Source of the DNA: a virus
Taxonomy: Duplodnaviria > Caudoviricetes
DNA length: 64,000 nucleotides
Virus record (IMG/VR): IMGVR_UViG_3300030104_006170
Strand: one strand, 5' to 3'
The number at the start of each line of letters is the position of its first letter. Positions within the stretch are counted from its first letter, which is position 1. Positions 1 to 64,000 of the stretch are shown piece by piece. Position numbers and translations under genes: made by a program. Below the pieces are notes generated by a model, which made no database searches, was not told where the DNA came from, and saw only the letters and a list, made by a program, of their open reading frames with translations.

Positions 1-149
1 TTAGATGAATTAAATATTCTTTTAATTACTTCAGCTGCTTGTTTTTTTGCCTTAGGTATTGGCCCCAAAGAAGACATTTGAACACCTAACTCGAAGTCTA
101 GATTACCACTATCTTGTTCGTAAAATTCTTTATACTTTGTGTTTTTCAT
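1..149 (-). CDS. hypothetical protein, partial (runs off window start)
   Basis: Hand-translated from ATG at 149 (MKNTKYKEFYEQDSGNLDFELGVQ...), open to the window edge; TATTTAT motif at 172-178 upstream. Confidence 0.45.
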   Translation of the reverse strand, partial: MKNTKYKEFYEQDSGNLDFELGVQMSSLGPIPKAKKQAAEVIKRIFNSS

Positions 150-246
150 AAATTCGCATAGACTATTACTCATAAATATCAACAAAGATGCATAATTGTA
201 CAGATTCTTTACTATCGACGTAATAATATCTATTTATTAAAGAAAT

Positions 247-858
247 ATGAAAAATATTATAACAACTGTACTCATTATTGGTTCATTATTTTTTTTATTC
301 TTCCAAAATTATTATGATGATAGAATAGAAGAAATGCACCAACAAAACACTTCTAAGATAGATTCTATCAATACTTACATAGATTCTTTACATGAAAATA
401 TTGATGTTTTACACCAGTATCTGGACTCTTTACCTTTAGGTTCCCCACTAGATACTTTAATTATTTCATCTCACTATGGATGGAGAAAATTACCCCTTTA
501 TGGTGGCTGGAGAATGCATAGTGGTACAGATTTTTATGCTGCTTGGAGTGATACTGTTTACTCTACTGGTCACGGTAAAATAACCATGTCTGGTTGGAAC
601 TTGGGTTATGGTAGACAAATAAAAATATCACATTGTAGTGGGTATGAATCTAGTTACGCACATTTGTATAGACTATTTGTTAAAGTTGGTGACTCTGTTA
701 GGTTGGGTGACCCTATAGCTAGAGCTGGAAATTCTGGTGCTGTTACAGGTGCACATTTACATTATGAAATAGCTAGATGGGGTGAAAAAATTAATCCTAT
801 GGATATATTAAGTTACTCTCTAACCGGGTTGTCCGTAAGCTCTACCTCTTCTCAGTAA
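247..858 (+). CDS. M23 family metallopeptidase (peptidoglycan hydrolase) with N-terminal membrane anchor
   Basis: HSGTD (HxxxD), YAHL, HLHYE (HxH) motifs; N-terminal hydrophobic helix; 3' end overlaps convergent gene by 39 nt. Confidence 0.9.
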   Translation: MKNIITTVLIIGSLFFLFFQNYYDDRIEEMHQQNTSKIDSINTYIDSLHENIDVLHQYLDSLPLGSPLDTLIISSHYGWRKLPLYGGWRMHSGTDFYAAWSDTVYSTGHGKITMSGWNLGYGRQIKISHCSGYESSYAHLYRLFVKVGDSVRLGDPIARAGNSGAVTGAHLHYEIARWGEKINPMDILSYSLTGLSVSSTSSQ

Positions 859-2400
859 TTTTCCTTGAGTCCAAGCTTCGTAGTTTGGTCCTAAACTATA
901 TACGAACTGTCTTCCTTGTCTTTCCATTTTAACAATACCAGAATCTTTAATTGCAGCAAAGAACATATTGTTATGTGCTCTAGGTCTAGGACGACCTAAC
1001 ACATCTTCATAGAATTGATTTGGTGTACTTCTTGGATTTTCTTTTAAGTAGTCTGTAAATAATTGTGTCATACTACCTTTTTTAGGTGGGTACTTAAACG
1101 TATAAGAAGACACATATGATTGAGCGTCCCAAACCTTATAATCTAGACCGGTATATTCTTTTAACTCTTCATTTCCTAGTGCTTTACTAACAAGAGGTAT
1201 GTATATGTTTCTAAGAAATGCTTTTTCATTAGCGAATTGTCTATAGTCATTAGTGTCAGTACTTAGATAATTCCATCGATATTCTGGTCCAGGACCCATA
1301 AATTCATTATTTAAATCTTCTACTGGTATAGTCTTGTGATACTCTATTGCTGGTTGGCCTAGGTCATCATCGTCTGTTCTAAAATACACATTCATATCAT
1401 TACCGTTAGGAAATGGTGTTGCTAGAAGTTCCACTCTTGGGTCACTTCCTACCCATTCCCAATCATCATCACCCATTCCTATCTCTAGTGTCCATTTTCC
1501 TGTTGGTGTACTTATAGTTATTGGTCTTGGTAGGTTTTGTATGTATGTTTCTACATTTGATTTAAACTGTTCTAAAGTGAAAATAGACTCATCCATAGTG
1601 GGAACTTCTCCTATATATTCTTCTTCAATAGCATTAGTAAGTTCTAAAGGTAATAGAGATTCAATAGCTTTAACTGTACTACCTTCTAATCTGTTGTCTG
1701 CTCTATCATACCATTCCTCGTCTCCATTCCATTTTTTAAATAATGCTATTTTAAAGAAATCACCCACATCTTTAGTTTTATCAATTATATAAAAGAGTAC
1801 TCCTCTTTTTGAATAGTCTTCAAAATGTTTAGGATAGTCCTTTGATGCTGTACACCATTTTGTTGATGAACCATAGTAACACGAACCTTCGTAGGTATTT
1901 GGTTTAACTAATAACCATCTATCATCTTCATATAGTTTATCTACACCTTCTTTTGCTTCCTTTTCTTTTTCTTTTTTGGTTTGGATGGCGTCCATTTCAT
2001 CCATTACTCTTTCTAGGATTTCCAAATAATCATAAGAATCTATATTCTTTGGTGAGGTAGGTATTTTACTATCAGGACCAAAATTAACATCCATGTTCAT
2101 TATAAACGCTGGGGTTAACCTATCTAAATTTTTGTGAAATCTTTTAACTACAGATGTTATTTCGAATGGTGCGGTTGATTCTTCATTAATATATGTCTTA
2201 ATCATCCACATAAGATATTTGTTATTACCTGAAGGGTCCTCACTAACAAAATGGTCTAACACACCTTGTAAATTAGTGTATTCACCGACCCCAGCTGGAT
2301 TACCTGGTTCTGCAACAGGCCAAGACCCAACAGCATTTTCAAAATACTTTTGTGCATCCTCTACTCTTCCTTCTATTAATATTTTACCTAATCCTTTCAT
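820..2400 (-). CDS. phage protein of the 'YEDD...SCYYG..TKWCTASK' paralog family (copy A)
   Basis: Shares DP..NKYL.W and YEDDRWLLVKP...SCYYGSSTKWCTASK with 4307..6070 and 57853..59271; N-terminal KILIE|GRVED. Confidence 0.75.
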   Translation of the reverse strand: MKGLGKILIEGRVEDAQKYFENAVGSWPVAEPGNPAGVGEYTNLQGVLDHFVSEDPSGNNKYLMWMIKTYINEESTAPFEITSVVKRFHKNLDRLTPAFIMNMDVNFGPDSKIPTSPKNIDSYDYLEILERVMDEMDAIQTKKEKEKEAKEGVDKLYEDDRWLLVKPNTYEGSCYYGSSTKWCTASKDYPKHFEDYSKRGVLFYIIDKTKDVGDFFKIALFKKWNGDEEWYDRADNRLEGSTVKAIESLLPLELTNAIEEEYIGEVPTMDESIFTLEQFKSNVETYIQNLPRPITISTPTGKWTLEIGMGDDDWEWVGSDPRVELLATPFPNGNDMNVYFRTDDDDLGQPAIEYHKTIPVEDLNNEFMGPGPEYRWNYLSTDTNDYRQFANEKAFLRNIYIPLVSKALGNEELKEYTGLDYKVWDAQSYVSSYTFKYPPKKGSMTQLFTDYLKENPRSTPNQFYEDVLGRPRPRAHNNMFFAAIKDSGIVKMERQGRQFVYSLGPNYEAWTQGKLLRRGRAYGQPG

Positions 2401-3050
2401 ATTAGTTCTTCATATTTTTCAGATACTTTATCCCAATTAACTATTTTCCAAAAGTTATTTATATATTTTTTTCTATCAGACATATAATTTAAATAATAAG
2501 CATGTTCCCACACATCTAAACCTAATAAAGGTTCTCCCATATTATCCATCAAAGGATTGTCTTGGTTGGGTGTACTTACTATTTTAAGTCTACCGTTCTT
2601 TAATACTAACCAACACCAACCTGAACCAAATACCTTCGCAGCTTCTTCATCAAACTGCCTTTTAAAGTTATCTAAACTACCAAAGTCTTTATTTATCTTT
2701 TTCTTAAGTTCATCGGAAAGTTCTGTTTTATCTGGTGTTATATAGTCTCTAAAAAATAAACTGTGATTATAGTAACCTCCAGCATTATTTCTCGTAAATG
2801 TATCATAGTTCTTAATTCCTCTAATAATCTTTTCAATGTCTTTGGAAGGATTTTTTCTTTTTGATAGTGCTTCATTTAGTTTGGTGGTGTAACCTTTATA
2901 GTGTTTGTTGTAATGTTCCCACATAGTTTCATAACCCACAAAATCTTTTACAGAGTTATAATCATAAGGTAAACTCACTCTTCTAAAGAACGTTTTTTTA
3001 GCTTCAGTTAAGAAACTTTCTCTTAATATGTTTTTAATTAAATCTTTCAA
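2397..3050 (-). CDS. sodA: Fe/Mn superoxide dismutase (Mn-type signature) with ~18-aa N-terminal extension
   Basis: LPYDY, HYNKHY, NAGGYYNHSLFF, FGSGWCWL, TPNQDNP, DVWEHAYY. Confidence 0.93.
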   Translation of the reverse strand: MKDLIKNILRESFLTEAKKTFFRRVSLPYDYNSVKDFVGYETMWEHYNKHYKGYTTKLNEALSKRKNPSKDIEKIIRGIKNYDTFTRNNAGGYYNHSLFFRDYITPDKTELSDELKKKINKDFGSLDNFKRQFDEEAAKVFGSGWCWLVLKNGRLKIVSTPNQDNPLMDNMGEPLLGLDVWEHAYYLNYMSDRKKYINNFWKIVNWDKVSEKYEELI

Positions 3051-3331
3051 AACTTCTTAATTTTTAATTTTAAATCACCATCACCTTTTATTACTCTATG
3101 ATAAACTCCCATTGGTATGGTGAATTTACCTTCCATTATAAATGGTAACTCATTGTCAAACTGAAACATCCAATTAGTTTTACCAACAACCTCTACTTCT
3201 CTATCTTCTCTATCACGATGCCATACTAACTCATCGTTATCCACGTCTTGAGAGAATGTTCTTTCGAATATACCTTGTTTTATATTTTCTTTAAAAGGAA
3301 ATTCCATATTACCACCATTGTCCACCACCAC
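3047..3331 (-). CDS. small cupin-fold phage protein (probable start MEFPF)
   Basis: ELVWHRDREDREV ... FTIPMGVYHRVIKG cupin-like His motifs. Confidence 0.65.
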   Translation of the reverse strand: MVVDNGGNMEFPFKENIKQGIFERTFSQDVDNDELVWHRDREDREVEVVGKTNWMFQFDNELPFIMEGKFTIPMGVYHRVIKGDGDLKLKIKKF

Positions 3332-4304
3332 CGGATAATCCTAGAGATTTTGCGTATCTAGGTAATCTACACGACCAATATCCAGCCTTAGTTTTATCAT
3401 TCTTTTGTTTACATTTATGTCTTGCTACAAAACTTTTAACAGCACCTCTGTTATTAATCTTTGCTCTTAATCCTGAAGAACCAAAAGATACTTTCTTAAC
3501 GTTTCCTGATTTTGGGTCTTTAACATAAACATAGTATGCTTTGGAGCCACCTCGTTTAGGTTTATTGAGTGTAACTTTTTTACCTCTGTATTCAGCCTCA
3601 TTAATCATAGGTAAATCTAATGGTACTTGTTCACCTTCGTAAATACCATAACTACCTAAGTCTGTTCTCAGTAATTCTCTTTCATCATGATTAACATATA
3701 ATTTAGTTTCATTTACAAAGTCCCGTGCGTCATTAATAAATTTTAAATGGCCTTCACTACCATGTCTAAAAATACATTCGTTTAAAGGTATCTTTTTATC
3801 TAAATGATAGTTTACAGCTTCATTTTTTGATTTTTTACCCCATTTCTTTCCTTTTCCCTTACTTTTACATCCTGCTGGTGTAGGTCTACATGCTGGGTAC
3901 TTACTTCTTTTCTCTCCTGATTTTCTACCACAAGATTTATATCCACCTTTTCCATCAGGTGCATTACAGTCTACCCAACCACCAGTACTTCCTTTAGCAC
4001 CTTTTCTACCAAACCAATCTTTTAAACTTGATTCAGAACTAGGTTTTTTGGTTAACTTTCTTTTTTCAACTAGAGTCTCTTCCTTTGTACTATTACCCCA
4101 GTTCTTAGCTCCAACTTTTCTACATTTAACTAAAGCACCGGAAGCATAAGCTGAAGGCCATACTTTATACCTACTTTTAACTTTATGATAACAAGCATCT
4201 CTTTTAGCTTTTTTCTTCTTTTTTTTCTTTTTCTTAGCTTCGTCTACCTCTTGAGATAGTTGTTCTTTTAATACTTTCCTTATTATTTCTTTAATGTTTT
4301 TCAT
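3309..4304 (-). CDS. highly basic, Cys-containing modular protein; probable internal head/DNA-binding polyprotein
   Basis: K-rich modules (KRDACYHKVKSRYKVWPSAYASG; EAEYRGKKVTLNKP...GYWSC) resembling T4-like phage proteins, separated by xxE|A/K sites. Confidence 0.6.
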   Translation of the reverse strand: MKNIKEIIRKVLKEQLSQEVDEAKKKKKKKKKAKRDACYHKVKSRYKVWPSAYASGALVKCRKVGAKNWGNSTKEETLVEKRKLTKKPSSESSLKDWFGRKGAKGSTGGWVDCNAPDGKGGYKSCGRKSGEKRSKYPACRPTPAGCKSKGKGKKWGKKSKNEAVNYHLDKKIPLNECIFRHGSEGHLKFINDARDFVNETKLYVNHDERELLRTDLGSYGIYEGEQVPLDLPMINEAEYRGKKVTLNKPKRGGSKAYYVYVKDPKSGNVKKVSFGSSGLRAKINNRGAVKSFVARHKCKQKNDKTKAGYWSCRLPRYAKSLGLSGGGGQWW

Positions 4305-4306
4305 AA

Positions 4307-6070
4307 TTAATTTGTTCTATAAATATAATACCATTCACCGTCAAATGAAATTTCGTTTTCATTTCCATCATAAGATGAAAGAGTGTGTCCTCTACCATCA
4401 GATTCTACAACAGCTTCAATAAAGTCATCCTCATCAATAAAATCTTTTATACTTTCTTCCATACCAAAATCTCTAAGGAAACCAACTGGGTCATCTCTTA
4501 CCTCATCCATTCTACGTTCAACATAATTATCTTTTGCCTCCTCCGTATATTCATAACTATCGTCATCCATTTTAATATCTTCTTTTAATTCTTCTAACTC
4601 ATCTATACGGTCTTGGGCCACCTCTCTTTCTACCTCACTATCTAGTTCTTCTAAGTCTTCCTGTAGGTGTCCTATTTCTTCGTTAATTTTTTCTATTTCA
4701 TCTTTAGAGTGTTGGGTTAGTTCTCTGTCGTCATCATCCAAATAATCTTCTGGTGCTTCACTCATATCATCCCAGAACCAATCCTCTGCATAATCTGCTA
4801 CTCGGTCACCATCAACATGCCATTCCATAAAACTTGGATTGAATCCTTCATAACCTATATCATCAATTAAACTTCTTGTTCTTTCTATTGCTGCTTCGTC
4901 TGCTGCTTCATCCAACCCTACTGCATACTCAGCTCCACCATATTCAAATTCATACATCCCATAATAGTCGTATAGTGGAATTATATCATAAACACTTTCT
5001 GCATTCTCTAAGTCCTCTTCTAAATTATTCAAATCTTCACCATAAGCCTGTGCCTGGTCACCATTAGGGTCTGCAATTACATCTGGGTCGTTTTCCATTC
5101 GAGACCTAAGGTCTTCTATTGCACTCCTGAATTCCTCTTTTGTTTCACCTTCCCATTCTCCTTCATCTATTAACCATTCTTTTAATGCGTTTGCCGCTAA
5201 ACCTCTAGCATCGGTATTTTCTGGATTCCATTCATCATTTTCTCTTCTTTCTTGTGCTTCAATATCTTGTTGGATTCTTCTAAGTCTTTCTCTTTCTCTC
5301 ATTTCTTCATTACGACCTAGTCTTTTTGCTTGTAATTCTTTTTCTTGTTTAATTCTTTCTTCAAATTTAACCCCAAAATGATTTCTTATATCCTCTAACA
5401 TTTTTTTGTTTTGGATAATAGTCATAATGTTTGTAGTGTCAGTTATTGGTTTGTCTTGTACGTCCCAAAAATCTTCAGTAAGGCCTGCTATCTTTTTATT
5501 TAATGCAACTTTATAATAAGGACTGGACGTTGGTAGGGTTTTATCAATTATATAATATAATTCTCCCCCACTTTTATAGTTTGAGAAGTGGGAGTCAGTG
5601 TCTTTTGATGCTGTACACCATTTTGTTCCTGCACCATAATAACAAGAAGACTTATGTGTTTTAGGTACAACAACAACAAATCTATTATCTTCATATATTC
5701 TATCAACCTCATCACTAATCTCTACAGTTCTTCTAGCTGTTTGACCTAGTTTTTGTAAGGTATCAAATAGTTGGTCAATATTTTTATATTGATTTAAATC
5801 TTTTATTTTTAATCTTTGGTTTTGGGTATCGAATTTTGATACTGCTAGTAGTATTTCTTTTAGGTTGTGTATTATTTCATCACCCTCTACATCAGTAGGA
5901 CTCCAATTTTTAGTTATCCAATCTAGATATTTGTGATTAGGGTTAATACTTGCACTCCCTGGTACTATTTCATCATAGTATATTTTTTCTATTTGGGGTG
6001 ACTCACCAGATATACGTTTAGTATAAACATCTTCAACTCTACCTTCTAATAAAATTGTTTTTAAACTCAT
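4307..6070 (-). CDS. 'WCTASK' family protein (copy B) with long acidic C-terminal region
   Basis: KTILLE|GRVED start; NHKYLDW; YEDNRFVVVVP...SCYYGAGTKWCTASK; D/E-rich C-terminal half. Confidence 0.75.
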   Translation of the reverse strand: MSLKTILLEGRVEDVYTKRISGESPQIEKIYYDEIVPGSASINPNHKYLDWITKNWSPTDVEGDEIIHNLKEILLAVSKFDTQNQRLKIKDLNQYKNIDQLFDTLQKLGQTARRTVEISDEVDRIYEDNRFVVVVPKTHKSSCYYGAGTKWCTASKDTDSHFSNYKSGGELYYIIDKTLPTSSPYYKVALNKKIAGLTEDFWDVQDKPITDTTNIMTIIQNKKMLEDIRNHFGVKFEERIKQEKELQAKRLGRNEEMRERERLRRIQQDIEAQERRENDEWNPENTDARGLAANALKEWLIDEGEWEGETKEEFRSAIEDLRSRMENDPDVIADPNGDQAQAYGEDLNNLEEDLENAESVYDIIPLYDYYGMYEFEYGGAEYAVGLDEAADEAAIERTRSLIDDIGYEGFNPSFMEWHVDGDRVADYAEDWFWDDMSEAPEDYLDDDDRELTQHSKDEIEKINEEIGHLQEDLEELDSEVEREVAQDRIDELEELKEDIKMDDDSYEYTEEAKDNYVERRMDEVRDDPVGFLRDFGMEESIKDFIDEDDFIEAVVESDGRGHTLSSYDGNENEISFDGEWYYIYRTN

Positions 6071-6071
6071 A

Positions 6072-6647
6072 TTAATGAAATATTACTGCACCATTATTAG
6101 AAGCTACCCTAAATGCTTCTTTCCAATCTTTATATTTAAATTTGAACCAATCGTAGGTTTCACCATCAATTTCATAGTCATCAAACTTTAAATAAAATCT
6201 ATCTAACTTTTTCATTATTGGTTCTTCATACTTAACAAAATCATTATATAACTTTTGTGAAGCTATGGGACCTATCACACCATCCGCATCACTAAAATTA
6301 ATTAGTTCACCAAATGGTACTTCACTATAACTAACACCAGAATCTATTTTATTCCAAACTTCTTCATCACTCATTCCTAAAGCTACTCTTGCTAATAATC
6401 TTCTCCATTCATTGTAACCACTATAAGAACCAGCCCTATGACCAAACTCTTCACCTTTTGATACTACACTACCATTAGGTAACCCTTCACCTTGTTCTGG
6501 AAAGTTGGATGATTGGTATAGATTCCACACACCACCAGGAAGATTTTGTTTTTCTTCCCAGTCATAATATTCATTAGACCAAAGTTCAATACCTTCTGGT
6601 ATTTCTATTGGTTCTATTTCAGAAATTGCTGTGATGTCTAAACCCAT
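6072..6647 (-). CDS. hypothetical phage protein (MGLD... type)
   Basis: Clean ORF, GSYSGYNEWRRLLA motif, TATTTAT motif upstream at 6661-6667. Confidence 0.6.
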   Translation of the reverse strand: MGLDITAISEIEPIEIPEGIELWSNEYYDWEEKQNLPGGVWNLYQSSNFPEQGEGLPNGSVVSKGEEFGHRAGSYSGYNEWRRLLARVALGMSDEEVWNKIDSGVSYSEVPFGELINFSDADGVIGPIASQKLYNDFVKYEEPIMKKLDRFYLKFDDYEIDGETYDWFKFKYKDWKEAFRVASNNGAVIFH

Positions 6648-6688
6648 TTGTGTTTATTTAATAAATATTAGGAAACTGTAGAATGTTA

Positions 6689-7729
6689 TTAAGTATTTGT
6701 GAATGTAAGTGTACCACCATATACTCTTGTTGCGGAGTTATCATCACTTAGCCTTATCTTAATCCATACATAATATGTACTAGCATTAAATTTACTAGCA
6801 GATAGAGTTATAGCTTTTCCTAAGGCCCCTCCTGTCGCCATTGTTATAGTTGGTGAACCTACACCATCAAAAGGTACCGCATATACCGTTACTACACTTG
6901 CAACAACTTGACTCGAATTAATTGTTAGTGTCTTTTTGTTTAGAGATGAACCTACTGGTAATGATAATTGTGCATGACACTCACCCCCTGCAGGTATTGT
7001 AATATAACCTCCAGCATAATTACTTGTAGTGTTCATCATATAAAAATCTTTTGGCATTAACATATATGTTGTATTTGAACCTTTGTATCCCTTTGCGTTT
7101 GTTGCTGTTGCTGCGTTCCCTGTTGTGTCTTGATTACCACTAGTATTAACTCCCGGTAAATTTATATTTGCACTACCATCAAATGATACACCACCTATTG
7201 TTCTAGCTGTTTCTAATATAGTAGCTTCTGCAGCTGTTCCAGATGTATCTTGGTTTCCAGTTGTGTTTACCCCTGGTAAATTTATGTTTGCAGAACCGTC
7301 AAATGAAACTCCTCCTATAGTTCTCGCTGTTGCTAATACTGAAGCTGATGCTGCTGTTCCTGTTGTGTCTTGATTACCGGCAGTATTTACACCTGGTAAA
7401 TCTATATTTGAGTCACCATCAAATGATACACCACCGATTTTTCTTGCGGTGGCTAGTTTTTTTGCAAATTCTACCATACCACCAGCACCTGTTGCGGTTG
7501 TATTAGTCGTAATTAACCCCTTTAATTCAGTATCTGTATAATCCCTTAGTGAGTCTATATCCTCAGATAGATTTTGTACAGTATATATGATAGATGCAAG
7601 TATAGGGTTATCGTCTGGTTCAGTACTAATGATATCATGTTCTGCACTATCAAACTTAGCTTTCAGTTTTAATTTATCATTACCTGAAAGACTATGGATG
7701 TTTCCGGATTTTTTACCACTTAAAGCCAT
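6689..7729 (-). CDS. tail-fibre-like protein with three 40-aa repeats
   Basis: 3x ATARTIGGVSFDGSANINLPGVNT.GNQDT.G.AA, a typical phage fibre repeat. Confidence 0.75.
   Translation of the reverse strand: MALSGKKSGNIHSLSGNDKLKLKAKFDSAEHDIISTEPDDNPILASIIYTVQNLSEDIDSLRDYTDTELKGLITTNTTATGAGGMVEFAKKLATARKIGGVSFDGDSNIDLPGVNTAGNQDTTGTAASASVLATARTIGGVSFDGSANINLPGVNTTGNQDTSGTAAEATILETARTIGGVSFDGSANINLPGVNTSGNQDTTGNAATATNAKGYKGSNTTYMLMPKDFYMMNTTSNYAGGYITIPAGGECHAQLSLPVGSSLNKKTLTINSSQVVASVVTVYAVPFDGVGSPTITMATGGALGKAITLSASKFNASTYYVWIKIRLSDDNSATRVYGGTLTFTNT
7100..7460 (-). repeat. three tandem 120-bp coding repeats
   Basis: ggtaaa.....atttg...cc.tcaaatga.ac.cc.cc recurs at an exact 120-bp offset (lines 7141, 7261, 7381); boundaries approximate. 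Confidence 0.85.
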
Positions 7730-7744
7730 ATTATTTATTTTTTA

Positions 7745-10189
7745 TTAAGTTAATGTGTATTCAAATTCTAATATTACATTCATAGACAACCATGTATCGG
7801 CACTGTTTGTTCCTTGGAAAGCTAGGAAGAATGTATCAAACTGTGAACAATTTTGGTCTATGGAAATATCATATATAAATCTTTTATCTCTATTGTCTGG
7901 TAGAGTTTTAGTAACTCCTGTAACTGCCGCCCAGGATATTGAATCTGAGTCATCCACTACTGGTGATTTTGCTAAATGAATATTCCAATCTTGACCTACT
8001 TCACTATTGGTTGTGTTTGCTCCTTGTATAACCATTCTAGTTAATTTACAAGCATATGGTACTGTAAAAAAAGTATTTCTATAAGAACCATAATAGTTGT
8101 ATGCTGTACCTATTGTCCCACTTCCCGTATCTACATTCCAAAAACCACTACTATCTAAACCACCAGTTGTACGATTAAATCCAGCCCAATTATTATTCGC
8201 TAATAATTTAATAGCTCCAGTAGTTTGAATAAAGAATCGTGCGTTAGGATAACTTATGTTCCCATTAAAATACGTGTTTCCTGTAACACCTAGGTTACCA
8301 CCAAATCTAGCGTCTGTCAATCCTGATAGTACACCATTAATATTTGTGTCACCACTAATACCAACTCTACCAACATTAGTCATTTCTGTTGATGTCATTT
8401 TTATTTGGTTGGTTGCAGATTGTGTTATATTTAAATCACCATTTAAAGCTAACAGAGTAGTAGTTCCTTGAATGTATGTACTAGAATCTACCCACTCTAC
8501 TTGTTTAGCTGAACTAAACCTTAAATGGTCATCAAGGAATGTTTTACCGGATATACCTAGGTTTCCTCCGAAGCTTGCATCTGTTCTACCAGAAGTCACA
8601 CCACTAATGTTTACTCCATTGTTAAATGTTGCGGTTCCTGCATCTGACATATCAAGTAATAAGGCATCTCTCGTAACACCAGCATCTTGTCCTCTAAATA
8701 CAATATCATTGTTATTACCCTCTGACTTGATGATAAAATCTGAGGAGTCTCTTTTGAATCTACCAAAGTCTGTTCCATCATCACTCAATATAATATCGGC
8801 ACCATTTGCATCTAATGTGATGTCTCCCTCAACATCAAGTGTAAAGTCCCCAGAAGAAATATCTAACTGATTATTTGCTAATGACATATTACCAACAACA
8901 AAAGCACCACTTGTATATGTATTACCACTAACACCTAGGTTACCTTGTATATGTGTATCCCCACTCATTCTTACCACGGTAGTTACGTTTGACCCTGAGG
9001 GTGATATACCCGTACCATCGGTGGTAGCTGTCCAATAAACATCTTGGTTTGTAATTGCAGAACTAGCAAATATATCTAGTAAATCTGTTGTACCACTCAT
9101 AACACTAGTACCTGATACTTGGAAAGTTGGTGAACTACCTCCTAGGGTTTGGAATTGTAAGGGTTCTCCACTAGAAAATAATAGTCCCTCATCAGTTATT
9201 GTTACATTACTACCAACATAATTTTCGGTTAAAAACATATTGGCTCCAGCAACAGAATCTACTGTTAGGGTGAATGTTTCCGCCCCATCAGAAAATTTTA
9301 CTTCATCTCCTGATGATAAATTAGCTGGAGATGCTCCATTACTAAATAAAACTCTATTAAAACCATTAGCGAAAGTTACGTTACCACCACCTAAATCATA
9401 TATTTGAAATCCTAGTCCACCCTTAACAGTTAATATAGCGTCTGGGGATAGGGTTTTTATACCTGTTCTACCACTAGTAGCACTTACAAAAAATGTGTCA
9501 GTTCCCGCAGTTATATTATCCCCAACAATTAAATTATCATTTACAGTTAAATTATCTTGTGCTATAACTTCAGAGGTTGTGTCCCCCAAGTATAGATTAG
9601 GTGACGTAATATATAAATTTCCAGTATTATTGTCTACTGTCCCATGACTACCATTGTGATAAATTTGTAAATCACCATCAGCACCAAATAATGCTTTATC
9701 ATTATCCCCTAATTTTATATCTTGTTGAAAGTAGGTTTGGGTGGATTGAAAAAGTATTGTCGTTCCTAATGAACCGTTTAAATCTACATTTAGGGTTTTC
9801 CCATGTACCACATTTATATCATCTCTTAGAGTTACAGCGGTGGTATCACCTGAAGGACTGACACTACCATCGGTATTGGCAGACCATTTTAAACCTGGAA
9901 TGGACACTGTGTTCCCACTAGTAGTATTTAATTCTATAGTTGTACCATTAATACTACCTCCTGAGATGTAGATATCACCTGGAACTACTGCACCCCAACT
10001 TGCATTTCCGGAAGCGTCAGATAATAAAACATATCCATTAGCTTGATTGCCGTCAACATATCTTAAATTACCATTTACAATAAAAGGGTTTGGGGTTGTA
10101 CCGTCTAATTTTTGTAGGTTACCACTTGCGTCAGCTTGAAGTACTAACTGGTATGTGTCTTTTATTTTTGAATTTCCTAAGTCCGCCAT
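7745..10189 (-). CDS. tail fibre/baseplate-associated structural protein
   Basis: G/S/T/N-rich, many SGxT/TGNT motifs, GQIYHNGS fibre motif; shares a 292-bp cassette with the 3510-aa fibre. Confidence 0.7.
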   Translation of the reverse strand: MADLGNSKIKDTYQLVLQADASGNLQKLDGTTPNPFIVNGNLRYVDGNQANGYVLLSDASGNASWGAVVPGDIYISGGSINGTTIELNTTSGNTVSIPGLKWSANTDGSVSPSGDTTAVTLRDDINVVHGKTLNVDLNGSLGTTILFQSTQTYFQQDIKLGDNDKALFGADGDLQIYHNGSHGTVDNNTGNLYITSPNLYLGDTTSEVIAQDNLTVNDNLIVGDNITAGTDTFFVSATSGRTGIKTLSPDAILTVKGGLGFQIYDLGGGNVTFANGFNRVLFSNGASPANLSSGDEVKFSDGAETFTLTVDSVAGANMFLTENYVGSNVTITDEGLLFSSGEPLQFQTLGGSSPTFQVSGTSVMSGTTDLLDIFASSAITNQDVYWTATTDGTGISPSGSNVTTVVRMSGDTHIQGNLGVSGNTYTSGAFVVGNMSLANNQLDISSGDFTLDVEGDITLDANGADIILSDDGTDFGRFKRDSSDFIIKSEGNNNDIVFRGQDAGVTRDALLLDMSDAGTATFNNGVNISGVTSGRTDASFGGNLGISGKTFLDDHLRFSSAKQVEWVDSSTYIQGTTTLLALNGDLNITQSATNQIKMTSTEMTNVGRVGISGDTNINGVLSGLTDARFGGNLGVTGNTYFNGNISYPNARFFIQTTGAIKLLANNNWAGFNRTTGGLDSSGFWNVDTGSGTIGTAYNYYGSYRNTFFTVPYACKLTRMVIQGANTTNSEVGQDWNIHLAKSPVVDDSDSISWAAVTGVTKTLPDNRDKRFIYDISIDQNCSQFDTFFLAFQGTNSADTWLSMNVILEFEYTLT

Positions 10190-10224
10190 AGCTAAAATAT
10201 AATTTATTGGCTACAAAAGTGAAC

Positions 10225-10689
10225 TTAATCTTGCGACCTTAACTTTAGTAGGAGTTTTCTAAGGTCTTGTTTGGTAAACTTTGACTCTTTTATGGTAGGT
10301 TTAATTACTTTTTTCTTTTTAATTACCGGTGTTTCGTTATTAATTTTTACGTTTACCTTAGCTTTATTTTCTTTAATAATATTGTTTGAGGGTTGTTTTA
10401 CTTCTACTGTTATACTTTTTGACTTTTTAAGTTCAAAATCAGAATTCCAAGGATTAAAGTACATATCATCAGCAATAACTTCTAATTTCATCTCACCACC
10501 TTCATTTAACATATTTAATTTTGGTAGATTGATTCTACAATTACCATCAGAAGTAATTTCACCATTAAAGACTAGATTTAAGTCGTTACCTTCTAAGATA
10601 ACTCTTGCGAATGCCTGAGAAAGACTAGCTCCTTCTAGTTGGATGTCACATTCGAATATGTTTTGTTTGTCGGAATATAAAGTATACAT
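10225..10689 (-). CDS. hypothetical protein (beta-rich N-terminal domain, basic tail)
   Basis: ORF in the structural cluster; TATTTAT at 10706-10712. Confidence 0.6.
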   Translation of the reverse strand: MYTLYSDKQNIFECDIQLEGASLSQAFARVILEGNDLNLVFNGEITSDGNCRINLPKLNMLNEGGEMKLEVIADDMYFNPWNSDFELKKSKSITVEVKQPSNNIIKENKAKVNVKINNETPVIKKKKVIKPTIKESKFTKQDLRKLLLKLRSQD

Positions 10690-11013
10690 TTATTTTTCTT
10701 TATTAATAAATATACTGATTTCTGGCTTTTCCAGGAATTTCTCTATTATTTTGAAGTCACCAGCTCTTACTCTAATGTCTGGTCTAAAATATTTAGTCTC
10801 CTCATACTCCTCACCTTTAATCTTACATAATAATTTTATAAACTTTTGTTGTGTTTTTTTATCTTTATCACGTAATCTTTTAAATTGTTCACTATACCCA
10901 CCACCTTGTATTGCTGGTATTACAACTTCTATGAGTAAACATATCTCAGACCAAGTAAAATCAGTTTTGTCCCATCTAATATCTCCCTCTTCCCACGTAA
11001 TACAATCACTCAT
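10690..11013 (-). CDS. hypothetical protein
   Basis: Abutting ORF in operon; W-rich N-terminus. Confidence 0.55.
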   Translation of the reverse strand: MSDCITWEEGDIRWDKTDFTWSEICLLIEVVIPAIQGGGYSEQFKRLRDKDKKTQQKFIKLLCKIKGEEYEETKYFRPDIRVRAGDFKIIEKFLEKPEISIFINKEK

Positions 11014-11194
11014 CTTTTTTATCTTTTTTAAACCAGTAGTCTATTACATTCTGAAAAGAACTTAAAAACCCACCTATAATAATAAACAAAAGGTCACGGG
11101 TTGTCCCCATGACCTCTTGAGTAAACACAAAATAAATTAGAGCAGCGAATAAAGCTAAAAATATTATTGTTATTATAGTTCTAGCTAAATCCAT
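11006..11194 (-). CDS. small two-TM membrane protein (holin-like)
   Basis: Two hydrophobic helices and a charged C-terminus KKDKKDE. Confidence 0.55.
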   Translation of the reverse strand: MDLARTIITIIFLALFAALIYFVFTQEVMGTTRDLLFIIIGGFLSSFQNVIDYWFKKDKKDE

Positions 11195-11200
11195 TTTAAT

Positions 11201-11359
11201 TTACATTTTACATCTTGTACTGCATTTATATGCCATGTAAGCTACAATTAGAGCTGCTGGAATAGCCACCATCCAATCACTTTTAGCAAATTCCCAACCA
11301 GCAAAACCCGCTAGTAAGTAAGTACCATAACATTTTAAACATTTTAATCCTTTTTCCAT
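11201..11359 (-). CDS. 52-aa membrane peptide with Cys pairs at both ends
   Basis: Hand-translated MEKGLKCLKCYGTYLLAGFAGWEFAKSDWMVAIPAALIVAYMAYKCSTRCKM; fills the gap in the operon. Confidence 0.5.
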   Translation of the reverse strand: MEKGLKCLKCYGTYLLAGFAGWEFAKSDWMVAIPAALIVAYMAYKCSTRCKM

Positions 11360-11363
11360 AATT

Positions 11364-13769
11364 TTAAAAATTAGTTTTTAACGAAATTATCACATTTCTA
11401 CCAGGAGCTGAAATACCTGAAGCGAATGTTCTGTAATGTTGGTCTAATATATTTTCTAGACCAAGCTGTAGTTTAAGGTTTTCATTAAATTCATACTGTA
11501 AAGACATATTTAATGTCCACCATGATGGGAACCCCTCTATGGTCCCTAAATCATCATTGTCTACCCCACTAGAATTCATATCCTCAATATCTTTACCTAA
11601 AGTGTATATACCCCAAATTTTATATTCTATTTTATCTTTTTTAAATCTTAATAAAGATTTATTAAAAGCTGGAGGAATATGACCTAAAGGTTCTTCATTA
11701 GACACATCCCAACCTTTCTGCCATGTAAATGACTCCTCAAAAAATAACCATGGAGTTATTTTTGATTTCAAACCTAGAGACCAACCATATATATAAGCTT
11801 CAGGTGAATTCATTAGAGTCTGAACATTAACTTCTTCATACTCATAGAATTCGGTATACCCTAAATCTTTTTTAACAATAACATCTTGTAAATGAGTGTA
11901 ATAAAAGTTACTAGTTACTTGTAGGTTTTCCCATTTTTTAGTAATACTCATCTCTCCATTATACGCATACTCTGGAGTTAAGTCTGGGTTAGGTATTACC
12001 ATATCACCCCTTTTTACAAATACTTTTCCGTAATCATCTATGTTAGGTGCTCTAAATCCTGAAGATGCGACCCAATCAAATTTCCAGGTGTTTGTGGGTT
12101 TATATATTAGGTTAACATTACCTGTGAGTGCTCCATTATTAAATTTAATATGGTCCGTAACAAATACTGGGTCTGTTTCATTAAATAACATTTCTCCAAA
12201 TACTTGGGAGTATCTTGCACCTACATTCCATACAAAGTATTCGTTAACTTCTTTTTTATAAGAACCGTATAAAGCAGCTGTAGATAATCTACTTCCACCT
12301 GATGGGTACCTTGTTTGTGTACCTTCAGTTGCTGTTGAAAGGATATTATTATTTGTTAGTTCTAAACCATAAACTAACTTACCTAATGTGAAATCCCAAT
12401 TCAAACTTGTTACGTGAGCATCTATATATGTATTATTGTATTCCTCTGATTGGAATTTTCTAGTAATTCTATCTTCCTCTATAAATTGATATGCTACTGT
12501 TAGATTACTTCCGTCAAAAAATTTACTATCCTTATATGAGTTAATATCTAATGATGACATTAATCTTGTTTGTGGTCCGTATGACCATTCACTCCATTTT
12601 AATTCTCCATTTGTATAGTCTTGTAAGTTATCGTATCTTGGAATATTAGATGTTGTTGAAAATTGGTTGTTAAGTCTAATAAAAATATTTTCGTTTGCTC
12701 TCCATGAGGTGTTATTTAATATATCTACTTGTTTATAACCGGTACCTACTTGAATGTTTGGGTCTTCATTAACTACCATTTCATCGTTGTCCACATAGTG
12801 TGTTATTAAACCCCAATCATTGTATCCATGTTGTCTCCATTTACCCATCCTTAAATCTCCAAATTGTTTAACGGTAACAGATAAAAAATTAGCAACTTTA
12901 TCCCAACCTATATTATTACTAACATGAAAAGAGTATTCATCTGCCGCAGTCCCAAATCTAACTTCAGCATTTGTCTTATAAAAAGTTTTATCGTTTTTAC
13001 TAAACTCTGGTTTTTTAGTGTAAAAATGTACAACCCCTCCTAAAGCATCACTACCATATATTGTTGATGATGGTCCAAAAACTACTTCTACTATTTCTAA
13101 AGCATTTGGGTCAACAGTTATACTATTTTGTACGTGACCTGAACGATATATTGCATTGTTCATTCTAACACCATCAACTACTAGTAAAACTCTATTTGCT
13201 TCAAACCCTCTTATTATGGGTGAACCCCCACCTAGTTGAGATTTTTGAATAGTAACTCCTTGGGTTACTGTCAATAGGTCAGCTGTAGTAGATGCATTTG
13301 TATTTTTAATTTGTTTAATATCCACTGATTGGATTTGGTAGGCTACATTCTCTCTTTTTTCTCTAAATTTACTAGCTGATATAACTACATCATCTAAATA
13401 TTGTGTGTTTTGGTGTAGTAATATTACATAATCTTTTTGAGCCATTTCATTTTTAGTTATTCTTCTTGTTTCATAACCAATGAATGAAATTTCTAACAAT
13501 ATGTTATCTGGAAATTGTGATAAGTCTGCTTGACCCTTTATGTCAGTAGTTGTTCCTTTTCTAATAGAATCTTTATATGTAACATTACTACCTTCACTAA
13601 TCAATAATTGTTTTGTTACTATATTCGCAAATGGTATTGGTTCTAATGTTTGTTGGTCTTTTAAGGTTAACGTTTGTGCTAAACCTTTACCTGAACCCAA
13701 TATTAGTAAAAAGAGGATTAATAAGTAACCCCCAAATAATTTTAATTGTATTTTTGTCATTTCACTCAT
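11364..13769 (-). CDS. TonB-dependent outer-membrane receptor (Bacteroidetes type, haem/haemoglobin-receptor-like)
   Basis: Signal peptide, carboxypeptidase-regulatory-like N-domain (EPIPFANI), plug motif RGFEANRVLLVVDGVRMNNA, IEVVFGPSSTIYGSDALGGVV, terminal GLENILDQHY...GRN...F. Confidence 0.92.
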   Translation of the reverse strand: MSEMTKIQLKLFGGYLLILFLLILGSGKGLAQTLTLKDQQTLEPIPFANIVTKQLLISEGSNVTYKDSIRKGTTTDIKGQADLSQFPDNILLEISFIGYETRRITKNEMAQKDYVILLHQNTQYLDDVVISASKFREKRENVAYQIQSVDIKQIKNTNASTTADLLTVTQGVTIQKSQLGGGSPIIRGFEANRVLLVVDGVRMNNAIYRSGHVQNSITVDPNALEIVEVVFGPSSTIYGSDALGGVVHFYTKKPEFSKNDKTFYKTNAEVRFGTAADEYSFHVSNNIGWDKVANFLSVTVKQFGDLRMGKWRQHGYNDWGLITHYVDNDEMVVNEDPNIQVGTGYKQVDILNNTSWRANENIFIRLNNQFSTTSNIPRYDNLQDYTNGELKWSEWSYGPQTRLMSSLDINSYKDSKFFDGSNLTVAYQFIEEDRITRKFQSEEYNNTYIDAHVTSLNWDFTLGKLVYGLELTNNNILSTATEGTQTRYPSGGSRLSTAALYGSYKKEVNEYFVWNVGARYSQVFGEMLFNETDPVFVTDHIKFNNGALTGNVNLIYKPTNTWKFDWVASSGFRAPNIDDYGKVFVKRGDMVIPNPDLTPEYAYNGEMSITKKWENLQVTSNFYYTHLQDVIVKKDLGYTEFYEYEEVNVQTLMNSPEAYIYGWSLGLKSKITPWLFFEESFTWQKGWDVSNEEPLGHIPPAFNKSLLRFKKDKIEYKIWGIYTLGKDIEDMNSSGVDNDDLGTIEGFPSWWTLNMSLQYEFNENLKLQLGLENILDQHYRTFASGISAPGRNVIISLKTNF

Positions 13770-13793
13770 TTATAAGTGTATTTGTGATTTAAG

Positions 13794-14285
13794 TTATTTA
13801 CCCATGTTAAATCCTACCATAATAGATATTCTAGCTCCTGAATCTTCGTCTTCACCCCAAACACTACCATTTGGGACAAATGCTAAATTTACAGGAAAGT
13901 TTAAGTCTCCTGATTTGAAGTTTTTACCTATTGTAAATACCATATTGATTCCTGTCGCGGATAGATTTGGTCCTACAGCGTATTCCATTCCTTCCCCAGT
14001 TCTCACACCAACTAAAGATGATATAGATGGTAGAAACATTTGTCTTTCCATTCCTCCCACAACTACAACCCACTCTACTAATCCCGCAATATCTCCGTTG
14101 TCAGCAAATCTACTTTCCCATTGCCAACCATACTGTGTAATCATACTAGTTTCTAATTCATCAGCCATGAATCCTGGCGTTAAAAAGGTAAGTCCAACTC
14201 TAGGTCCCGCTAATCTATCTATTTGTTGGGAGTGGCTTACTAAAGAGCATAAAATTAATAATGTTATTAATAGTATATTTTTCAT
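13794..14285 (-). CDS. exported protein, probable small beta-barrel outer-membrane protein
   Basis: Signal peptide MKNILLITLL..SHSQ; alternating beta strands; C-terminal ISIMVGFNMGK. Confidence 0.6.
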   Translation of the reverse strand: MKNILLITLLILCSLVSHSQQIDRLAGPRVGLTFLTPGFMADELETSMITQYGWQWESRFADNGDIAGLVEWVVVVGGMERQMFLPSISSLVGVRTGEGMEYAVGPNLSATGINMVFTIGKNFKSGDLNFPVNLAFVPNGSVWGEDEDSGARISIMVGFNMGK

Positions 14286-15620
14286 TTATCTTGTTTTAAA
14301 TATTTTTTTATTATTAATAATATACATACCTGTTGGTAAGTCAACAAAATCACATTTCCATTCTCTCCCTAACACATCAAATATTCTGTTATCTTTTTGT
14401 TCAATATAATTAAATTCACCTAAACCAACGGTAAAGTTTCCTGTTTCAAATTTAATTTCTTCTTCACTGGTAAATGTACCACCTTGTGTTACTATATTAC
14501 CTAAAGCATCTGTTACTATATAACTTCCATTCCCATAACTACAACACATACCATCACCATATGAGTCTTCTATCTTAAATGTTACACAAGTATTAGGTGG
14601 TATTGTACCCACTACTGGAGTTTGAGGTGTAGTTCCGTTTGATGATAGGTCATTGTAGGGACCACCATTCATATATGTAACACTACCATCACCTATAGAC
14701 CATGTTGTTTCAGACCCATATCTATCCGTTATTATAGTCACTGTTAACTCTGTATTTATATTAGTTAAAGGTGCAATTACCTCAATATCTTCTTCATCCC
14801 CATTAGGTCTTGTATCTAGTAATCCGTTTGGTAATGTTACTTTAGCTTTCCAAGTTCCTGGTGTTGTTATTAAGTAATTAATTGTAGTTAATGTATGTCC
14901 AAATGGTTGTAGACTTCCTTGCCATTGTTGGGTGTGAACTAAAGTTCCGTTTGGGTCTCTTAACTCTAATGTAGCTGATGTTAAATTAGCGTAAGCACTA
15001 GCATTATATATTTCAACTTCTGGTTCATTACCTGATGGACATATTTTCATACCATGATGTAATAATAGGGTAGCGTCGTCATTTTGCCATTGAAACGATT
15101 GGGAACAATTTACTACCTCATTCCAAAATACCCATTTCTCATTTCTTTGAATCTCTGGTGCTATACCAGTACCACAGTGTAAAAATAATGTAGGATAACC
15201 TGGAAAAGTATAGTTACTAGCTACTGAACTACCTTGACTGTTTGGACCAATTATTGGGTATGGTGTACCTATAACCCAATTGCCTTGTGAACCACCACCA
15301 CCATTTAATAAAGATACTGAAGAACCAGCATCTCCATCTATAAAGAATACCATAAATTCGTCCGTCCCATCAGGACCAAAGTCATGGTATAACTCTTCCA
15401 TCACCCCACCAGTATGCCAAGACCAACAAGGTCCACACCAATGAGCTGATATATCTACTAATGTTGCTTTATTTGTGTAATTAGATAAATCATAAGAAAC
15501 TCCATTCATATCTGAAGCAGTCCATGTTTGTGCATTACATTTATTAATCAAAAATATGGATAGTATTGTTATGAAGGATAAAGTACACAGTATTTTAAAA
15601 ATTTCGTTTTCGTATTTCAT
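14286..15620 (-). CDS. secreted thioredoxin-like (WCGPC) protein with T9SS type-A C-terminal sorting domain
   Basis: Signal peptide; SAHWCGPCW; YGDGMCCSYGNG module; C-terminus RIFDVLGRE...LPTGMYIINNKKIFK. Confidence 0.8.
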   Translation of the reverse strand: MKYENEIFKILCTLSFITILSIFLINKCNAQTWTASDMNGVSYDLSNYTNKATLVDISAHWCGPCWSWHTGGVMEELYHDFGPDGTDEFMVFFIDGDAGSSVSLLNGGGGSQGNWVIGTPYPIIGPNSQGSSVASNYTFPGYPTLFLHCGTGIAPEIQRNEKWVFWNEVVNCSQSFQWQNDDATLLLHHGMKICPSGNEPEVEIYNASAYANLTSATLELRDPNGTLVHTQQWQGSLQPFGHTLTTINYLITTPGTWKAKVTLPNGLLDTRPNGDEEDIEVIAPLTNINTELTVTIITDRYGSETTWSIGDGSVTYMNGGPYNDLSSNGTTPQTPVVGTIPPNTCVTFKIEDSYGDGMCCSYGNGSYIVTDALGNIVTQGGTFTSEEEIKFETGNFTVGLGEFNYIEQKDNRIFDVLGREWKCDFVDLPTGMYIINNKKIFKTR

Positions 15621-15629
15621 AGTTTTATA

Positions 15630-15719
15630 TTATTTAGTTAACTCATATAAAAACATAGCTAATAAAAGGGGTACACCTGTTAATAATAATGTTGTTATAA
15701 TTGTTTTGATTATTCTCAT
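15630..15719 (-). CDS. 29-aa single-TM micropeptide
   Basis: Hand-translated MRIIKTIITTLLLTGVPLLLAMFLYELTK; ATGA overlap with the upstream stop. Confidence 0.5.
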   Translation of the reverse strand: MRIIKTIITTLLLTGVPLLLAMFLYELTK

Positions 15720-17056
15720 AATTTATATTTAATCCCTATGGTAGTTCTATAATCTTGGACTCCGTAATAGTTAGATATTTGTCCGGAAAGAGCTACAGAA
15801 AACTTTTTACCTAATTTAAGTCCTGCTTCAATCCCTCCATCATATTCAAATACATCTTCGGTTGGTGCCCAATCAGCTTCCATACCAAATGCTTTTATTT
15901 CTACATCATTACCTGACGTAATAAATTCAACTGCAGGTACTTGTATGTCTCTTGGGTATGGATAAAAGTTGGCCCATACATTAATAAAATATAATTCTGA
16001 TTCAGAGAATAAGTCAACACCTAATACTGGTGAACCTGTCCATGCCCAAATTCTTTTCTTAGCATTATAGGTATTGGTGATGTATGGTTCATTTAATACT
16101 GGGTCTAATATCTCTGTATATGTCCCCACTAGTTCATCATTTTCCCATTCATTATTTCCATTAAAATCATAAAATACATTTTGTGCGGATGATTCCGTAT
16201 CCCAGTATGATTTTTCATAGAATGAAATAAATTCGTCTGTATAAGCTGCCCATGGTGTCCCTCTCACATTATAACCAAAAGTAAAGTTAACATTTTGATT
16301 TACTCTATATAAAATTCTGACTCCTCCTCTCACATACTCTTGATTGGAACCGTAGTCTTCTACCAGTGCATTAATCCTTCTTCTGTGGTCCCCTTCTATC
16401 CAAAAACCATATCTGGTAAAAATTTTAGTATATCTTGCATATTGTCTTTCTTCTCTATATTCTCTACCATCTACTCTGATAAAATCCCAGGTAATTCTGT
16501 ATTGCATTCCTTGCATATTAAAAGCGTGGGATTCTTTTTCTTCATCTTTCTTTAAATCTTCTTCCTTTCTTCCAAAAATATTTTCTGGACAAGTTAAACA
16601 ACTCTCACTAGCTTTTTTTCTTATACCAAATGAATATGAATAGTCATCTTGTATATCAAGGTCCGCAAAATCTTTAGGTCTAGCTATAAAACCACCAAAT
16701 GATAATTCTATACCTTCAAAAAGATTTTTCTTACCCCAATCTATTAAATCTTTTTGTGTTATCTTTTTTAAATCTATATTATCCCATTTTACCTCTTTTT
16801 TAAGTTCACTTAAAGTTGGCATTCGTAATTGTGTTTGTAGTCTTAATGTATCTGTTTTTTTACGGTCTTTTTGACATCTTGTATATTCTTTATAACATGT
16901 AAAAAAGTTTGATAATTCCTCTGAGTTTACATAGTCCCCAATATATCTATACTTTGTTTTATCCCATTCTGGTAATCTAGGTTCTTCACAATCCTGACTA
17001 AAACTTGGGAATGTAAGTAAGGGTAATAATGTTAATATTAATAATAATTTTTTCAT
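15716..17056 (-). CDS. exported protein, probable beta-barrel outer-membrane protein
   Basis: Signal peptide; aromatic-rich alternating strands; C-terminal YRTTIGIKYKL. Confidence 0.65.
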   Translation of the reverse strand: MKKLLLILTLLPLLTFPSFSQDCEEPRLPEWDKTKYRYIGDYVNSEELSNFFTCYKEYTRCQKDRKKTDTLRLQTQLRMPTLSELKKEVKWDNIDLKKITQKDLIDWGKKNLFEGIELSFGGFIARPKDFADLDIQDDYSYSFGIRKKASESCLTCPENIFGRKEEDLKKDEEKESHAFNMQGMQYRITWDFIRVDGREYREERQYARYTKIFTRYGFWIEGDHRRRINALVEDYGSNQEYVRGGVRILYRVNQNVNFTFGYNVRGTPWAAYTDEFISFYEKSYWDTESSAQNVFYDFNGNNEWENDELVGTYTEILDPVLNEPYITNTYNAKKRIWAWTGSPVLGVDLFSESELYFINVWANFYPYPRDIQVPAVEFITSGNDVEIKAFGMEADWAPTEDVFEYDGGIEAGLKLGKKFSVALSGQISNYYGVQDYRTTIGIKYKL

Positions 17057-17060
17057 AAAT

Positions 17061-17444
17061 TTACTTAGTTATATCGTGACCACCTAATGCTTTAATTTGT
17101 AATTCTATCTTTTTAAACTCCACATCAATTTCTTTAGTTATCCCAAATACTTTATCCTCTAATGTATTAATTGTCTTAATTTTTTTATTAAGTCTTTCTT
17201 CTACTACTTGAATTTCGGCTTCTAATTTTTCTTCTAGTGTTACAAATTTTTCTAAAACCATTTTAGTTTCTCCCTCAAAATCTTCATCAAATGATTTTTG
17301 TTTTTCTTCAAATATATATATTTGATTTTTCATTGTTTGAAACTCACCATATATAATACCTAATGTGAATACAAACCCTATTAGTGTTAACCACATTTGT
17401 GGGTCAATCTTTTGTAAAAATCCTTCTTTTTCTTTTCCTGCCAT
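17061..17444 (-). CDS. membrane-anchored coiled-coil protein
   Basis: One TM (MWLTLIGFVFTLGIIYG) followed by heptad-rich region. Confidence 0.55.
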   Translation of the reverse strand: MAGKEKEGFLQKIDPQMWLTLIGFVFTLGIIYGEFQTMKNQIYIFEEKQKSFDEDFEGETKMVLEKFVTLEEKLEAEIQVVEERLNKKIKTINTLEDKVFGITKEIDVEFKKIELQIKALGGHDITK

Positions 17445-17450
17445 AGTATT

Positions 17451-18047
17451 TTATCTTTCTAGTGTTAATTCCCTGTATTGGTAGTGTTCTCCTGTTAATT
17501 CTATCTCATTATCATATCTTCTCACATTTTCTAACACCCATTTATTAGTTGTCTTATAAGTTGTTATCCATTCTTCATTTTCTAAACCTAAAAAATAATT
17601 TGCTGGAACGTATAAATATTCAAATGGTGTCACATTACATAAAGGTTTTTCTGCTCTCCAGTTCCACCCTAGTGTTGATGAATCTTGGAGTTGTGAGTTG
17701 TGATTGTCACCCCATCTCATAGTTGATGGGTAACCCTCAGCTCTGGTACCATATATTAAATCAAAATTAGCTATAGAATCAAAAGATACAGTCCCCACAT
17801 CAAAAGTAGAATCATTTACGTATTCCACCCATGCGGATACGTCTAATCTAAACCCCTCTTCTAACATATAGAATTTAGTTATGTTCCATTGACCACTAAT
17901 TTCAGTTGGGTCTACAGCTGTGGGTAGTTGAAATGGTTCTATGGGTTCTTTTTCACAAGAAGCCATTATCAAAATCCAAAATAGTAACATAAAACCAAGA
18001 TAAATCTTAGTTAGGTTACCTCTAACAAATGAATTTACCTTTTTCAT
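17451..18047 (-). CDS. lipoprotein (lipocalin-like)
   Basis: Lipobox IMAS-C followed by EKEP; ISGQWNIT lipocalin-like motif. Confidence 0.65.
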   Translation of the reverse strand: MKKVNSFVRGNLTKIYLGFMLLFWILIMASCEKEPIEPFQLPTAVDPTEISGQWNITKFYMLEEGFRLDVSAWVEYVNDSTFDVGTVSFDSIANFDLIYGTRAEGYPSTMRWGDNHNSQLQDSSTLGWNWRAEKPLCNVTPFEYLYVPANYFLGLENEEWITTYKTTNKWVLENVRRYDNEIELTGEHYQYRELTLER

Positions 18048-21000
18048 TGTTTAATAACTTTGTGATTAATTATAATACCTTTAAAAGTAATTCTTAAATC
18101 ATATATCCCTTGAGAGAAATTACTCATGTCTATTTCTTGAGCATTTTCTTTATGAATAATATGATTCCCAAGCAAATCATAAACGTCAACATTTATTTCA
18201 TTTTTACTTTTAATATGTACTTTATCCCTTGTAGGGTTAGGGTAGACTAGTATTTGGTCTCTACCCACCATATCATCTAAACTAAGTGGTGTTCCAAATT
18301 CACAATAATCATATTGTGATTGACAGAAACCATCCCAAGTATTATTTAAACAATACGGGTCTACTTCATAAACTACCCAAGCGTAACAACTATCATTTAA
18401 CCAATATGGATTTCCTGCTCCAGTTACCGTAGTTAAGTCATAGTATAAACAACTACCATCATCTGTGTTTGCCAATGGGTCAAAATTGTCTACCATTACC
18501 GTACTAAATCCTGGTAAATAGTTAGGGTAGGTTGTATATAAATATCCTTGAAAGTCGTACTCATCTGTACACCCATAAACTGTGGCTATACAAGTACCGT
18601 TATCTACGTTAGCTACTGGGTCATAATTAAATGCTGTTGAGTCCGTACAACCAAACACTTGTGATATACAAGGGTCAGATACATCTGTTGCTGATACTTG
18701 GTTTGTATTTGCTGTTGCATCATAATTAAGTGCTGGTAACCCATCTCCATTAAAGTCATTTCCTTGACCATCATCCATACATCCATATATGAATGGTACA
18801 CATGAGTTAGCTGGTTGAGTGTTGGCTAGTGGGTTGTAGTTAAACATTGTAGTATCCATACATCCATATATAAAAGGAATACACGAATTGTTATCCACAT
18901 TAGCTAAAGGGTCATAATTAAACATTGTAGGGTCCATACATCCAAATACTTTTGTTATACACGAACCATCTTCTGTATTAGCTAATGGATTATAATTAAG
19001 AGCTGGTAGTCCATCTCCATCATAATCTATGACTATACCGTCATCCATACACCCATATACAACTGCTATACAACTACCATCATCGAGGTTAGCTAATGGG
19101 TCATAATTAAACGATATTGGATTCATACATCCGTATACTGCTAAGTCTATACAACTCCCATCATCATAATCTGCCGTAAATCCTTGAGTCCAGAATTGTA
19201 GGTATAGTGGGTCTGTACAACCTGGATTGTAATAACACGAACCATCTAAGGTATTTGCTAAGGGATTGTAGTTTGAAGCTGTGACATCAGTACAACCATA
19301 AATAAAAGGTATACAAGTACCGTTATCAGTGTTTGCTGCTGGATTATAGTTCCACATAGTTGTGTCCATACATCCATAAACAAAAGGAATACAACTACCG
19401 TCAGCTAAATTAGCCAATGAATTATAATTAAATTGTGTTGGGTCCATACATCCGTATATAACTGAGTCTACACATGAACCATTATCGTAATCAGCTGTAA
19501 ACCCTTGTGTCCAGAATTGGATGAAGTTAGGGTCCGTACATCCAGGTGCGTAGTAACATGAACCATCTTCAGTGTTTGCTAATGGATTGTAGTTCGATGC
19601 TGCATTGTCTGTACAACCATATACAAATGGTTCACAAGTACCATTATCAGTATTAGCTGTAGCATCATAATTAAACATTGTAGTATCCATACAACCGTAA
19701 ATGTAAGGTACACAACTATTATCCGAAAGATTAGCTAATGGATTATAATTAAATTGACTAGGGTCCATACACCCATAAACAACGGAATCTAAACAAGACC
19801 CATCGTCATAATCGGCGGTAAACCCTTGATTCCAAAACTGAATAAAATTAGGGTCTGTACAACCTGGTGCGTAATAACAGGAGTTATCACTAGTATTAGC
19901 TGTAGGGTCATAGTTAGAAGCGTTTACATCTGTACATCCATATATAAATGGGGTACAAGTACCATTATCTACATTAGCTAAAGGATTGTAATTAAACATG
20001 GTTGAGTCCATACAACCATATAATATAGGTATACAAGAACCGTCATCAGTGTTAGCATTTGCATCGTAATTAAGTGCTGTAGGGTCGGTACAACCAAGAA
20101 TGGTAGATATACAGTTTGATGGTGTATATTCTGCATTAGCAAGTGGGTCATAATTAAATGCAGTTACATCCATACAGCCATATATGAACGGTATACAAGA
20201 ACCATTATCTATATTAGCTAAAGAATCGTAATTAAACATGGTTGGGTCGGTACAACCGTATACTACAGAATCAAGACAACTTCCATCATCATAATCTGCA
20301 ACAAATCCTTGAGTGTAGAACTGTATAAAATTATTGTCCGTACATCCTGGATTATAATAACAACTATTATCGTTAGTATTTGCTAACGCGTTAAAATTGG
20401 CAGCTAAATTATCTGTACAACCGTATATAAATGGAATACATGTTCCATTATCTGTATTTGCTAAAGAGTTATAGTTCCACATAGTTGAGTCCGTACACCC
20501 GTTAATTACTGGTATACAACTATTATCGTTAGTGTTTACATCAATATAAGGATTCCCTGTAAGTGGTATAAAATTAAATGCTGTAGGGTCTGTACATCCA
20601 AGAATTGTAGGAATACAAGGGTTAGCTGAATCTGTAGCAGAAGTCCAGTTTACAGTTGCATAACTATTATAGTTAAATGCTGTTGAGTCTGTACATCCAA
20701 ATTCTGCTAGTGTTAAACAACTTCCATCATCAAAGTCAGCTACAAATCCTTGAGTATGGTATTCTAAATACGCAGGACTTGTACAACCTGGATTATAATA
20801 ACAACTCCCATCATCAGTATTAACGGTAGGGTTGTAATTAAATGCTGTACTATCCATACATCCTAGTATAACAGGAATACAATTATTACCACAATCTTGT
20901 AGTGTGGTGTAGTTAAAAGGATAGGGTATAATCGCGTCCGTCCAAGGGTTACTTCCAACTGAGAATGTGGTAGTACCCACAGGATTTATTAACTGAACAC

Positions 21001-22855
21001 CACATTGATTAGCCGTTGTAAAGGAATTACCTTGGGTAAAGAAATATATTTTTGCTGGTTCAATTGTACCAAGAGTTATATTAATATCTAGTTGTGAACC
21101 ATTTTGTATTGTATAAGGTCCATATACCGAATCATTTTGGACTATCCCTATATAAGAACCAAACCACCCATCTCCAGCTCCATCAGTTAATCTTACTGTA
21201 TAGTTACATGCAGGATTTATTAGTTGTTGATTAGCAAGAGGGTCGTAGTTAAACGCATTTGAATCTAGACATCCAAGTATAACAGGTGTTAGACATGACC
21301 CATCATCTATAACAGCAAGTGGGTTGTATTCGACGAATCCAGGGTCTGTACATCCTGTTGGTGGTCCTGATGTACCACATGGAGTTATATTACCTAAAAA
21401 TGCATTTTCTTCAAATCCAAAATTAGTATTAGGTGGACCTAAATAAAATAGAGTATCACCACAAGATGGGTTTATAATTAGAACTTCACCATCTATACCA
21501 CCATAACATGAACCACACATTCCATCACCGAACGAATCGAATAAATTAAATTGTAGTGCTACTGTAGTATCCACACAAATAGGTGTAGCTACTGGAACAC
21601 CTGTAGTAGTATATTGTGGACTAGTTGCTATAACATTATCAGTTAATGTATCAACTAATTCCCATGAAGTTTCTTCAGAGTAAGTATCCGGAGTAAGTAG
21701 AACTAAAAGTTCAGTTTGACCAGGTGGACATGTTGTTGTAACATTCCCACATATTCCATTATCTATATTTGCAAATGGATTAAATCCAGGTGCAGTTGGG
21801 TCAGTACAACCTACAATACAAGGGTCTGGTGTAACCCATAGTGTATCACTATAAGTACCATCTTGGAATTTAACAAAGAAAAAGTGTGGTATATCTTCTG
21901 TTACAAAATTACCCCCTGCTTTTACATCAAATGTATTTACGTTATTATTAAGGTAAGTTACTTCCCAAATAGTATATGGAAATGTTGTAGGTGGTGTAGA
22001 ACCGATAGGGACACCTCCTTGAAAAAATTGACTTTGTACAAATGGAGAAGCAGTTAAATCATAACCGTAATGTATTTGGCTAACATCACAGTTAGGACCA
22101 AATCCTGTAGTTAACCACTGAAATGATAATTCTGTTTGATTACCGTTACATGATTGTGTTACTGAAGACGTATCAAATCCAGAACAACTTGGGTATATAC
22201 AGTTATCTAGAGGATGAGTTGCTGTTGAATCAAAGTTGAGAGCGTTTGGGTCCATACATCCCCACGCAAATATACAATCTGTATCACCTTCTTCAGTTCC
22301 CCAAGATGGGACTGTAGCTAATGAATCATAGTTTAATGCTTCATCATCCATACAACCTGGTATAAAGGTAGTAGGTGGAGCACAAGGTGCGATAGTTAAA
22401 GTATCGATAAATGATGCGGCTGTATTTGGTCCTCCAAATATAATTCCTGGTGTTGTCCAACCGTTAGCTAATGCAAGTGAATCCCCACCAAATGAAGGGT
22501 CATTAGGATTTTCATAACCTTCATTTTGTACAAATGCTAAAGTATCCTGACATTCGTTAGTGATAAGAAAATAACCAGAAGGATAAAATCCATCACCATA
22601 TTCATCAAATAATTCTATTCTGTATTGGCCTGAGTATAACGGTATAAACAATTCTACTAATTCACCGTCATCGTAATCACCCATCCACCTATCAGCATAT
22701 ATCGTATCATCTTCATTGACGGGTAAGTGCCATAATATCCATTCTGTTTCTTCTGGCCAGTTATCTAGTTGAACGTCTAGTTTAATCCAACTATCAGTTT
22801 GAGCAAAAGAACTAAAAGTTAGTAAGCTAAATAGAAACAATAAAAAATTTCGCAT
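18044..22855 (-). CDS. 1603-aa secreted adhesin-like repeat protein with T9SS type-A CTD
   Basis: Signal peptide; about 33 GC(T/M)D..A.NY...AN.DDGSC repeats; C-terminus VYPNPTRD...VYDLLGN...SQGIYDLRI...KVIKQ. Confidence 0.88.
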   Translation of the reverse strand: MRNFLLFLFSLLTFSSFAQTDSWIKLDVQLDNWPEETEWILWHLPVNEDDTIYADRWMGDYDDGELVELFIPLYSGQYRIELFDEYGDGFYPSGYFLITNECQDTLAFVQNEGYENPNDPSFGGDSLALANGWTTPGIIFGGPNTAASFIDTLTIAPCAPPTTFIPGCMDDEALNYDSLATVPSWGTEEGDTDCIFAWGCMDPNALNFDSTATHPLDNCIYPSCSGFDTSSVTQSCNGNQTELSFQWLTTGFGPNCDVSQIHYGYDLTASPFVQSQFFQGGVPIGSTPPTTFPYTIWEVTYLNNNVNTFDVKAGGNFVTEDIPHFFFVKFQDGTYSDTLWVTPDPCIVGCTDPTAPGFNPFANIDNGICGNVTTTCPPGQTELLVLLTPDTYSEETSWELVDTLTDNVIATSPQYTTTGVPVATPICVDTTVALQFNLFDSFGDGMCGSCYGGIDGEVLIINPSCGDTLFYLGPPNTNFGFEENAFLGNITPCGTSGPPTGCTDPGFVEYNPLAVIDDGSCLTPVILGCLDSNAFNYDPLANQQLINPACNYTVRLTDGAGDGWFGSYIGIVQNDSVYGPYTIQNGSQLDINITLGTIEPAKIYFFTQGNSFTTANQCGVQLINPVGTTTFSVGSNPWTDAIIPYPFNYTTLQDCGNNCIPVILGCMDSTAFNYNPTVNTDDGSCYYNPGCTSPAYLEYHTQGFVADFDDGSCLTLAEFGCTDSTAFNYNSYATVNWTSATDSANPCIPTILGCTDPTAFNFIPLTGNPYIDVNTNDNSCIPVINGCTDSTMWNYNSLANTDNGTCIPFIYGCTDNLAANFNALANTNDNSCYYNPGCTDNNFIQFYTQGFVADYDDGSCLDSVVYGCTDPTMFNYDSLANIDNGSCIPFIYGCMDVTAFNYDPLANAEYTPSNCISTILGCTDPTALNYDANANTDDGSCIPILYGCMDSTMFNYNPLANVDNGTCTPFIYGCTDVNASNYDPTANTSDNSCYYAPGCTDPNFIQFWNQGFTADYDDGSCLDSVVYGCMDPSQFNYNPLANLSDNSCVPYIYGCMDTTMFNYDATANTDNGTCEPFVYGCTDNAASNYNPLANTEDGSCYYAPGCTDPNFIQFWTQGFTADYDNGSCVDSVIYGCMDPTQFNYNSLANLADGSCIPFVYGCMDTTMWNYNPAANTDNGTCIPFIYGCTDVTASNYNPLANTLDGSCYYNPGCTDPLYLQFWTQGFTADYDDGSCIDLAVYGCMNPISFNYDPLANLDDGSCIAVVYGCMDDGIVIDYDGDGLPALNYNPLANTEDGSCITKVFGCMDPTMFNYDPLANVDNNSCIPFIYGCMDTTMFNYNPLANTQPANSCVPFIYGCMDDGQGNDFNGDGLPALNYDATANTNQVSATDVSDPCISQVFGCTDSTAFNYDPVANVDNGTCIATVYGCTDEYDFQGYLYTTYPNYLPGFSTVMVDNFDPLANTDDGSCLYYDLTTVTGAGNPYWLNDSCYAWVVYEVDPYCLNNTWDGFCQSQYDYCEFGTPLSLDDMVGRDQILVYPNPTRDKVHIKSKNEINVDVYDLLGNHIIHKENAQEIDMSNFSQGIYDLRITFKGIIINHKVIKQ
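18440..21360 (-). repeat. array of ~30 Cys-bracketed ~26-aa coding repeats with 4-unit super-periodicity
   Basis: Counted from the translation (3 more copies lie further N-terminal); boundaries approximate. Confidence 0.85.
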
Positions 22856-22897
22856 AAATATCTTTTAAAATAAATATCCTTTAATTAGAAATGATAC

Positions 22898-23170
22898 CTA
22901 TATGTTTGTATTGGAATTTTTTTCGTGGTCTCTTAATTCTTTTACGTTACTATTCATTTGTTGTTTCCAAGTTTTGTACTCGGCTTTCAATTGTTTAGTA
23001 AGGTCGGAGGTAGGTTCTAAACCTACATATTTTACCACATCATTTACGAGTGTATGGTCCTGTATTTCTTTTACGTCTTTGTTGTATGAAAACTCTATTA
23101 TTTTTTTATCCATTGCTTCAAATAATAAGTGTCGTATTTTTCTTAACTGTTTCTCAGTTATCTGGTTCAT
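22898..23170 (-). CDS. hypothetical protein with I/L-x-E leader
   Basis: MNQITEKQLRKIRHLLFE|AMDK. Confidence 0.55.
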   Translation of the reverse strand: MNQITEKQLRKIRHLLFEAMDKKIIEFSYNKDVKEIQDHTLVNDVVKYVGLEPTSDLTKQLKAEYKTWKQQMNSNVKELRDHEKNSNTNI

Positions 23171-23451
23171 ATCATTATAAAAACTGGAGTATGTAAACCA
23201 ACATATGAACCTATCACATTAAACTCCATAAAATCAATTGCGTCAGTCCTAGTGAGGTCGTCTCTTTCCATGAGTATATTTAGACATTTTTCATAATCAT
23301 AAGCCACAATAGGTTCTGTACCAAACTGAATACACATCCCTAAGATTGCTTCATCGAACCCATCAGCCATCATAGCTTCAGGATTTATCTCTGCTATTTC
23401 ATCAATTGTAAGTTTTGTTTTATTCATATAACAATTATATTTAAAAAACAA
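23167..23451 (-). CDS. conserved phage hypothetical protein
   Basis: ADGFDEAILG...VAYDYEK...EFNVIGSYVG..TP motif pattern common in aquatic phages (recognised from memory). Confidence 0.6.
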   Translation of the reverse strand: MFFKYNCYMNKTKLTIDEIAEINPEAMMADGFDEAILGMCIQFGTEPIVAYDYEKCLNILMERDDLTRTDAIDFMEFNVIGSYVGLHTPVFIMI

Positions 23452-23980
23452 CTTTAGGTAAATAGTATTTTTTGGATGAGAAGTAATTTTTATTTTGTAA
23501 CTCTGGTTCTACATTTAGTATAGTGTATTCCGCTTTATAATTAAACCCATTTATCTCTTTTTGATAGGAGTTATAAAATGTAAATATTGTACCTGTTTTA
23601 GTGTGGTTTGGGATTAGTTTTTTAAATATTTCAACCCTATTATCTTTCCAAGTATCATACATAATACCATCATATTGTTTATTGGGTATAGAATCTAACC
23701 AATCTCCTTTAATAGGGATTACATTTGGTTTATCTTCTGCCCATTCTACAAGTTTATCGAATACTTGGTCATGAATTTCTATTATAGTGTGGGATTTTAC
23801 ATTATGTTTTTGTATAAAATTAGAACATATACCCATTCCAAATCCTATCTCTAAAATGTCACCCTTATTTTCTGTAACAATTTCTGCATGTTTTTTCATC
23901 ATAGGAGTTTCCCAGGACATCATTACTTCTGCACCGGTTTCATCTAATATTCTATCCTCTAAAAATATATAATTACCCAT
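23441..23980 (-). CDS. class I SAM-dependent methyltransferase (RMT2/GAMT-like)
   Basis: MMSWETPMM..HA, ILEIGFGMGI, HTIIEIH, YDGIMYDT. Confidence 0.85.
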   Translation of the reverse strand: MGNYIFLEDRILDETGAEVMMSWETPMMKKHAEIVTENKGDILEIGFGMGICSNFIQKHNVKSHTIIEIHDQVFDKLVEWAEDKPNVIPIKGDWLDSIPNKQYDGIMYDTWKDNRVEIFKKLIPNHTKTGTIFTFYNSYQKEINGFNYKAEYTILNVEPELQNKNYFSSKKYYLPKVVF

Positions 23981-25648
23981 CTATTCACAAGCTGTTATTT
24001 CTGTTATCTGACAAGTTGCTGCTTTAACATGGAAACATGAACCACTTCTTAAACCACATTTATTTGAGTAGTAAATGGTGCCCTCACCACCTTCACATGC
24101 ACAAGACTCGTTATCATAAATATGATTACCTGTTGATGGAACATCACCTGATGCTGCATCCGTATAATATTCCGAACAGGCCAGTGTACACGCTCTCTCA
24201 CAACCGAAAGTACCAGCTGCTGCTAAAGAAATCGGGTTACATGCAGTTCCTCCTGTACCACATGTGGGTGCATCAATAGAGTCACCCATAAATAAAAGTG
24301 TTTCATCATCTTGTGATGCATTTAAGTCTGTAAACCCAAAACACTCTGTGTTTGCTGAAAAGAAATCACCTTCAATAGCAGTTGTAAATCTTGTTGTATA
24401 AACAGTATAGGTGGATGAACCTGTAAATGTTTGTGTCCCATGTAAACAACCGTTTGAGTCATAACGTGATATACTTCCAGGAGATTTAGCTATGAATGCT
24501 ATATAATTTGATGTTGCGTCTGGCATTACTGTAAATTTTTGCATTGCTCCATATGCAACATGGGGTGACATCTCTGAACCATCACCGTCCGCTTGTTGTT
24601 CACAAGCAAATAATTGCATAGGGTCAGCTGTACCCCCATCATTAGGGTCTGAAAAGGTTTTTACTCCTGGACCTAAAAACCTATGTCCTCCTTTAGCTGT
24701 GGTAGTAATGTCTGTATCAATTCTTACTGACACTGCTGCTGGGGTGGTGTTTACCTCGGTTGTTAATACACCGTTAGAATTTCCTATTAGAATTTTTCTT
24801 TGAGTTGTAGTCCCAGCTCTATTTGCTGTAGCGTTATTAGTCATTAAAATATGTCCGTTGGTTGAGTACCATCCGAATTTAGGTTCGGAAGTCATAGGGT
24901 ATAAAGGCATACTGTCTAAAGAAGCTCTCATTCTATAAACACATATTGGTTTAGTGGCGTATATAAAATAATTTCTAGTTTGACTTAAATTACAGGTAAC
25001 CGCACTATATTGTGTTACACTATTAAAAGTTTGTTCAACAGTTAAACTTGTTACCTCAGAATTACCGACTGTAGTGTAAGCTACTTGTATTGAGTTGGAG
25101 GCTTCTAGAGATATTATTAGTAATCCCATTAGTGCGTTTCTATCGACTCTTGTCGCGAAAGTATATCCTGCAAATCCAGCGTATGCACCAGTTAATGCTG
25201 GATAGGTAGTATTATTTAACATAAAAGGTTTATTACCTTCAATTCTATCACCCACCGCTAAACTAGCAGTAGTAGAAGACATCGCAGTACTTATGGTTGC
25301 TAAAGATGAACCATTTTTATAAATGGTTGTAGAATTTTTAAAAGCTCTCACTTTATAAGTTCCAGCAACACTAATAAAAAACATATTGGAGAAATCTCCT
25401 AAAGCTGCACCGTTTTTCATATATTTGTAATACCCAGTAGTATTACCCACAGCGTTAGTTCCTAAGATTTCAAAGTTATTTAAACTTAAATCATCACCAC
25501 CACCCGTAATTGTAGAACTGGGAATAGCAGCTTCCATACCAGTTAAATCTGCCATAGTAGCTAGACTAATATTTGTATCTAATGCACTAGTTCCTGAAAT
25601 AAAAGTCTGGAGGTTATCGTGTACCCCTTTTATTGTAGTAGAACCCAT
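23981..25648 (-). CDS. virion structural/tail-associated protein
   Basis: T/S/G/A-rich beta protein directly downstream of the giant fibre gene; Cys-rich C-terminus. Confidence 0.55.
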   Translation of the reverse strand: MGSTTIKGVHDNLQTFISGTSALDTNISLATMADLTGMEAAIPSSTITGGGDDLSLNNFEILGTNAVGNTTGYYKYMKNGAALGDFSNMFFISVAGTYKVRAFKNSTTIYKNGSSLATISTAMSSTTASLAVGDRIEGNKPFMLNNTTYPALTGAYAGFAGYTFATRVDRNALMGLLIISLEASNSIQVAYTTVGNSEVTSLTVEQTFNSVTQYSAVTCNLSQTRNYFIYATKPICVYRMRASLDSMPLYPMTSEPKFGWYSTNGHILMTNNATANRAGTTTQRKILIGNSNGVLTTEVNTTPAAVSVRIDTDITTTAKGGHRFLGPGVKTFSDPNDGGTADPMQLFACEQQADGDGSEMSPHVAYGAMQKFTVMPDATSNYIAFIAKSPGSISRYDSNGCLHGTQTFTGSSTYTVYTTRFTTAIEGDFFSANTECFGFTDLNASQDDETLLFMGDSIDAPTCGTGGTACNPISLAAAGTFGCERACTLACSEYYTDAASGDVPSTGNHIYDNESCACEGGEGTIYYSNKCGLRSGSCFHVKAATCQITEITACE

Positions 25649-25650
25649 AC

Positions 25651-28600
25651 TTACTTATTCTTTAATTCTTCGATTTCGGCTTTTAGTTCTTTAATTGATT
25701 CAATCAATAGTGGAACTATTTTTTCATACCTCACACCTTTATACCCATTTTCTCTTGTGGTTACTATCTCAGGTAAAACTTTTTCTATTTCTTGTGCTAT
25801 AACCCCAATATCATGTCCTTCATTACCATGTTGTGTTTTCTTTTCTTCTTTAGTTAATTTTTTCCAATCAAATTCTACCCCACTTATTTGAGACACTTTA
25901 TCCAGAGCATTTTCTATTGGTTGGATATTTTCTTTCCATCTTTTATCTGACGATGAATATGCTACCACATCATTACTAGCATCAATTCTACCGTCCGTCC
26001 CGTTTGGATTAACTCCTACCCCTAATGCTCCTGAATTAATTCTAATGTCACCAGTTACATCCAATGAATAACTTGCAGAAGCCATATTAACACCAACTTG
26101 GTTGTTCTCTCCGTCAATCTGTAATGCTGGTGTTCCATCTGCTGCGGCACTAGTATCAGAATAGAATCTATGTCTAATATCCGAGATATAATCTAAATCA
26201 CCAACAGAAATACCAAAACCATAATCACCATTATATAAATCTATGTGTGAAATACTCGGTCCACCTGAACTATCATAATAATTACCAAAATGAAGTTGTG
26301 GTGTAGGTGCTGCAGCTGTGGTTCCACCTTCTAAATTTAGTACTCCTTTTACATCTAAACTATCCTGGTCTTCATCCCATAACATGTACTTGCCTGATGT
26401 AGCTCCAAAGAATTTAACATCATAACCAGTATCATCTACACCAACAGTGAAAGTACCATCTAGTTGTACATTACCATCTATATCTACAGCGTCTAAATTT
26501 GATGTTCCATCAACATCTAAATCTCCTGTAATGTTGGTTTTTCCTGAAACTCCTAGTACACCGGTTACATCAACGTTTGTTGTTGTACCTGATGGTTTTA
26601 TTCCGGTTCCACTTCCATTACCTTGCCAATATGTAGCAACTGACGAGAAGTCTGTAAGTCCGGTTAATTGTGCTTTTGTTATTGATTCTACAACACCAGA
26701 AGTTTGTTTTACCAAAATTCTTTCTGCACTAGTCGGAGTGGGGGTTGTAGTTGCAACACTATCTAAGTCTAAAGTACCCCCTATCGTAGTATTACCCATA
26801 GCAGATAAGGTACCGTTTATATTTGTATCTCCAGATACACCCAAATCATTAGTTAATATTGTATTACCAGAAATTTGTATTTCACCGGTACTCATTTGTA
26901 AATCCTTACCATGAATAATACCACCTATATTCATTTGGTAGTCTCCTGTCGCGGATGGAACGTCTTGTCCAGGACCTATTACAATATTAAAGTCTCCTGA
27001 TGTAATAGCATCACCAGCTTGTGACCCTATACCAATATTATCGTTACCACTAGTAAGATTACCTAAAGCGTTACTACCTACACCTAAATTTCTATCACCA
27101 CTAGTTAGTGTACCTACCCCAGCACTAGAACCACCACCAACTGAATAATTACCCATTCCAACATTATCACCTCCAGTGTTAGAACCTGAATTGTTACCAG
27201 CACCAGTACCTATACCAAAGAAAAGATTTCCTGTACCATTAACATTATAACCAGCAAGATAACCTACTACAACATTGAATTGTCCTGATGTCGCAACACT
27301 ATTCCCCAACGCTGATTTTCCTATAGCGGTATTTCCATTTTGGGTTGTTGTGTATCTTAATGCACTCTCTCCTATACCTGTATTCCATTCACCAGTCGTA
27401 ATAGAATACAAAGATTTGTAACCTATTGCTGTATTCCCGTCAACGTCTTGACCACCTTGTTGACTATATAAAGCTTGGTAACCTATCGCGGTGTTGTATT
27501 GATGTTGTGTTGTGTTTTGTCCTGGGTTCCCTGCTTGATATCCTATGTAGGTGTTTGCACTTGTACTTGCTGTTTCAAATACTATTAGGTTTTCTATTTT
27601 AAAATCACCGTTTCCAGTTACTTTACCATTAAATAGAGTTTCTCCAGAAACGCCTAGTTGGCCTATAACGTCCACATTAGTTGTTGTACCTGATGGTTTA
27701 ATTCCTGTGCCCGTCCCATTACCTACCCAATAATCAGATGTAAATCCTGTTAAAGCAGCTGTGGTTATTGATTCTATTTCTCCGTTGGATTGGACTACCA
27801 ATATTTTATCACTAGCAGTAGCGGTTGCTGTATCTACCGTACCTAGGAATGTTCTTCCGGTTACACTTAAATCACCACCAAATCTTGCATCTGTTCTACC
27901 GGAAGTTACACCACTAACATTTACATCCCTATTAAATGTTGCACTTCCTGCTTCAGACATATCAAGTAATAAGGCATCTATTGTACTTGCAGCGTCTTGA
28001 CCTCTAAATATAATATCTTTGTTGTTAGCCTCTGCCTTGATAATGAAGTGTGAAGCGTCTCTTTTAAATCTACCGAAGTCGGTACCGTCATCACTTAGTA
28101 TAATATCAGCACCATTAGCATCTAGTGTTATGTCCCCTTCAACATCAAGAGTGAAGTTACCAGAAGAAATATCTAGTTCAGCTGAAGTTAAGGTTGCGTT
28201 GCCAACGATAAAACCAGCACTACCTGCTTGTATCGAACCATCCACGGTTAATAATGAACTACTAACAGTGTCAGTTCCTATCGCTATTTTATCATTTCCT
28301 GCATCTAAAAAGAATAGATTTTGGTCGGTATTCCCTTCCATTCTAACATCTATGTCTACTCCTGTTTCATTAAAAGTTATTTCATTGTTAGTATCTTCGG
28401 TAAAGTCTAACATATTAACGTTACCGACTGTGATATTTATGTCGTCATCAGTAAATGTTATTTTAGTATCATCATCACCATCATGTTCTATTCTATCTAA
28501 TTTAATAGTAGATATGTTTGTTATATCAGTATTATCATCACCAATTATATTTCCATTTGCAGTTATATCACCACCTATTGTTATATTGGTTGTAGCTCCT

Positions 28601-31600
28601 GATGGTTTAATTCCTGTACCAACACCATCCTCTACCCAGTATAAACCTTCAGTAACACCAGTTAATTGTGCTTTTGTTATAGATTTAACTACCCCACTAC
28701 TATCTTTAACCAATATTACCTCTGTACTAGTAGGTGTTGGTGTAATTGCTGCTACACTATCTAAATCTAAAGTACCGGTTACTGTTAAGTTATCGTTTAT
28801 AGTAGTTTCAGATGTAGTATGTCCTATCGAGATAGGTACAGCGGATGTAGCTGTACCAATGGTAATACCATTAGTTGTATTTGAGTTATCTATATTTAAT
28901 GTACTAGTGGAGTCTAGAGATATATTAGTACCGTCTACTACTAAGGTTCCGTCTATATCAGTGTTATCTAGGTTGGAGGTTCCATCAACATCTAAATCTC
29001 CTGTAATTGTTGTATTACCCATAGCGGAAAGGGTACCATCAATGTATGTGTTACCTTTGACATATGTATTTCCAGTTACACCAAGATTTCCTTTAGTAAA
29101 TGTATCCCCAGTTATTCTAACACTACCATTAACATCTAATTTTACTGTAGGTGTGTTAGTACCGATACCTACATTATCTGTACTACCTTCAACATACAAC
29201 GTGTTGTCGTCGGAATTAGTTCTCACTTGAAAATCGACATCCCCTCCGTCACCAATTTTCACAAAGGTTGGAGACTCAGATATAGTAATAAGTTGTTCAT
29301 TCCCTGCGTTAATTCCAATAGAGTCATCGGCGAATTGTATGAATGTATCACTGTCACCAGCATGTTTAATATATTCAGCAACGAACAGGTCTCCACTTAT
29401 AGTGGTATCACCACTCACCCCTAATTGACCGGTTACATCAACATTAACAGTACCTCCGGATGGTTTAATACCTGTACCGCTACCATTACCTACCCAGTAG
29501 TCGGATGTAACTCCTGTTAATTGAGCTTTGGTGATAGATTTTACTACTCCGGCAGTATCTTTAACCAATATTACCTCTGTACTGGTTGGGGTTGGTGTAA
29601 TCGCTGCTACACTATTTAAATCTAAAGTACCACTTAATGTAGTGTTACCCATCGCGGAAAGAGTACCATCAATAAATGTATTACCTTTAACATAGGTATT
29701 TCCGGTAACCCCTAAATTCCCTTTGTTAAATGTATTCCCACTAATATTAACGTTACCTCCTTTAATTATTACATTATTATCAAGTAGTGTAGTGGTAGTA
29801 GGTGTAAGATATAATTTTTGGTCCCCATTTACAACTAAATTTAATCCGGTTCCGTTTTTATTGATGTATGTATTAGGACTGCCATCAGTACCGTCAAAGT
29901 ATACTTTATCTCCTTCGTCAATAAAGATATCATGGGTAGTTAAATCACCACTAATATTAGTTTTACCCGAAACTCCTAATACTCCAGTAACATCTACGTT
30001 GGTTGTAGTTCCCGAAGGTTTTACACCAGTTCCAGAACCATTTCCTACCCAATAATCGTTATCACCAATATCTGCTTTTAATTGAGCGGTGGTTAGATAT
30101 TCTATTTCACCATCTCCTTGAGCTACCAATATTTTATCTGCAGAGTAACTACCTCCTGCTGCACCTATATCCCCTAGATAAGTCTTACCAGACACACCTA
30201 ACTCATTCTTAACTAAAGTATTTCCGGAAATGTTAATTCCACTTGGTGTGGTTTCAAACTTTTTATTTGCATCATGATATAGGGAGACTGAACCGTTTGC
30301 GACACATCTTATATAATATTCCGTTGCAGCACCATCAGTAAAATCTAACGTATCTGCCTCAATCTGTAACACCCCACTACCCGCTGCTATCCTACCGTTA
30401 GTACTATCACTATAAATTTCTAAATCATTATCAGCACCTAACATTATTTTATCATTATCACCTAATATGGTATTACCACTAATGTTTAGAGTTTGTGCTG
30501 TTAGTCCACCACCTAATTTTATATTTGTAGTAGCCCCTGATGGTTTAATACCCGTACCAGTCCCATCCTCTTCCCAATATAGTCCTTCAGTAATCCCTGT
30601 CAGTTGTGCTTTTGTTATAGATTTTACTACTCCGGAAGTATCTTTAACTAATATTACTTCTGTACTAGTAGGTGTAGGTGTGATAGCTGCTACACTATTT
30701 AAATCTAAGGTACCGGTTAAAGTAGTATTACCCATAGCGGAAAGGGTTCCGTCAATAAATGTATTACCTTTAACATATGTGTTACCTGTTACACCAAGAT
30801 TTCCTTTATTAAATGTGTCACCTGTAACCTTTAAATTACCAGTTATGGTTGTTATTGAATTTGTTCCATTACCTACAGTTACATCAACTTCTCCATCAAC
30901 ATTACCTTCTTGTAATATTAAACCGTTTTCTAAATCTCCATCATGAGAAGCTATCTGTAAACTTAATTTACCACCTGCCTGACCTCCAGCAGATGCAGCT
31001 ATCTCACCTAATATTTGACCGTAAGTGTGTGGTCCAGTACCAGCGTCGTCTTCAGCGTCCCATTTAATTTTACCAATATCGTCACCATCAGCTCCAGCTA
31101 CTGACGTTTTATCAAATACAAACTCAGCACCATTAGCATCAGTATTAGTGTTCAGTAAATAGAACCTTGGTCTACCACTAACAGAAGAACTAAAGAAGTA
31201 ATTGGATGCATCTCCTCGGATATCTCCATCGGCTGTTTCAAACTTTATCTCACCAACAGCGTCTAATATTATATCACCACTACCTGTTGTATCAATATTT
31301 AAATCTCCTGTTGATTCTATATGATTGTCCGTACCATCGTGATAAATCTTTAAATCATTAGCGTCACCTAACATTATTTTATCATTATCACCTAATATGG
31401 TATTACCACTTACATTTAAAGTTTGTGCTGTTAAACCTCCATTTAATTTTATATCAGTATTAGTTGTACCACCAGAAGGTGTGATACTAGTTCCATCAGT
31501 ATTACCAGTCCAATAGTCGTTGTCACCTATATCGGCTTTTAGTTGTGCTGTTGTTAAGTACTCTACTTCACCATTTGATTGTGCTACTAATATTTTATCG

Positions 31601-34600
31601 TTACTGTATGAACCTCCCGCTGCATCTATTGTACCCAGATAAGTTCTTCCGGATATTCCAACCACCCCATTAAATCTCGCGTTAGTATTACCAGATATAA
31701 TACCATTTACTACTAGTGTTTGGTTTGTAGTATTTCCATTATTTGTGAAGAATGTTGCACCATGTCCCCCGTCTACTAAATCTAGTTGAAGAACCTTATT
31801 GGTAGTGGTACCACCCCCACCACCTAAAACTGTAAATTCAACATCACCATTATCGTTATTAAAAATAACACTTTGGTCTTGTCCAAACTTTACCGCACCA
31901 CTAGAATGGTCATAGTCTATTACACCCCCAGCTACATTTAGTTTTTGAATTTTAACAGTAGTGGTTGAGTATCCCGAGGTTTGTATTCCGGTCCCAGTTC
32001 CATCTTCTTCCCAGTAAGTAGGTCCAGTAAAACCTGTTAGAGCAGCTGTGGTTATAGATTCTATTTCTCCTGTTGATTGTACTACTAGTATTTTGTCTGA
32101 TGCTGTTGCAGTTGCTGTATCTACACTACCTAAGAATGTTCTACCTGATACCCCTAAATTACCCCCAAATCTTGCATCTGTAACACCAGATAATACACCA
32201 TTTATATTTGTATTACCACTAACACCTAAACTATCGGTTAGTATGGTAGAACCTGAAACATGGAGTCTTGCTCTTATAGTTTCAGTAGCAGTACCAATTC
32301 CAACATTACCAGTACCCATAACTGTTATTTTCTCATCTGCTGTGGTATACCCCCCCAACGTGAACCCCATACGTGTAGCATCATTACCATAAGAGTTCCC
32401 AAAAATACTACGTTGTTGACCTGCGTTACTGTGTCCTATACCAGTTCTACCCGCGATTCTTACTTGTAGTGCATCCGCTCCCGATAGACCACCATCTACA
32501 TCAATAGCTACTGTTGGGTTAATAGTACCTACCCCGAACATTTGGTTTGCAGCAAAATTAACTATTGTATCCCCGTCTTTATTTTTTAAATTTAACCCAT
32601 AAAATGAACCACTAGATTCTGACTCAAATGTATAGTCTTGATGTGGGTTTGAGTTGGAGTGAAATTTTAAGAAGTGTCCATTATCTTCTCTATCTATTGT
32701 TAGTGGATAACCTGTACCGGTACCACCACTTAATAAAATATTTGTACTTCCAGATGGAGATATACTAAGACTATCTGTATTGGATGACCAGTAATTTTCA
32801 GTAAACCCAGTAAGTTGTGCTTTGGTAATAGATTCTATTTCACCAGTTGATTGTACTACAAGTATCTTGTCTGTACTTGTAGGTGTAGGTGAAGCTGCAT
32901 CTACAGTACCTAAGAAGGTTCTTCCAGATATTCCTAATGTACTTGCTATATGTTGAGTGTTGGCAGATACTATATTACTATATGTTACCCCAGTAACTCC
33001 TAGATTAGTTTTGATAGAAGTTTCACCACTTATTTTTACATCACCATTAACATCTAATTTTACTGTAGGTGTTTCTGTTCCTATACCAACTCTATGAGTA
33101 GAAGCATCAGTAAATAATATAGTACTAGAACCACCTTTAATGGTTAAATCTACATCATTATTACCATTATTGAATATAATATCATGTGGAGCAGAAGAAG
33201 CGTCATTTAAATCTAGATATGATATGCCACCAATATTAAATAAAAGTCTATCATCATAAAATTCAAGATAAGTATTAGGGTCACCATTATGTTTAATGTA
33301 TTGACTAACATATAAATTTCCATTTATAGTGGTATCACCGCTCACCCCTAATTGACCCGTCACATCAACATTAACAGTACCACCTGATGGTTTTATTCCG
33401 GTTCCACTACCATTTCCTATCCAGTAATCTGAGGTAAATGCTGTAAGAGCACCTGTGGTTATACTTTCAATTTCTCCTGTTGATTGTACAACTAAGATTT
33501 TGTCTGATGCTGTTGCCGTTGCTGTATCTACACTTCCTAAGAATGTTTTACCTGATACACCTAATGTACTTGCTATATGTTGAGTGTTGGCAGATACTAT
33601 ATTACTGTAGGTTACTCCGGTAACACCTAAGTTACCTTGATTAAGTGTGCTGCCTGATACATTAATACCGGTAGATGTAGTTTCAAGTTTTTGAGCGTCA
33701 TCATAATAAAAAGCCTGTTCACTACCGGAGTTGAAGATTGCCGATGTTTTACTTCCTGCAGCATTTAAGATTGTAAAGGTACCGGACCTAACTTGTACAT
33801 GTCCTGTGCCATTATCTTGTATTATAGAATTACTTCCGTCATGATAGATTTGTAGGTCATTAGCGTCACCTAACATTAGTTTAGCATCATCCACTAATAT
33901 CGTATTACCACTAATGTTTAGAGTTTGTGCTGTAAGTCCACCGTTTAATTTTATATCCGTATTTGTTGTACCCCCTGAAGGAGTTATGCTGGTTCCGTCA
34001 GTATTACCAGTCCAATAATCGTTATCACCAATATCTGCTTTTAATTCAGCTGTAGTTAGATATTCTATTTCACCGTCACCTTGAGCTACAAGTATTTTAT
34101 CTGCCGAATAACTCCCTCCTGCTGCATCTATAGTTCCGAGATAAGTCTTACCAGACACACCCAACTCATTTTTAACTAGGGTATTACCTGACACGTTAAT
34201 TCCACTTGATGTTGTTTCAAATTTCTTTGTACCGGAATAATATAAGGAAACGGCACCCGAAGCTACTCCTCTAAAAAGATAACTGGTAGCACTACCATCC
34301 GTAAAATCTAATGTATTACCTTCAACCTGTAATGTACTACTCCCAACCGCTATCCTTCCACCACTACTATTAGCATAAACCTCTAAATCATTGTCAGCAC
34401 CTAACATTATTTTATCATTATCACCTAAACTGGTATTACCACTAATACTTAAGGTTTGTGCTGTTAGACCCCCATTTAATTTTATATCTGTATTTGTTGT
34501 ACCACCGGAAGGTGTTATACTAGTACCATCTGTATTACCAGTCCAATAATCAGCATCTGCAATATCTGCTTTTAATTCAGCTGTAGTTAGATATTCTATT

Positions 34601-36183
34601 TCACCATCACCCTGTGCTACCAATATTTTATCTGCGGAGTAACTACCTCCTGCTGCATCTATTGTACCTAGATAGGTCCTACCTGACACCCCTAATTCAT
34701 TCTTGATTAACGTATTTCCTGAAACATTAACACCAGCTGATGTAGTTTCAAACTTTTTAACATTATCGTAGTAAATTTCAACTGCTCCATCGGCAATACC
34801 CTTCACCATAAGTTCTGTACTACTATCCTTAGAAATTATAACATTATTGTCACTTTGTAGGTATAGGCTTCCGGTTCCTGTTTCTCTTACTATTGAGTGA
34901 CTTCCATTGTGAAATATCTTTAGGTCAGCATTATTACCAAATCCTGCATAGTTAGCACTAACACTACCATCACCCAGTAATATACTTCCACCAAAAGTTG
35001 AATTACCGGTTACTCCTAGTACACCTGTTACATCTACATTAGTTGTGGTACCTGACGGTTTTATTCCGGTACCTGAACCATTACCTACCCAATAGTCCGA
35101 TGTAAATGCTGTAAGAGCACCTGTGGTTATACTTTCAATTTCTCCGGTGGATTGTACAACTAAGATTTTGTCTGATGCTGTTGCCGTTGCTGTATCTACA
35201 CTACCTAAATAAGTTTTTCCAGATATTCCTAGTGTGTTTGCTATATGTTGTGTGTTTGCCGATACTACATTACTGTAAGTTATCCCACTAACTCCTAAGT
35301 TACCCTGATTAAGTGTACTACCTGATATATTAATACCGGTTGATGTTGTTTCTAATTTTTTATTACCGGCATGATATAAACTAACATTAAATGCTTCAGA
35401 ATCAGTTTTTAGAAGAATATCATTATTTCTATCCATAGCCCTGAAGTTAATTCTATTACTACCACCATTAATTGTAGCAGTAAAAGGAGCACTATTATCA
35501 TCATGAACCGCAAAGAATGTCATACCACCTGCATCAAGTGAAATCTTATTATCAGTAAAGCGGATTGCTGTGTTATCATCACCTTTATGTTTGATATATT
35601 CAGTAACGAATAAGTCTCCATTTATAATGGTGTCTCCAGTTACACCTAAAAGACCCGGTAGATTAACATTAGTTGTTGTATTTGAACCAGAAGTTGTGAT
35701 ACTAGTACCATCACTACTGCCTGACCAATAGGAGGCAAAATCATCAAAACCACTTACGGTAAAAGTACCTCCAGAAGAATTGGTAAATGTAACAACTCCA
35801 GTTGCTTGATTTAACGTACCTCCCGTAACAAAAGCGTCGTTAAATAATAGTGCACTATTTGTTACGGTAAATGTACCACCAGTACTATTTGTAAAATTAA
35901 GTGTAGAATTAGCTCCATTTGCCGTACCACCAGTCACATAAACACCCGTCCCACCTGAACTGGTACTACCACTAGAACCCCCAGAAAGACAGTTATTATA
36001 AAGTTGGGTTACGTAATCGGAAAATACTTTATCTTTTGGGCAGGAATTGTTATAATATTCTGTAAGACTATTAACAAAATCGTCATAGGTTTGTGAGGGG
36101 ACCGTATAACAACATAATGGTTCCCATACATCACCGTAGTAATTAAGTATAGTTCCGTAATCTAATGTAAGACATTCTGACAT
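25651..36183 (-). CDS. 3510-aa giant tail fibre with C-terminal peptidase S74 intramolecular chaperone
   Basis: SSDKRWKENI...IGVIAQE...VRYEKIVPLLIESIKEL (S74); YadA-head-like NTAIGY repeats; many internal repeated modules. Confidence 0.88.
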   Translation of the reverse strand: MSECLTLDYGTILNYYGDVWEPLCCYTVPSQTYDDFVNSLTEYYNNSCPKDKVFSDYVTQLYNNCLSGGSSGSTSSGGTGVYVTGGTANGANSTLNFTNSTGGTFTVTNSALLFNDAFVTGGTLNQATGVVTFTNSSGGTFTVSGFDDFASYWSGSSDGTSITTSGSNTTTNVNLPGLLGVTGDTIINGDLFVTEYIKHKGDDNTAIRFTDNKISLDAGGMTFFAVHDDNSAPFTATINGGSNRINFRAMDRNNDILLKTDSEAFNVSLYHAGNKKLETTSTGINISGSTLNQGNLGVSGITYSNVVSANTQHIANTLGISGKTYLGSVDTATATASDKILVVQSTGEIESITTGALTAFTSDYWVGNGSGTGIKPSGTTTNVDVTGVLGVTGNSTFGGSILLGDGSVSANYAGFGNNADLKIFHNGSHSIVRETGTGSLYLQSDNNVIISKDSSTELMVKGIADGAVEIYYDNVKKFETTSAGVNVSGNTLIKNELGVSGRTYLGTIDAAGGSYSADKILVAQGDGEIEYLTTAELKADIADADYWTGNTDGTSITPSGGTTNTDIKLNGGLTAQTLSISGNTSLGDNDKIMLGADNDLEVYANSSGGRIAVGSSTLQVEGNTLDFTDGSATSYLFRGVASGAVSLYYSGTKKFETTSSGINVSGNTLVKNELGVSGKTYLGTIDAAGGSYSADKILVAQGDGEIEYLTTAELKADIGDNDYWTGNTDGTSITPSGGTTNTDIKLNGGLTAQTLNISGNTILVDDAKLMLGDANDLQIYHDGSNSIIQDNGTGHVQVRSGTFTILNAAGSKTSAIFNSGSEQAFYYDDAQKLETTSTGINVSGSTLNQGNLGVTGVTYSNIVSANTQHIASTLGVSGKTFLGSVDTATATASDKILVVQSTGEIESITTGALTAFTSDYWIGNGSGTGIKPSGGTVNVDVTGQLGVSGDTTINGNLYVSQYIKHNGDPNTYLEFYDDRLLFNIGGISYLDLNDASSAPHDIIFNNGNNDVDLTIKGGSSTILFTDASTHRVGIGTETPTVKLDVNGDVKISGETSIKTNLGVTGVTYSNIVSANTQHIASTLGISGRTFLGTVDAASPTPTSTDKILVVQSTGEIESITKAQLTGFTENYWSSNTDSLSISPSGSTNILLSGGTGTGYPLTIDREDNGHFLKFHSNSNPHQDYTFESESSGSFYGLNLKNKDGDTIVNFAANQMFGVGTINPTVAIDVDGGLSGADALQVRIAGRTGIGHSNAGQQRSIFGNSYGNDATRMGFTLGGYTTADEKITVMGTGNVGIGTATETIRARLHVSGSTILTDSLGVSGNTNINGVLSGVTDARFGGNLGVSGRTFLGSVDTATATASDKILVVQSTGEIESITTAALTGFTGPTYWEEDGTGTGIQTSGYSTTTVKIQKLNVAGGVIDYDHSSGAVKFGQDQSVIFNNDNGDVEFTVLGGGGGTTTNKVLQLDLVDGGHGATFFTNNGNTTNQTLVVNGIISGNTNARFNGVVGISGRTYLGTIDAAGGSYSNDKILVAQSNGEVEYLTTAQLKADIGDNDYWTGNTDGTSITPSGGTTNTDIKLNGGLTAQTLNVSGNTILGDNDKIMLGDANDLKIYHDGTDNHIESTGDLNIDTTGSGDIILDAVGEIKFETADGDIRGDASNYFFSSSVSGRPRFYLLNTNTDANGAEFVFDKTSVAGADGDDIGKIKWDAEDDAGTGPHTYGQILGEIAASAGGQAGGKLSLQIASHDGDLENGLILQEGNVDGEVDVTVGNGTNSITTITGNLKVTGDTFNKGNLGVTGNTYVKGNTFIDGTLSAMGNTTLTGTLDLNSVAAITPTPTSTEVILVKDTSGVVKSITKAQLTGITEGLYWEEDGTGTGIKPSGATTNIKLGGGLTAQTLNISGNTILGDNDKIMLGADNDLEIYSDSTNGRIAAGSGVLQIEADTLDFTDGAATEYYIRCVANGSVSLYHDANKKFETTPSGINISGNTLVKNELGVSGKTYLGDIGAAGGSYSADKILVAQGDGEIEYLTTAQLKADIGDNDYWVGNGSGTGVKPSGTTTNVDVTGVLGVSGKTNISGDLTTHDIFIDEGDKVYFDGTDGSPNTYINKNGTGLNLVVNGDQKLYLTPTTTTLLDNNVIIKGGNVNISGNTFNKGNLGVTGNTYVKGNTFIDGTLSAMGNTTLSGTLDLNSVAAITPTPTSTEVILVKDTAGVVKSITKAQLTGVTSDYWVGNGSGTGIKPSGGTVNVDVTGQLGVSGDTTISGDLFVAEYIKHAGDSDTFIQFADDSIGINAGNEQLITISESPTFVKIGDGGDVDFQVRTNSDDNTLYVEGSTDNVGIGTNTPTVKLDVNGSVRITGDTFTKGNLGVTGNTYVKGNTYIDGTLSAMGNTTITGDLDVDGTSNLDNTDIDGTLVVDGTNISLDSTSTLNIDNSNTTNGITIGTATSAVPISIGHTTSETTINDNLTVTGTLDLDSVAAITPTPTSTEVILVKDSSGVVKSITKAQLTGVTEGLYWVEDGVGTGIKPSGATTNITIGGDITANGNIIGDDNTDITNISTIKLDRIEHDGDDDTKITFTDDDINITVGNVNMLDFTEDTNNEITFNETGVDIDVRMEGNTDQNLFFLDAGNDKIAIGTDTVSSSLLTVDGSIQAGSAGFIVGNATLTSAELDISSGNFTLDVEGDITLDANGADIILSDDGTDFGRFKRDASHFIIKAEANNKDIIFRGQDAASTIDALLLDMSEAGSATFNRDVNVSGVTSGRTDARFGGDLSVTGRTFLGTVDTATATASDKILVVQSNGEIESITTAALTGFTSDYWVGNGTGTGIKPSGTTTNVDVIGQLGVSGETLFNGKVTGNGDFKIENLIVFETASTSANTYIGYQAGNPGQNTTQHQYNTAIGYQALYSQQGGQDVDGNTAIGYKSLYSITTGEWNTGIGESALRYTTTQNGNTAIGKSALGNSVATSGQFNVVVGYLAGYNVNGTGNLFFGIGTGAGNNSGSNTGGDNVGMGNYSVGGGSSAGVGTLTSGDRNLGVGSNALGNLTSGNDNIGIGSQAGDAITSGDFNIVIGPGQDVPSATGDYQMNIGGIIHGKDLQMSTGEIQISGNTILTNDLGVSGDTNINGTLSAMGNTTIGGTLDLDSVATTTPTPTSAERILVKQTSGVVESITKAQLTGLTDFSSVATYWQGNGSGTGIKPSGTTTNVDVTGVLGVSGKTNITGDLDVDGTSNLDAVDIDGNVQLDGTFTVGVDDTGYDVKFFGATSGKYMLWDEDQDSLDVKGVLNLEGGTTAAAPTPQLHFGNYYDSSGGPSISHIDLYNGDYGFGISVGDLDYISDIRHRFYSDTSAAADGTPALQIDGENNQVGVNMASASYSLDVTGDIRINSGALGVGVNPNGTDGRIDASNDVVAYSSSDKRWKENIQPIENALDKVSQISGVEFDWKKLTKEEKKTQHGNEGHDIGVIAQEIEKVLPEIVTTRENGYKGVRYEKIVPLLIESIKELKAEIEELKNK
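33436..35202 (-). repeat. direct repeats inside the fibre gene: ~100 bp near-identical at 33436-33534 and 35104-35202 (1668-bp offset), plus a 531-bp tandem unit (~33905-34756)
   Basis: aaatgctgtaagagcacctgtggttatactttcaatttctcc and gattgtacaactaagattttgtctgatgctgttgccgttgctgtatctacact each occur twice. Confidence 0.8.
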
Positions 36184-36303
36184 AATTTAAATTTCTTCTA
36201 TACATAAATATCTATTAGTTGTATATTTATTAATAAAGTAAAAAGCTTGAATATTCACTTTATCTTTTAAAAAAAGGATTATATAATTAATAAAAACAAA
36301 ACA

Positions 36304-36528
36304 ATGTTATTAAACAAAGACTTACCTCACAATTTAACAACAGAACGTATAGAGATTACTTTCTGTGGGAAAGGAAAATGCAAATGTCCATCAATAGATA
36401 TGGACCTAAACCGTGATAAAATTATTATTGGCGGAGAAGATGAAGGTTATACAGAATTTACTAAGGAAGAGTTTGGACTTTTCGTTAATGAAATTAAAGC
36501 TGGTACTTTCGATAAATACATGAAATAA
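36304..36528 (+). CDS. hypothetical protein with CxxxxCxC motif
   Basis: FCGKGKCKCPSI. Confidence 0.55.
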   Translation: MLLNKDLPHNLTTERIEITFCGKGKCKCPSIDMDLNRDKIIIGGEDEGYTEFTKEEFGLFVNEIKAGTFDKYMK

Positions 36529-36529
36529 A

Positions 36530-36730
36530 ATGGGATGTGGATGTAAAAAGAAAAAATCTCAAGCTGCTGCAGCTCAAACTGCACAAGCTAGGACTATGAA
36601 TCAGCCTGTAAATCCAGGTGAAGCAAATGTTAACGCAGTACAAGAAAATAAAGAATATCAAGGTAAAGTAAGAGACGCTCTTAAACAACTTATGGATATA
36701 AAGAGACGTAAACGAACACCTAAAAGATAA
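36530..36730 (+). CDS. small basic protein starting MGCGCKKK
   Basis: Abutting ORF followed by terminator. Confidence 0.6.
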   Translation: MGCGCKKKKSQAAAAQTAQARTMNQPVNPGEANVNAVQENKEYQGKVRDALKQLMDIKRRKRTPKR

Positions 36731-36750
36731 TAAGTTAAAATAATCAAGAG

Positions 36751-36781
36751 AATAAAGGCACTTAGTAGTGCCTTTATTTTT
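36751..36781. terminator. intrinsic terminator, possibly bidirectional
   Basis: Perfect 12-bp inverted repeat aataaaggcact-tagt-agtgcctttatt plus T-run. Confidence 0.85.
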
Positions 36782-36802
36782 GCCAAATATTTATATAGTG
36801 TA

Positions 36803-37921
36803 ATGAAATTATTTAACAATTTACATAATATTATTTTAGAACAAACTACTCCTTGGTATGTTAAAGTTTTCGAGAGTGAGGACTTTGAATCACTATGGCC
36901 AATAACAAAAATGTTTGGTGGTGATTTATATGAAATTTATAAGGCTTTGGAAAAGATGGGTAAAGGGGAAGATTTTATTAGACATATAAGTTATAACTGG
37001 CCTTGGGATGAACAACCTATGGCCCACGTTATTGACGCTTTAGGGGGTATGAGTAGATGGAGACGGGGAATGTTAGATAATGATTTACTAGACATATACG
37101 TCCATCAACCTTATATAGAGGAAATTTCAAATCTTAGTTATGATAAAGACCGAATTATATTAGAATTATTAGGTGGTGAGGAACACAGGTTATTTGGTGG
37201 TTCAAATTATAATGGTGATGATTGTAGGTATGTTGCTGAACAAATATTCAGTGAAGAAGGTTTGGATTGGGAACCTTATGACGTAGATGAGAAATTAGAG
37301 GATTTAATAGAGATGTTATCATCAGAAAATTATACAGAGTTAGTTCGTCATATAGGAATAGAGTTTCAAAATCAAGAAGTTGATGCGTGGAGAGAAGAGT
37401 TTGATGGAGTTAGAGAGGATAATGGTAAAGTTATTGTAACCCCTCGTTTTATGAATGGTTTTCTTCCGGACAATGAAAGTAAGAGATACAATTTAGCTGT
37501 TCTTATTGGTAATACTCCTGAGTTAGCTGATTTAGAAATTGCGATAAGACATGCTTATAGTAGAGCGTATAATGATGTTATTATCAATCAGTATTATGAG
37601 GAGTATAATGATGCTCTTGAAGAGTTATTGGGTCCATCGATAAAACAAGGTTACACTCCGGTTTATAAGTGGGTTAAAAATCCTGAAACAGGACAAAGAG
37701 AACAGAAAAAACGTGAAGTTTCCTTTAAGTCCTTTGATGTAACTGATTTGGCTAGAACTGTAATAACTAGACATGCACATGATGTAGATAGTCCTGAGGA
37801 TTTTCTGAATCTTCTGGATGAGTATGATTATAATCGTCTTTGTCCTAGTGTAGATGACTACCCTTATGATGAAGAAGAAGTAAAAAATAACTTCCAAGAG
37901 TTCTTGTGGGACTATTTATAA
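36803..37921 (+). CDS. acidic hypothetical protein with I/L-x-E leader
   Basis: MKLFNNLHNIILE|QTTP; TATTTAT at 36788-36794. Confidence 0.65.
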   Translation: MKLFNNLHNIILEQTTPWYVKVFESEDFESLWPITKMFGGDLYEIYKALEKMGKGEDFIRHISYNWPWDEQPMAHVIDALGGMSRWRRGMLDNDLLDIYVHQPYIEEISNLSYDKDRIILELLGGEEHRLFGGSNYNGDDCRYVAEQIFSEEGLDWEPYDVDEKLEDLIEMLSSENYTELVRHIGIEFQNQEVDAWREEFDGVREDNGKVIVTPRFMNGFLPDNESKRYNLAVLIGNTPELADLEIAIRHAYSRAYNDVIINQYYEEYNDALEELLGPSIKQGYTPVYKWVKNPETGQREQKKREVSFKSFDVTDLARTVITRHAHDVDSPEDFLNLLDEYDYNRLCPSVDDYPYDEEEVKNNFQEFLWDYL

Positions 37922-37927
37922 AATAAG

Positions 37928-38017
37928 ATGAAAAACTGGACAGAAAAATCATGGGGTTTACTAGTGATGACTATCCTATCAATAGGTATTATGGTACATG
38001 TAATTTGTACTGTATAA
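37928..38017 (+). CDS. 29-aa single-TM micropeptide
   Basis: Hand-translated MKNWTEKSWGLLVMTILSIGIMVHVICTV; TATTTAT at 37913-37919. Confidence 0.45.
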   Translation: MKNWTEKSWGLLVMTILSIGIMVHVICTV

Positions 38018-38050
38018 GTAATAATAAAATAAAAATTAAAAACTAAAAAG

Positions 38051-38677
38051 ATGGCAAAAAATTGTTACACAAGAGAGCAGATTGAGACTGCTGTAAAGGA
38101 AAAGGGTTACAAATGGTTCGATGATGCGAACAATAAAGGATATGATGTTAATATTGTAGGTGTTAGAAATGCTGATACTGGTGATAGAGTCACTAATAGA
38201 TTTGACGATTGTGTTACTGTATCATATAAAAAGAATGGTGAATGGAAGTTCTTCTGTTTTGAAGCTACTACAGACCCTGGTGATGATTATATGAATGACC
38301 CAATAGTAAAATCAAAAGGATGTGCTATTTTAAAAGAAGGACAATACAGAGGTTCACACAAAATTAGATTACATCAAGGTAAATACCCAGCTTTAGGACA
38401 AAAAAAGAATGTTAAAGTTTATAGAGATAATGATAGAGATGGTAATTATGACAGAAATGAAGCAACCATAGATGAAGGTTTATTTGGAATTAACATTCAT
38501 AGAGCAACATCTAGAGAAGGTAAAACTTCTACTTATGTGGATAAGTGGTCAGCAGGATGTCAAGTAATTGCAAGTAATGATGATTGGAAAAAATTCATGG
38601 CAATATGTGAAAGAGCGAGAGATATTCATGGTAACTCATTCTCCTACACTTTACTGTCTTCACAAGATATTGTTTAA
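38051..38677 (+). CDS. L,D-transpeptidase/YkuD-like cysteine peptidoglycan enzyme (putative lysin)
   Basis: GLFGINIHRA...WSAGCQV = HxnSxGC catalytic motif. Confidence 0.65.
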   Translation: MAKNCYTREQIETAVKEKGYKWFDDANNKGYDVNIVGVRNADTGDRVTNRFDDCVTVSYKKNGEWKFFCFEATTDPGDDYMNDPIVKSKGCAILKEGQYRGSHKIRLHQGKYPALGQKKNVKVYRDNDRDGNYDRNEATIDEGLFGINIHRATSREGKTSTYVDKWSAGCQVIASNDDWKKFMAICERARDIHGNSFSYTLLSSQDIV

Positions 38678-38700
38678 AAAACAAAATATATTTTATTATT

Positions 38701-38729
38701 AAAAGAGGGTTTACCCCTCTTTTTCTTTT
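38701..38729 (+). terminator. intrinsic terminator
   Basis: aaaagaggg-tttac-ccctctttt followed by T-run. Confidence 0.75.
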
Positions 38730-38757
38730 TCGTAATTTTTTATCAAATTAAAAGAAT

Positions 38758-38958
38758 ATGAAAATAGTAACTCACAAATTTCGAATTAAAGAGGACCAGA
38801 TTTGTTACCTGGTTAATCTTGTAGATTATAATGGTCACCCTTTAGAAAGTCAGGTGGCTATGAATAATAAAGAGAAGTCAGAAATAGCCCAAGAACTTGC
38901 TGATAGACATAATGTGGAAACTGTTTTCCATAATTCAGGATTTTCTATTATAGAATAA
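38758..38958 (+). CDS. hypothetical protein
   Basis: ORF track; co-directional operon. Confidence 0.5.
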   Translation: MKIVTHKFRIKEDQICYLVNLVDYNGHPLESQVAMNNKEKSEIAQELADRHNVETVFHNSGFSIIE

Positions 38959-38959
38959 T

Positions 38960-39148
38960 ATGACTAACGAAGAACTACAAGAACAATTATCTTTACTAAA
39001 AACTAAATTAAAAGAAGCTAACGAAAAAAATGATAGTGACCTTATTAATAGGTATGTAAATGAATTAAATGATTTGTGGGGTAAAGCCAGTGTAGAAATG
39101 TTAAAGAATGCTGAAAAAGGTGGATGGTATTCCTCAGACAAATCTTAA
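38960..39148 (+). CDS. hypothetical coiled-coil protein
   Basis: ORF track; abutting. Confidence 0.5.
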   Translation: MTNEELQEQLSLLKTKLKEANEKNDSDLINRYVNELNDLWGKASVEMLKNAEKGGWYSSDKS

Positions 39149-39168
39149 TAATTTATTTATCTAACCCT

Positions 39169-39199
39169 TTGAATTTATAAATTATATTTACTACATTTA
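39169..39199 (+). promoter_or_regulatory. host-sigma-type promoter (TTG-N20-TACATTTA) for clpP
   Basis: Matches Bacteroidetes -33/-7 geometry with one mismatch. Confidence 0.5.
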
Positions 39200-39216
39200 A
39201 CTATAAAAATAAACTT

Positions 39217-39864
39217 ATGACTGAATTTGAAAAATACGTAAAAAGTGACTTTGGTGTTAGCTCTACCACACTTTATGATTACAAGAACTCTATGACTCCT
39301 ATGGTTATAGAAGAAAGAGAAATGAGAGCTGTATCGATGAGTGTATTCGATAGGTTAATGATGGAAAGAATTATATGGTGTGCTGGTCCAGTAAATGATA
39401 GGATGAGTACTATTGTACAAGCTCAATTAATGTTTTTAGATTCTATAGGAATGGATGATATTACATTACATGTGGACACACCTGGTGGTAGTGTAAAATC
39501 TGGACTAGGAATTGTAGATGTAATGGATTATGTAAAATGTGATATAGCTACAGTTAATACGGGTATGGCTGCAAGTATGGGGTCAGTACTTCTAGGAGCT
39601 GGCACTAAAGGTAAAAGGTCTTCATTAAGATTTAGTAAAACCATGTTACATCAAAGTTCTGGTGGTGCTGTGGGTAATATCCAGGACGCTAGAATTAGTA
39701 TGAAAGAATGGGAAAAAACCAACGATATATTGTTCGAACTTTTAGGGGGGTATTGTGATAAAGACCCAAAACAAGTAATGGAAGACTCTACTAGGGATAA
39801 GTGGTTAACTGCTTCAGAATCTCTAGATTATGGTATTATTGATGAGGTTATAGGTTTAAAGTGA
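39217..39864 (+). CDS. clpP: ATP-dependent Clp protease proteolytic subunit
   Basis: SVFDRLMMERII, DTPGGSV, GMAASMGS (Ser), MLHQ (His), RDKWL (Asp). Confidence 0.95.
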   Translation: MTEFEKYVKSDFGVSSTTLYDYKNSMTPMVIEEREMRAVSMSVFDRLMMERIIWCAGPVNDRMSTIVQAQLMFLDSIGMDDITLHVDTPGGSVKSGLGIVDVMDYVKCDIATVNTGMAASMGSVLLGAGTKGKRSSLRFSKTMLHQSSGGAVGNIQDARISMKEWEKTNDILFELLGGYCDKDPKQVMEDSTRDKWLTASESLDYGIIDEVIGLK

Positions 39865-39871
39865 TATTTAT
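39865..39871 (+). promoter_or_regulatory. TATTTAT putative late promoter of bS21 (representative of ~17 copies in the window)
   Basis: Same 7-mer lies 5-20 nt upstream of many gene starts on both strands. Confidence 0.6.
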
Positions 39872-39890
39872 TAACCATGAAAACTAATAT

Positions 39891-40079
39891 ATGCTAATAG
39901 TAGAAGTAAAAAAAGGAAATGTGGACCGTGCTCTAAAAATAATGAGGAGAAAAGTTAAACTAACTAAACAACTTTTCAAATTACGTAATGGAAAACATTT
40001 TACCAAAAAATCTCAAAGAAAAAGATTACAATTACAAAAAGCTAGATATCGTCAACAATATTTAGATGATTTAGATTAA
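39891..40079 (+). CDS. rpsU: phage-encoded 30S ribosomal protein bS21 (Bacteroidetes type)
   Basis: MLIVEVKKGNVDRALK..RRK......LR...HFTKKS..KR....KA; 62 aa, basic. Confidence 0.88.
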   Translation: MLIVEVKKGNVDRALKIMRRKVKLTKQLFKLRNGKHFTKKSQRKRLQLQKARYRQQYLDDLD

Positions 40080-42292
40080 GTTGTTAATCTACTAATTAAT
40101 TCTTGTTTTTCATAATCACTTAACTTATCTATGTGTTGTCTATATTCAATATAGTCACGTACTACATCTTCTACCGATTTATCCTCCATTTTAGCTCTTC
40201 TTTCAAAACCTGCTTTTTGTGCACCTAACTCATAGTCTTGAGTGTAGTACTCAAAAGGTGTTAAATTTAAACTTTTTTGTGTTAAGTCTTCATCCGGTAA
40301 ATCTGGTCTTTCTGTGTCTAGTTCTTGGAGGATGTGTTCTATTTCATGTCTTACATATTCGGATAATACAATATATAAACTTTCATAGTGTTTTTCGTTG
40401 AATGTTGGTGATAGTGTTATGTCTACGTATATAGTATCGTCGAACTCCCCTCCCATGTACGCGTCTACAATAAAATTGTCTTCTTCTGGATTTTCTAAAA
40501 TATTTAACTCTAGATTAAACTTAAGTTCTCCGTATTCGTACTCATCACCGTCAATATCACTATAATAGTCCGGTAACAAAACTATTTCATCACCACCTTC
40601 AAAAAGTTTTACTACTTCAAAAATATCTTTAACGACATCGGTAGTTGCTTTTTCTGCAATCCTAGCCATGTAAACTTCTTCATGTAATTTACTTTCATTA
40701 AGTTTTCTATTATTAATGATGTTTAGTTCTAAAATAGATTTATATTGATTTAGGTTTTTAGTATCAACGTTTTCTAACGATTTGGTGAGTGGTATGTTTA
40801 ACCACTTTATTTTGTTTTCTTGTTCCACTAACCATTTAAGGTTTTTATTGTCCAAACTTTCATCAATTAAACTTAACTTACCTATTCTTTCATCTGTAAT
40901 GACTCTACTATCTTTAAATCTTTCACTTAATACTTTTCCTACCCACACACCTTCTTCTACAATATCATCTTCAAGTTCATCATCAATCATTTTATCTGTT
41001 CTTATTTTTTTTAATCTTAAAACTAAAGAGTTGAATAAGTTTTTAATGTAGAATATCCCCACCGATACCAAAGCACCTTTTAAATAAGAAGAAATTGCTC
41101 CGATATCAAAACCAACCTCACCTATTATTCTATTGGTGATATCTAATATAGGTACCAGTAAGAATGTATACCCTAGAAGTTCAGCTAAAGATGATACAGT
41201 AAATCCAGCTTTCTCAACTACTTTTAATGATATATTTTCAAAATCTTTTAATAGTTCTACCACTTTATTTACATAGCCACCTAAACCTCTACCCTTAACT
41301 TCTTCTCTCAGTCTTTGAATATCTTTTATTGTATTAATACTTAGGTAAGATAATGCGGATAAAAATATTAAGATTATTTCTCCTTCACTTAGTGTTGGGT
41401 ATTGTCCTTCTAGTAGTTCTTTAACGAACCCAAACATCCCACTAATTCCAAAACCAAATGTTCCTACGAATTGTAGTTGTACTCCCATGTCTGAAAGTGT
41501 TTTTTGGAACATGGATTTTGTAGGTTCTTGTTCTGGGTATTGTTCCTCTAGTCTATCAGGAGCGTCCATAGCTATTGCCTCTGCATCCATCATATTTTCC
41601 CAATCTCCTATTGGGTTTTGTATTCTTGGTTCGCCTTCTTCATTGTAATCAGAAGTACCAGTATCAGTTAATTTAATTGGTGTTAATTTGTATGGTTCTA
41701 TAATTTTACTTACTGGAACTCCAGCACTTTCTAATTTTTTCATAAAGTTATAGAGTGTGTAGTAATCTTGTTTTAAGGTACCACCGGTTTTGTTTATTTG
41801 TTCATGGTCTGGTGATGGTGGAAACTCGTCCATACATTTTCCTTCACAGTTAGGGTCAACACCATTTTCACCACAATAACATCTAAATTCCTCTACTATA
41901 TCATATAACACATCAAATAGTAGGATTGAGTGAATCCAATCTAAGTTTGTGTTATCTAATATTTCTAATTGGTCATTAAGTGTTGGTAGTCCAGTTTCGT
42001 CTACTACTCGTTTTACTTTTTCATCAGAATCTAGGTCTAGAGCATCATAATTAAATATGTCAGACCAAGCTACACTAGAATCTAAAAGTCCTAATTTTTT
42101 TCCTTCATGAACACCTATTGCTAGATAATCTAAAGCCTGTTCAAAGTTAGAACTGGGTCTACTGAAACCTTCTCCATATGCTGAGGGGTGATAAGTATTG
42201 TATAGGTCACTATATAACTGACGACCATACTTAGGCCAAAAATCTCTCATGTACCTATTAACTAAATCTATATTGATTGAATTCTCCATCAA
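40076..42292 (-). CDS. multi-domain protein with central hydrophobic region and C-terminal HExxH zinc-peptidase-like domain (probable start ATG 42289)
   Basis: YVRHEIEHILQE...E.GA; internal LVE|Q, LNE|S, LHE|E sites; TATTTAT at 42295-42301. Confidence 0.6.
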   Translation of the reverse strand: MMENSINIDLVNRYMRDFWPKYGRQLYSDLYNTYHPSAYGEGFSRPSSNFEQALDYLAIGVHEGKKLGLLDSSVAWSDIFNYDALDLDSDEKVKRVVDETGLPTLNDQLEILDNTNLDWIHSILLFDVLYDIVEEFRCYCGENGVDPNCEGKCMDEFPPSPDHEQINKTGGTLKQDYYTLYNFMKKLESAGVPVSKIIEPYKLTPIKLTDTGTSDYNEEGEPRIQNPIGDWENMMDAEAIAMDAPDRLEEQYPEQEPTKSMFQKTLSDMGVQLQFVGTFGFGISGMFGFVKELLEGQYPTLSEGEIILIFLSALSYLSINTIKDIQRLREEVKGRGLGGYVNKVVELLKDFENISLKVVEKAGFTVSSLAELLGYTFLLVPILDITNRIIGEVGFDIGAISSYLKGALVSVGIFYIKNLFNSLVLRLKKIRTDKMIDDELEDDIVEEGVWVGKVLSERFKDSRVITDERIGKLSLIDESLDNKNLKWLVEQENKIKWLNIPLTKSLENVDTKNLNQYKSILELNIINNRKLNESKLHEEVYMARIAEKATTDVVKDIFEVVKLFEGGDEIVLLPDYYSDIDGDEYEYGELKFNLELNILENPEEDNFIVDAYMGGEFDDTIYVDITLSPTFNEKHYESLYIVLSEYVRHEIEHILQELDTERPDLPDEDLTQKSLNLTPFEYYTQDYELGAQKAGFERRAKMEDKSVEDVVRDYIEYRQHIDKLSDYEKQELISRLTT

Positions 42293-42310
42293 ATATAAAT
42301 ATCTGGTGGT

Positions 42311-42604
42311 TTAGTAAGTATGTGCGTTGTTATTAATCTCTTCAACTATCTGGTCAAAACATTCCTGGACCTCGTCAAAGTGAATGTCTGGGGTTAATAA
42401 TTTTGCGGTATCTAAATGGTCGTCCACTATAATAACAGTAGGCACAAATTCAATATCTAATGTTTTACACATTTCATCCCATTCTTTTTCATTTTCGTCT
42501 ACATCAGTAACTTCATAAGGAAGTGGATAATTATCTAACATTTGTTTTAGTTCTGTACAATAAGGACAGTCTTTTGTGGAATATACGTGAATTTTTTTTG
42601 TCAT
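42311..42604 (-). CDS. glutaredoxin/thioredoxin-like protein
   Basis: YSTKDCPYC; FVPTVII cis-Pro motif. Confidence 0.85.
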   Translation of the reverse strand: MTKKIHVYSTKDCPYCTELKQMLDNYPLPYEVTDVDENEKEWDEMCKTLDIEFVPTVIIVDDHLDTAKLLTPDIHFDEVQECFDQIVEEINNNAHTY

Positions 42605-42605
42605 T

Positions 42606-43658
42606 TTAAAAACCTATTTTAGTTTTTTTATTATTATCGATACCTAGGTTATCCTCATAATTATATATATCAGATAAGGGCATCGGTAGAGATGTTTTAT
42701 GGTCTATATTTAATGATTTAAGTAATTTATTACTTTTGTCAACAGATAAGTTATCAAATTTATATTCTGCTATAAGTCTACCTTTTCTAAGTAGAGCTTC
42801 GTCAATTAATTGTCTATCAGTATTAAATGTCGCTACAATCTGTGTTTTTAAACAATCGCCCAAAATACCGTCACTTAAATTGAGTAGGTTAGACACCGCT
42901 GTTTCATTACCATTTCCACTTCTATTTTTTACTACCTTTTCAGCGTCTTCAATTATTAGGACCGAGTTTGGGTGTTTCATCATAAAAGGTACAAATTCTG
43001 GTGTAGCTAACATATCTACCATATTGTTGGGTAAAAATATAACTTCTTTACTTATGAGTTTAGTTAAATGACGAATATATGTTGTTTTTCCTGTACCGGG
43101 TTTACCGTGAAGTAAAATGATACCTTTACCGTCTTTTTCATTTAATTTACTAACTATCTTTTTTGAGATTTTCTTAAAACCCTTATTATAATTTTTATCA
43201 ATACTTAACTTATCTTTACCACTGATATCGAACTTTTGGAGTGTAAGTCCGTATTCGTCTTTTACTATCAACCCTACTTTTTTATTAGAGGAACTACTTC
43301 TAAACTCTTCAACATCCTCTAACAAGGTCTCTATTGTACTTCTATTAGTATAATATATTGACATCCAACCTTCTTTTTCTTCCTTAACATTTTCTACCCT
43401 AACTAAAAATTTTTGATGTTGTTTAGAGGAAAATATTTTAGTCGTACCATCGTTATTTTTATCACTAACAATCTCATAGGTTGCTAAATTTTCTAAGTAT
43501 TGGTTTTTAGTTAAATAATTAATCAGTTCTTTATAGTTAAACGAATAATCATATCTTAAACTACTAGGAACCACGTTAAACCGGTCTCTAAAGTATGGTC
43601 CTATTGGGAATTCGTCCGCGTAGGCACCTTCATAATATTGTATTTTTTCTTCTTTCAT
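42606..43658 (-). CDS. AAA+ ATPase
   Basis: Walker A HGKPGTGKT, Walker B LIIED, LLNLSDG, DEALLRKGRL. Confidence 0.9.
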   Translation of the reverse strand: MKEEKIQYYEGAYADEFPIGPYFRDRFNVVPSSLRYDYSFNYKELINYLTKNQYLENLATYEIVSDKNNDGTTKIFSSKQHQKFLVRVENVKEEKEGWMSIYYTNRSTIETLLEDVEEFRSSSSNKKVGLIVKDEYGLTLQKFDISGKDKLSIDKNYNKGFKKISKKIVSKLNEKDGKGIILLHGKPGTGKTTYIRHLTKLISKEVIFLPNNMVDMLATPEFVPFMMKHPNSVLIIEDAEKVVKNRSGNGNETAVSNLLNLSDGILGDCLKTQIVATFNTDRQLIDEALLRKGRLIAEYKFDNLSVDKSNKLLKSLNIDHKTSLPMPLSDIYNYEDNLGIDNNKKTKIGF

Positions 43659-43666
43659 ATTTTTTA

Positions 43667-45433
43667 TTAAAATGGTAAATCATCCTCAAATCGGTAGTTG
43701 TATCTACCTCTTTTTTCTACATTTTCTAATCTACCTGTAAATTTACATTCTTTAATCACCTGAGTCTTTTTATATAACCCTTCTTTCGATGTTTCTTTTA
43801 TTTTTAAATTTAATACATTAACAAATGGTTGTAAATCCTCTGAGACTGTTTGATTGAATCTAGCTCTACTTTGTACGTTACTCATTATTTTATTTTTACC
43901 TCTAGGGACAAATTCATTAGTTATTCTGTTACCCTTATCATCTCTTAATGAAATAATACAAGTATCTCTATGTTCAATATAAGTCTTAACACAATTACTT
44001 TGTACACTACTTTCATCTCTATATTCATAAGTGTCCCTTAAAACTACTGGTGTCATTGTTTTATTACCAATAGTAATAGGTTGTTGTATGTGGTTTAAAA
44101 AATCTTTATCATAGATATGAGTTATTGATGTGGTATTATTAATCTCATCCACTAAATTTGTCCATTCTTGGTGTTCTTCAACAAACTCGTCATAGTTAGT
44201 GGCTTTAAGTTTAGGGTTTAACCCCTCTGTTTGCAATCTAAATTTTAATCTTCCTAGATGGTCTGAAACTAAATCAGAAATAACATTATTTACATTTTGT
44301 GGTTCAAAATTATAATCAGTTAACAAGGAGTTTAATATTGATACAAAGTTTCTTTTTTCTTTGGGTGTTAGCTCCATATTCATCTGCCATCCCATATTAT
44401 ATTTTTGGGTAAGTAGTTCAGGGTTTAATTCCCTTAATAGGTGTATACCTAAAACTTCTAACATTATCTGATATGATGGTAGTTTAATATCGGTATAGGT
44501 ATTGAATACCTTTATCGCGTACTTAGAGTATATCCCCTCTTCTTTTAATATTGTTTGTATTAGATTGTTTCCTTTCTTTTTTAATTGTTTAATACCTGGA
44601 TAGTTATGTGTAAAATAATGCATCCATTTATCTGGTGTTTTAATACCTCTTACCTTTGTAAACCACATACTAGATAGTTCTAGAATATTTGCAGTTTTGT
44701 TTAGTTTTGCGTTAAATTTAAAATCTTTCCCACATAACTCATTAATAAGTGATTTTTTACATTTAAATAAACCCACACTTATTTTATCTCTTTTATCATA
44801 ATATTGTGGATTCTCAATAAACTTATTTAGGTTGTTGAGTGGCATATTTACACTTAAGTCTATATCAAATAATATTTCTCCTAGATTGAAGTGGTCTTTT
44901 TTCCAGTATTTAAATGGGTTCTTCATTACAGTAGTATTCTTTTTTCTACCAATATACTGTGTTGTGGTTTTATACACATTATTATTAACCAAATCAAATG
45001 TTACATGAACTACTTCTCTTTGCTTCCAAAAATATTTTGCACCACATTTTCTACCTTTAACTGTAAAATATCTACTAATCCTAACTTTTTTAGTTATACC
45101 CTCGTCTACCACTTTTTCTACTACTACAGTAATTCTTTTTAGTTTAGTGTGGACATATGGTGAAAAACATAATTTTTTCCACTCTTCATCATTAAGGTTA
45201 GTGTGTTGTTTTTTAAATTTAAAAACGACTAAATCTGGATTATCTCTGGAACCTACATTAAATAAGTTTGTATTTTTATGGGTTCTACTTCCAGGTAGAA
45301 GAGTATTGAACTTTTCGTATTCTTGGGTCCAATACTCTTCATGTGATAATTTATGTAATACTATGGTTTCCATATTAGACGTAAGCTTCGGTAAGTTCCC
45401 ATAGTTTTTTGTTAACTTCGATTCTTCTGTCAA
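43667..45433 (-). CDS. PcfJ-like domain protein (probable start METIVL at 45373)
   Basis: C-terminal LRDTYEYRDESSVQSNCVKTY...IISLR...R.TNEF...Q.RARFN; ends EDDLPF. Confidence 0.7.
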   Translation of the reverse strand: MTEESKLTKNYGNLPKLTSNMETIVLHKLSHEEYWTQEYEKFNTLLPGSRTHKNTNLFNVGSRDNPDLVVFKFKKQHTNLNDEEWKKLCFSPYVHTKLKRITVVVEKVVDEGITKKVRISRYFTVKGRKCGAKYFWKQREVVHVTFDLVNNNVYKTTTQYIGRKKNTTVMKNPFKYWKKDHFNLGEILFDIDLSVNMPLNNLNKFIENPQYYDKRDKISVGLFKCKKSLINELCGKDFKFNAKLNKTANILELSSMWFTKVRGIKTPDKWMHYFTHNYPGIKQLKKKGNNLIQTILKEEGIYSKYAIKVFNTYTDIKLPSYQIMLEVLGIHLLRELNPELLTQKYNMGWQMNMELTPKEKRNFVSILNSLLTDYNFEPQNVNNVISDLVSDHLGRLKFRLQTEGLNPKLKATNYDEFVEEHQEWTNLVDEINNTTSITHIYDKDFLNHIQQPITIGNKTMTPVVLRDTYEYRDESSVQSNCVKTYIEHRDTCIISLRDDKGNRITNEFVPRGKNKIMSNVQSRARFNQTVSEDLQPFVNVLNLKIKETSKEGLYKKTQVIKECKFTGRLENVEKRGRYNYRFEDDLPF

Positions 45434-46151
45434 TATTGACGATTGGTCTTAGTTTTTGCATTTTTTCTTTTTTGTCATTAAACACTAAGCCACCTTTTAT
45501 AAGTTTTTCTTGGACTACATTAAATATTTTCCATAGTTGGTCACCTCTATCTCCTTGTCTTATTGGGGATAATAAATCTTCTACGTTTAAATTTTCATTA
45601 CCTTTTGGGTAACGTGTAAGTAAAGCTTGTGAAGCGAAATCTATCTGTTGGTCGTCACTTAAAGTTACTGAGTTTAATTCTTGTACTTGTGTGATAACTT
45701 TAGGTACCACTTCTAACATACCATCCATAATTTTTCTAATTTCATCAAAACTATACCATTGGTGTTTAATTTTTACCTGTTCAAACGTAGTGTCCGCAAT
45801 AACCAATCCATTAGAACATACCATTCTAAAGAGTCCCGCGTGTAATGTAAAAGCATTTCTACCATCGTGTGAGTTTGTTAATACTACTTCTGGAATTGAG
45901 TCTCCTATTTTACCCACATCACCATTACGTAATCTTATCATATGTTTTGTAAACATAGCATCTTGACTTTTTCTAGATTTTCTTTGTGATGCGTTAAATG
46001 GTTCCCAACCTAATTTTTCCATATCATCTAATACTGTTGCAGTAGAGATAAAAGTGTACTTGTTAGAAACTTTTGGGGATTGTTGACTTGCGAAAGCGGA
46101 TGGGACTAATTCTAGTAGTTCGGTTCTTGTGAGTGAATTGTTATTTTTCAT
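45375..46151 (-). CDS. DUF932/DUF945 family protein
   Basis: KYTFIST, KHMIRLR, EVVLTNSHDG..AF.L.AGLFRMVCSNGL, LWKIFNVVQEKL. Confidence 0.85.
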   Translation of the reverse strand: MKNNNSLTRTELLELVPSAFASQQSPKVSNKYTFISTATVLDDMEKLGWEPFNASQRKSRKSQDAMFTKHMIRLRNGDVGKIGDSIPEVVLTNSHDGRNAFTLHAGLFRMVCSNGLVIADTTFEQVKIKHQWYSFDEIRKIMDGMLEVVPKVITQVQELNSVTLSDDQQIDFASQALLTRYPKGNENLNVEDLLSPIRQGDRGDQLWKIFNVVQEKLIKGGLVFNDKKEKMQKLRPIVNIDRRIEVNKKLWELTEAYV

Positions 46152-46182
46152 TTATTTTATATATTAGATTAAATTTGTACCA

Positions 46183-46213
46183 CAAAGATAAACAATTATA
46201 ATTAAATAAACAA
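46183..46213 (-). promoter_or_regulatory. Bacteroidetes sigma-type promoter TTG-N20-TATCTTTG
   Basis: Exact TAnnTTTG (-7) with TTG (-33). Confidence 0.75.
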
Positions 46214-46226
46214 GAAGGGAGTGATT

Positions 46227-46445
46227 TTATTTTTCTTTAGATACTATACTAAGTAATACTAGGATGAGGGATAGAATAAATGAGGAAGAAAAAGATAAGA
46301 TTACAAATAAATTCCTATCTATCATATTGTTGGTTATCAACCACCAAATAGAAAAGAGAGACCAAAGACTAAAGGTCATAAACATTAGAATCATCATAAA
46401 GATAACCCCCCAAGTTAATAATGTTAGTTTAATTTGTTCAAGCAT
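46227..46445 (-). CDS. small two-TM membrane protein
   Basis: Two hydrophobic segments. Confidence 0.5.
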   Translation of the reverse strand: MLEQIKLTLLTWGVIFMMILMFMTFSLWSLFSIWWLITNNMIDRNLFVILSFSSSFILSLILVLLSIVSKEK

Positions 46446-46740
46446 TTTCTACTTTAAGTTTTATTTTAATATTATCACCATAAAGAGCTTTTTCTATGTC
46501 TACATTAATTTCATAGTCTTTAACTAAGTTTTTTACTTTATCTACTAACCTTTTGGTGTCATGGTCTTCCCTTAAAATTTCTTTTGCGTAATCATCTGTA
46601 AATTTGTCTCCGGTAGTTGGGTAGGGTGGAACTGTTAAATATATACCATCTTCTTTACAATGTACGTTTACACCTAAATCTTGAGTTTTTAAGTCTTTTT
46701 CTAGTGTAAGTCTAAACCACTTATTTTTGTACCTTTCCAT
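46438..46740 (-). CDS. hypothetical protein
   Basis: ORF track; operon overlap. Confidence 0.55.
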   Translation of the reverse strand: MERYKNKWFRLTLEKDLKTQDLGVNVHCKEDGIYLTVPPYPTTGDKFTDDYAKEILREDHDTKRLVDKVKNLVKDYEINVDIEKALYGDNIKIKLKVENA

Positions 46741-46867
46741 TTTTAGATTCTTTAGGTGCTGGGTTGTACTCTTTTTTTGTGGTTTTAAGTCTTTCCATCA
46801 TTTGTTTAGACTTATCTAACAAGTCTTTGTTAGTTTGGTGTGTGGTATTTAATTTTCTTTCACTCAT
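46721..46867 (-). CDS. 48-aa basic hypothetical protein
   Basis: Hand-translated MSERKLNTTHQTNKDLLDKSKQMMERLK...; promoter directly upstream. Confidence 0.45.
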   Translation of the reverse strand: MSERKLNTTHQTNKDLLDKSKQMMERLKTTKKEYNPAPKESKNGKVQK

Positions 46868-46879
46868 AATTTTATTTTA

Positions 46880-46908
46880 ATAATAGTAAATTTTATTGGG
46901 TTTGACAA
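46880..46908 (-). promoter_or_regulatory. promoter TTGTCA-N17-TATTAT
   Basis: Near-consensus sigma70 spacing (also fits TTG-N20-TA). Confidence 0.6.
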
Positions 46909-46986
46909 GTTATTATTTTGAGTCTCTCTGGTGAGCAAAATAACAAATTGCCTTACCTAAGACAAGAGATATGATTATGGTAACTA

Positions 46987-47340
46987 TTAATTCCAAAATA
47001 ATAACTTAATGATAACACCTATTATTGCGGAATAAACAACCCAGAGTGCTTTTGTAACATTCCCTTTCCATGAAACTACATTATCTACCTCCTTTAGTTT
47101 TGGTTGAGTTTCTTTCATGAATTCTGTATTTTTATTTACTTCTACTATAATACCACTATCTGGATTAAATAGTCTTTTTTGAACTGTCCTGATTTCACTT
47201 TTTAAAGCTTTTTGTCCTTCCTCTAAATCTTCTAAAGATTTTTGCATTAAAGCTAGTTCACCGTTAGGTAGACCTCTTTTAATCTCTTGTAGTTCTATTA
47301 AAACTTCATTTAATATTTCAGTTTGTGTTTGTTTAGCCAT
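46987..47340 (-). CDS. coiled-coil protein with C-terminal TM (XhlA/holin-like)
   Basis: Heptad region then KALWVVYSAIIGVIIKLLFW. Confidence 0.55.
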   Translation of the reverse strand: MAKQTQTEILNEVLIELQEIKRGLPNGELALMQKSLEDLEEGQKALKSEIRTVQKRLFNPDSGIIVEVNKNTEFMKETQPKLKEVDNVVSWKGNVTKALWVVYSAIIGVIIKLLFWN

Positions 47341-47734
47341 TTTTTACCTCTGTTAATACTTTTTTCTTTCCACCATCATATATGTATGCGTGACCTTCTA
47401 CAATAAGTTGGTTATTTATACATATAGTATTATCATTTTCATCCATGATAAATATTTCTGCCAATACTCTTCCGTACTTTCCAACACCGTAGGATTTTAA
47501 TCTAAAATACCCAGACTTGCTGGATACTTTTTCTAATAATTCTTTATTTCTTTCTTTAGCTGCTAAACCTAATTTTTTTTCCTCTAGATTTCTAGTTCTA
47601 GACTCCCAAGTATCAATTCCTTTGTATCTGATTCTTTTCTTAACCCAAATATCAAAGCCAACATCGATAAGAGCATCAATAGTATCTCCATCAACTACTC
47701 TTTCTAACTTACCTCTGTATATATATTTATCCAT
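47333..47734 (-). CDS. thermonuclease (SNase) family nuclease
   Basis: RVVDGDTI, RIRYKGIDTWES, GKYGRVLA. Confidence 0.9.
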   Translation of the reverse strand: MDKYIYRGKLERVVDGDTIDALIDVGFDIWVKKRIRYKGIDTWESRTRNLEEKKLGLAAKERNKELLEKVSSKSGYFRLKSYGVGKYGRVLAEIFIMDENDNTICINNQLIVEGHAYIYDGGKKKVLTEVKNG

Positions 47735-47736
47735 TT

Positions 47737-47895
47737 TTAAAAATAAATTTCAAAACCAAAGTTTACTAACATAAACCTAAGTTGTGTTTTATCAACTTTG
47801 AGTTCTAAAAGGGTTAATGTACCACATCTTAGGGTTAAACTATACTTTTCTTTTTTGTTACCGGCATCAAAACCGTTTATCCAATTGATTCTCAT
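47737..47895 (-). CDS. 52-aa hypothetical protein
   Basis: Hand-translated MRINWINGFDAGNKKEKYSLTLRCG...; TATTTAT at 47910-47916. Confidence 0.5.
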   Translation of the reverse strand: MRINWINGFDAGNKKEKYSLTLRCGTLTLLELKVDKTQLRFMLVNFGFEIYF

Positions 47896-47957
47896 AATTC
47901 TTTTTTATTATAAATAGTCCTAGATAATATTAAAGGATTTAAATATATTTATTAATA

Positions 47958-48764
47958 ATGAAAGATATGATTACAGAAGACATCCGAAGGATTAAAGAAC
48001 TAATTAGACTAACAGAAGGGGATAATATAGGTCAATATATAGACTCTACTTATTTAAAAACCTCGGACCAAGCAGGTATTAGTGATGATGAGACTACTAG
48101 ATTAGTCTCCAAAACTATTCAAGATGCTATAGACCACAATATGAAGTTAGTTATGATAAGACCTGAATTTGTTAGTTTAGCTGACCAAATGATTAAAGAG
48201 TATGATTCCGACCTTCTAGTTGGGACTGTTATTGGTTTCCCTGGTGGTGATGCTAGTATTAGTGAAAAAATAGGTGAAGCTATGGAAGCTATTAACAATA
48301 ATGTTGACGAATTAGATTTTGTTGTTGACTACAATGCTTTTAAAAATGGTGATTTGGATAAAGTTAAGAATGAGGTTAGTGAAGGTACATCTATAGGGAT
48401 AGATGAGGGTAGAGTGGTGAAATGGATTATAGAGTCTGCAGCGTTAACTTCAGACCAAGTTGCTGAATTAACAAGTTTAATTAGAGATGTCGTTATAGAA
48501 ACAGTTGGGGAACAAAAAGCAAGTGATGTTTTTGTAAAAACTTCCACAGGATTTTACAAACCTGAAGATGGTAGTCCTGGTGGGGCAACTGTAGATGACG
48601 TATCAATAATGTCTATAAATGCAGGTCCATTAAAAGTTAAAGCTTCTGGGGGTATTTATAGTAGAGAAGACCTTGAAAAAATGGTTGATGCTGGAGCTTC
48701 CCGAATAGGTACTTCTGCAGGATTAGAAATAATAAAAGGTGAAAAAGCTAATACAGATTATTAA
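47958..48764 (+). CDS. deoC: deoxyribose-phosphate aldolase with ~20-aa N-terminal extension
   Basis: YIDSTYLK, TVIGFP, ELDFVV, KWIIES, FVKTSTGF (Schiff-base Lys), VKASGGI, GASRIGTS. Confidence 0.92.
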   Translation: MKDMITEDIRRIKELIRLTEGDNIGQYIDSTYLKTSDQAGISDDETTRLVSKTIQDAIDHNMKLVMIRPEFVSLADQMIKEYDSDLLVGTVIGFPGGDASISEKIGEAMEAINNNVDELDFVVDYNAFKNGDLDKVKNEVSEGTSIGIDEGRVVKWIIESAALTSDQVAELTSLIRDVVIETVGEQKASDVFVKTSTGFYKPEDGSPGGATVDDVSIMSINAGPLKVKASGGIYSREDLEKMVDAGASRIGTSAGLEIIKGEKANTDY

Positions 48765-49657
48765 TGAAAAACTTAATTAGAAAAATTTTAAAAGAAGAAG
48801 TCTTAGATATCACAGACATTCAAGATGAATTACTAATGATGCCTTTAGATGCTCGTCAAAAACTACGTGATGATTTAACCGATACAGTTAGTATGAATGC
48901 TGAAGAAGAATATACGGACATAGACGAACAAATATCCTATAAAGGTATACCAGAAATTAAAGCGAAAACTACAATAGGAAAATTATTAAAGTGGGTTAAA
49001 CGTTATATCACTGATAAAGCAACTAATTTTTTAATTAACGCATCAATGGATGAAATTAAACAGACCATTGATATTTTAGATGTGATGGACCCTACTTCTA
49101 CTGTTGGTATATTCACCCCTAAGGCTATGTATCTTGGTGGGGGAATTGATTTTGCAAAAGACGCTGTTTCTTGGAGGACTCAGGTAGAAGATTTTTATGG
49201 TCCTAGTCATGTTGTAAAGGATGAAAGACTACTTACTCTTGTAACAACAGGGGAACTAAGTTATGAAGGGTTGACTCCACCAGTACTTTTAAACCCTATG
49301 AGAGCAGAAACTGTTAGAGAAGCTGATACAGAATTTAAAGATATGTTTAAAAAATGGAAATCTAACGAATTAACACCAGAAGAATTTAAAATATTTCAAG
49401 AAAAAATAAGGGAACAAATTGTACACCAAGATTTATATATGTTACAAGTATGTGATACTAATCTAATTAACTTTGATGGTACAGCTGGAGCTGGTACATT
49501 TGGTGAAGCTCAGGTGTCAGCACTTAAAAATCAACAAGTATTTTTATGGTTAACTAATGGTATGAAATTATCAAACGTTTCTCCTTGGTTGTTACCTTCG
49601 GTTACTAAGGTTCTTATTGATGATGAATTGTGGCCTTTCTTGGGTAACTTTAAGTAG
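48764..49657 (+). CDS. nucleoside 2-deoxyribosyltransferase/dNMP N-glycosidase-like protein with N-terminal extension
   Basis: MYLGGGID...WR...LNP...DLYMLQVCD...GAGTFGE; leader MKNLIRKILKE. Confidence 0.65.
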   Translation: MKNLIRKILKEEVLDITDIQDELLMMPLDARQKLRDDLTDTVSMNAEEEYTDIDEQISYKGIPEIKAKTTIGKLLKWVKRYITDKATNFLINASMDEIKQTIDILDVMDPTSTVGIFTPKAMYLGGGIDFAKDAVSWRTQVEDFYGPSHVVKDERLLTLVTTGELSYEGLTPPVLLNPMRAETVREADTEFKDMFKKWKSNELTPEEFKIFQEKIREQIVHQDLYMLQVCDTNLINFDGTAGAGTFGEAQVSALKNQQVFLWLTNGMKLSNVSPWLLPSVTKVLIDDELWPFLGNFK

Positions 49658-57852: not shown

Positions 57853-59271
57853 TTACTGTATCGAAGCTTCTGCTTCTTCAGCAGTCTTGTAATCACCTTG
57901 TTTATCAACGTAATTAACTACTACTTTTTGTCCATTTTGACATTCTCCAACTCCAAAGGACTGGTCGGGTTGAGTTTTAATTAATACTAATTCACCACAA
58001 GCTGCCTTTTCCATAATTTTGTGTGGTATAATCATTTTACTATTATTTTTAACATTTAGTACTTCTAGGTTTGGTAGGTTAACTATTGATTCTGGAATAT
58101 GTACTAAATTAGGATTGTTAGGGATAGATATAAATTGTAAGTTTTTTAACTCCCCTACCTCATCTGGTAACTCACTTAACATACCTTCGATGTGTAACAT
58201 TTCTAAATTTTTAAATCTTGTGATATCATCGGGTAATCTAAAAGCTGGTGTTTTTTGGTCTTTTTGACCGTATCCTCTACTATTTGATATCTCAATATCT
58301 AATCTTTCTAAAGTTTCTGGTAAAGCTTCAAAAAACTCATCGAACCCATAAATAGAAATATATTTAGATGCTGTATCATTAGGATATCTTAGTTGTACTT
58401 GTTTACCATAATCTTTACCCATAAACGTTGCAAACTTTTCTTTAAAGAATGGTTTAAGTTCTGGATATGTAGCAAAAAACGAACCTAAATCAATACTTCT
58501 ATCCTCTGCATTATAAAATGAATTACTTTCAAAGTGGAACTGATGACTTCTATTTTCAGCTGGGGCTTTACCAGCGTCTTCTTTATACATCATCATATAT
58601 AATGGACCTTGTTTGGAGTAGTGGTCATAGTAATTAGAAGTTTTTGATGCTGTACACCACCTAGTTTGTCCACCCCCGTAATGACAAGAAGCTTCTTTAG
58701 ATTTAGGTACTAAGATTAACCATTTATCATCTTCATAAACTTTATCAACATCATCTCTTAATCTTTCTGCTTTAGTCTTAGTTATCTCATCCTTACTGAC
58801 TTGGTAGTCTTTTACATTGTCATATAAGTCCTCTACGGATTTTATTTGTCCTATATCTTTTTGTCCTTTATATTTTTTTGTTTTCTTTAGGTAATGGAAT
58901 TTTTCTAAGTCCTCACTAACCTTATAAAGGTCTTCCATAAATAATTCTTGTAGTCTCTCCAACGTTTGGGTCCATTCTGGTGTCCCATAGTCATGTTCTG
59001 CGTCTGCCTTTTGTTGTAAACCTAACCATTGTTTAATTAACCAGTTAGTATAAGCTCCAACTTTTTCAACCTCTCTAGTATCTTCATCAGCTGTGTTTGT
59101 ACCTTCAATTTTAGATGTGGGGTCTGCCAACATTAAGGATTTTAGAAGCTCTTTTTCCATTTGAGCTTTCTTACCTTTCTTTTTTGGTTGGGTATACTTT
59201 TTCATAAGAACATCGTAACGACTGTCCTCAATAATTAAATTAGTTAAGATTTCCTTAAAGTTAAAGGCCAT
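57853..59271 (-). CDS. 'WCTASK' family protein (copy C) with C-terminal leucine-rich repeats
   Basis: YEDDKWLILVP..ASCHYGGGQTRWCTASK; LPDDITRFKNLEML..LPDEVGELKNLQFI..IPESIVNLPNLEVLNV; leader KEILTNLIIE. Confidence 0.8.
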   Translation of the reverse strand: MAFNFKEILTNLIIEDSRYDVLMKKYTQPKKKGKKAQMEKELLKSLMLADPTSKIEGTNTADEDTREVEKVGAYTNWLIKQWLGLQQKADAEHDYGTPEWTQTLERLQELFMEDLYKVSEDLEKFHYLKKTKKYKGQKDIGQIKSVEDLYDNVKDYQVSKDEITKTKAERLRDDVDKVYEDDKWLILVPKSKEASCHYGGGQTRWCTASKTSNYYDHYSKQGPLYMMMYKEDAGKAPAENRSHQFHFESNSFYNAEDRSIDLGSFFATYPELKPFFKEKFATFMGKDYGKQVQLRYPNDTASKYISIYGFDEFFEALPETLERLDIEISNSRGYGQKDQKTPAFRLPDDITRFKNLEMLHIEGMLSELPDEVGELKNLQFISIPNNPNLVHIPESIVNLPNLEVLNVKNNSKMIIPHKIMEKAACGELVLIKTQPDQSFGVGECQNGQKVVVNYVDKQGDYKTAEEAEASIQ

Positions 59272-59315
59272 GTTTAAATCTGTTTTTATATAAATATATG
59301 TTAATTAGAAAGAAT

Positions 59316-60017
59316 TTACAGGGATTTTACGTGAGAAACTATATCCATCAATGCGTTTACATCTTTTTCACAATATTCTTTTATCTCTGAAATGTTATTA
59401 TCTACGTAATAACTTTTATGAATGTTAGAACCATCTACTTTTCCATCTTTAGGGGTTTCAAAACCTAACACACTACATATTAAATGTAAGGCTGACAAAC
59501 CTTTGTATGAACCAAAGTTCCAGAGTTCTTTGGTGTCCAATGCTTTTATTTCCCAGGGTTTGGTGTCATGAGAAGGCATTATAGGTGATGGTTTAATCTT
59601 GTTTATTAACATTCTTTTACCTAAATAAGGTAAATCAAAAGTTTTAATATTATGACCACAAAGAGAAAAACCTAATTTATTTACCCTGTTAAGTAGTTCT
59701 ACTGTTTCTTTTAAAATGTCGTCTTCCCCCCCTTTTGTGAATGATTGTATTTTTCTATCTTCTCCTGTTATAAAACCAGCACTTACACAAACTACCCTCC
59801 CAAATTCTGGTAACAAACCAGAGTATTTTTTAAATAATTCACCTTCAGACATTCTTAAATCCTCAGGATAGTGTCTTCTAAAATAAGAATCACCCATTTT
59901 ATTCCACAAATTAAATAAAGTAGTATTTTTTTCTTTTACCTCATCTAAAGTTGCGTAACAACCACACGTCTCAATATCTATAAATAATAATTTATTAGTC
60001 TGTATTTGGTCTATCAT
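59316..60017 (-). CDS. PolB-like 3'-5' exonuclease domain protein
   Basis: FIDIET (ExoI), GHNIKTFDLP (ExoII), YCEKDV (ExoIII). Confidence 0.85.
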   Translation of the reverse strand: MIDQIQTNKLLFIDIETCGCYATLDEVKEKNTTLFNLWNKMGDSYFRRHYPEDLRMSEGELFKKYSGLLPEFGRVVCVSAGFITGEDRKIQSFTKGGEDDILKETVELLNRVNKLGFSLCGHNIKTFDLPYLGKRMLINKIKPSPIMPSHDTKPWEIKALDTKELWNFGSYKGLSALHLICSVLGFETPKDGKVDGSNIHKSYYVDNNISEIKEYCEKDVNALMDIVSHVKSL

Positions 60018-60174
60018 TTGTTCTATTATCTTTTAATTTTTGGTAAATGTCAGTATCTACTGTAATTTGGATTACTTTTTCAAACATACCTGGTTCTCTT
60101 TCCCAGTAGTCTATTGTGTTACCTTTAATTAACTCGTCTAGTTGGTCTTCTTCTATCCAGATTATTACTTTCAT
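59995..60174 (-). CDS. 59-aa hypothetical protein
   Basis: Hand-translated MKVIIWIEEDQLDELIKG...; ATGA-coupled to the upstream gene. Confidence 0.45.
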   Translation of the reverse strand: MKVIIWIEEDQLDELIKGNTIDYWEREPGMFEKVIQITVDTDIYQKLKDNRTNDRPNTD

Positions 60175-60284
60175 ATTTTTGGGTCTTTAAATTTAAGAAA
60201 TAGATATTCTAAAAAGGTCCATGTTATTAACCCTACACACATTATCACCCAAGCTATACCTATTATTTGTACTAATTTTTCCAT
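60171..60284 (-). CDS. 37-aa single-TM peptide
   Basis: Hand-translated MEKLVQIIGIAWVIMCVGLITWTFLEYLFLKFKDPKI; promoter TTG-N19-TATATTTG at 60289-60318. Confidence 0.5.
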   Translation of the reverse strand: MEKLVQIIGIAWVIMCVGLITWTFLEYLFLKFKDPKI

Positions 60285-60326
60285 AAGACAAATATAAATA
60301 AAATTTTTAGAATAACAAAATCTAGA

Positions 60327-60542
60327 CTAAGATTTTTTATTTTTAGTTCCCCACTTAGAATTTACCCAGATTCTTTCATGGATATAATATAGTACGAACT
60401 TGGTGCATAGTTCTAACGCACCAATTTTTAACCCCATTACTGGGTTGCCAGTTATTATCCACCCTAGAGCCATTGTATCCAATGTTCCTACGATTCTCCA
60501 ACTGATAGCTTTGAGAATACTTCTTGTTTTACTTACGTACAT
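60327..60542 (-). CDS. DUF2061 family membrane protein
   Basis: RSILKAISWRIVGTLDT...ELCTKFVLYYIHERIW. Confidence 0.85.
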   Translation of the reverse strand: MYVSKTRSILKAISWRIVGTLDTMALGWIITGNPVMGLKIGALELCTKFVLYYIHERIWVNSKWGTKNKKS

Positions 60543-62154
60543 TTTCTGTGATTATATTATTAATAATATTATTAATAATTCTATTTGTATAGTTTTCGTT
60601 AACTTCTTTTTCTTCTTGATTAAATGGTAGTCTTGGGTTGGTTACGTACTCTAGGAAATCTTCTAATTTAACATTGTCCATTCTATCCGTATTGGTTGAG
60701 TTGTGACTATCATCCTTAAATGATACTGTTTCGTCTTTGGAGTTATAATTTCCGACTGTTATATTGGTCAATACGGTAGACTTACCATCACTAGTTTTCC
60801 AATTATGTACATCTGTTCTGTTTGAGAATCCAGGATTCCATCCTGTTGCTTTTTTAAATCCTAATTCACCAAGTGTTTTAAGAAAACTTTCTCTTCTTTT
60901 AACTCTATCCATAATCGTGTCTACCCCATCTTCTTCTATATTATCCAACATGTTTTTAAAAGCTGCATTCATATCATTACTTCCTTCATCATCTACATCC
61001 CACGCATCATACCAACCATCATATAAATTAGGTAACCCATTTAACTCTATTTCACCCAAATCAGCAAAATTTTCAACACTCTTTGTACCAATAACTTGTA
61101 ATAATTGTTTCCATGTTATATACATTTCGGTGTTTCTCCCTCTTTCATCCCAGTCAAATACTTTTGCTTCATCTATCTCGTCTTTAGTAGCTTGTGCTCT
61201 ACTTCTCCAAACTGCACAACCTAAACTACTTAACCACTCATCAGCCATATCATCTGCTTCTATTGGAAAGTACTTCTCAAGGAAATCATATACGGTTCCT
61301 TCATCATGTTGCAATTCCTGTTCTGTAAATTTTGGTTCTCCCACTAACTCTCTAAGATTTTGTAATCGTCCACGGTTTTCTGGGGTTAAATAACCGTTCA
61401 TATAGTTTAATTCCTCTGTATCCATTTCCTCACAATCATCATAATAACCACGGTAACCCATAGCTGCGTTATATGCCCAGTCATCATCCTGACTTAAATC
61501 TAAAAACTTATCTTTAAAAGTTTCGTCGTTGGCGATTATTAAGATTCCTTCTCCATCAGGCATGATTCCTATTTCATCGTCATTCATATTATCAAAAAAC
61601 CAACTATCTGTAGATACTGTAGTGTTGTCGTTACCTTCAAACTTTTCCCAGTCCAGATTTTGTCCTTTCTCACCTCTTATCTCATCATAAACTGCTTTTG
61701 CAAAATCATTCTTTTCGGAAAATTGTTTCATTTCCTTTTCAGTAAAAGGCATTTCAAATTTTAATCTTTCTTTGAGGGAGTATGGGATGTTTAGTTTTTC
61801 TATTAGTGTGGGTTTGTCACTAAAGAATTCTTTTGCTTCTTTTTTCTGGTACCAATTTATATTTAACGCTGCGTCTCTAAGTGGGTCAAAAAGAGCATAT
61901 TCCCCACCAAATCTTAAAGGTATTTTACTTTTGGTGTCGTGGACTATCCCTGCTTTGTTTTTATCCTTTTCTATGATTATATAGGTCACCCCACCACTTT
62001 TAAACGCGTTTACGGTAGCTTCTTTAATTTTTTCATCCTTACACCATTGGGGTGCTATAGAACAAATAGATGCAATATTATAAGGTAATACGAGTTCATA
62101 TTTATCATCCTCGTATACAACTCTTTTATTTACCTGTTCGTTTAACATATTCAT
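60529..62154 (-). CDS. divergent 'WCTASK' family protein (copy D), acidic
   Basis: MLNE|Q start; VVYEDDKYELVLP...IC...QWC; C-terminal helix EVNENYTNRIINNIINNIITENVRK. Confidence 0.6.
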   Translation of the reverse strand: MNMLNEQVNKRVVYEDDKYELVLPYNIASICSIAPQWCKDEKIKEATVNAFKSGGVTYIIIEKDKNKAGIVHDTKSKIPLRFGGEYALFDPLRDAALNINWYQKKEAKEFFSDKPTLIEKLNIPYSLKERLKFEMPFTEKEMKQFSEKNDFAKAVYDEIRGEKGQNLDWEKFEGNDNTTVSTDSWFFDNMNDDEIGIMPDGEGILIIANDETFKDKFLDLSQDDDWAYNAAMGYRGYYDDCEEMDTEELNYMNGYLTPENRGRLQNLRELVGEPKFTEQELQHDEGTVYDFLEKYFPIEADDMADEWLSSLGCAVWRSRAQATKDEIDEAKVFDWDERGRNTEMYITWKQLLQVIGTKSVENFADLGEIELNGLPNLYDGWYDAWDVDDEGSNDMNAAFKNMLDNIEEDGVDTIMDRVKRRESFLKTLGELGFKKATGWNPGFSNRTDVHNWKTSDGKSTVLTNITVGNYNSKDETVSFKDDSHNSTNTDRMDNVKLEDFLEYVTNPRLPFNQEEKEVNENYTNRIINNIINNIITENVRK

Positions 62155-62180
62155 AGTTATCTACTATAAATATAAAGTAA

Positions 62181-62420
62181 TTACAAGTTATATTTGGAAT
62201 AGTTGGAAAGTCGGGTATGTTTTATTTTTTGAAGTTTGGAACATTTTTCGTACTCTTCTGTTTTTTCAAAGAAGTTAATAAGTTTGTCTATGGTTTTGTG
62301 TGGTAGGTCTTTATTAACAAATTCTAAGTTTTCGTATACTTCATCTTCTTCCATAGAACTTATAATAAATTCGTAAGCTAATCTAAAAGCTGCATTTTTT
62401 TCTAAGGGGTCTAACATCAT
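62181..62420 (-). CDS. small protein with UVR-like FFxxTEEYEKC motif
   Basis: Paralog of 51085..51303. Confidence 0.6.
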   Translation of the reverse strand: MMLDPLEKNAAFRLAYEFIISSMEEDEVYENLEFVNKDLPHKTIDKLINFFEKTEEYEKCSKLQKIKHTRLSNYSKYNL

Positions 62421-62641
62421 TAAACTGTGGTTTTTTTAAGAATTTTACCATCCCATGCAATTATCTGGTCCATTTTATATTTAGCACCACTTAATGTAGG
62501 GGCTCCTACAGGTCCTATCTGTTGTACGTCTAAATCTAAATCCCTTGTCCAAGATACCATCCATAAAAACTTTTTACGTTTTTCTATAATATATTGTATT
62601 TTACCACTTAATCTATTTTCTTCTTTTACTATTCTATACAT
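62420..62641 (-). CDS. hypothetical protein
   Basis: YRIVKEENRLSGKIQYIIEKRKKFLW, a typical phage small protein. Confidence 0.55.
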   Translation of the reverse strand: MYRIVKEENRLSGKIQYIIEKRKKFLWMVSWTRDLDLDVQQIGPVGAPTLSGAKYKMDQIIAWDGKILKKTTV

Positions 62642-62642
62642 A

Positions 62643-63080
62643 TTATTCTCCTTTTCTAATATAATTATACCACCAAGTTGCGGCTAATATTAATACTAAC
62701 AGTGTTCCCATCGTGTATACTAGAAACCATGGTGTGTGGTGTTCAACAAAAAATGCTGGTACACCCATTAATACCAACCATATTAGAAATATAAATCCTG
62801 TATTATTTTCTAATTTCTTTTCAACCTTAACAGTTCTCTCTTGATTAATTAGTCTACTTAGTGCATCTTGCATATCTTTACCGTATACTGGTTGGGTGTG
62901 TTTTGTACCGTCTTTTTCACCTATTGTAACCAAGTACTTCAGGTATCCGGGATTATTTTTACTTTTTTCTACAAATTTACATTCTAGAGCTCTTCTCCTA
63001 TTAAATTTATATTTATGTGTATTTTTTTTTAACATTTTATTTACTATTACAAGTTTTTCTAACTTTATAAACCCAACCAC
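62643..63080 (-). CDS. membrane protein with two C-terminal TMs
   Basis: Probable start MLKKN; two hydrophobic segments. Confidence 0.55.
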   Translation of the reverse strand: MVGFIKLEKLVIVNKMLKKNTHKYKFNRRRALECKFVEKSKNNPGYLKYLVTIGEKDGTKHTQPVYGKDMQDALSRLINQERTVKVEKKLENNTGFIFLIWLVLMGVPAFFVEHHTPWFLVYTMGTLLVLILAATWWYNYIRKGE

Positions 63081-63231
63081 TATCTGAATTTTCTGTCATC
63101 ATAGTAGCTATTCTTTGAGCTTCTTTTTCATTTTTTACGTCCCATATTTGGGATAGTCCGTCTGTTAGTAGGACAAAAGATTTATTACCTGTTTTAGGGT
63201 CTATCATTTCTTTTATTATATTATATGGCAT
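63037..63231 (-). CDS. hypothetical protein
   Basis: ORF track; operon overlap. Confidence 0.5.
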   Translation of the reverse strand: MPYNIIKEMIDPKTGNKSFVLLTDGLSQIWDVKNEKEAQRIATMMTENSDSGWVYKVRKTCNSK

Positions 63232-63418
63232 TTTTGTATTTTTTATTTAAAAGGTTAACATAAAAATCTGCTACTCCTGGTCCTAATAAGTCATTCCACT
63301 TATTTTCAAAGTTACCAATCAACTTTTTTAAAGCTGGTCTATGAACTTCTTTATTAAGGGGATTGTTTAGTACTTTTAGTACAAAATCAGCATCTTTTTT
63401 AATATTAGGACTTTTCAT
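63221..63418 (-). CDS. hypothetical protein
   Basis: TATATTTG-N4-ATG upstream. Confidence 0.55.
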   Translation of the reverse strand: MKSPNIKKDADFVLKVLNNPLNKEVHRPALKKLIGNFENKWNDLLGPGVADFYVNLLNKKYKNAI

Positions 63419-63445
63419 GACACAAATATAATAATTATTTTTTAA

Positions 63446-64000
63446 CTATTCCACTAGTTCTAGTTGGGGTTTTAAAGTTTCTAATAATCTTTTGGTTATT
63501 TTATATGGGTCACCGTTACTTCCCGGTCTTCTATCTTCAACATAACCTTTCCAATTATTTTTTACTGTAGACACTGGAATTCTAATACTAGCTCCTCTGT
63601 CAGACACACCATAACTAAATTTGTCTATAGCTTGTGTTTCATGTAATCCCGTTAACCTTTTTTCATTATCACTACCGTAATTATTGATGTGTTCTTCATG
63701 GTAGAATGATAATGTATCACAAATACCTTCTATCAAATCTTTACCACCCTCTTCTCTCATTTCTTTAGTAGAAAAGTTTACGTGCATTCCTGAACCGTTC
63801 CAATCACCTTCCACTGGTTTTGGTCGTAGGTCTACTGTTACTCCATGGTTTTCTGTTATTCTATATAAAAGATATCTACTAATCCATAAATCATCCGCAA
63901 CTTTTAAAGCTCCTTTACCAAATAGTTGGTATTCCCATTGGCCTAACATCACCTCAGCATTAACACCTGTAATATCTAACCCAATATTCATACAAGCGTC
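63446..64000 (-). CDS. glnA: glutamine synthetase type II, C-terminal part (gene starts beyond the window)
   Basis: GINAEVMxGQWEYQ-like, DWNGSGMHVNFST, RLTGLHET, DRGASIRIP, EDRRPGSNGDPY. Confidence 0.9.
   Translation of the reverse strand, partial: DACMNIGLDITGVNAEVMLGQWEYQLFGKGALKVADDLWISRYLLYRITENHGVTVDLRPKPVEGDWNGSGMHVNFSTKEMREEGGKDLIEGICDTLSFYHEEHINNYGSDNEKRLTGLHETQAIDKFSYGVSDRGASIRIPVSTVKNNWKGYVEDRRPGSNGDPYKITKRLLETLKPQLELVE

Follow-up and report, generated by a model that had tools for sequence, protein, structure and literature searches.

The window analysed here (64,000 nt from an uncultured marine giant phage) encodes several proteins that begin with a short leader ending in Glu, and it raises the question of what such leaders are for. 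The initial annotation listed about ten unrelated ORFs with leaders ending in I/L-x-E and took them for tags that target enzymes to the capsid and are cut by a prohead protease. Its example sequences were all found in the window as quoted; in the sequences below, a slash marks the proposed cut. Among the 69 ORFs tested, the loose motif [IL]xE occurs within the first 25 aa of 23, compared with 18.9 +/- 3.2 expected from shuffles preserving the composition of each N-terminus (n=2000). That count is reached by 255 of the 2000 shuffles and the excess over chance is not significant. The loose motif is also present, by chance, in bS21, DUF932 and other ORFs, although the leader had been said to be absent from the first two. 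A strict form, [ILVM]xx[ILVM][IL]xE, set post hoc after inspection of the data, is found in 9 of the 69 ORFs against 1.8 expected, and none of the 2000 shuffles is as high. The proposed N-terminal motif is thus above chance in its strict form and at chance in the window in its loose form. When proteins are divided into 25-aa bins, 13% of the N-terminal ones contain the strict motif, compared with 2% or less of the later ones.

The same signal is present in a relative of the phage, G001 (298 kb), where 20 of 303 ORFs carry the strict motif (6.1 expected) and 97 the loose one (72 expected), neither count being reached in 2000 shuffles. AT-rich bacteria show no excess under identical ORF calling (36 loci, 629 ORFs; strict motif in 8, 9.5 +/- 3 expected), and in Flavobacterium phage 11b, whose protease is not of the S77 type, the strict motif is not significantly enriched (3 of 64 ORFs, 1.4 expected). 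Between 98 and 135 kb of the T4 genome it is found in 4 of 55 ORFs, three of which encode gp68, gp24 and Alt, known substrates of gp21. An amphipathic leader ending in hydrophobic-hydrophobic-x-Glu is a genuine feature of the window, and its enrichment is specific to N-termini and to the phage lineage of the window. The leader classes are heterogeneous: matrix scoring places only the superoxide dismutase (SOD), a very basic protein and a 297-aa protein in a tight class, and a regular expression for a second "class B" motif, E-I-x-R-I-K-x-L, matches only the aldolase DERA and a few internal sites. The putative late promoter motif TATTTAT, reported initially on most leader genes or their operons, is indeed associated with them, but modestly: 12 of 29 leader genes have it in the 60 nt preceding the gene, compared with 73 of 343 other genes (odds ratio 2.6, p 0.02).

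The clearest cases are two enzymes whose identities, proposed in the initial annotation, were confirmed by Pfam for SOD and by PDB phmmer for DERA. The Fe/Mn SOD (gene 2397-3050, minus strand) has the leader MKDLIKNILRE/SFLTE/AKK at 3003..3050, in which the invariant Glu is the second one, residue 16. Its start codon is TTG, lying in a TTGA overlap with the stop codon of the upstream gene; in close relatives the leader starts with ATG in 8 of 9 and with GTG in the other (L004). The SOD domain begins near residue 20. The Pfam Sod_Fe_N match starts at residue 26, which corresponds to profile position 6, cellular SODs begin at alignment columns 34-37, at or just past the leader Glu, and the matches of 80 bacterial loci mostly begin at residue 22. 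The leader is kept in nine relatives despite synonymous changes and one in-frame insertion. Its end, hydrophobic-x-E/[AV]KK, is invariant even among 49%-identical copies, and the Glu is retained in all 12 leader-bearing SODs of the alignment.

Deoxyribose-phosphate aldolase (DERA/DeoC; gene 47958-48764, plus strand) begins with MKDMITEDIRRIKELIRLTE/GDN, the leader occupying 47958..48017. In the PDB phmmer match (1.4e-31), residue 25 of the query pairs with residue 6 of chain 6d33, and the domain begins near residue 20. The leader M[IL]NE[EQ]IKRI[KQ]xLMxI[RK]E/Q is common to seven related loci, which comprise four distinct sequences, and the DERA of G001 has a 108-aa N-terminal domain in its place. 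Alignment to cellular homologues bears out the view that these leaders are phage-specific additions, since the extension is missing from cellular SOD and DERA; it measures 16 and 20 aa, respectively, to the proposed cuts. The label of captured host enzymes suits these two proteins and no other tagged protein.

Three further leaders belong to proteins of other kinds. The 331-aa very basic protein (gene 3309-4304, minus strand; leader 4263..4304) begins MKNIKEIIRKVLKE/Q..VDE/A, and its predicted mature part has a net charge of +47, as in T4 internal proteins. Its orthologues keep a leader of swapped type (MKNIIKKILRE, MRDIIKRILEE or IKLTESQVKKLMMF..LDE/KKK), and TATTTAT lies 21 nt upstream of the gene. 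The 372-aa protein (gene 36803-37921, plus strand; leader 36803..36841) begins MKLFNNLHNIILE/QTTPW and its G001 orthologue MKLIQTVSALLVE/KTTPW; here TATTTAT lies 15 nt upstream. The 297-aa protein (gene 48764-49657, plus strand) has the leader MKNLIRKILKE/E at 48764..48796. Among its 120 closest homologues L4, I5 and E11 are invariant and positions 8 and 9 are hydrophobic (I/V and L/I), while the polar positions vary. A matrix trained on 11 G001 leaders gives this leader 21.6 bits; the training leaders come mostly from non-orthologues of the window's leader proteins, although one of them, MKKLIRNILKE, differs from the scored leader at 2 positions. The description of this protein as NDT-like retains a weak lead, as Atlas points (about 0.85) to Nuc_deoxyrib_tr clusters, which is the sole pointer to NDT. 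PDB sequences gave no match, and the AF2 model (pLDDT 44) is not usable.

Three leader proteins that had been counted as unrelated are instead paralogous by sequence comparison, and all are encoded on the minus strand. The 526-aa protein (gene 820-2400) begins MKGLGKILIE/GRVED (leader 2371..2400), the 587-aa protein (gene 4307-6070; E 3e-24 to the former) begins MSLKTILLE/GRVED (leader 6044..6070), and the 472-aa protein (gene 57853-59271), with leucine-rich repeat matches at its C-terminus that fall under the Pfam cut-offs, begins MAFNFKEILTNLIIE/DSRY (leader 59227..59271). Their G001 orthologues start differently in the latter two cases, with MLLTE/N and MNMGITDILKKLVLE/QSRY, respectively. 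About 90 distinct homologues of the 526-aa protein (40-94% identity) have leaders of 7-14 aa, and in nearly every full-length one the leader ends hydrophobic-hydrophobic-x-E/GR. Since the conserved block E/GRVEDA spans the proposed cut in this family, its conservation need not mean a cleavage site. The AF2 model of the 526-aa protein has a pLDDT of 85; residues 1-8 fall below 50, and the remainder averages about 85. A PDB fold search gave no match that would indicate a function, and the AlphaFold DB holds only uncharacterised proteins and weak PcfJ-like entries. A homologue of the paralog family in phage PA5oct carries an annotation as a virion protein with ESI-MS/MS detection, which indirectly supports a virion location for such proteins. 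Between 90 and 140 kb of the PA5oct genome, leader-like N-termini occur in 2 of 24 MS-detected and 4 of 29 undetected proteins; because the region consists mostly of tail genes and the PA5oct cleavage code is not known, this comparison is uninformative rather than negative.

Two of the initial examples are weak. For the 90-aa ORF at 22898-23170 (minus strand; leader 23117..23170, MNQITEKQLRKIRHLLFE/A), neither G001 nor any of 13 other loci contains a homologue, and the ORF is overlapped by an ORF of similar length on the opposite strand. The 541-aa protein (gene 60529-62154, minus strand; leader 62137..62154, MNMLNE/Q) has a leader-like C-terminus, ..RIINNIINNIITE/NVRK, but its N-terminus aligns internally within a 3602-aa protein of G001 and its leader scores 2.3 bits with the matrix trained on G001 leaders. 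The other eight of the ten examples stand, three of them being the paralogs. Across the leader-bearing homologues checked (SOD, 526-aa and 297-aa families and DERA relatives), the Glu and the hydrophobic residue at P3 are conserved in almost all. Conservation through synonymous changes, together with the invariant Glu, indicates at the sequence level that selection acts on the leader peptide. The leaders are also modular, as judged from the swapping of types among orthologues of the basic protein and from the gain or loss of the leader in DERA.

In T4, the prohead protease gp21 cleaves after the Glu of L/I-X-E, and a capsid targeting sequence (CTS) of 10-19 residues brings proteins into the prohead (PMC9026906, PMC5694885), in agreement with the background given in the initial annotation. 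A search for the corresponding protease gene located an S77 gp21-type protease (PF03420) in the relatives G001 (90 bits) and G002 (89 bits), whose SODs are 90% and 86% identical to that of the window; the 526-aa protein and its G001 orthologue share 56% identity. A megablast search against phages and a look-up by exact protein gave no match, and an exact pattern that was absent from IMG/VR matched only two short metagenome contigs. It is the relatives that supply the evidence for the head machinery. Around the protease of G001 the head module follows the T4 order: portal (PF07230), core proteins, protease, scaffold and gp23-type major capsid protein (MCP; PF07068). The G001 protease conserves the ELNHP and SSRG catalytic motifs of T4 gp21, and both it and a 243-aa core protein contain leader-motif sites. 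The scaffold site SALIE/AQQIE resembles QLIAE/AQKID of T4 gp22. The MCP has a looser I-x-E site, HLINE/A, at residue 60, where its alignment with T4 is ambiguous around the cut. A matrix built solely from window leaders gives 15 internal matches of 10 bits or more in G001; three of them lie in the head module (2.4% of residues), in the scaffold, core protein and protease. The scaffold has a net charge of -52, compared with +3 to +4 for the tightest leader class.

The best explanation, to which we assign a probability of roughly 0.6, is that the leaders are capsid-targeting propeptides of T4 type that are cut by the prohead protease. On this explanation the tagged proteins would be made late in infection, and the short amphipathic, often basic leader would dock each of them on the strongly acidic scaffold core during prohead assembly. 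The gp21-type (S77) protease would then cut past the Glu of hydrophobic-hydrophobic-x-Glu, leaving mature SOD, DERA, the +47 basic protein, the three PcfJ-like paralogs and others inside the head. By analogy with T4 internal proteins and Alt, the mature cargo would probably exit together with the DNA when a cell is infected. Docking, cleavage, packaging and ejection are each steps that we infer. The eight tagged proteins, including SOD and DERA, are probably carried in the virus particle, as judged from their sequences. The initial reading of the leaders as CTS-like tags draws support from the T4 facts, the machinery in the relatives and the conserved modular leaders, and it is weakened by the three paralogs and the two weak examples. 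We know of no reason for packaging DERA, and this counts against a capsid-targeting role.

Other explanations have to be weighed against this one. The leaders could lack any shared function and simply arise from AT-rich coding and ORF calling, given that the commonest residues are K, I, L, N and E, that the loose motif is at chance in the window and that the strict one was defined post hoc. This is highly improbable and largely refuted, as composition-preserving shuffles never match the observed strict count in the window or in G001, the ORFs of AT-rich bacteria show no such excess, and the leaders are kept through synonymous changes, with ATG starts in relatives. It also seems unlikely that they form a shared N-terminal amphipathic helix that stays uncut in the head and has a cytoplasmic role. 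Such a helix might be a binding tag recognised by a phage Hsp70/DnaK, serve ClpXP as an N-degron together with the phage ClpP, associate with membranes or dock enzymes into a complex. A hydrophobic core with basic flanks resembles Hsp70-binding segments, ClpP is encoded within the window, the Hsp70 gene of G001 adjoins virion genes, and the operon of DERA and the possible NDT looks metabolic. However, this account leaves unexplained the invariance of the Glu and the hydrophobic residue that stands two positions before it, the same motif in scaffold, core protein and protease (looser in the MCP), and the likeness to T4 gp21 substrates. For Sec-type signals the leaders are too short and too charged: charged or polar residues recur every 2-3 positions, an unbroken hydrophobic core of at least about 10 residues behind a basic N-region is lacking, and genuine signal peptides of the window, such as MKKLLLILTLLPLLTFPSFSQ, are unlike them.

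A further alternative, to which we also give little weight, accepts cleavage by the protease and departs from capsid-targeted delivery at the final step alone. The tagged proteins would then be prohead-core or structural helpers, or would act within the particle (SOD, for example, shielding the packaged DNA), instead of being effectors delivered to the host. T4 gp67, gp68 and gp24 carry similar propeptides and are not injected effectors, and the genes for the three paralogs and for the 372-aa protein are core-like and conserved in the lineage. In contrast, SOD, DERA and the +47 basic protein are closer to T4 cargo of the Alt and internal protein type than to scaffold parts.

If the tags act as in T4, sequence alone would predict which proteins of uncultured marine giant phages are carried in the head and probably injected. 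It is plausible, though somewhat less likely than not, that a widespread oceanic T4-related jumbo lineage uses a portable tag code with interchangeable classes to turn captured genes into capsid cargo, so that every virion would bring in with its DNA a kit of about 20 proteins, many more than the few internal proteins of T4. Cargo under such a code would comprise SOD, DERA, peptidoglycan hydrolases and a possible nucleoside transferase, with binding proteins in the kit as well. To our knowledge, neither an antioxidant enzyme nor a nucleoside-sugar enzyme is known as phage cargo. Tags that act as in T4 would widen the view of what a phage brings into the cell before gene expression and would provide short natural means of loading cargo into T4-type capsids. 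The leader-protein families are abundant in ocean metagenomes, on contigs of up to 424 kb. Literature searches yielded no prior account of tags of this kind, whether on SOD or DERA or from marine jumbo phages. The T4 capsid targeting sequence itself was reportedly described by Mullaney and Black in 1996. Because the principle has been known from T4 since then, and a general CTS route for T4-like phages has already been proposed in a review (PMC9026906), the gain lies in scope and cargo rather than in mechanism.

Among known systems, encapsulin cargo-loading peptides offer a functional likeness only, as short portable peptides that bring enzymes into an HK97-fold shell. They are usually C-terminal and no protease removes them, and the shell holds no DNA and is not a virion. 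In the giant phages phiKZ, 201phi2-1 and SPN3US, gp21 homologues cut head and ejection propeptides after S/A-X-E (PMC5694885, PMC9026906). The lineage of the window resembles phiKZ-type phages in being a jumbo phage lineage with an S77-type protease, many head-internal candidates with predicted processing after Glu and paralog families with common N-termini. However, the propeptides of these three phages are mostly longer than 100 residues with a small P3 residue, whereas the window leaders are of T4 length with I/L at P3, and the head genes of the lineage match T4 Pfam families directly, unlike those of phiKZ-type phages. The closest likeness is to the CTS and propeptides of T4 (IPI, IPII, IPIII, Alt, gp24, gp67 and gp68), which also are N-terminal tags of 7-20 residues with a hydrophobic-x-Glu end. 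The T4 N-termini read from NC_000866 (gp24 MAKINELLRE/S, gp67 MEGLIE/A, gp68 MLLIPE/T) resemble the window leaders. In both cases the tags are on otherwise unrelated proteins, one cargo candidate is very basic, and a T4-ordered head module with an S77 protease is present in the lineage. Unlike in T4, the window candidates, known here from sequence, include SOD, DERA and PcfJ-like paralogs, an estimated 20 or so proteins per genome (G001) are tagged instead of a handful, and the lineage has several leader classes that are swapped between orthologues.

Cleavage by the T4 prohead protease gp21 occurs after the Glu of L/I-X-E, and N-terminal propeptides of 10-19 residues on the T4 internal proteins, Alt and gp24 direct these proteins to the core and are cleaved off afterwards (PMC9026906; PMC5694885). 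This confirms the premise of the initial annotation, that gp21 cuts after Glu and that the T4 capsid-targeting sequence (CTS) is cleaved. N-termini in the T4 record resemble the leaders of the window, i.e. short N-terminal peptides ending in hydrophobic-x-Glu: gp24 MAKINELLRE/S, gp67 MEGLIE/A, gp68 MLLIPE/T and gp22 MLKEQLIAE/AQKID (a slash marks the cut or proposed cut). The leaders are probably T4-style load-and-clip tags, a reading to which we give a probability of about 60%. The leader would dock the tagged protein on the scaffold core, the prohead protease would cut it off after the Glu, and the mature protein would remain in the head and probably exit with the DNA.

The window has a GC content of 33% and is nearly saturated with coding sequence. 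Its products include Fe/Mn superoxide dismutase (SOD), ClpP, ribosomal protein bS21, an ATP-dependent ligase, UvdE, DUF932, a TROVE/vWA protein, tail-fibre-like proteins and many Sec-type secreted proteins. IMG/VR relatives located via SOD (86-90% amino acid identity) are contigs of 298, 232, 137 and 107 kb. The largest, G001, is 93% complete by CheckV estimate and matches the window in rearranged blocks at 65-87% nucleotide identity. Judged by the contig sizes of the relatives and the block matches to G001, the lineage is a marine jumbo phage; two window proteins have homologues on ocean contigs as long as 424 kb, many of Tara origin. Among the best-conserved genes of the window is that of a DUF2828/DUF7788 (TROVE-vWA-like) protein at 55439-56872, which shares 87% identity with its orthologue in G001. 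Proteins with Bacteroidota-type signal peptides, one of them a 1603-aa repeat protein, occur in runs at 11364-22855 and 52658-55160; these runs are unusual in a phage and are kept in G001. A 3510-aa ORF at 25651-36183 has 37% GC, above its surroundings, and finds only short matches in G001.

All N-termini quoted in the initial annotation were found in the window. The loose I/L-x-E leader is nevertheless at chance level as a marker: 23 of 69 window ORFs carry it within their first 25 residues against 18.9 ± 3.2 expected, a count matched by 255 of 2000 shuffles that preserved the composition of each N-terminus, and bS21 and DUF932, from which it was said to be missing, both have it. A strict motif (hydrophobic-hydrophobic-x-Glu with a further hydrophobic residue three positions upstream) is found in 9 of 69 ORFs versus 1.8 expected, with none of 2000 shuffles as high, and in 13% of N-terminal 25-residue bins versus at most 2% of later bins. 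In the window, the claim that the motif is commoner than in shuffled N-termini thus stands for the strict form and fails for the loose one. Since the strict motif was fixed after data inspection, it was tested separately on G001, where 20 of 303 ORFs carry it (6.1 expected; 0 of 2000 shuffles as high). Run on 36 bacterial loci rich in AT, the same ORF-calling script gave 629 ORFs with no excess of the motif (8 versus 9.5 ± 3), and the count in Flavobacterium phage 11b, which has another protease type, was not significant (3 of 64). The T4 region at 98-135 kb gave 4 of 55, three of the four being the known gp21 substrates gp68, gp24 and Alt.

Scoring matrices were also used. One, built from window leaders only, found 26 matches in G001 that reach 10 bits or more, 11 N-terminal and 15 internal; 3 of the 15 fall in the head module (2.4% of residues). 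The surplus of N-terminal matches in G001 points to about 20 tagged proteins in each genome. With a second matrix, trained on G001 leaders mostly from non-orthologues of the window leader proteins, SOD, the basic protein (3309-4304, 331 aa) and the 297-aa protein (48764-49657) score 19-22 bits and the other window leaders below 8 bits; the leaders therefore split, some forming a tight basic class (M-K-x-L-I-K-K-I-L-K-E) and the others, less uniform, having only the ending in common. The proposed link of the TATTTAT motif to leader genes reduces to a modest association.

The leaders of SOD (2397-3050) and the aldolase DERA (DeoC, 47958-48764) were confirmed as additions to cellular folds. In alignment, cellular SODs start at the conserved Glu or immediately behind it; the Pfam domain begins near residue 20, and for most of the best 80 bacterial loci the match starts no earlier than residue 22. 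Across nine relatives the SOD leader shows synonymous changes and one in-frame insertion with the peptide retained, and its start codon is ATG in eight and GTG in one. The hydrophobic-x-E/[AV]KK ending is invariant, even in copies at only 49% identity, unlike the first Glu of the leader, which is missing in one relative. In the window, SOD starts with a TTG inside a TTGA (3047-3050) that overlaps the stop codon of the upstream gene. Solved aldolases match DERA at 1.4e-31 with the fold from about residue 20. Seven related loci (four distinct sequences) carry DERA leaders of 17-18 residues ending in I-[RK]-E; DERA of G001 has a 108-residue domain in place of the leader.

Among 120 closest homologues of the 297-aa protein, L4, I5 and E11 do not vary and positions 8 and 9 are always hydrophobic, while polar positions drift; its label, 'NDT-like', has only weak Atlas leads as its basis. 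The mature part of the basic protein has a net charge of +47, and two leader types are interchanged among its orthologues. The leader of the 372-aa protein (36803-37921) is kept in G001. The claim that the tagged proteins are unrelated fails for three of them: the 526-, 587- and 472-aa proteins (820-2400, 4307-6070 and 57853-59271) are paralogs that share an S-C-Y-Y-G..T-K-W-C-T block and a weakly PcfJ-like N-half, and jumbo-phage contigs from the ocean carry this family very often. For the 526-aa protein, about 90 distinct homologues have leaders of 7-14 residues, nearly all full-length ones ending ..E/GR. Its predicted model (pLDDT 85) is confident save for residues 1-8, with a possible winged-helix C-terminus; no solved relative of the fold was found, and the PcfJ-like likeness is weak. 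A PA5oct homologue of this family is annotated as MS-detected, an indirect link to virions; over 50 kb of PA5oct, leaders and MS detection gave no signal of association. Most leader-tagged proteins of G001 have no Pfam family; among them is a fusion of an M23 peptidase and a lysozyme.

Two further examples proved weak. The 90-aa ORF at 22898 found no homologue in G001 and 13 other loci, and the N-terminus of the 541-aa protein (60529-62154), MNMLNE/Q, aligns inside a 3602-aa G001 protein (4258-15066). Parts of that ORF are separate window genes, with residues 5-438 of the 541-aa protein and 1-233 of the 738-aa protein (40076-42292) aligning; a polyprotein with cleavage at Glu sites is one possible explanation, gene fusion or fission another. 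Leader-like motifs also occur C-terminally, in the 541-aa protein (..RIINNIINNIITE/NVRK, 60529-60560) and in G001 at 291800-292312 (..KKLIKRILKE/QGIT). C-terminal processing is also found in T4 Alt and gp21 (PMC9026906).

The prohead protease implied by the initial annotation was seen in the relatives only, as a Peptidase_S77 (gp21-type) protein above the Pfam cut-off in both large ones. The head module of G001 follows T4 gene order: a T4-type portal, 243-aa and 143-aa proteins at the positions of gp67 and gp68, the protease, whose ELNHP and SSRG motifs align to gp21, a scaffold of 493 aa and a major capsid protein of the gp23 type. At its N-terminus the scaffold reads MSNKSLLESALIE/AQQIE, and the protease and 243-aa protein have sites of matching type too. 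The capsid protein has HLINE/A at residue 60, near the T4 cut at residue 65, in a locally ambiguous alignment. With a net charge of -52 the scaffold is strongly acidic, and leaders of the tight class are basic, which suggests that leaders may dock by electrostatics. A full-length Hsp70/DnaK-like gene (G001 252120-253997) adjoins the virion-gene region, and its product could help in folding or loading head cargo.

Literature searches returned no account of such tags for marine jumbo phages, nor for SOD or DERA. At the level of sequence, the putative tags agree with the T4 CTS in being short extensions ahead of the mature fold, in their conserved hydrophobic-x-Glu ending, in the S77 protease within a T4-like head module of the lineage, and in the similar sites of the head proteins. 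They differ from it in cargo, which here comprises SOD, DERA and PcfJ-like paralogs, in the number of tagged proteins, estimated at about 20 per genome, and in that orthologues swap leader classes.

Follow-up and report, generated by a model that had tools for sequence, protein, structure and literature searches.

What use could a phage have for a string of genes that encode exported proteins, among them a type IX secretion system (T9SS) cargo and a TonB-dependent receptor (TBDR)? The question is raised by a cassette in a 64,000-nt stretch of DNA from a member of the Caudoviricetes (IMG/VR record IMGVR_UViG_3300030104_006170; the whole stretch is hereafter called the window). An earlier note, made from the sequence of the window, described a block of such genes at 11201–22855 and proposed that the phage uses the host T9SS to remodel the surface of the infected cell late in infection. 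In our analysis, the observation was largely confirmed and the interpretation partly supported. We consider it reasonably probable that the cassette is a long-maintained envelope module of a marine jumbo-phage clade, the products of which refit the infected cell of a Flavobacteriales-like member of the Bacteroidota.

The locus and its conservation among phages

The conserved string of genes extends from 11006 to 22878. Its genes are tightly packed and lie on the minus strand throughout, as had been claimed for the co-directional block within it. The cassette is flanked on both sides by phage genes and is located among the tail-fibre genes of a jumbo phage; the window encodes a prohead protease, tail fibres, an S74 chaperone and a ligase. 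The closest relatives of the prohead protease are found in the huge phages LR745206, LR756502, LR756504 and Lak (Bacteroidota-type). There is no GC break at the cassette, and no cellular genome carrying the window was found. The phage flanks, the kinship of the prohead protease and the lack of a cellular genome match confirm that the contig is viral. Contigs that match with zero or near-zero mismatch (run X1) have depths of 10.7–13.9 inside and outside the block, and this depth is even across the block borders, with no break of the kind that a chimera would leave. At least 12 studies have marine metagenomes that contain near-identical DNA. Among 50,697 phage records, megablast with the cassette and with 23 kb of the window found no match, and no RNA dataset matching the cassette or the TBDR gene was found. 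An endolysin-like gene lies outside the cassette, at 38051–38677.

Conservation in related phages, which the earlier note had named as a check on its reading, is complete in one relative and extends to the core of the cassette in others. In L001, a 297.6-kb IMG/VR phage contig (93 per cent complete according to CheckV), the string keeps its synteny from end to end, and the core is syntenic, together with flanking phage genes, in the Tara Oceans phage contigs L003 and L004. (An IMG/VR search with exact TBDR peptide patterns gave nothing; the L001 homologue was reached via the WCGPC protein described below.) All genes are under purifying selection, with pN/pS values of 0.1–0.75 (0.1–0.5 without the gene of the 52-aa protein) and saturated synonymous sites. 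The genes of the WCGPC protein and of a 163-aa protein are absent from L003/L004-type phages. L001 and L002 both have the 163-aa gene, L003 lacks it, and the WCGPC gene of L002 is located elsewhere; the two genes are probably later additions in one sub-lineage. When the lipoprotein, coiled-coil, barrel, 163-aa, 52-aa and 62-aa proteins were compared by tblastn with 81 cellular TBDR loci, no match was obtained, so that no cellular operon like the cassette came to light.

The TATTTAT motif that had been pointed out ahead of the first gene is present 15–21 nt upstream of it. Across the window, TATTTAT occurs at chance level (48 copies versus 52 expected); 15 of these are found no more than 40 nt upstream of a gene start (69 starts in all), where it is the commonest 7-mer, tail-fibre genes included. 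The promoter-like element ahead of the cassette's first gene, the 9-mer GATATTTAT (22870–22878, minus strand), is also found in L001 and L003, where it again lies upstream of the adhesin gene, at a divergence at which synonymous sites are saturated. Scans for sigma-70 promoters and terminators were at chance level. For late timing of the cassette, the one pointer is a promoter-like motif that it has in common with the tail-fibre genes.

Exported and envelope proteins

The first gene of the cassette encodes a 1603-aa secreted repeat protein (the 'adhesin'; 18044–22855), which is composed of a Sec signal, three N-terminal domains of the DxxGDG type, repeats and a T9SS type A C-terminal domain (CTD). 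The CTD, already recognized in the earlier note, scores above the cut-offs of both PF18962 (Por_Secre_tail; 44.1–49.3 bits versus 27, E-value 6.3e-13) and TIGR04183 (40.1 bits versus 23), and, judged by these profiles, the protein is a genuine cargo of T9SS type A. Its signal peptide, judged by eye, is a hydrophobic leader that ends in SFA followed by Q and is kept in L001 and L003. The homologues in L001 and L003 are 42–46 per cent identical to the adhesin and keep the same ends. The repeat, of ~26 aa with two Cys, is present in ~32 copies; we counted 85 Cys in the protein, rather than the claimed ~66. The claim of many O-glycosylation sequons held, as D-(S/T)-(A/I/L/V/M/T) occurs 24 times, compared to 8.3 ± 2.7 in composition shuffles, with the reservation that these sequons are not independent because they are located in the repeat consensus. 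The repeat is also found in cellular T9SS cargo (loci L016 and L037). A Pfam search with the N-terminal 452 aa gave no match, and a PDB sequence search with the repeats returned nothing meaningful. Joints within the repeats are seen in metagenome contigs; they may represent repeat collapse and were set aside.

The second presumed T9SS cargo, a 444-aa exported protein with a thioredoxin fold (ResA/TlpA-like; 14286–15620), is an accessory member of the cassette, and the earlier description of it as a WCGPC protein with a T9SS type A CTD stands in its first half. WCGPC is invariant in its family, and the family profile matches ResA (E-value 1.9e-10), although the sequence alone falls under the Pfam thioredoxin cut-off (16.7 versus 23.5 bits). 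The protein is a clear member of a cellular family of T9SS thioredoxin-fold proteins (Trx/AhpC-TSA, DxYGDGxCC and Por_Secre_tail), to which it is 30–50 per cent identical over positions 10–400, and the DxYGDGxCC domain is one that it has in common with the adhesin. A full Por_Secre_tail is found in 31 of the 32 sampled family members, and the phage copy is the sole one without it. Unlike the cellular proteins, the phage copies have a CTD that lacks its N-terminal half and with it YPNP; in the 444-aa protein no more than the last ~33 aa align with the CTD of the family, the rest being missing, and neither TIGR04183 nor PF18962 matched at an E-value limit of 10 (most matches above ~0.1 being dropped).

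It had also been suggested that this exported oxidoreductase folds the Cys-rich adhesin. This suggestion is weakened by the L003/L004-type phages, which lack the gene and have an adhesin that keeps 57 Cys, so that any link between the two proteins is optional at best. The ResA/TlpA family is known mainly from reductive pathways.

Two probable outer-membrane β-barrels had been claimed, and one of them is supported at the fold level. The 446-aa protein (15716–17056) has a signal peptide, a helical N-terminal part and a predicted barrel at residues ~107–446. Its AF2 model (pLDDT 58.6) was matched by Foldseek with a probability of 1.0 to FapF, an autotransporter, NanC and OmpG, and residues 107–446 of the model gave VIA Z values of 13–15 to the autotransporter, KdgM and FapF barrels. 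The modelling thus supports an outer-membrane β-barrel of the 12-stranded type. The barrel has no Pfam match, its sequence homologues are found only in the phage clade, and its nearest Atlas clusters are all viral. Among its language-model neighbours are clusters of a cyanophage OMP-like barrel, PF24653, which we treat as a lead only (score 0.91). For a second candidate, the accessory 163-aa secreted protein (13794–14285), the evidence consists of a signal peptide with Gln at +1 and of language-model leads (OMP_b-brl and DUF6646 in the Atlas search); it is possibly a small outer-membrane β-barrel.

The start of the 198-aa lipoprotein gene (17451–18047) overlaps the adhesin stop by 4 nt. The lipobox, conserved in L001 and L003, bears out the earlier assignment; its Cys is followed by EKEP, and the mature protein is 167 aa long, aromatic-rich and not proline-rich, with acidic residues after the Cys. 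All homologues found come from the phage clade, the Atlas search gave leads only, to lipocalin-like lipoproteins of Bacteroidota, and the AF2 model has a pLDDT of 44. The adjoining gene (17061–17444) encodes a 127-aa protein with one N-terminal transmembrane (TM) helix and a coiled-coil C-terminal part, which is among the best conserved members of the cassette (83–90 per cent identity, pN/pS 0.11–0.20) and has only weak Pfam and PHROG matches of coiled-coil type. Neither this protein nor the lipoprotein or the barrel belongs to a known family. At the other end of the string are two small proteins: a 52-aa hydrophobic protein (11201–11359), conserved in L001 and L003, and, outside the block of the earlier note, a protein of 62 aa in which two TM helices precede a charged C-terminus (11006–11194), which is 69–90 per cent identical in L001 and L003 and weakly matches phrog_1544 (function not known). 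Across the cassette, Gln occupies position +1 in 13 of 13 signal-peptidase-I substrates, homologues included, conforming to the Q-rule of Bacteroidota.

The TonB-dependent receptor

The remaining gene (11364–13769) encodes an 801-aa protein that was rightly read as a TonB receptor. It begins with a signal peptide and ends with Phe, and all the expected domains are present: CarboxypepD_reg, a plug (PF07715, 80.3 bits versus a cut-off of 23.9) and a barrel (PF00593, 92.8 bits versus 27). Ahead of the plug, at residues 126–132, is the motif DDVVISA, which we take to be the TonB box. V128, V129, S131 and S133 are invariant in the phage clade, as is the region of the plug and the TonB box as a whole. 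This phage clade comprises more than 60 clusters with 60–98 per cent identity.

None of 185,579 species genomes has a TBDR of the phage type. The best match among them is 42 per cent identical, and the nearest cellular relatives overall, from a low-GC Tara Flavobacteriales MAG, are 48–49 per cent identical, which argues against a recent capture of the gene. In a FastTree phylogeny, the 48 per cent cellular group nests inside the phage clade. The amino-acid composition of this group was flagged as odd and false long-branch joins were flagged elsewhere in the tree, and we draw no direction of transfer from it. In the pair of cellular homologues nearest to the phage protein (49 and 44 per cent identity), and at 16 of 123 cellular loci, the TBDR gene is part of a tight porZ-recO-TBDR string. 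A search of P. gulae with the profile of the cellular TBDR family matched only over the N-terminal 230 positions (E-value 2e-17, with two near-equal matches).

The best full-length model for the TBDR is TIGR01785 (haem/haemoglobin receptor), at 210.3 bits and thus under its cut-off of 316.85, and the closest solved structures are PhuR and ShuA. The haem receptors HemR, ShuA and HmuR have a His between the FRAP and NPNL/NPDL boxes; both boxes are present in the window TBDR and in the clade consensus, with no His between FRAP and NPDL in either. SusC models do not figure in the 25 best NCBIfam matches (worst E-value 3e-7), and the cassette contains no SusD-like neighbour. A complex prediction for the TBDR and the lipoprotein yielded no verdict (score 0.00, with a pLDDT of 41–42 for the fold of the partner itself).

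Possible roles of the cassette

Under the reading that we favour, the products would be made for the infected cell and not for the virion. Each carries a host-type export signal, which may be a Sec signal (with Gln at +1) or a lipobox or consist of TM helices; such signals imply a need for the host Sec, Lol and BAM machineries and, for the 1603-aa protein, the T9SS as well. The core would comprise the Cys-repeat protein with its CTD, the lipoprotein, the adjoining TM/coiled-coil protein, the barrel of the 12-stranded type, the TBDR and the small membrane proteins, probably expressed as one transcription unit from the GATATTTAT element that also heads tail-fibre genes. With this set, the phage may re-equip the outer membrane during a long infection. 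The TBDR could add a working TonB-gated importer for a scarce nutrient, its nearest subfamily being of the iron/haem type, and the cell may become coated with a disulfide-rich repeat protein, probably glycosylated and Ca-binding, that would alter adhesion or mask receptors. As far as the sequences indicate, nutrient uptake combined with surface coating or adhesion is the most likely function. The position of the TBDR under the haem-family cut-off and its lack of the His between FRAP and NPDL count against this reading, and the porZ-recO-TBDR string of its nearest cellular kin is a hint that its role is tied to the T9SS and not to nutrients. The cassette lies inside a tail-fibre region, and its role could be in host recognition or exclusion and not in metabolism.

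One alternative is that the cassette is a T9SS-support module, in which a TBDR derived from a T9SS-linked TBDR-like protein would act with the barrel, the lipoprotein and the coiled-coil protein to export or anchor the CTD protein and would not import nutrients. PorZ is a protein of the T9SS attachment complex, PorF/PG0534 is a TBDR-like T9SS component, and the TBDR CHU_1606 co-purifies with PorV (PMC5445135, PMC8754138, PMC8564354). These precedents, the porZ linkage and the T9SS cargo at the head of the cassette all favour such a module, and PorF and CHU_1606, which go with the T9SS, resemble the phage TBDR in being TBDR-like outer-membrane proteins of ~91 kDa. However, the plug and the TonB box of the phage TBDR are strongly conserved, whereas a plug is reportedly missing from PorF (PMC8564354); the profile search of P. 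gulae described above gave no full-length orthologue, so that orthology with PorF is at most putative; the porZ and porF homologues of F. johnsoniae are not neighbours (Fjoh_0707 versus Fjoh_0118, PMC5445135); and the link to recO suggests an inherited gene order and not a common function. We therefore regard a T9SS-support module as rather unlikely. A related and similarly doubtful proposal is that the phage has its own T9SS-coupled display apparatus, in which the porZ-lineage TBDR-like protein, the phage-only barrel, the lipoprotein and the inner-membrane coiled-coil protein would export and anchor the giant disulfide-rich adhesin, giving a sticky particle or a receptor-masked cell. If this were true, a virus would carry accessory parts of a bacterial secretion system along with cargo for it.

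Superinfection exclusion or protection of progeny, in which the coat and the new outer-membrane proteins would hide or supplant receptors and thereby keep other phages, or released progeny, from adsorbing to infected cells or debris, is unlikely in our estimate. It would suit the location of the module among tail-fibre and host-recognition genes and the fast evolution of the surface-exposed adhesin (42–46 per cent identity, compared to 83–90 per cent for membrane or periplasmic members). Flavobacterium phages often depend on T9SS or gliding surface proteins, and Llp of T5, which blocks FhuA, provides a precedent. Yet a complete and conserved TonB-gated transporter would be superfluous for masking, host receptors already in the outer membrane would stay there, and Pfam, NCBIfam and PHROG searches revealed no likeness to known exclusion proteins. 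A lysis function is still less probable: the lipoprotein and the type-II TM coiled-coil protein, with adjoining genes 6 nt apart, could be taken for an o-spanin/i-spanin pair and the 62-aa two-TM protein, laid out like a class II holin, for the holin, and both the high conservation of these candidates and the endolysin-like gene elsewhere in the window would agree with this. The gene order, however, is opposite to that of known spanin pairs, the length and composition of the mature lipoprotein do not suit a spanin, there is no PHROG holin or spanin match, and the TBDR and OMP genes lie between the putative spanin and holin genes. That the cassette is bacterial DNA misjoined to a phage contig, or the window the flank of a prophage, is hardly credible, despite a gene content (TBDR, OMP and T9SS cargo) that looks cellular: the same string lies between the same phage genes in independent assemblies, depth is even inside and outside the block, the phage-type TBDR occurs in 0 of the 185,579 species genomes, all homologues of the barrel and of the lipoprotein come from the phage clade, and the genes have diverged together with the phage.

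Phage T9SS cargo and megaphage TBDRs have been reported before; the conserved multi-gene module was not among these reports. 'Cryophage' from cryoconite carries single enzyme or PA14 genes in metagenomic islands (Bellas 2020, PMC7468147). Their products have T9SS type A sorting domains, as here; they are presumed to hijack the host T9SS, and they vary from one phage variant to another. In the marine jumbo phages, by contrast, a giant Cys-repeat protein stands at the head of a conserved string of several genes, which also encodes a TBDR, a barrel, a lipoprotein and membrane proteins. In the megaphages Mar_Mega_1 and LR745206, a SusC-type TBDR was read as an auxiliary nutrient-uptake gene (Michniewski 2021, PMC9723777). 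These are likewise very large phages, and their prohead protease is nearest to that of the window, but the TBDR described here is not SusC-like, has no SusD partner and sits in an envelope cassette. Its difference from the megaphage TBDRs is also evident from tblastn against the 50,697 phage records, in which all matches were partial (at most 32 per cent coverage). Cyanophages with pstS and phoA offer a parallel in that lytic marine phages provide the infected cell with uptake proteins of the envelope or periplasm, although the phylum and the protein families are different.

The usual picture of auxiliary genes in marine phages is one of enzymes that work in the cytoplasm. In the widespread jumbo-phage clade described here, selection maintains a whole set of secreted and outer-membrane proteins, which would be usable only via the host Sec, BAM, Lol, TonB and T9SS. 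If the set is expressed, infected Flavobacteriales, which are key degraders of particles and algal blooms, would have a virus-specified surface and uptake, with a bearing on nutrient (possibly iron) cycling, particle attachment and competition between phages. The cassette also draws attention to a family of porZ-linked host TBDRs that has gone unstudied, and its full CTD and conserved 33-aa mini-CTD make it a natural source of test cargo for the signal needs of the T9SS. The same mini-tail ends a second phage protein in the window, encoded at 52658–53449.

Organization and conservation of the gene string

The phage carries a conserved module of envelope-directed proteins, with an intact type IX secretion system (T9SS) cargo protein and a complete TonB-dependent receptor (TBDR). 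In transcription order on the minus strand, the string comprises a 1603-aa repeat protein (22855–18044), a 198-aa lipoprotein (18047–17451; its start overlaps the preceding stop by 4 nt), a 127-aa protein with one transmembrane helix and a coiled coil (17444–17061), a 446-aa protein with a signal peptide (17056–15716), a 444-aa thioredoxin-like WCGPC protein (15620–14286), a 163-aa secreted protein (14285–13794), the 801-aa TBDR (13769–11364), and two small hydrophobic proteins of 52 aa (11359–11201) and 62 aa (11194–11006; a membrane protein). Intergenic gaps are 0–24 nt, with the single exception of 95 nt before the WCGPC gene. Downstream, the string continues unbroken into conserved phage genes (107 and 154 aa) and, beyond them, the gene for an 814-aa protein conserved at its N-terminus only, a tail-fibre-like pattern. 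A GC-rich hairpin (14-bp stem) followed by a T-run at 11087–11119 (minus), within the coding sequence of the 62-aa protein, could act as an internal attenuator or terminator, or could have arisen by chance.

The earlier note had read this block as a phage cassette, to be abandoned if a coverage break marked it as a chimeric host fragment. The contig is viral: products of the window include tail-fibre proteins, a 3510-aa protein with an S74 chaperone domain, an endolysin-like protein, DNA ligase, nucleases, and a prohead protease whose nearest relatives come from huge phages (LR745206, LR756504, and LR756502) and Prevotella Lak phages. GC content is uniform across the block, and no coverage break was found, the depth being 10.7–13.9 both within the block and in its flanks (calculated from the run containing 90 per cent of sampled words, using contigs with no or almost no mismatch). 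The cassette is also retained in related phages. The whole string occurs in the same order, at 42–90 per cent amino-acid identity, in a 297.6-kb IMG/VR contig (CheckV completeness of 93 per cent), and Tara Oceans contigs, whose TBDR is 62 per cent identical, carry a core string (CTD repeat protein, lipoprotein, coiled-coil protein, barrel, TBDR, and small membrane proteins), with the same phage genes on both sides. The pN/pS values of all cassette genes are 0.1–0.75 (0.1–0.5 without the 52-aa gene), with synonymous sites saturated, and the best-conserved members are the transmembrane/coiled-coil and 62-aa proteins. The cassette is real, viral, old, and under selection.

Export signals and secreted proteins

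Glutamine directly follows the cleavage site in all 13 predicted signal-peptidase-I substrates (adhesin, barrel, WCGPC protein, 163-aa protein, and TBDR) of the window, the 297.6-kb contig, and the Tara Oceans contig L003, a pattern known as the Bacteroidota Q-rule. The lipobox cysteine of the lipoprotein is likewise conserved and followed by acidic residues. Retention of these host-phylum export signatures across a long divergence argues that the envelope of a living Bacteroidota cell is the destination of these proteins.

Among the cassette proteins, the T9SS link is firm for the 1603-aa adhesin only. Its proposed type A C-terminal sorting domain (CTD) holds, exceeding both Pfam and NCBIfam cut-offs. 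The protein contains about 32 copies of a ~26-aa repeat with two cysteines and several Asp/Asn residues each, and has 85 cysteines in total, not the roughly 66 counted earlier. The many O-glycosylation-type sequons reported in it are present (24, versus 8.3 ± 2.7 in shuffled sequences), but they belong to the repeat consensus, so that the excess reflects the repeat itself, not 24 independent events. The repeat has clear relatives among cellular T9SS cargo, and the surface-exposed repeat protein is the least conserved member of the cassette. From its composition, it looks like a disulfide-stabilized rod, possibly Ca-binding, for which a role in adhesion, aggregation, or receptor masking is plausible. 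Metagenome contigs show many skip and go-back joints within the repeats (18400–22300), the skips measuring about 1.0, 1.44, and 3.2 kb; the joints may reflect variation in repeat number or collapse during assembly.

Of the two probable β-barrel outer-membrane (OM) proteins proposed originally, the 446-aa protein is supported at fold level. Its model is a β-barrel of modest confidence (pLDDT 58.6), and residues 107–446 match 12-stranded OM barrels (NalP, EstA, AaaA, KdgM, NanC, and FapF; Foldseek probability 1.0; VIA Z 13–15); its nearest ESM Atlas structure clusters are all viral. Beyond its signal peptide, the 163-aa protein has a single lead, feature similarity to small OM barrels. Homologs of the barrel and the lipoprotein were found in the phage clade alone.

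Cellular T9SS cargo also includes clear relatives of the WCGPC protein, which falls in a large cellular family, represented by 227 clusters at E < 1e-30. The N-terminal domain of the family matches ResA/TlpA-type extracytoplasmic thiol-disulfide oxidoreductases, in agreement with its thioredoxin-like assignment. The type A CTD also ascribed to it is unconfirmed: a full Por_Secre_tail is present in 31 of 32 sampled family members, the phage protein being the sole one without it, and in the alignment the YPNP half of the CTD is gone while the last ~33 residues are kept. Losing half of the CTD might, speculatively, keep the protein periplasmic. It may act on the adhesin cysteines, yet it is optional and comes from a reductase-type family. 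The WCGPC and 163-aa genes are missing from the Tara Oceans contigs that keep the core string, and in a 231-kb phage contig (70 per cent complete), in the available part of which no TBDR was found, both lie at another site, beside the homolog of 52658–53449; both are therefore accessory. A common ~33-aa tail (IxDxLGRE...LPxGxYIxNxKxxxTR) ends both the WCGPC protein (14286–14390, minus) and an otherwise unrelated secreted phage protein (52658–53449, minus), and aligns with the last strands of the type A CTD, without the YPNP half. The two genes adjoin in L002, the contig with the WCGPC gene at another site. The tail could be a miniature sorting signal peculiar to the phage, or what is left of a decayed CTD.

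The TonB-dependent receptor and the role of the cassette

The predicted TonB receptor proved complete, with CarboxypepD_reg, Plug, and barrel domains all far above cut-off, a TonB-box-like DDVVISA, and a terminal Phe. Its plug and TonB-box region is invariant across the phage clade, implying selection on TonB-coupled gating. The clade comprises more than 60 clusters (60–98 per cent identity). All come from marine metagenomes, and the contigs that carry them reach 280 kb. The best match among 185,579 species genomes has 42 per cent identity. The closest cellular protein overall (48–49 per cent) is encoded on a housekeeping contig of a low-GC (27–30 per cent) uncultured marine Flavobacteriales MAG from Tara; in a FastTree phylogeny it groups with the phage clade with full support, in a topology from which the direction of transfer is unreadable. 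No cassette-like cellular locus was found beside TBDR homologs. Among full-length models, that of the haem/haemoglobin receptor family fits best, with a score under cut-off, and the closest solved structures are PhuR and ShuA; between the FRAP and NPDL boxes, the His expected of haem receptors is absent.

At the two closest cellular homologs (L177:7091–12346 and L178:6829–12415), and at 16 of the 123 cellular loci whose upstream sequence is long enough, the TBDR gene stands in a tight porZ–recO–TBDR string. This string of marine Flavobacteriales (other examples being L016, L021, L030, L034, L035, and L047), whose genes overlap or nearly touch, unexpectedly couples the gene for a T9SS attachment protein to those for a recombination mediator and a TBDR. 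PorZ is a member of the T9SS attachment complex. PorF/PG0534, a TBDR-like protein, is listed among the T9SS components, and CHU_1606, a TBDR, co-purifies with PorV (PMC5445135, PMC8754138, PMC8564354). Together with the porZ linkage, these proteins raise the alternative of a phage TBDR whose role lies in supporting T9SS export, not in importing nutrients. We consider this unlikely. In a search for PorF orthology, the cellular-family profile matched two P. gulae proteins over the N-terminal 230 positions only; PorF reportedly lacks the plug, and the listed F. johnsoniae porZ and porF homologs are not neighbors.

We infer that the phage would equip the cell with an importer and a surface coat during infection. 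The observation itself holds, and the surface-remodelling proposal stands in part: the cassette is viral and selected and the adhesin is by sequence T9SS cargo, the WCGPC CTD drops out, and the function itself is inferred. One earlier description of T9SS cargo encoded by a phage exists, from a cryoconite phage, where it was termed unique (PMC7468147). A putative SusC-type TBDR has been reported as an auxiliary gene of megaphages Mar_Mega_1 and LR745206 (PMC9723777); the present TBDR, in contrast, is not SusC-like and is embedded in a conserved multi-gene envelope string, of which we found no published description. No full-length match to this TBDR was found among 50,697 phage records. The cassette thus belongs with phage auxiliary genes for host envelope proteins, an already known kind, as a variant within it.

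A candidate promoter element and other genes of the window

The TATTTAT motif reported ahead of the first cassette gene is present. Its count over the whole window is at chance level; its placement is non-random: 15 of 48 copies fall in the 40 nt before one of the 69 gene starts, and no 7-mer is commoner in these upstream stretches. The sequence GATATTTAT is kept upstream of the adhesin gene in two relatives despite saturated synonymous sites, and likewise precedes the 3510-aa fibre gene and other structural-looking genes. The (A)TATTTAT copies ahead of these 15 genes, tail-fibre genes among them, stand 5–30 nt from the gene start; examples lie at 22870–22876, 36204–36210, 10706–10712, 55166–55172, 6661–6667, and 4319–4325. 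We regard (A)TATTTAT as a candidate phage promoter element; its placement is the one, indirect, pointer to late co-expression of the cassette.

The 3510-aa protein (25651–36183, minus) ends in a Peptidase_S74 intramolecular chaperone domain, which identifies it as a giant tail fibre or spike. The last ~75 aa of the 555-aa protein encoded downstream (23981–25648) are common to proteins of L003. The window also encodes an Fe/Mn superoxide dismutase (2397–3050, minus; Sod_Fe_C, E 4.9e-42) with a ~25-aa N-terminal extension, and a strong match to phrog_850 ('RNA-binding protein'; 55439–56872, minus; E 3e-151). A further string of secreted proteins (52658–55160, minus) includes a PKD-like domain (54049–54588) and a type B CTD (53517–54047; CHU_C, E 3.8e-12), so that the phage encodes cargo with both T9SS signal types.
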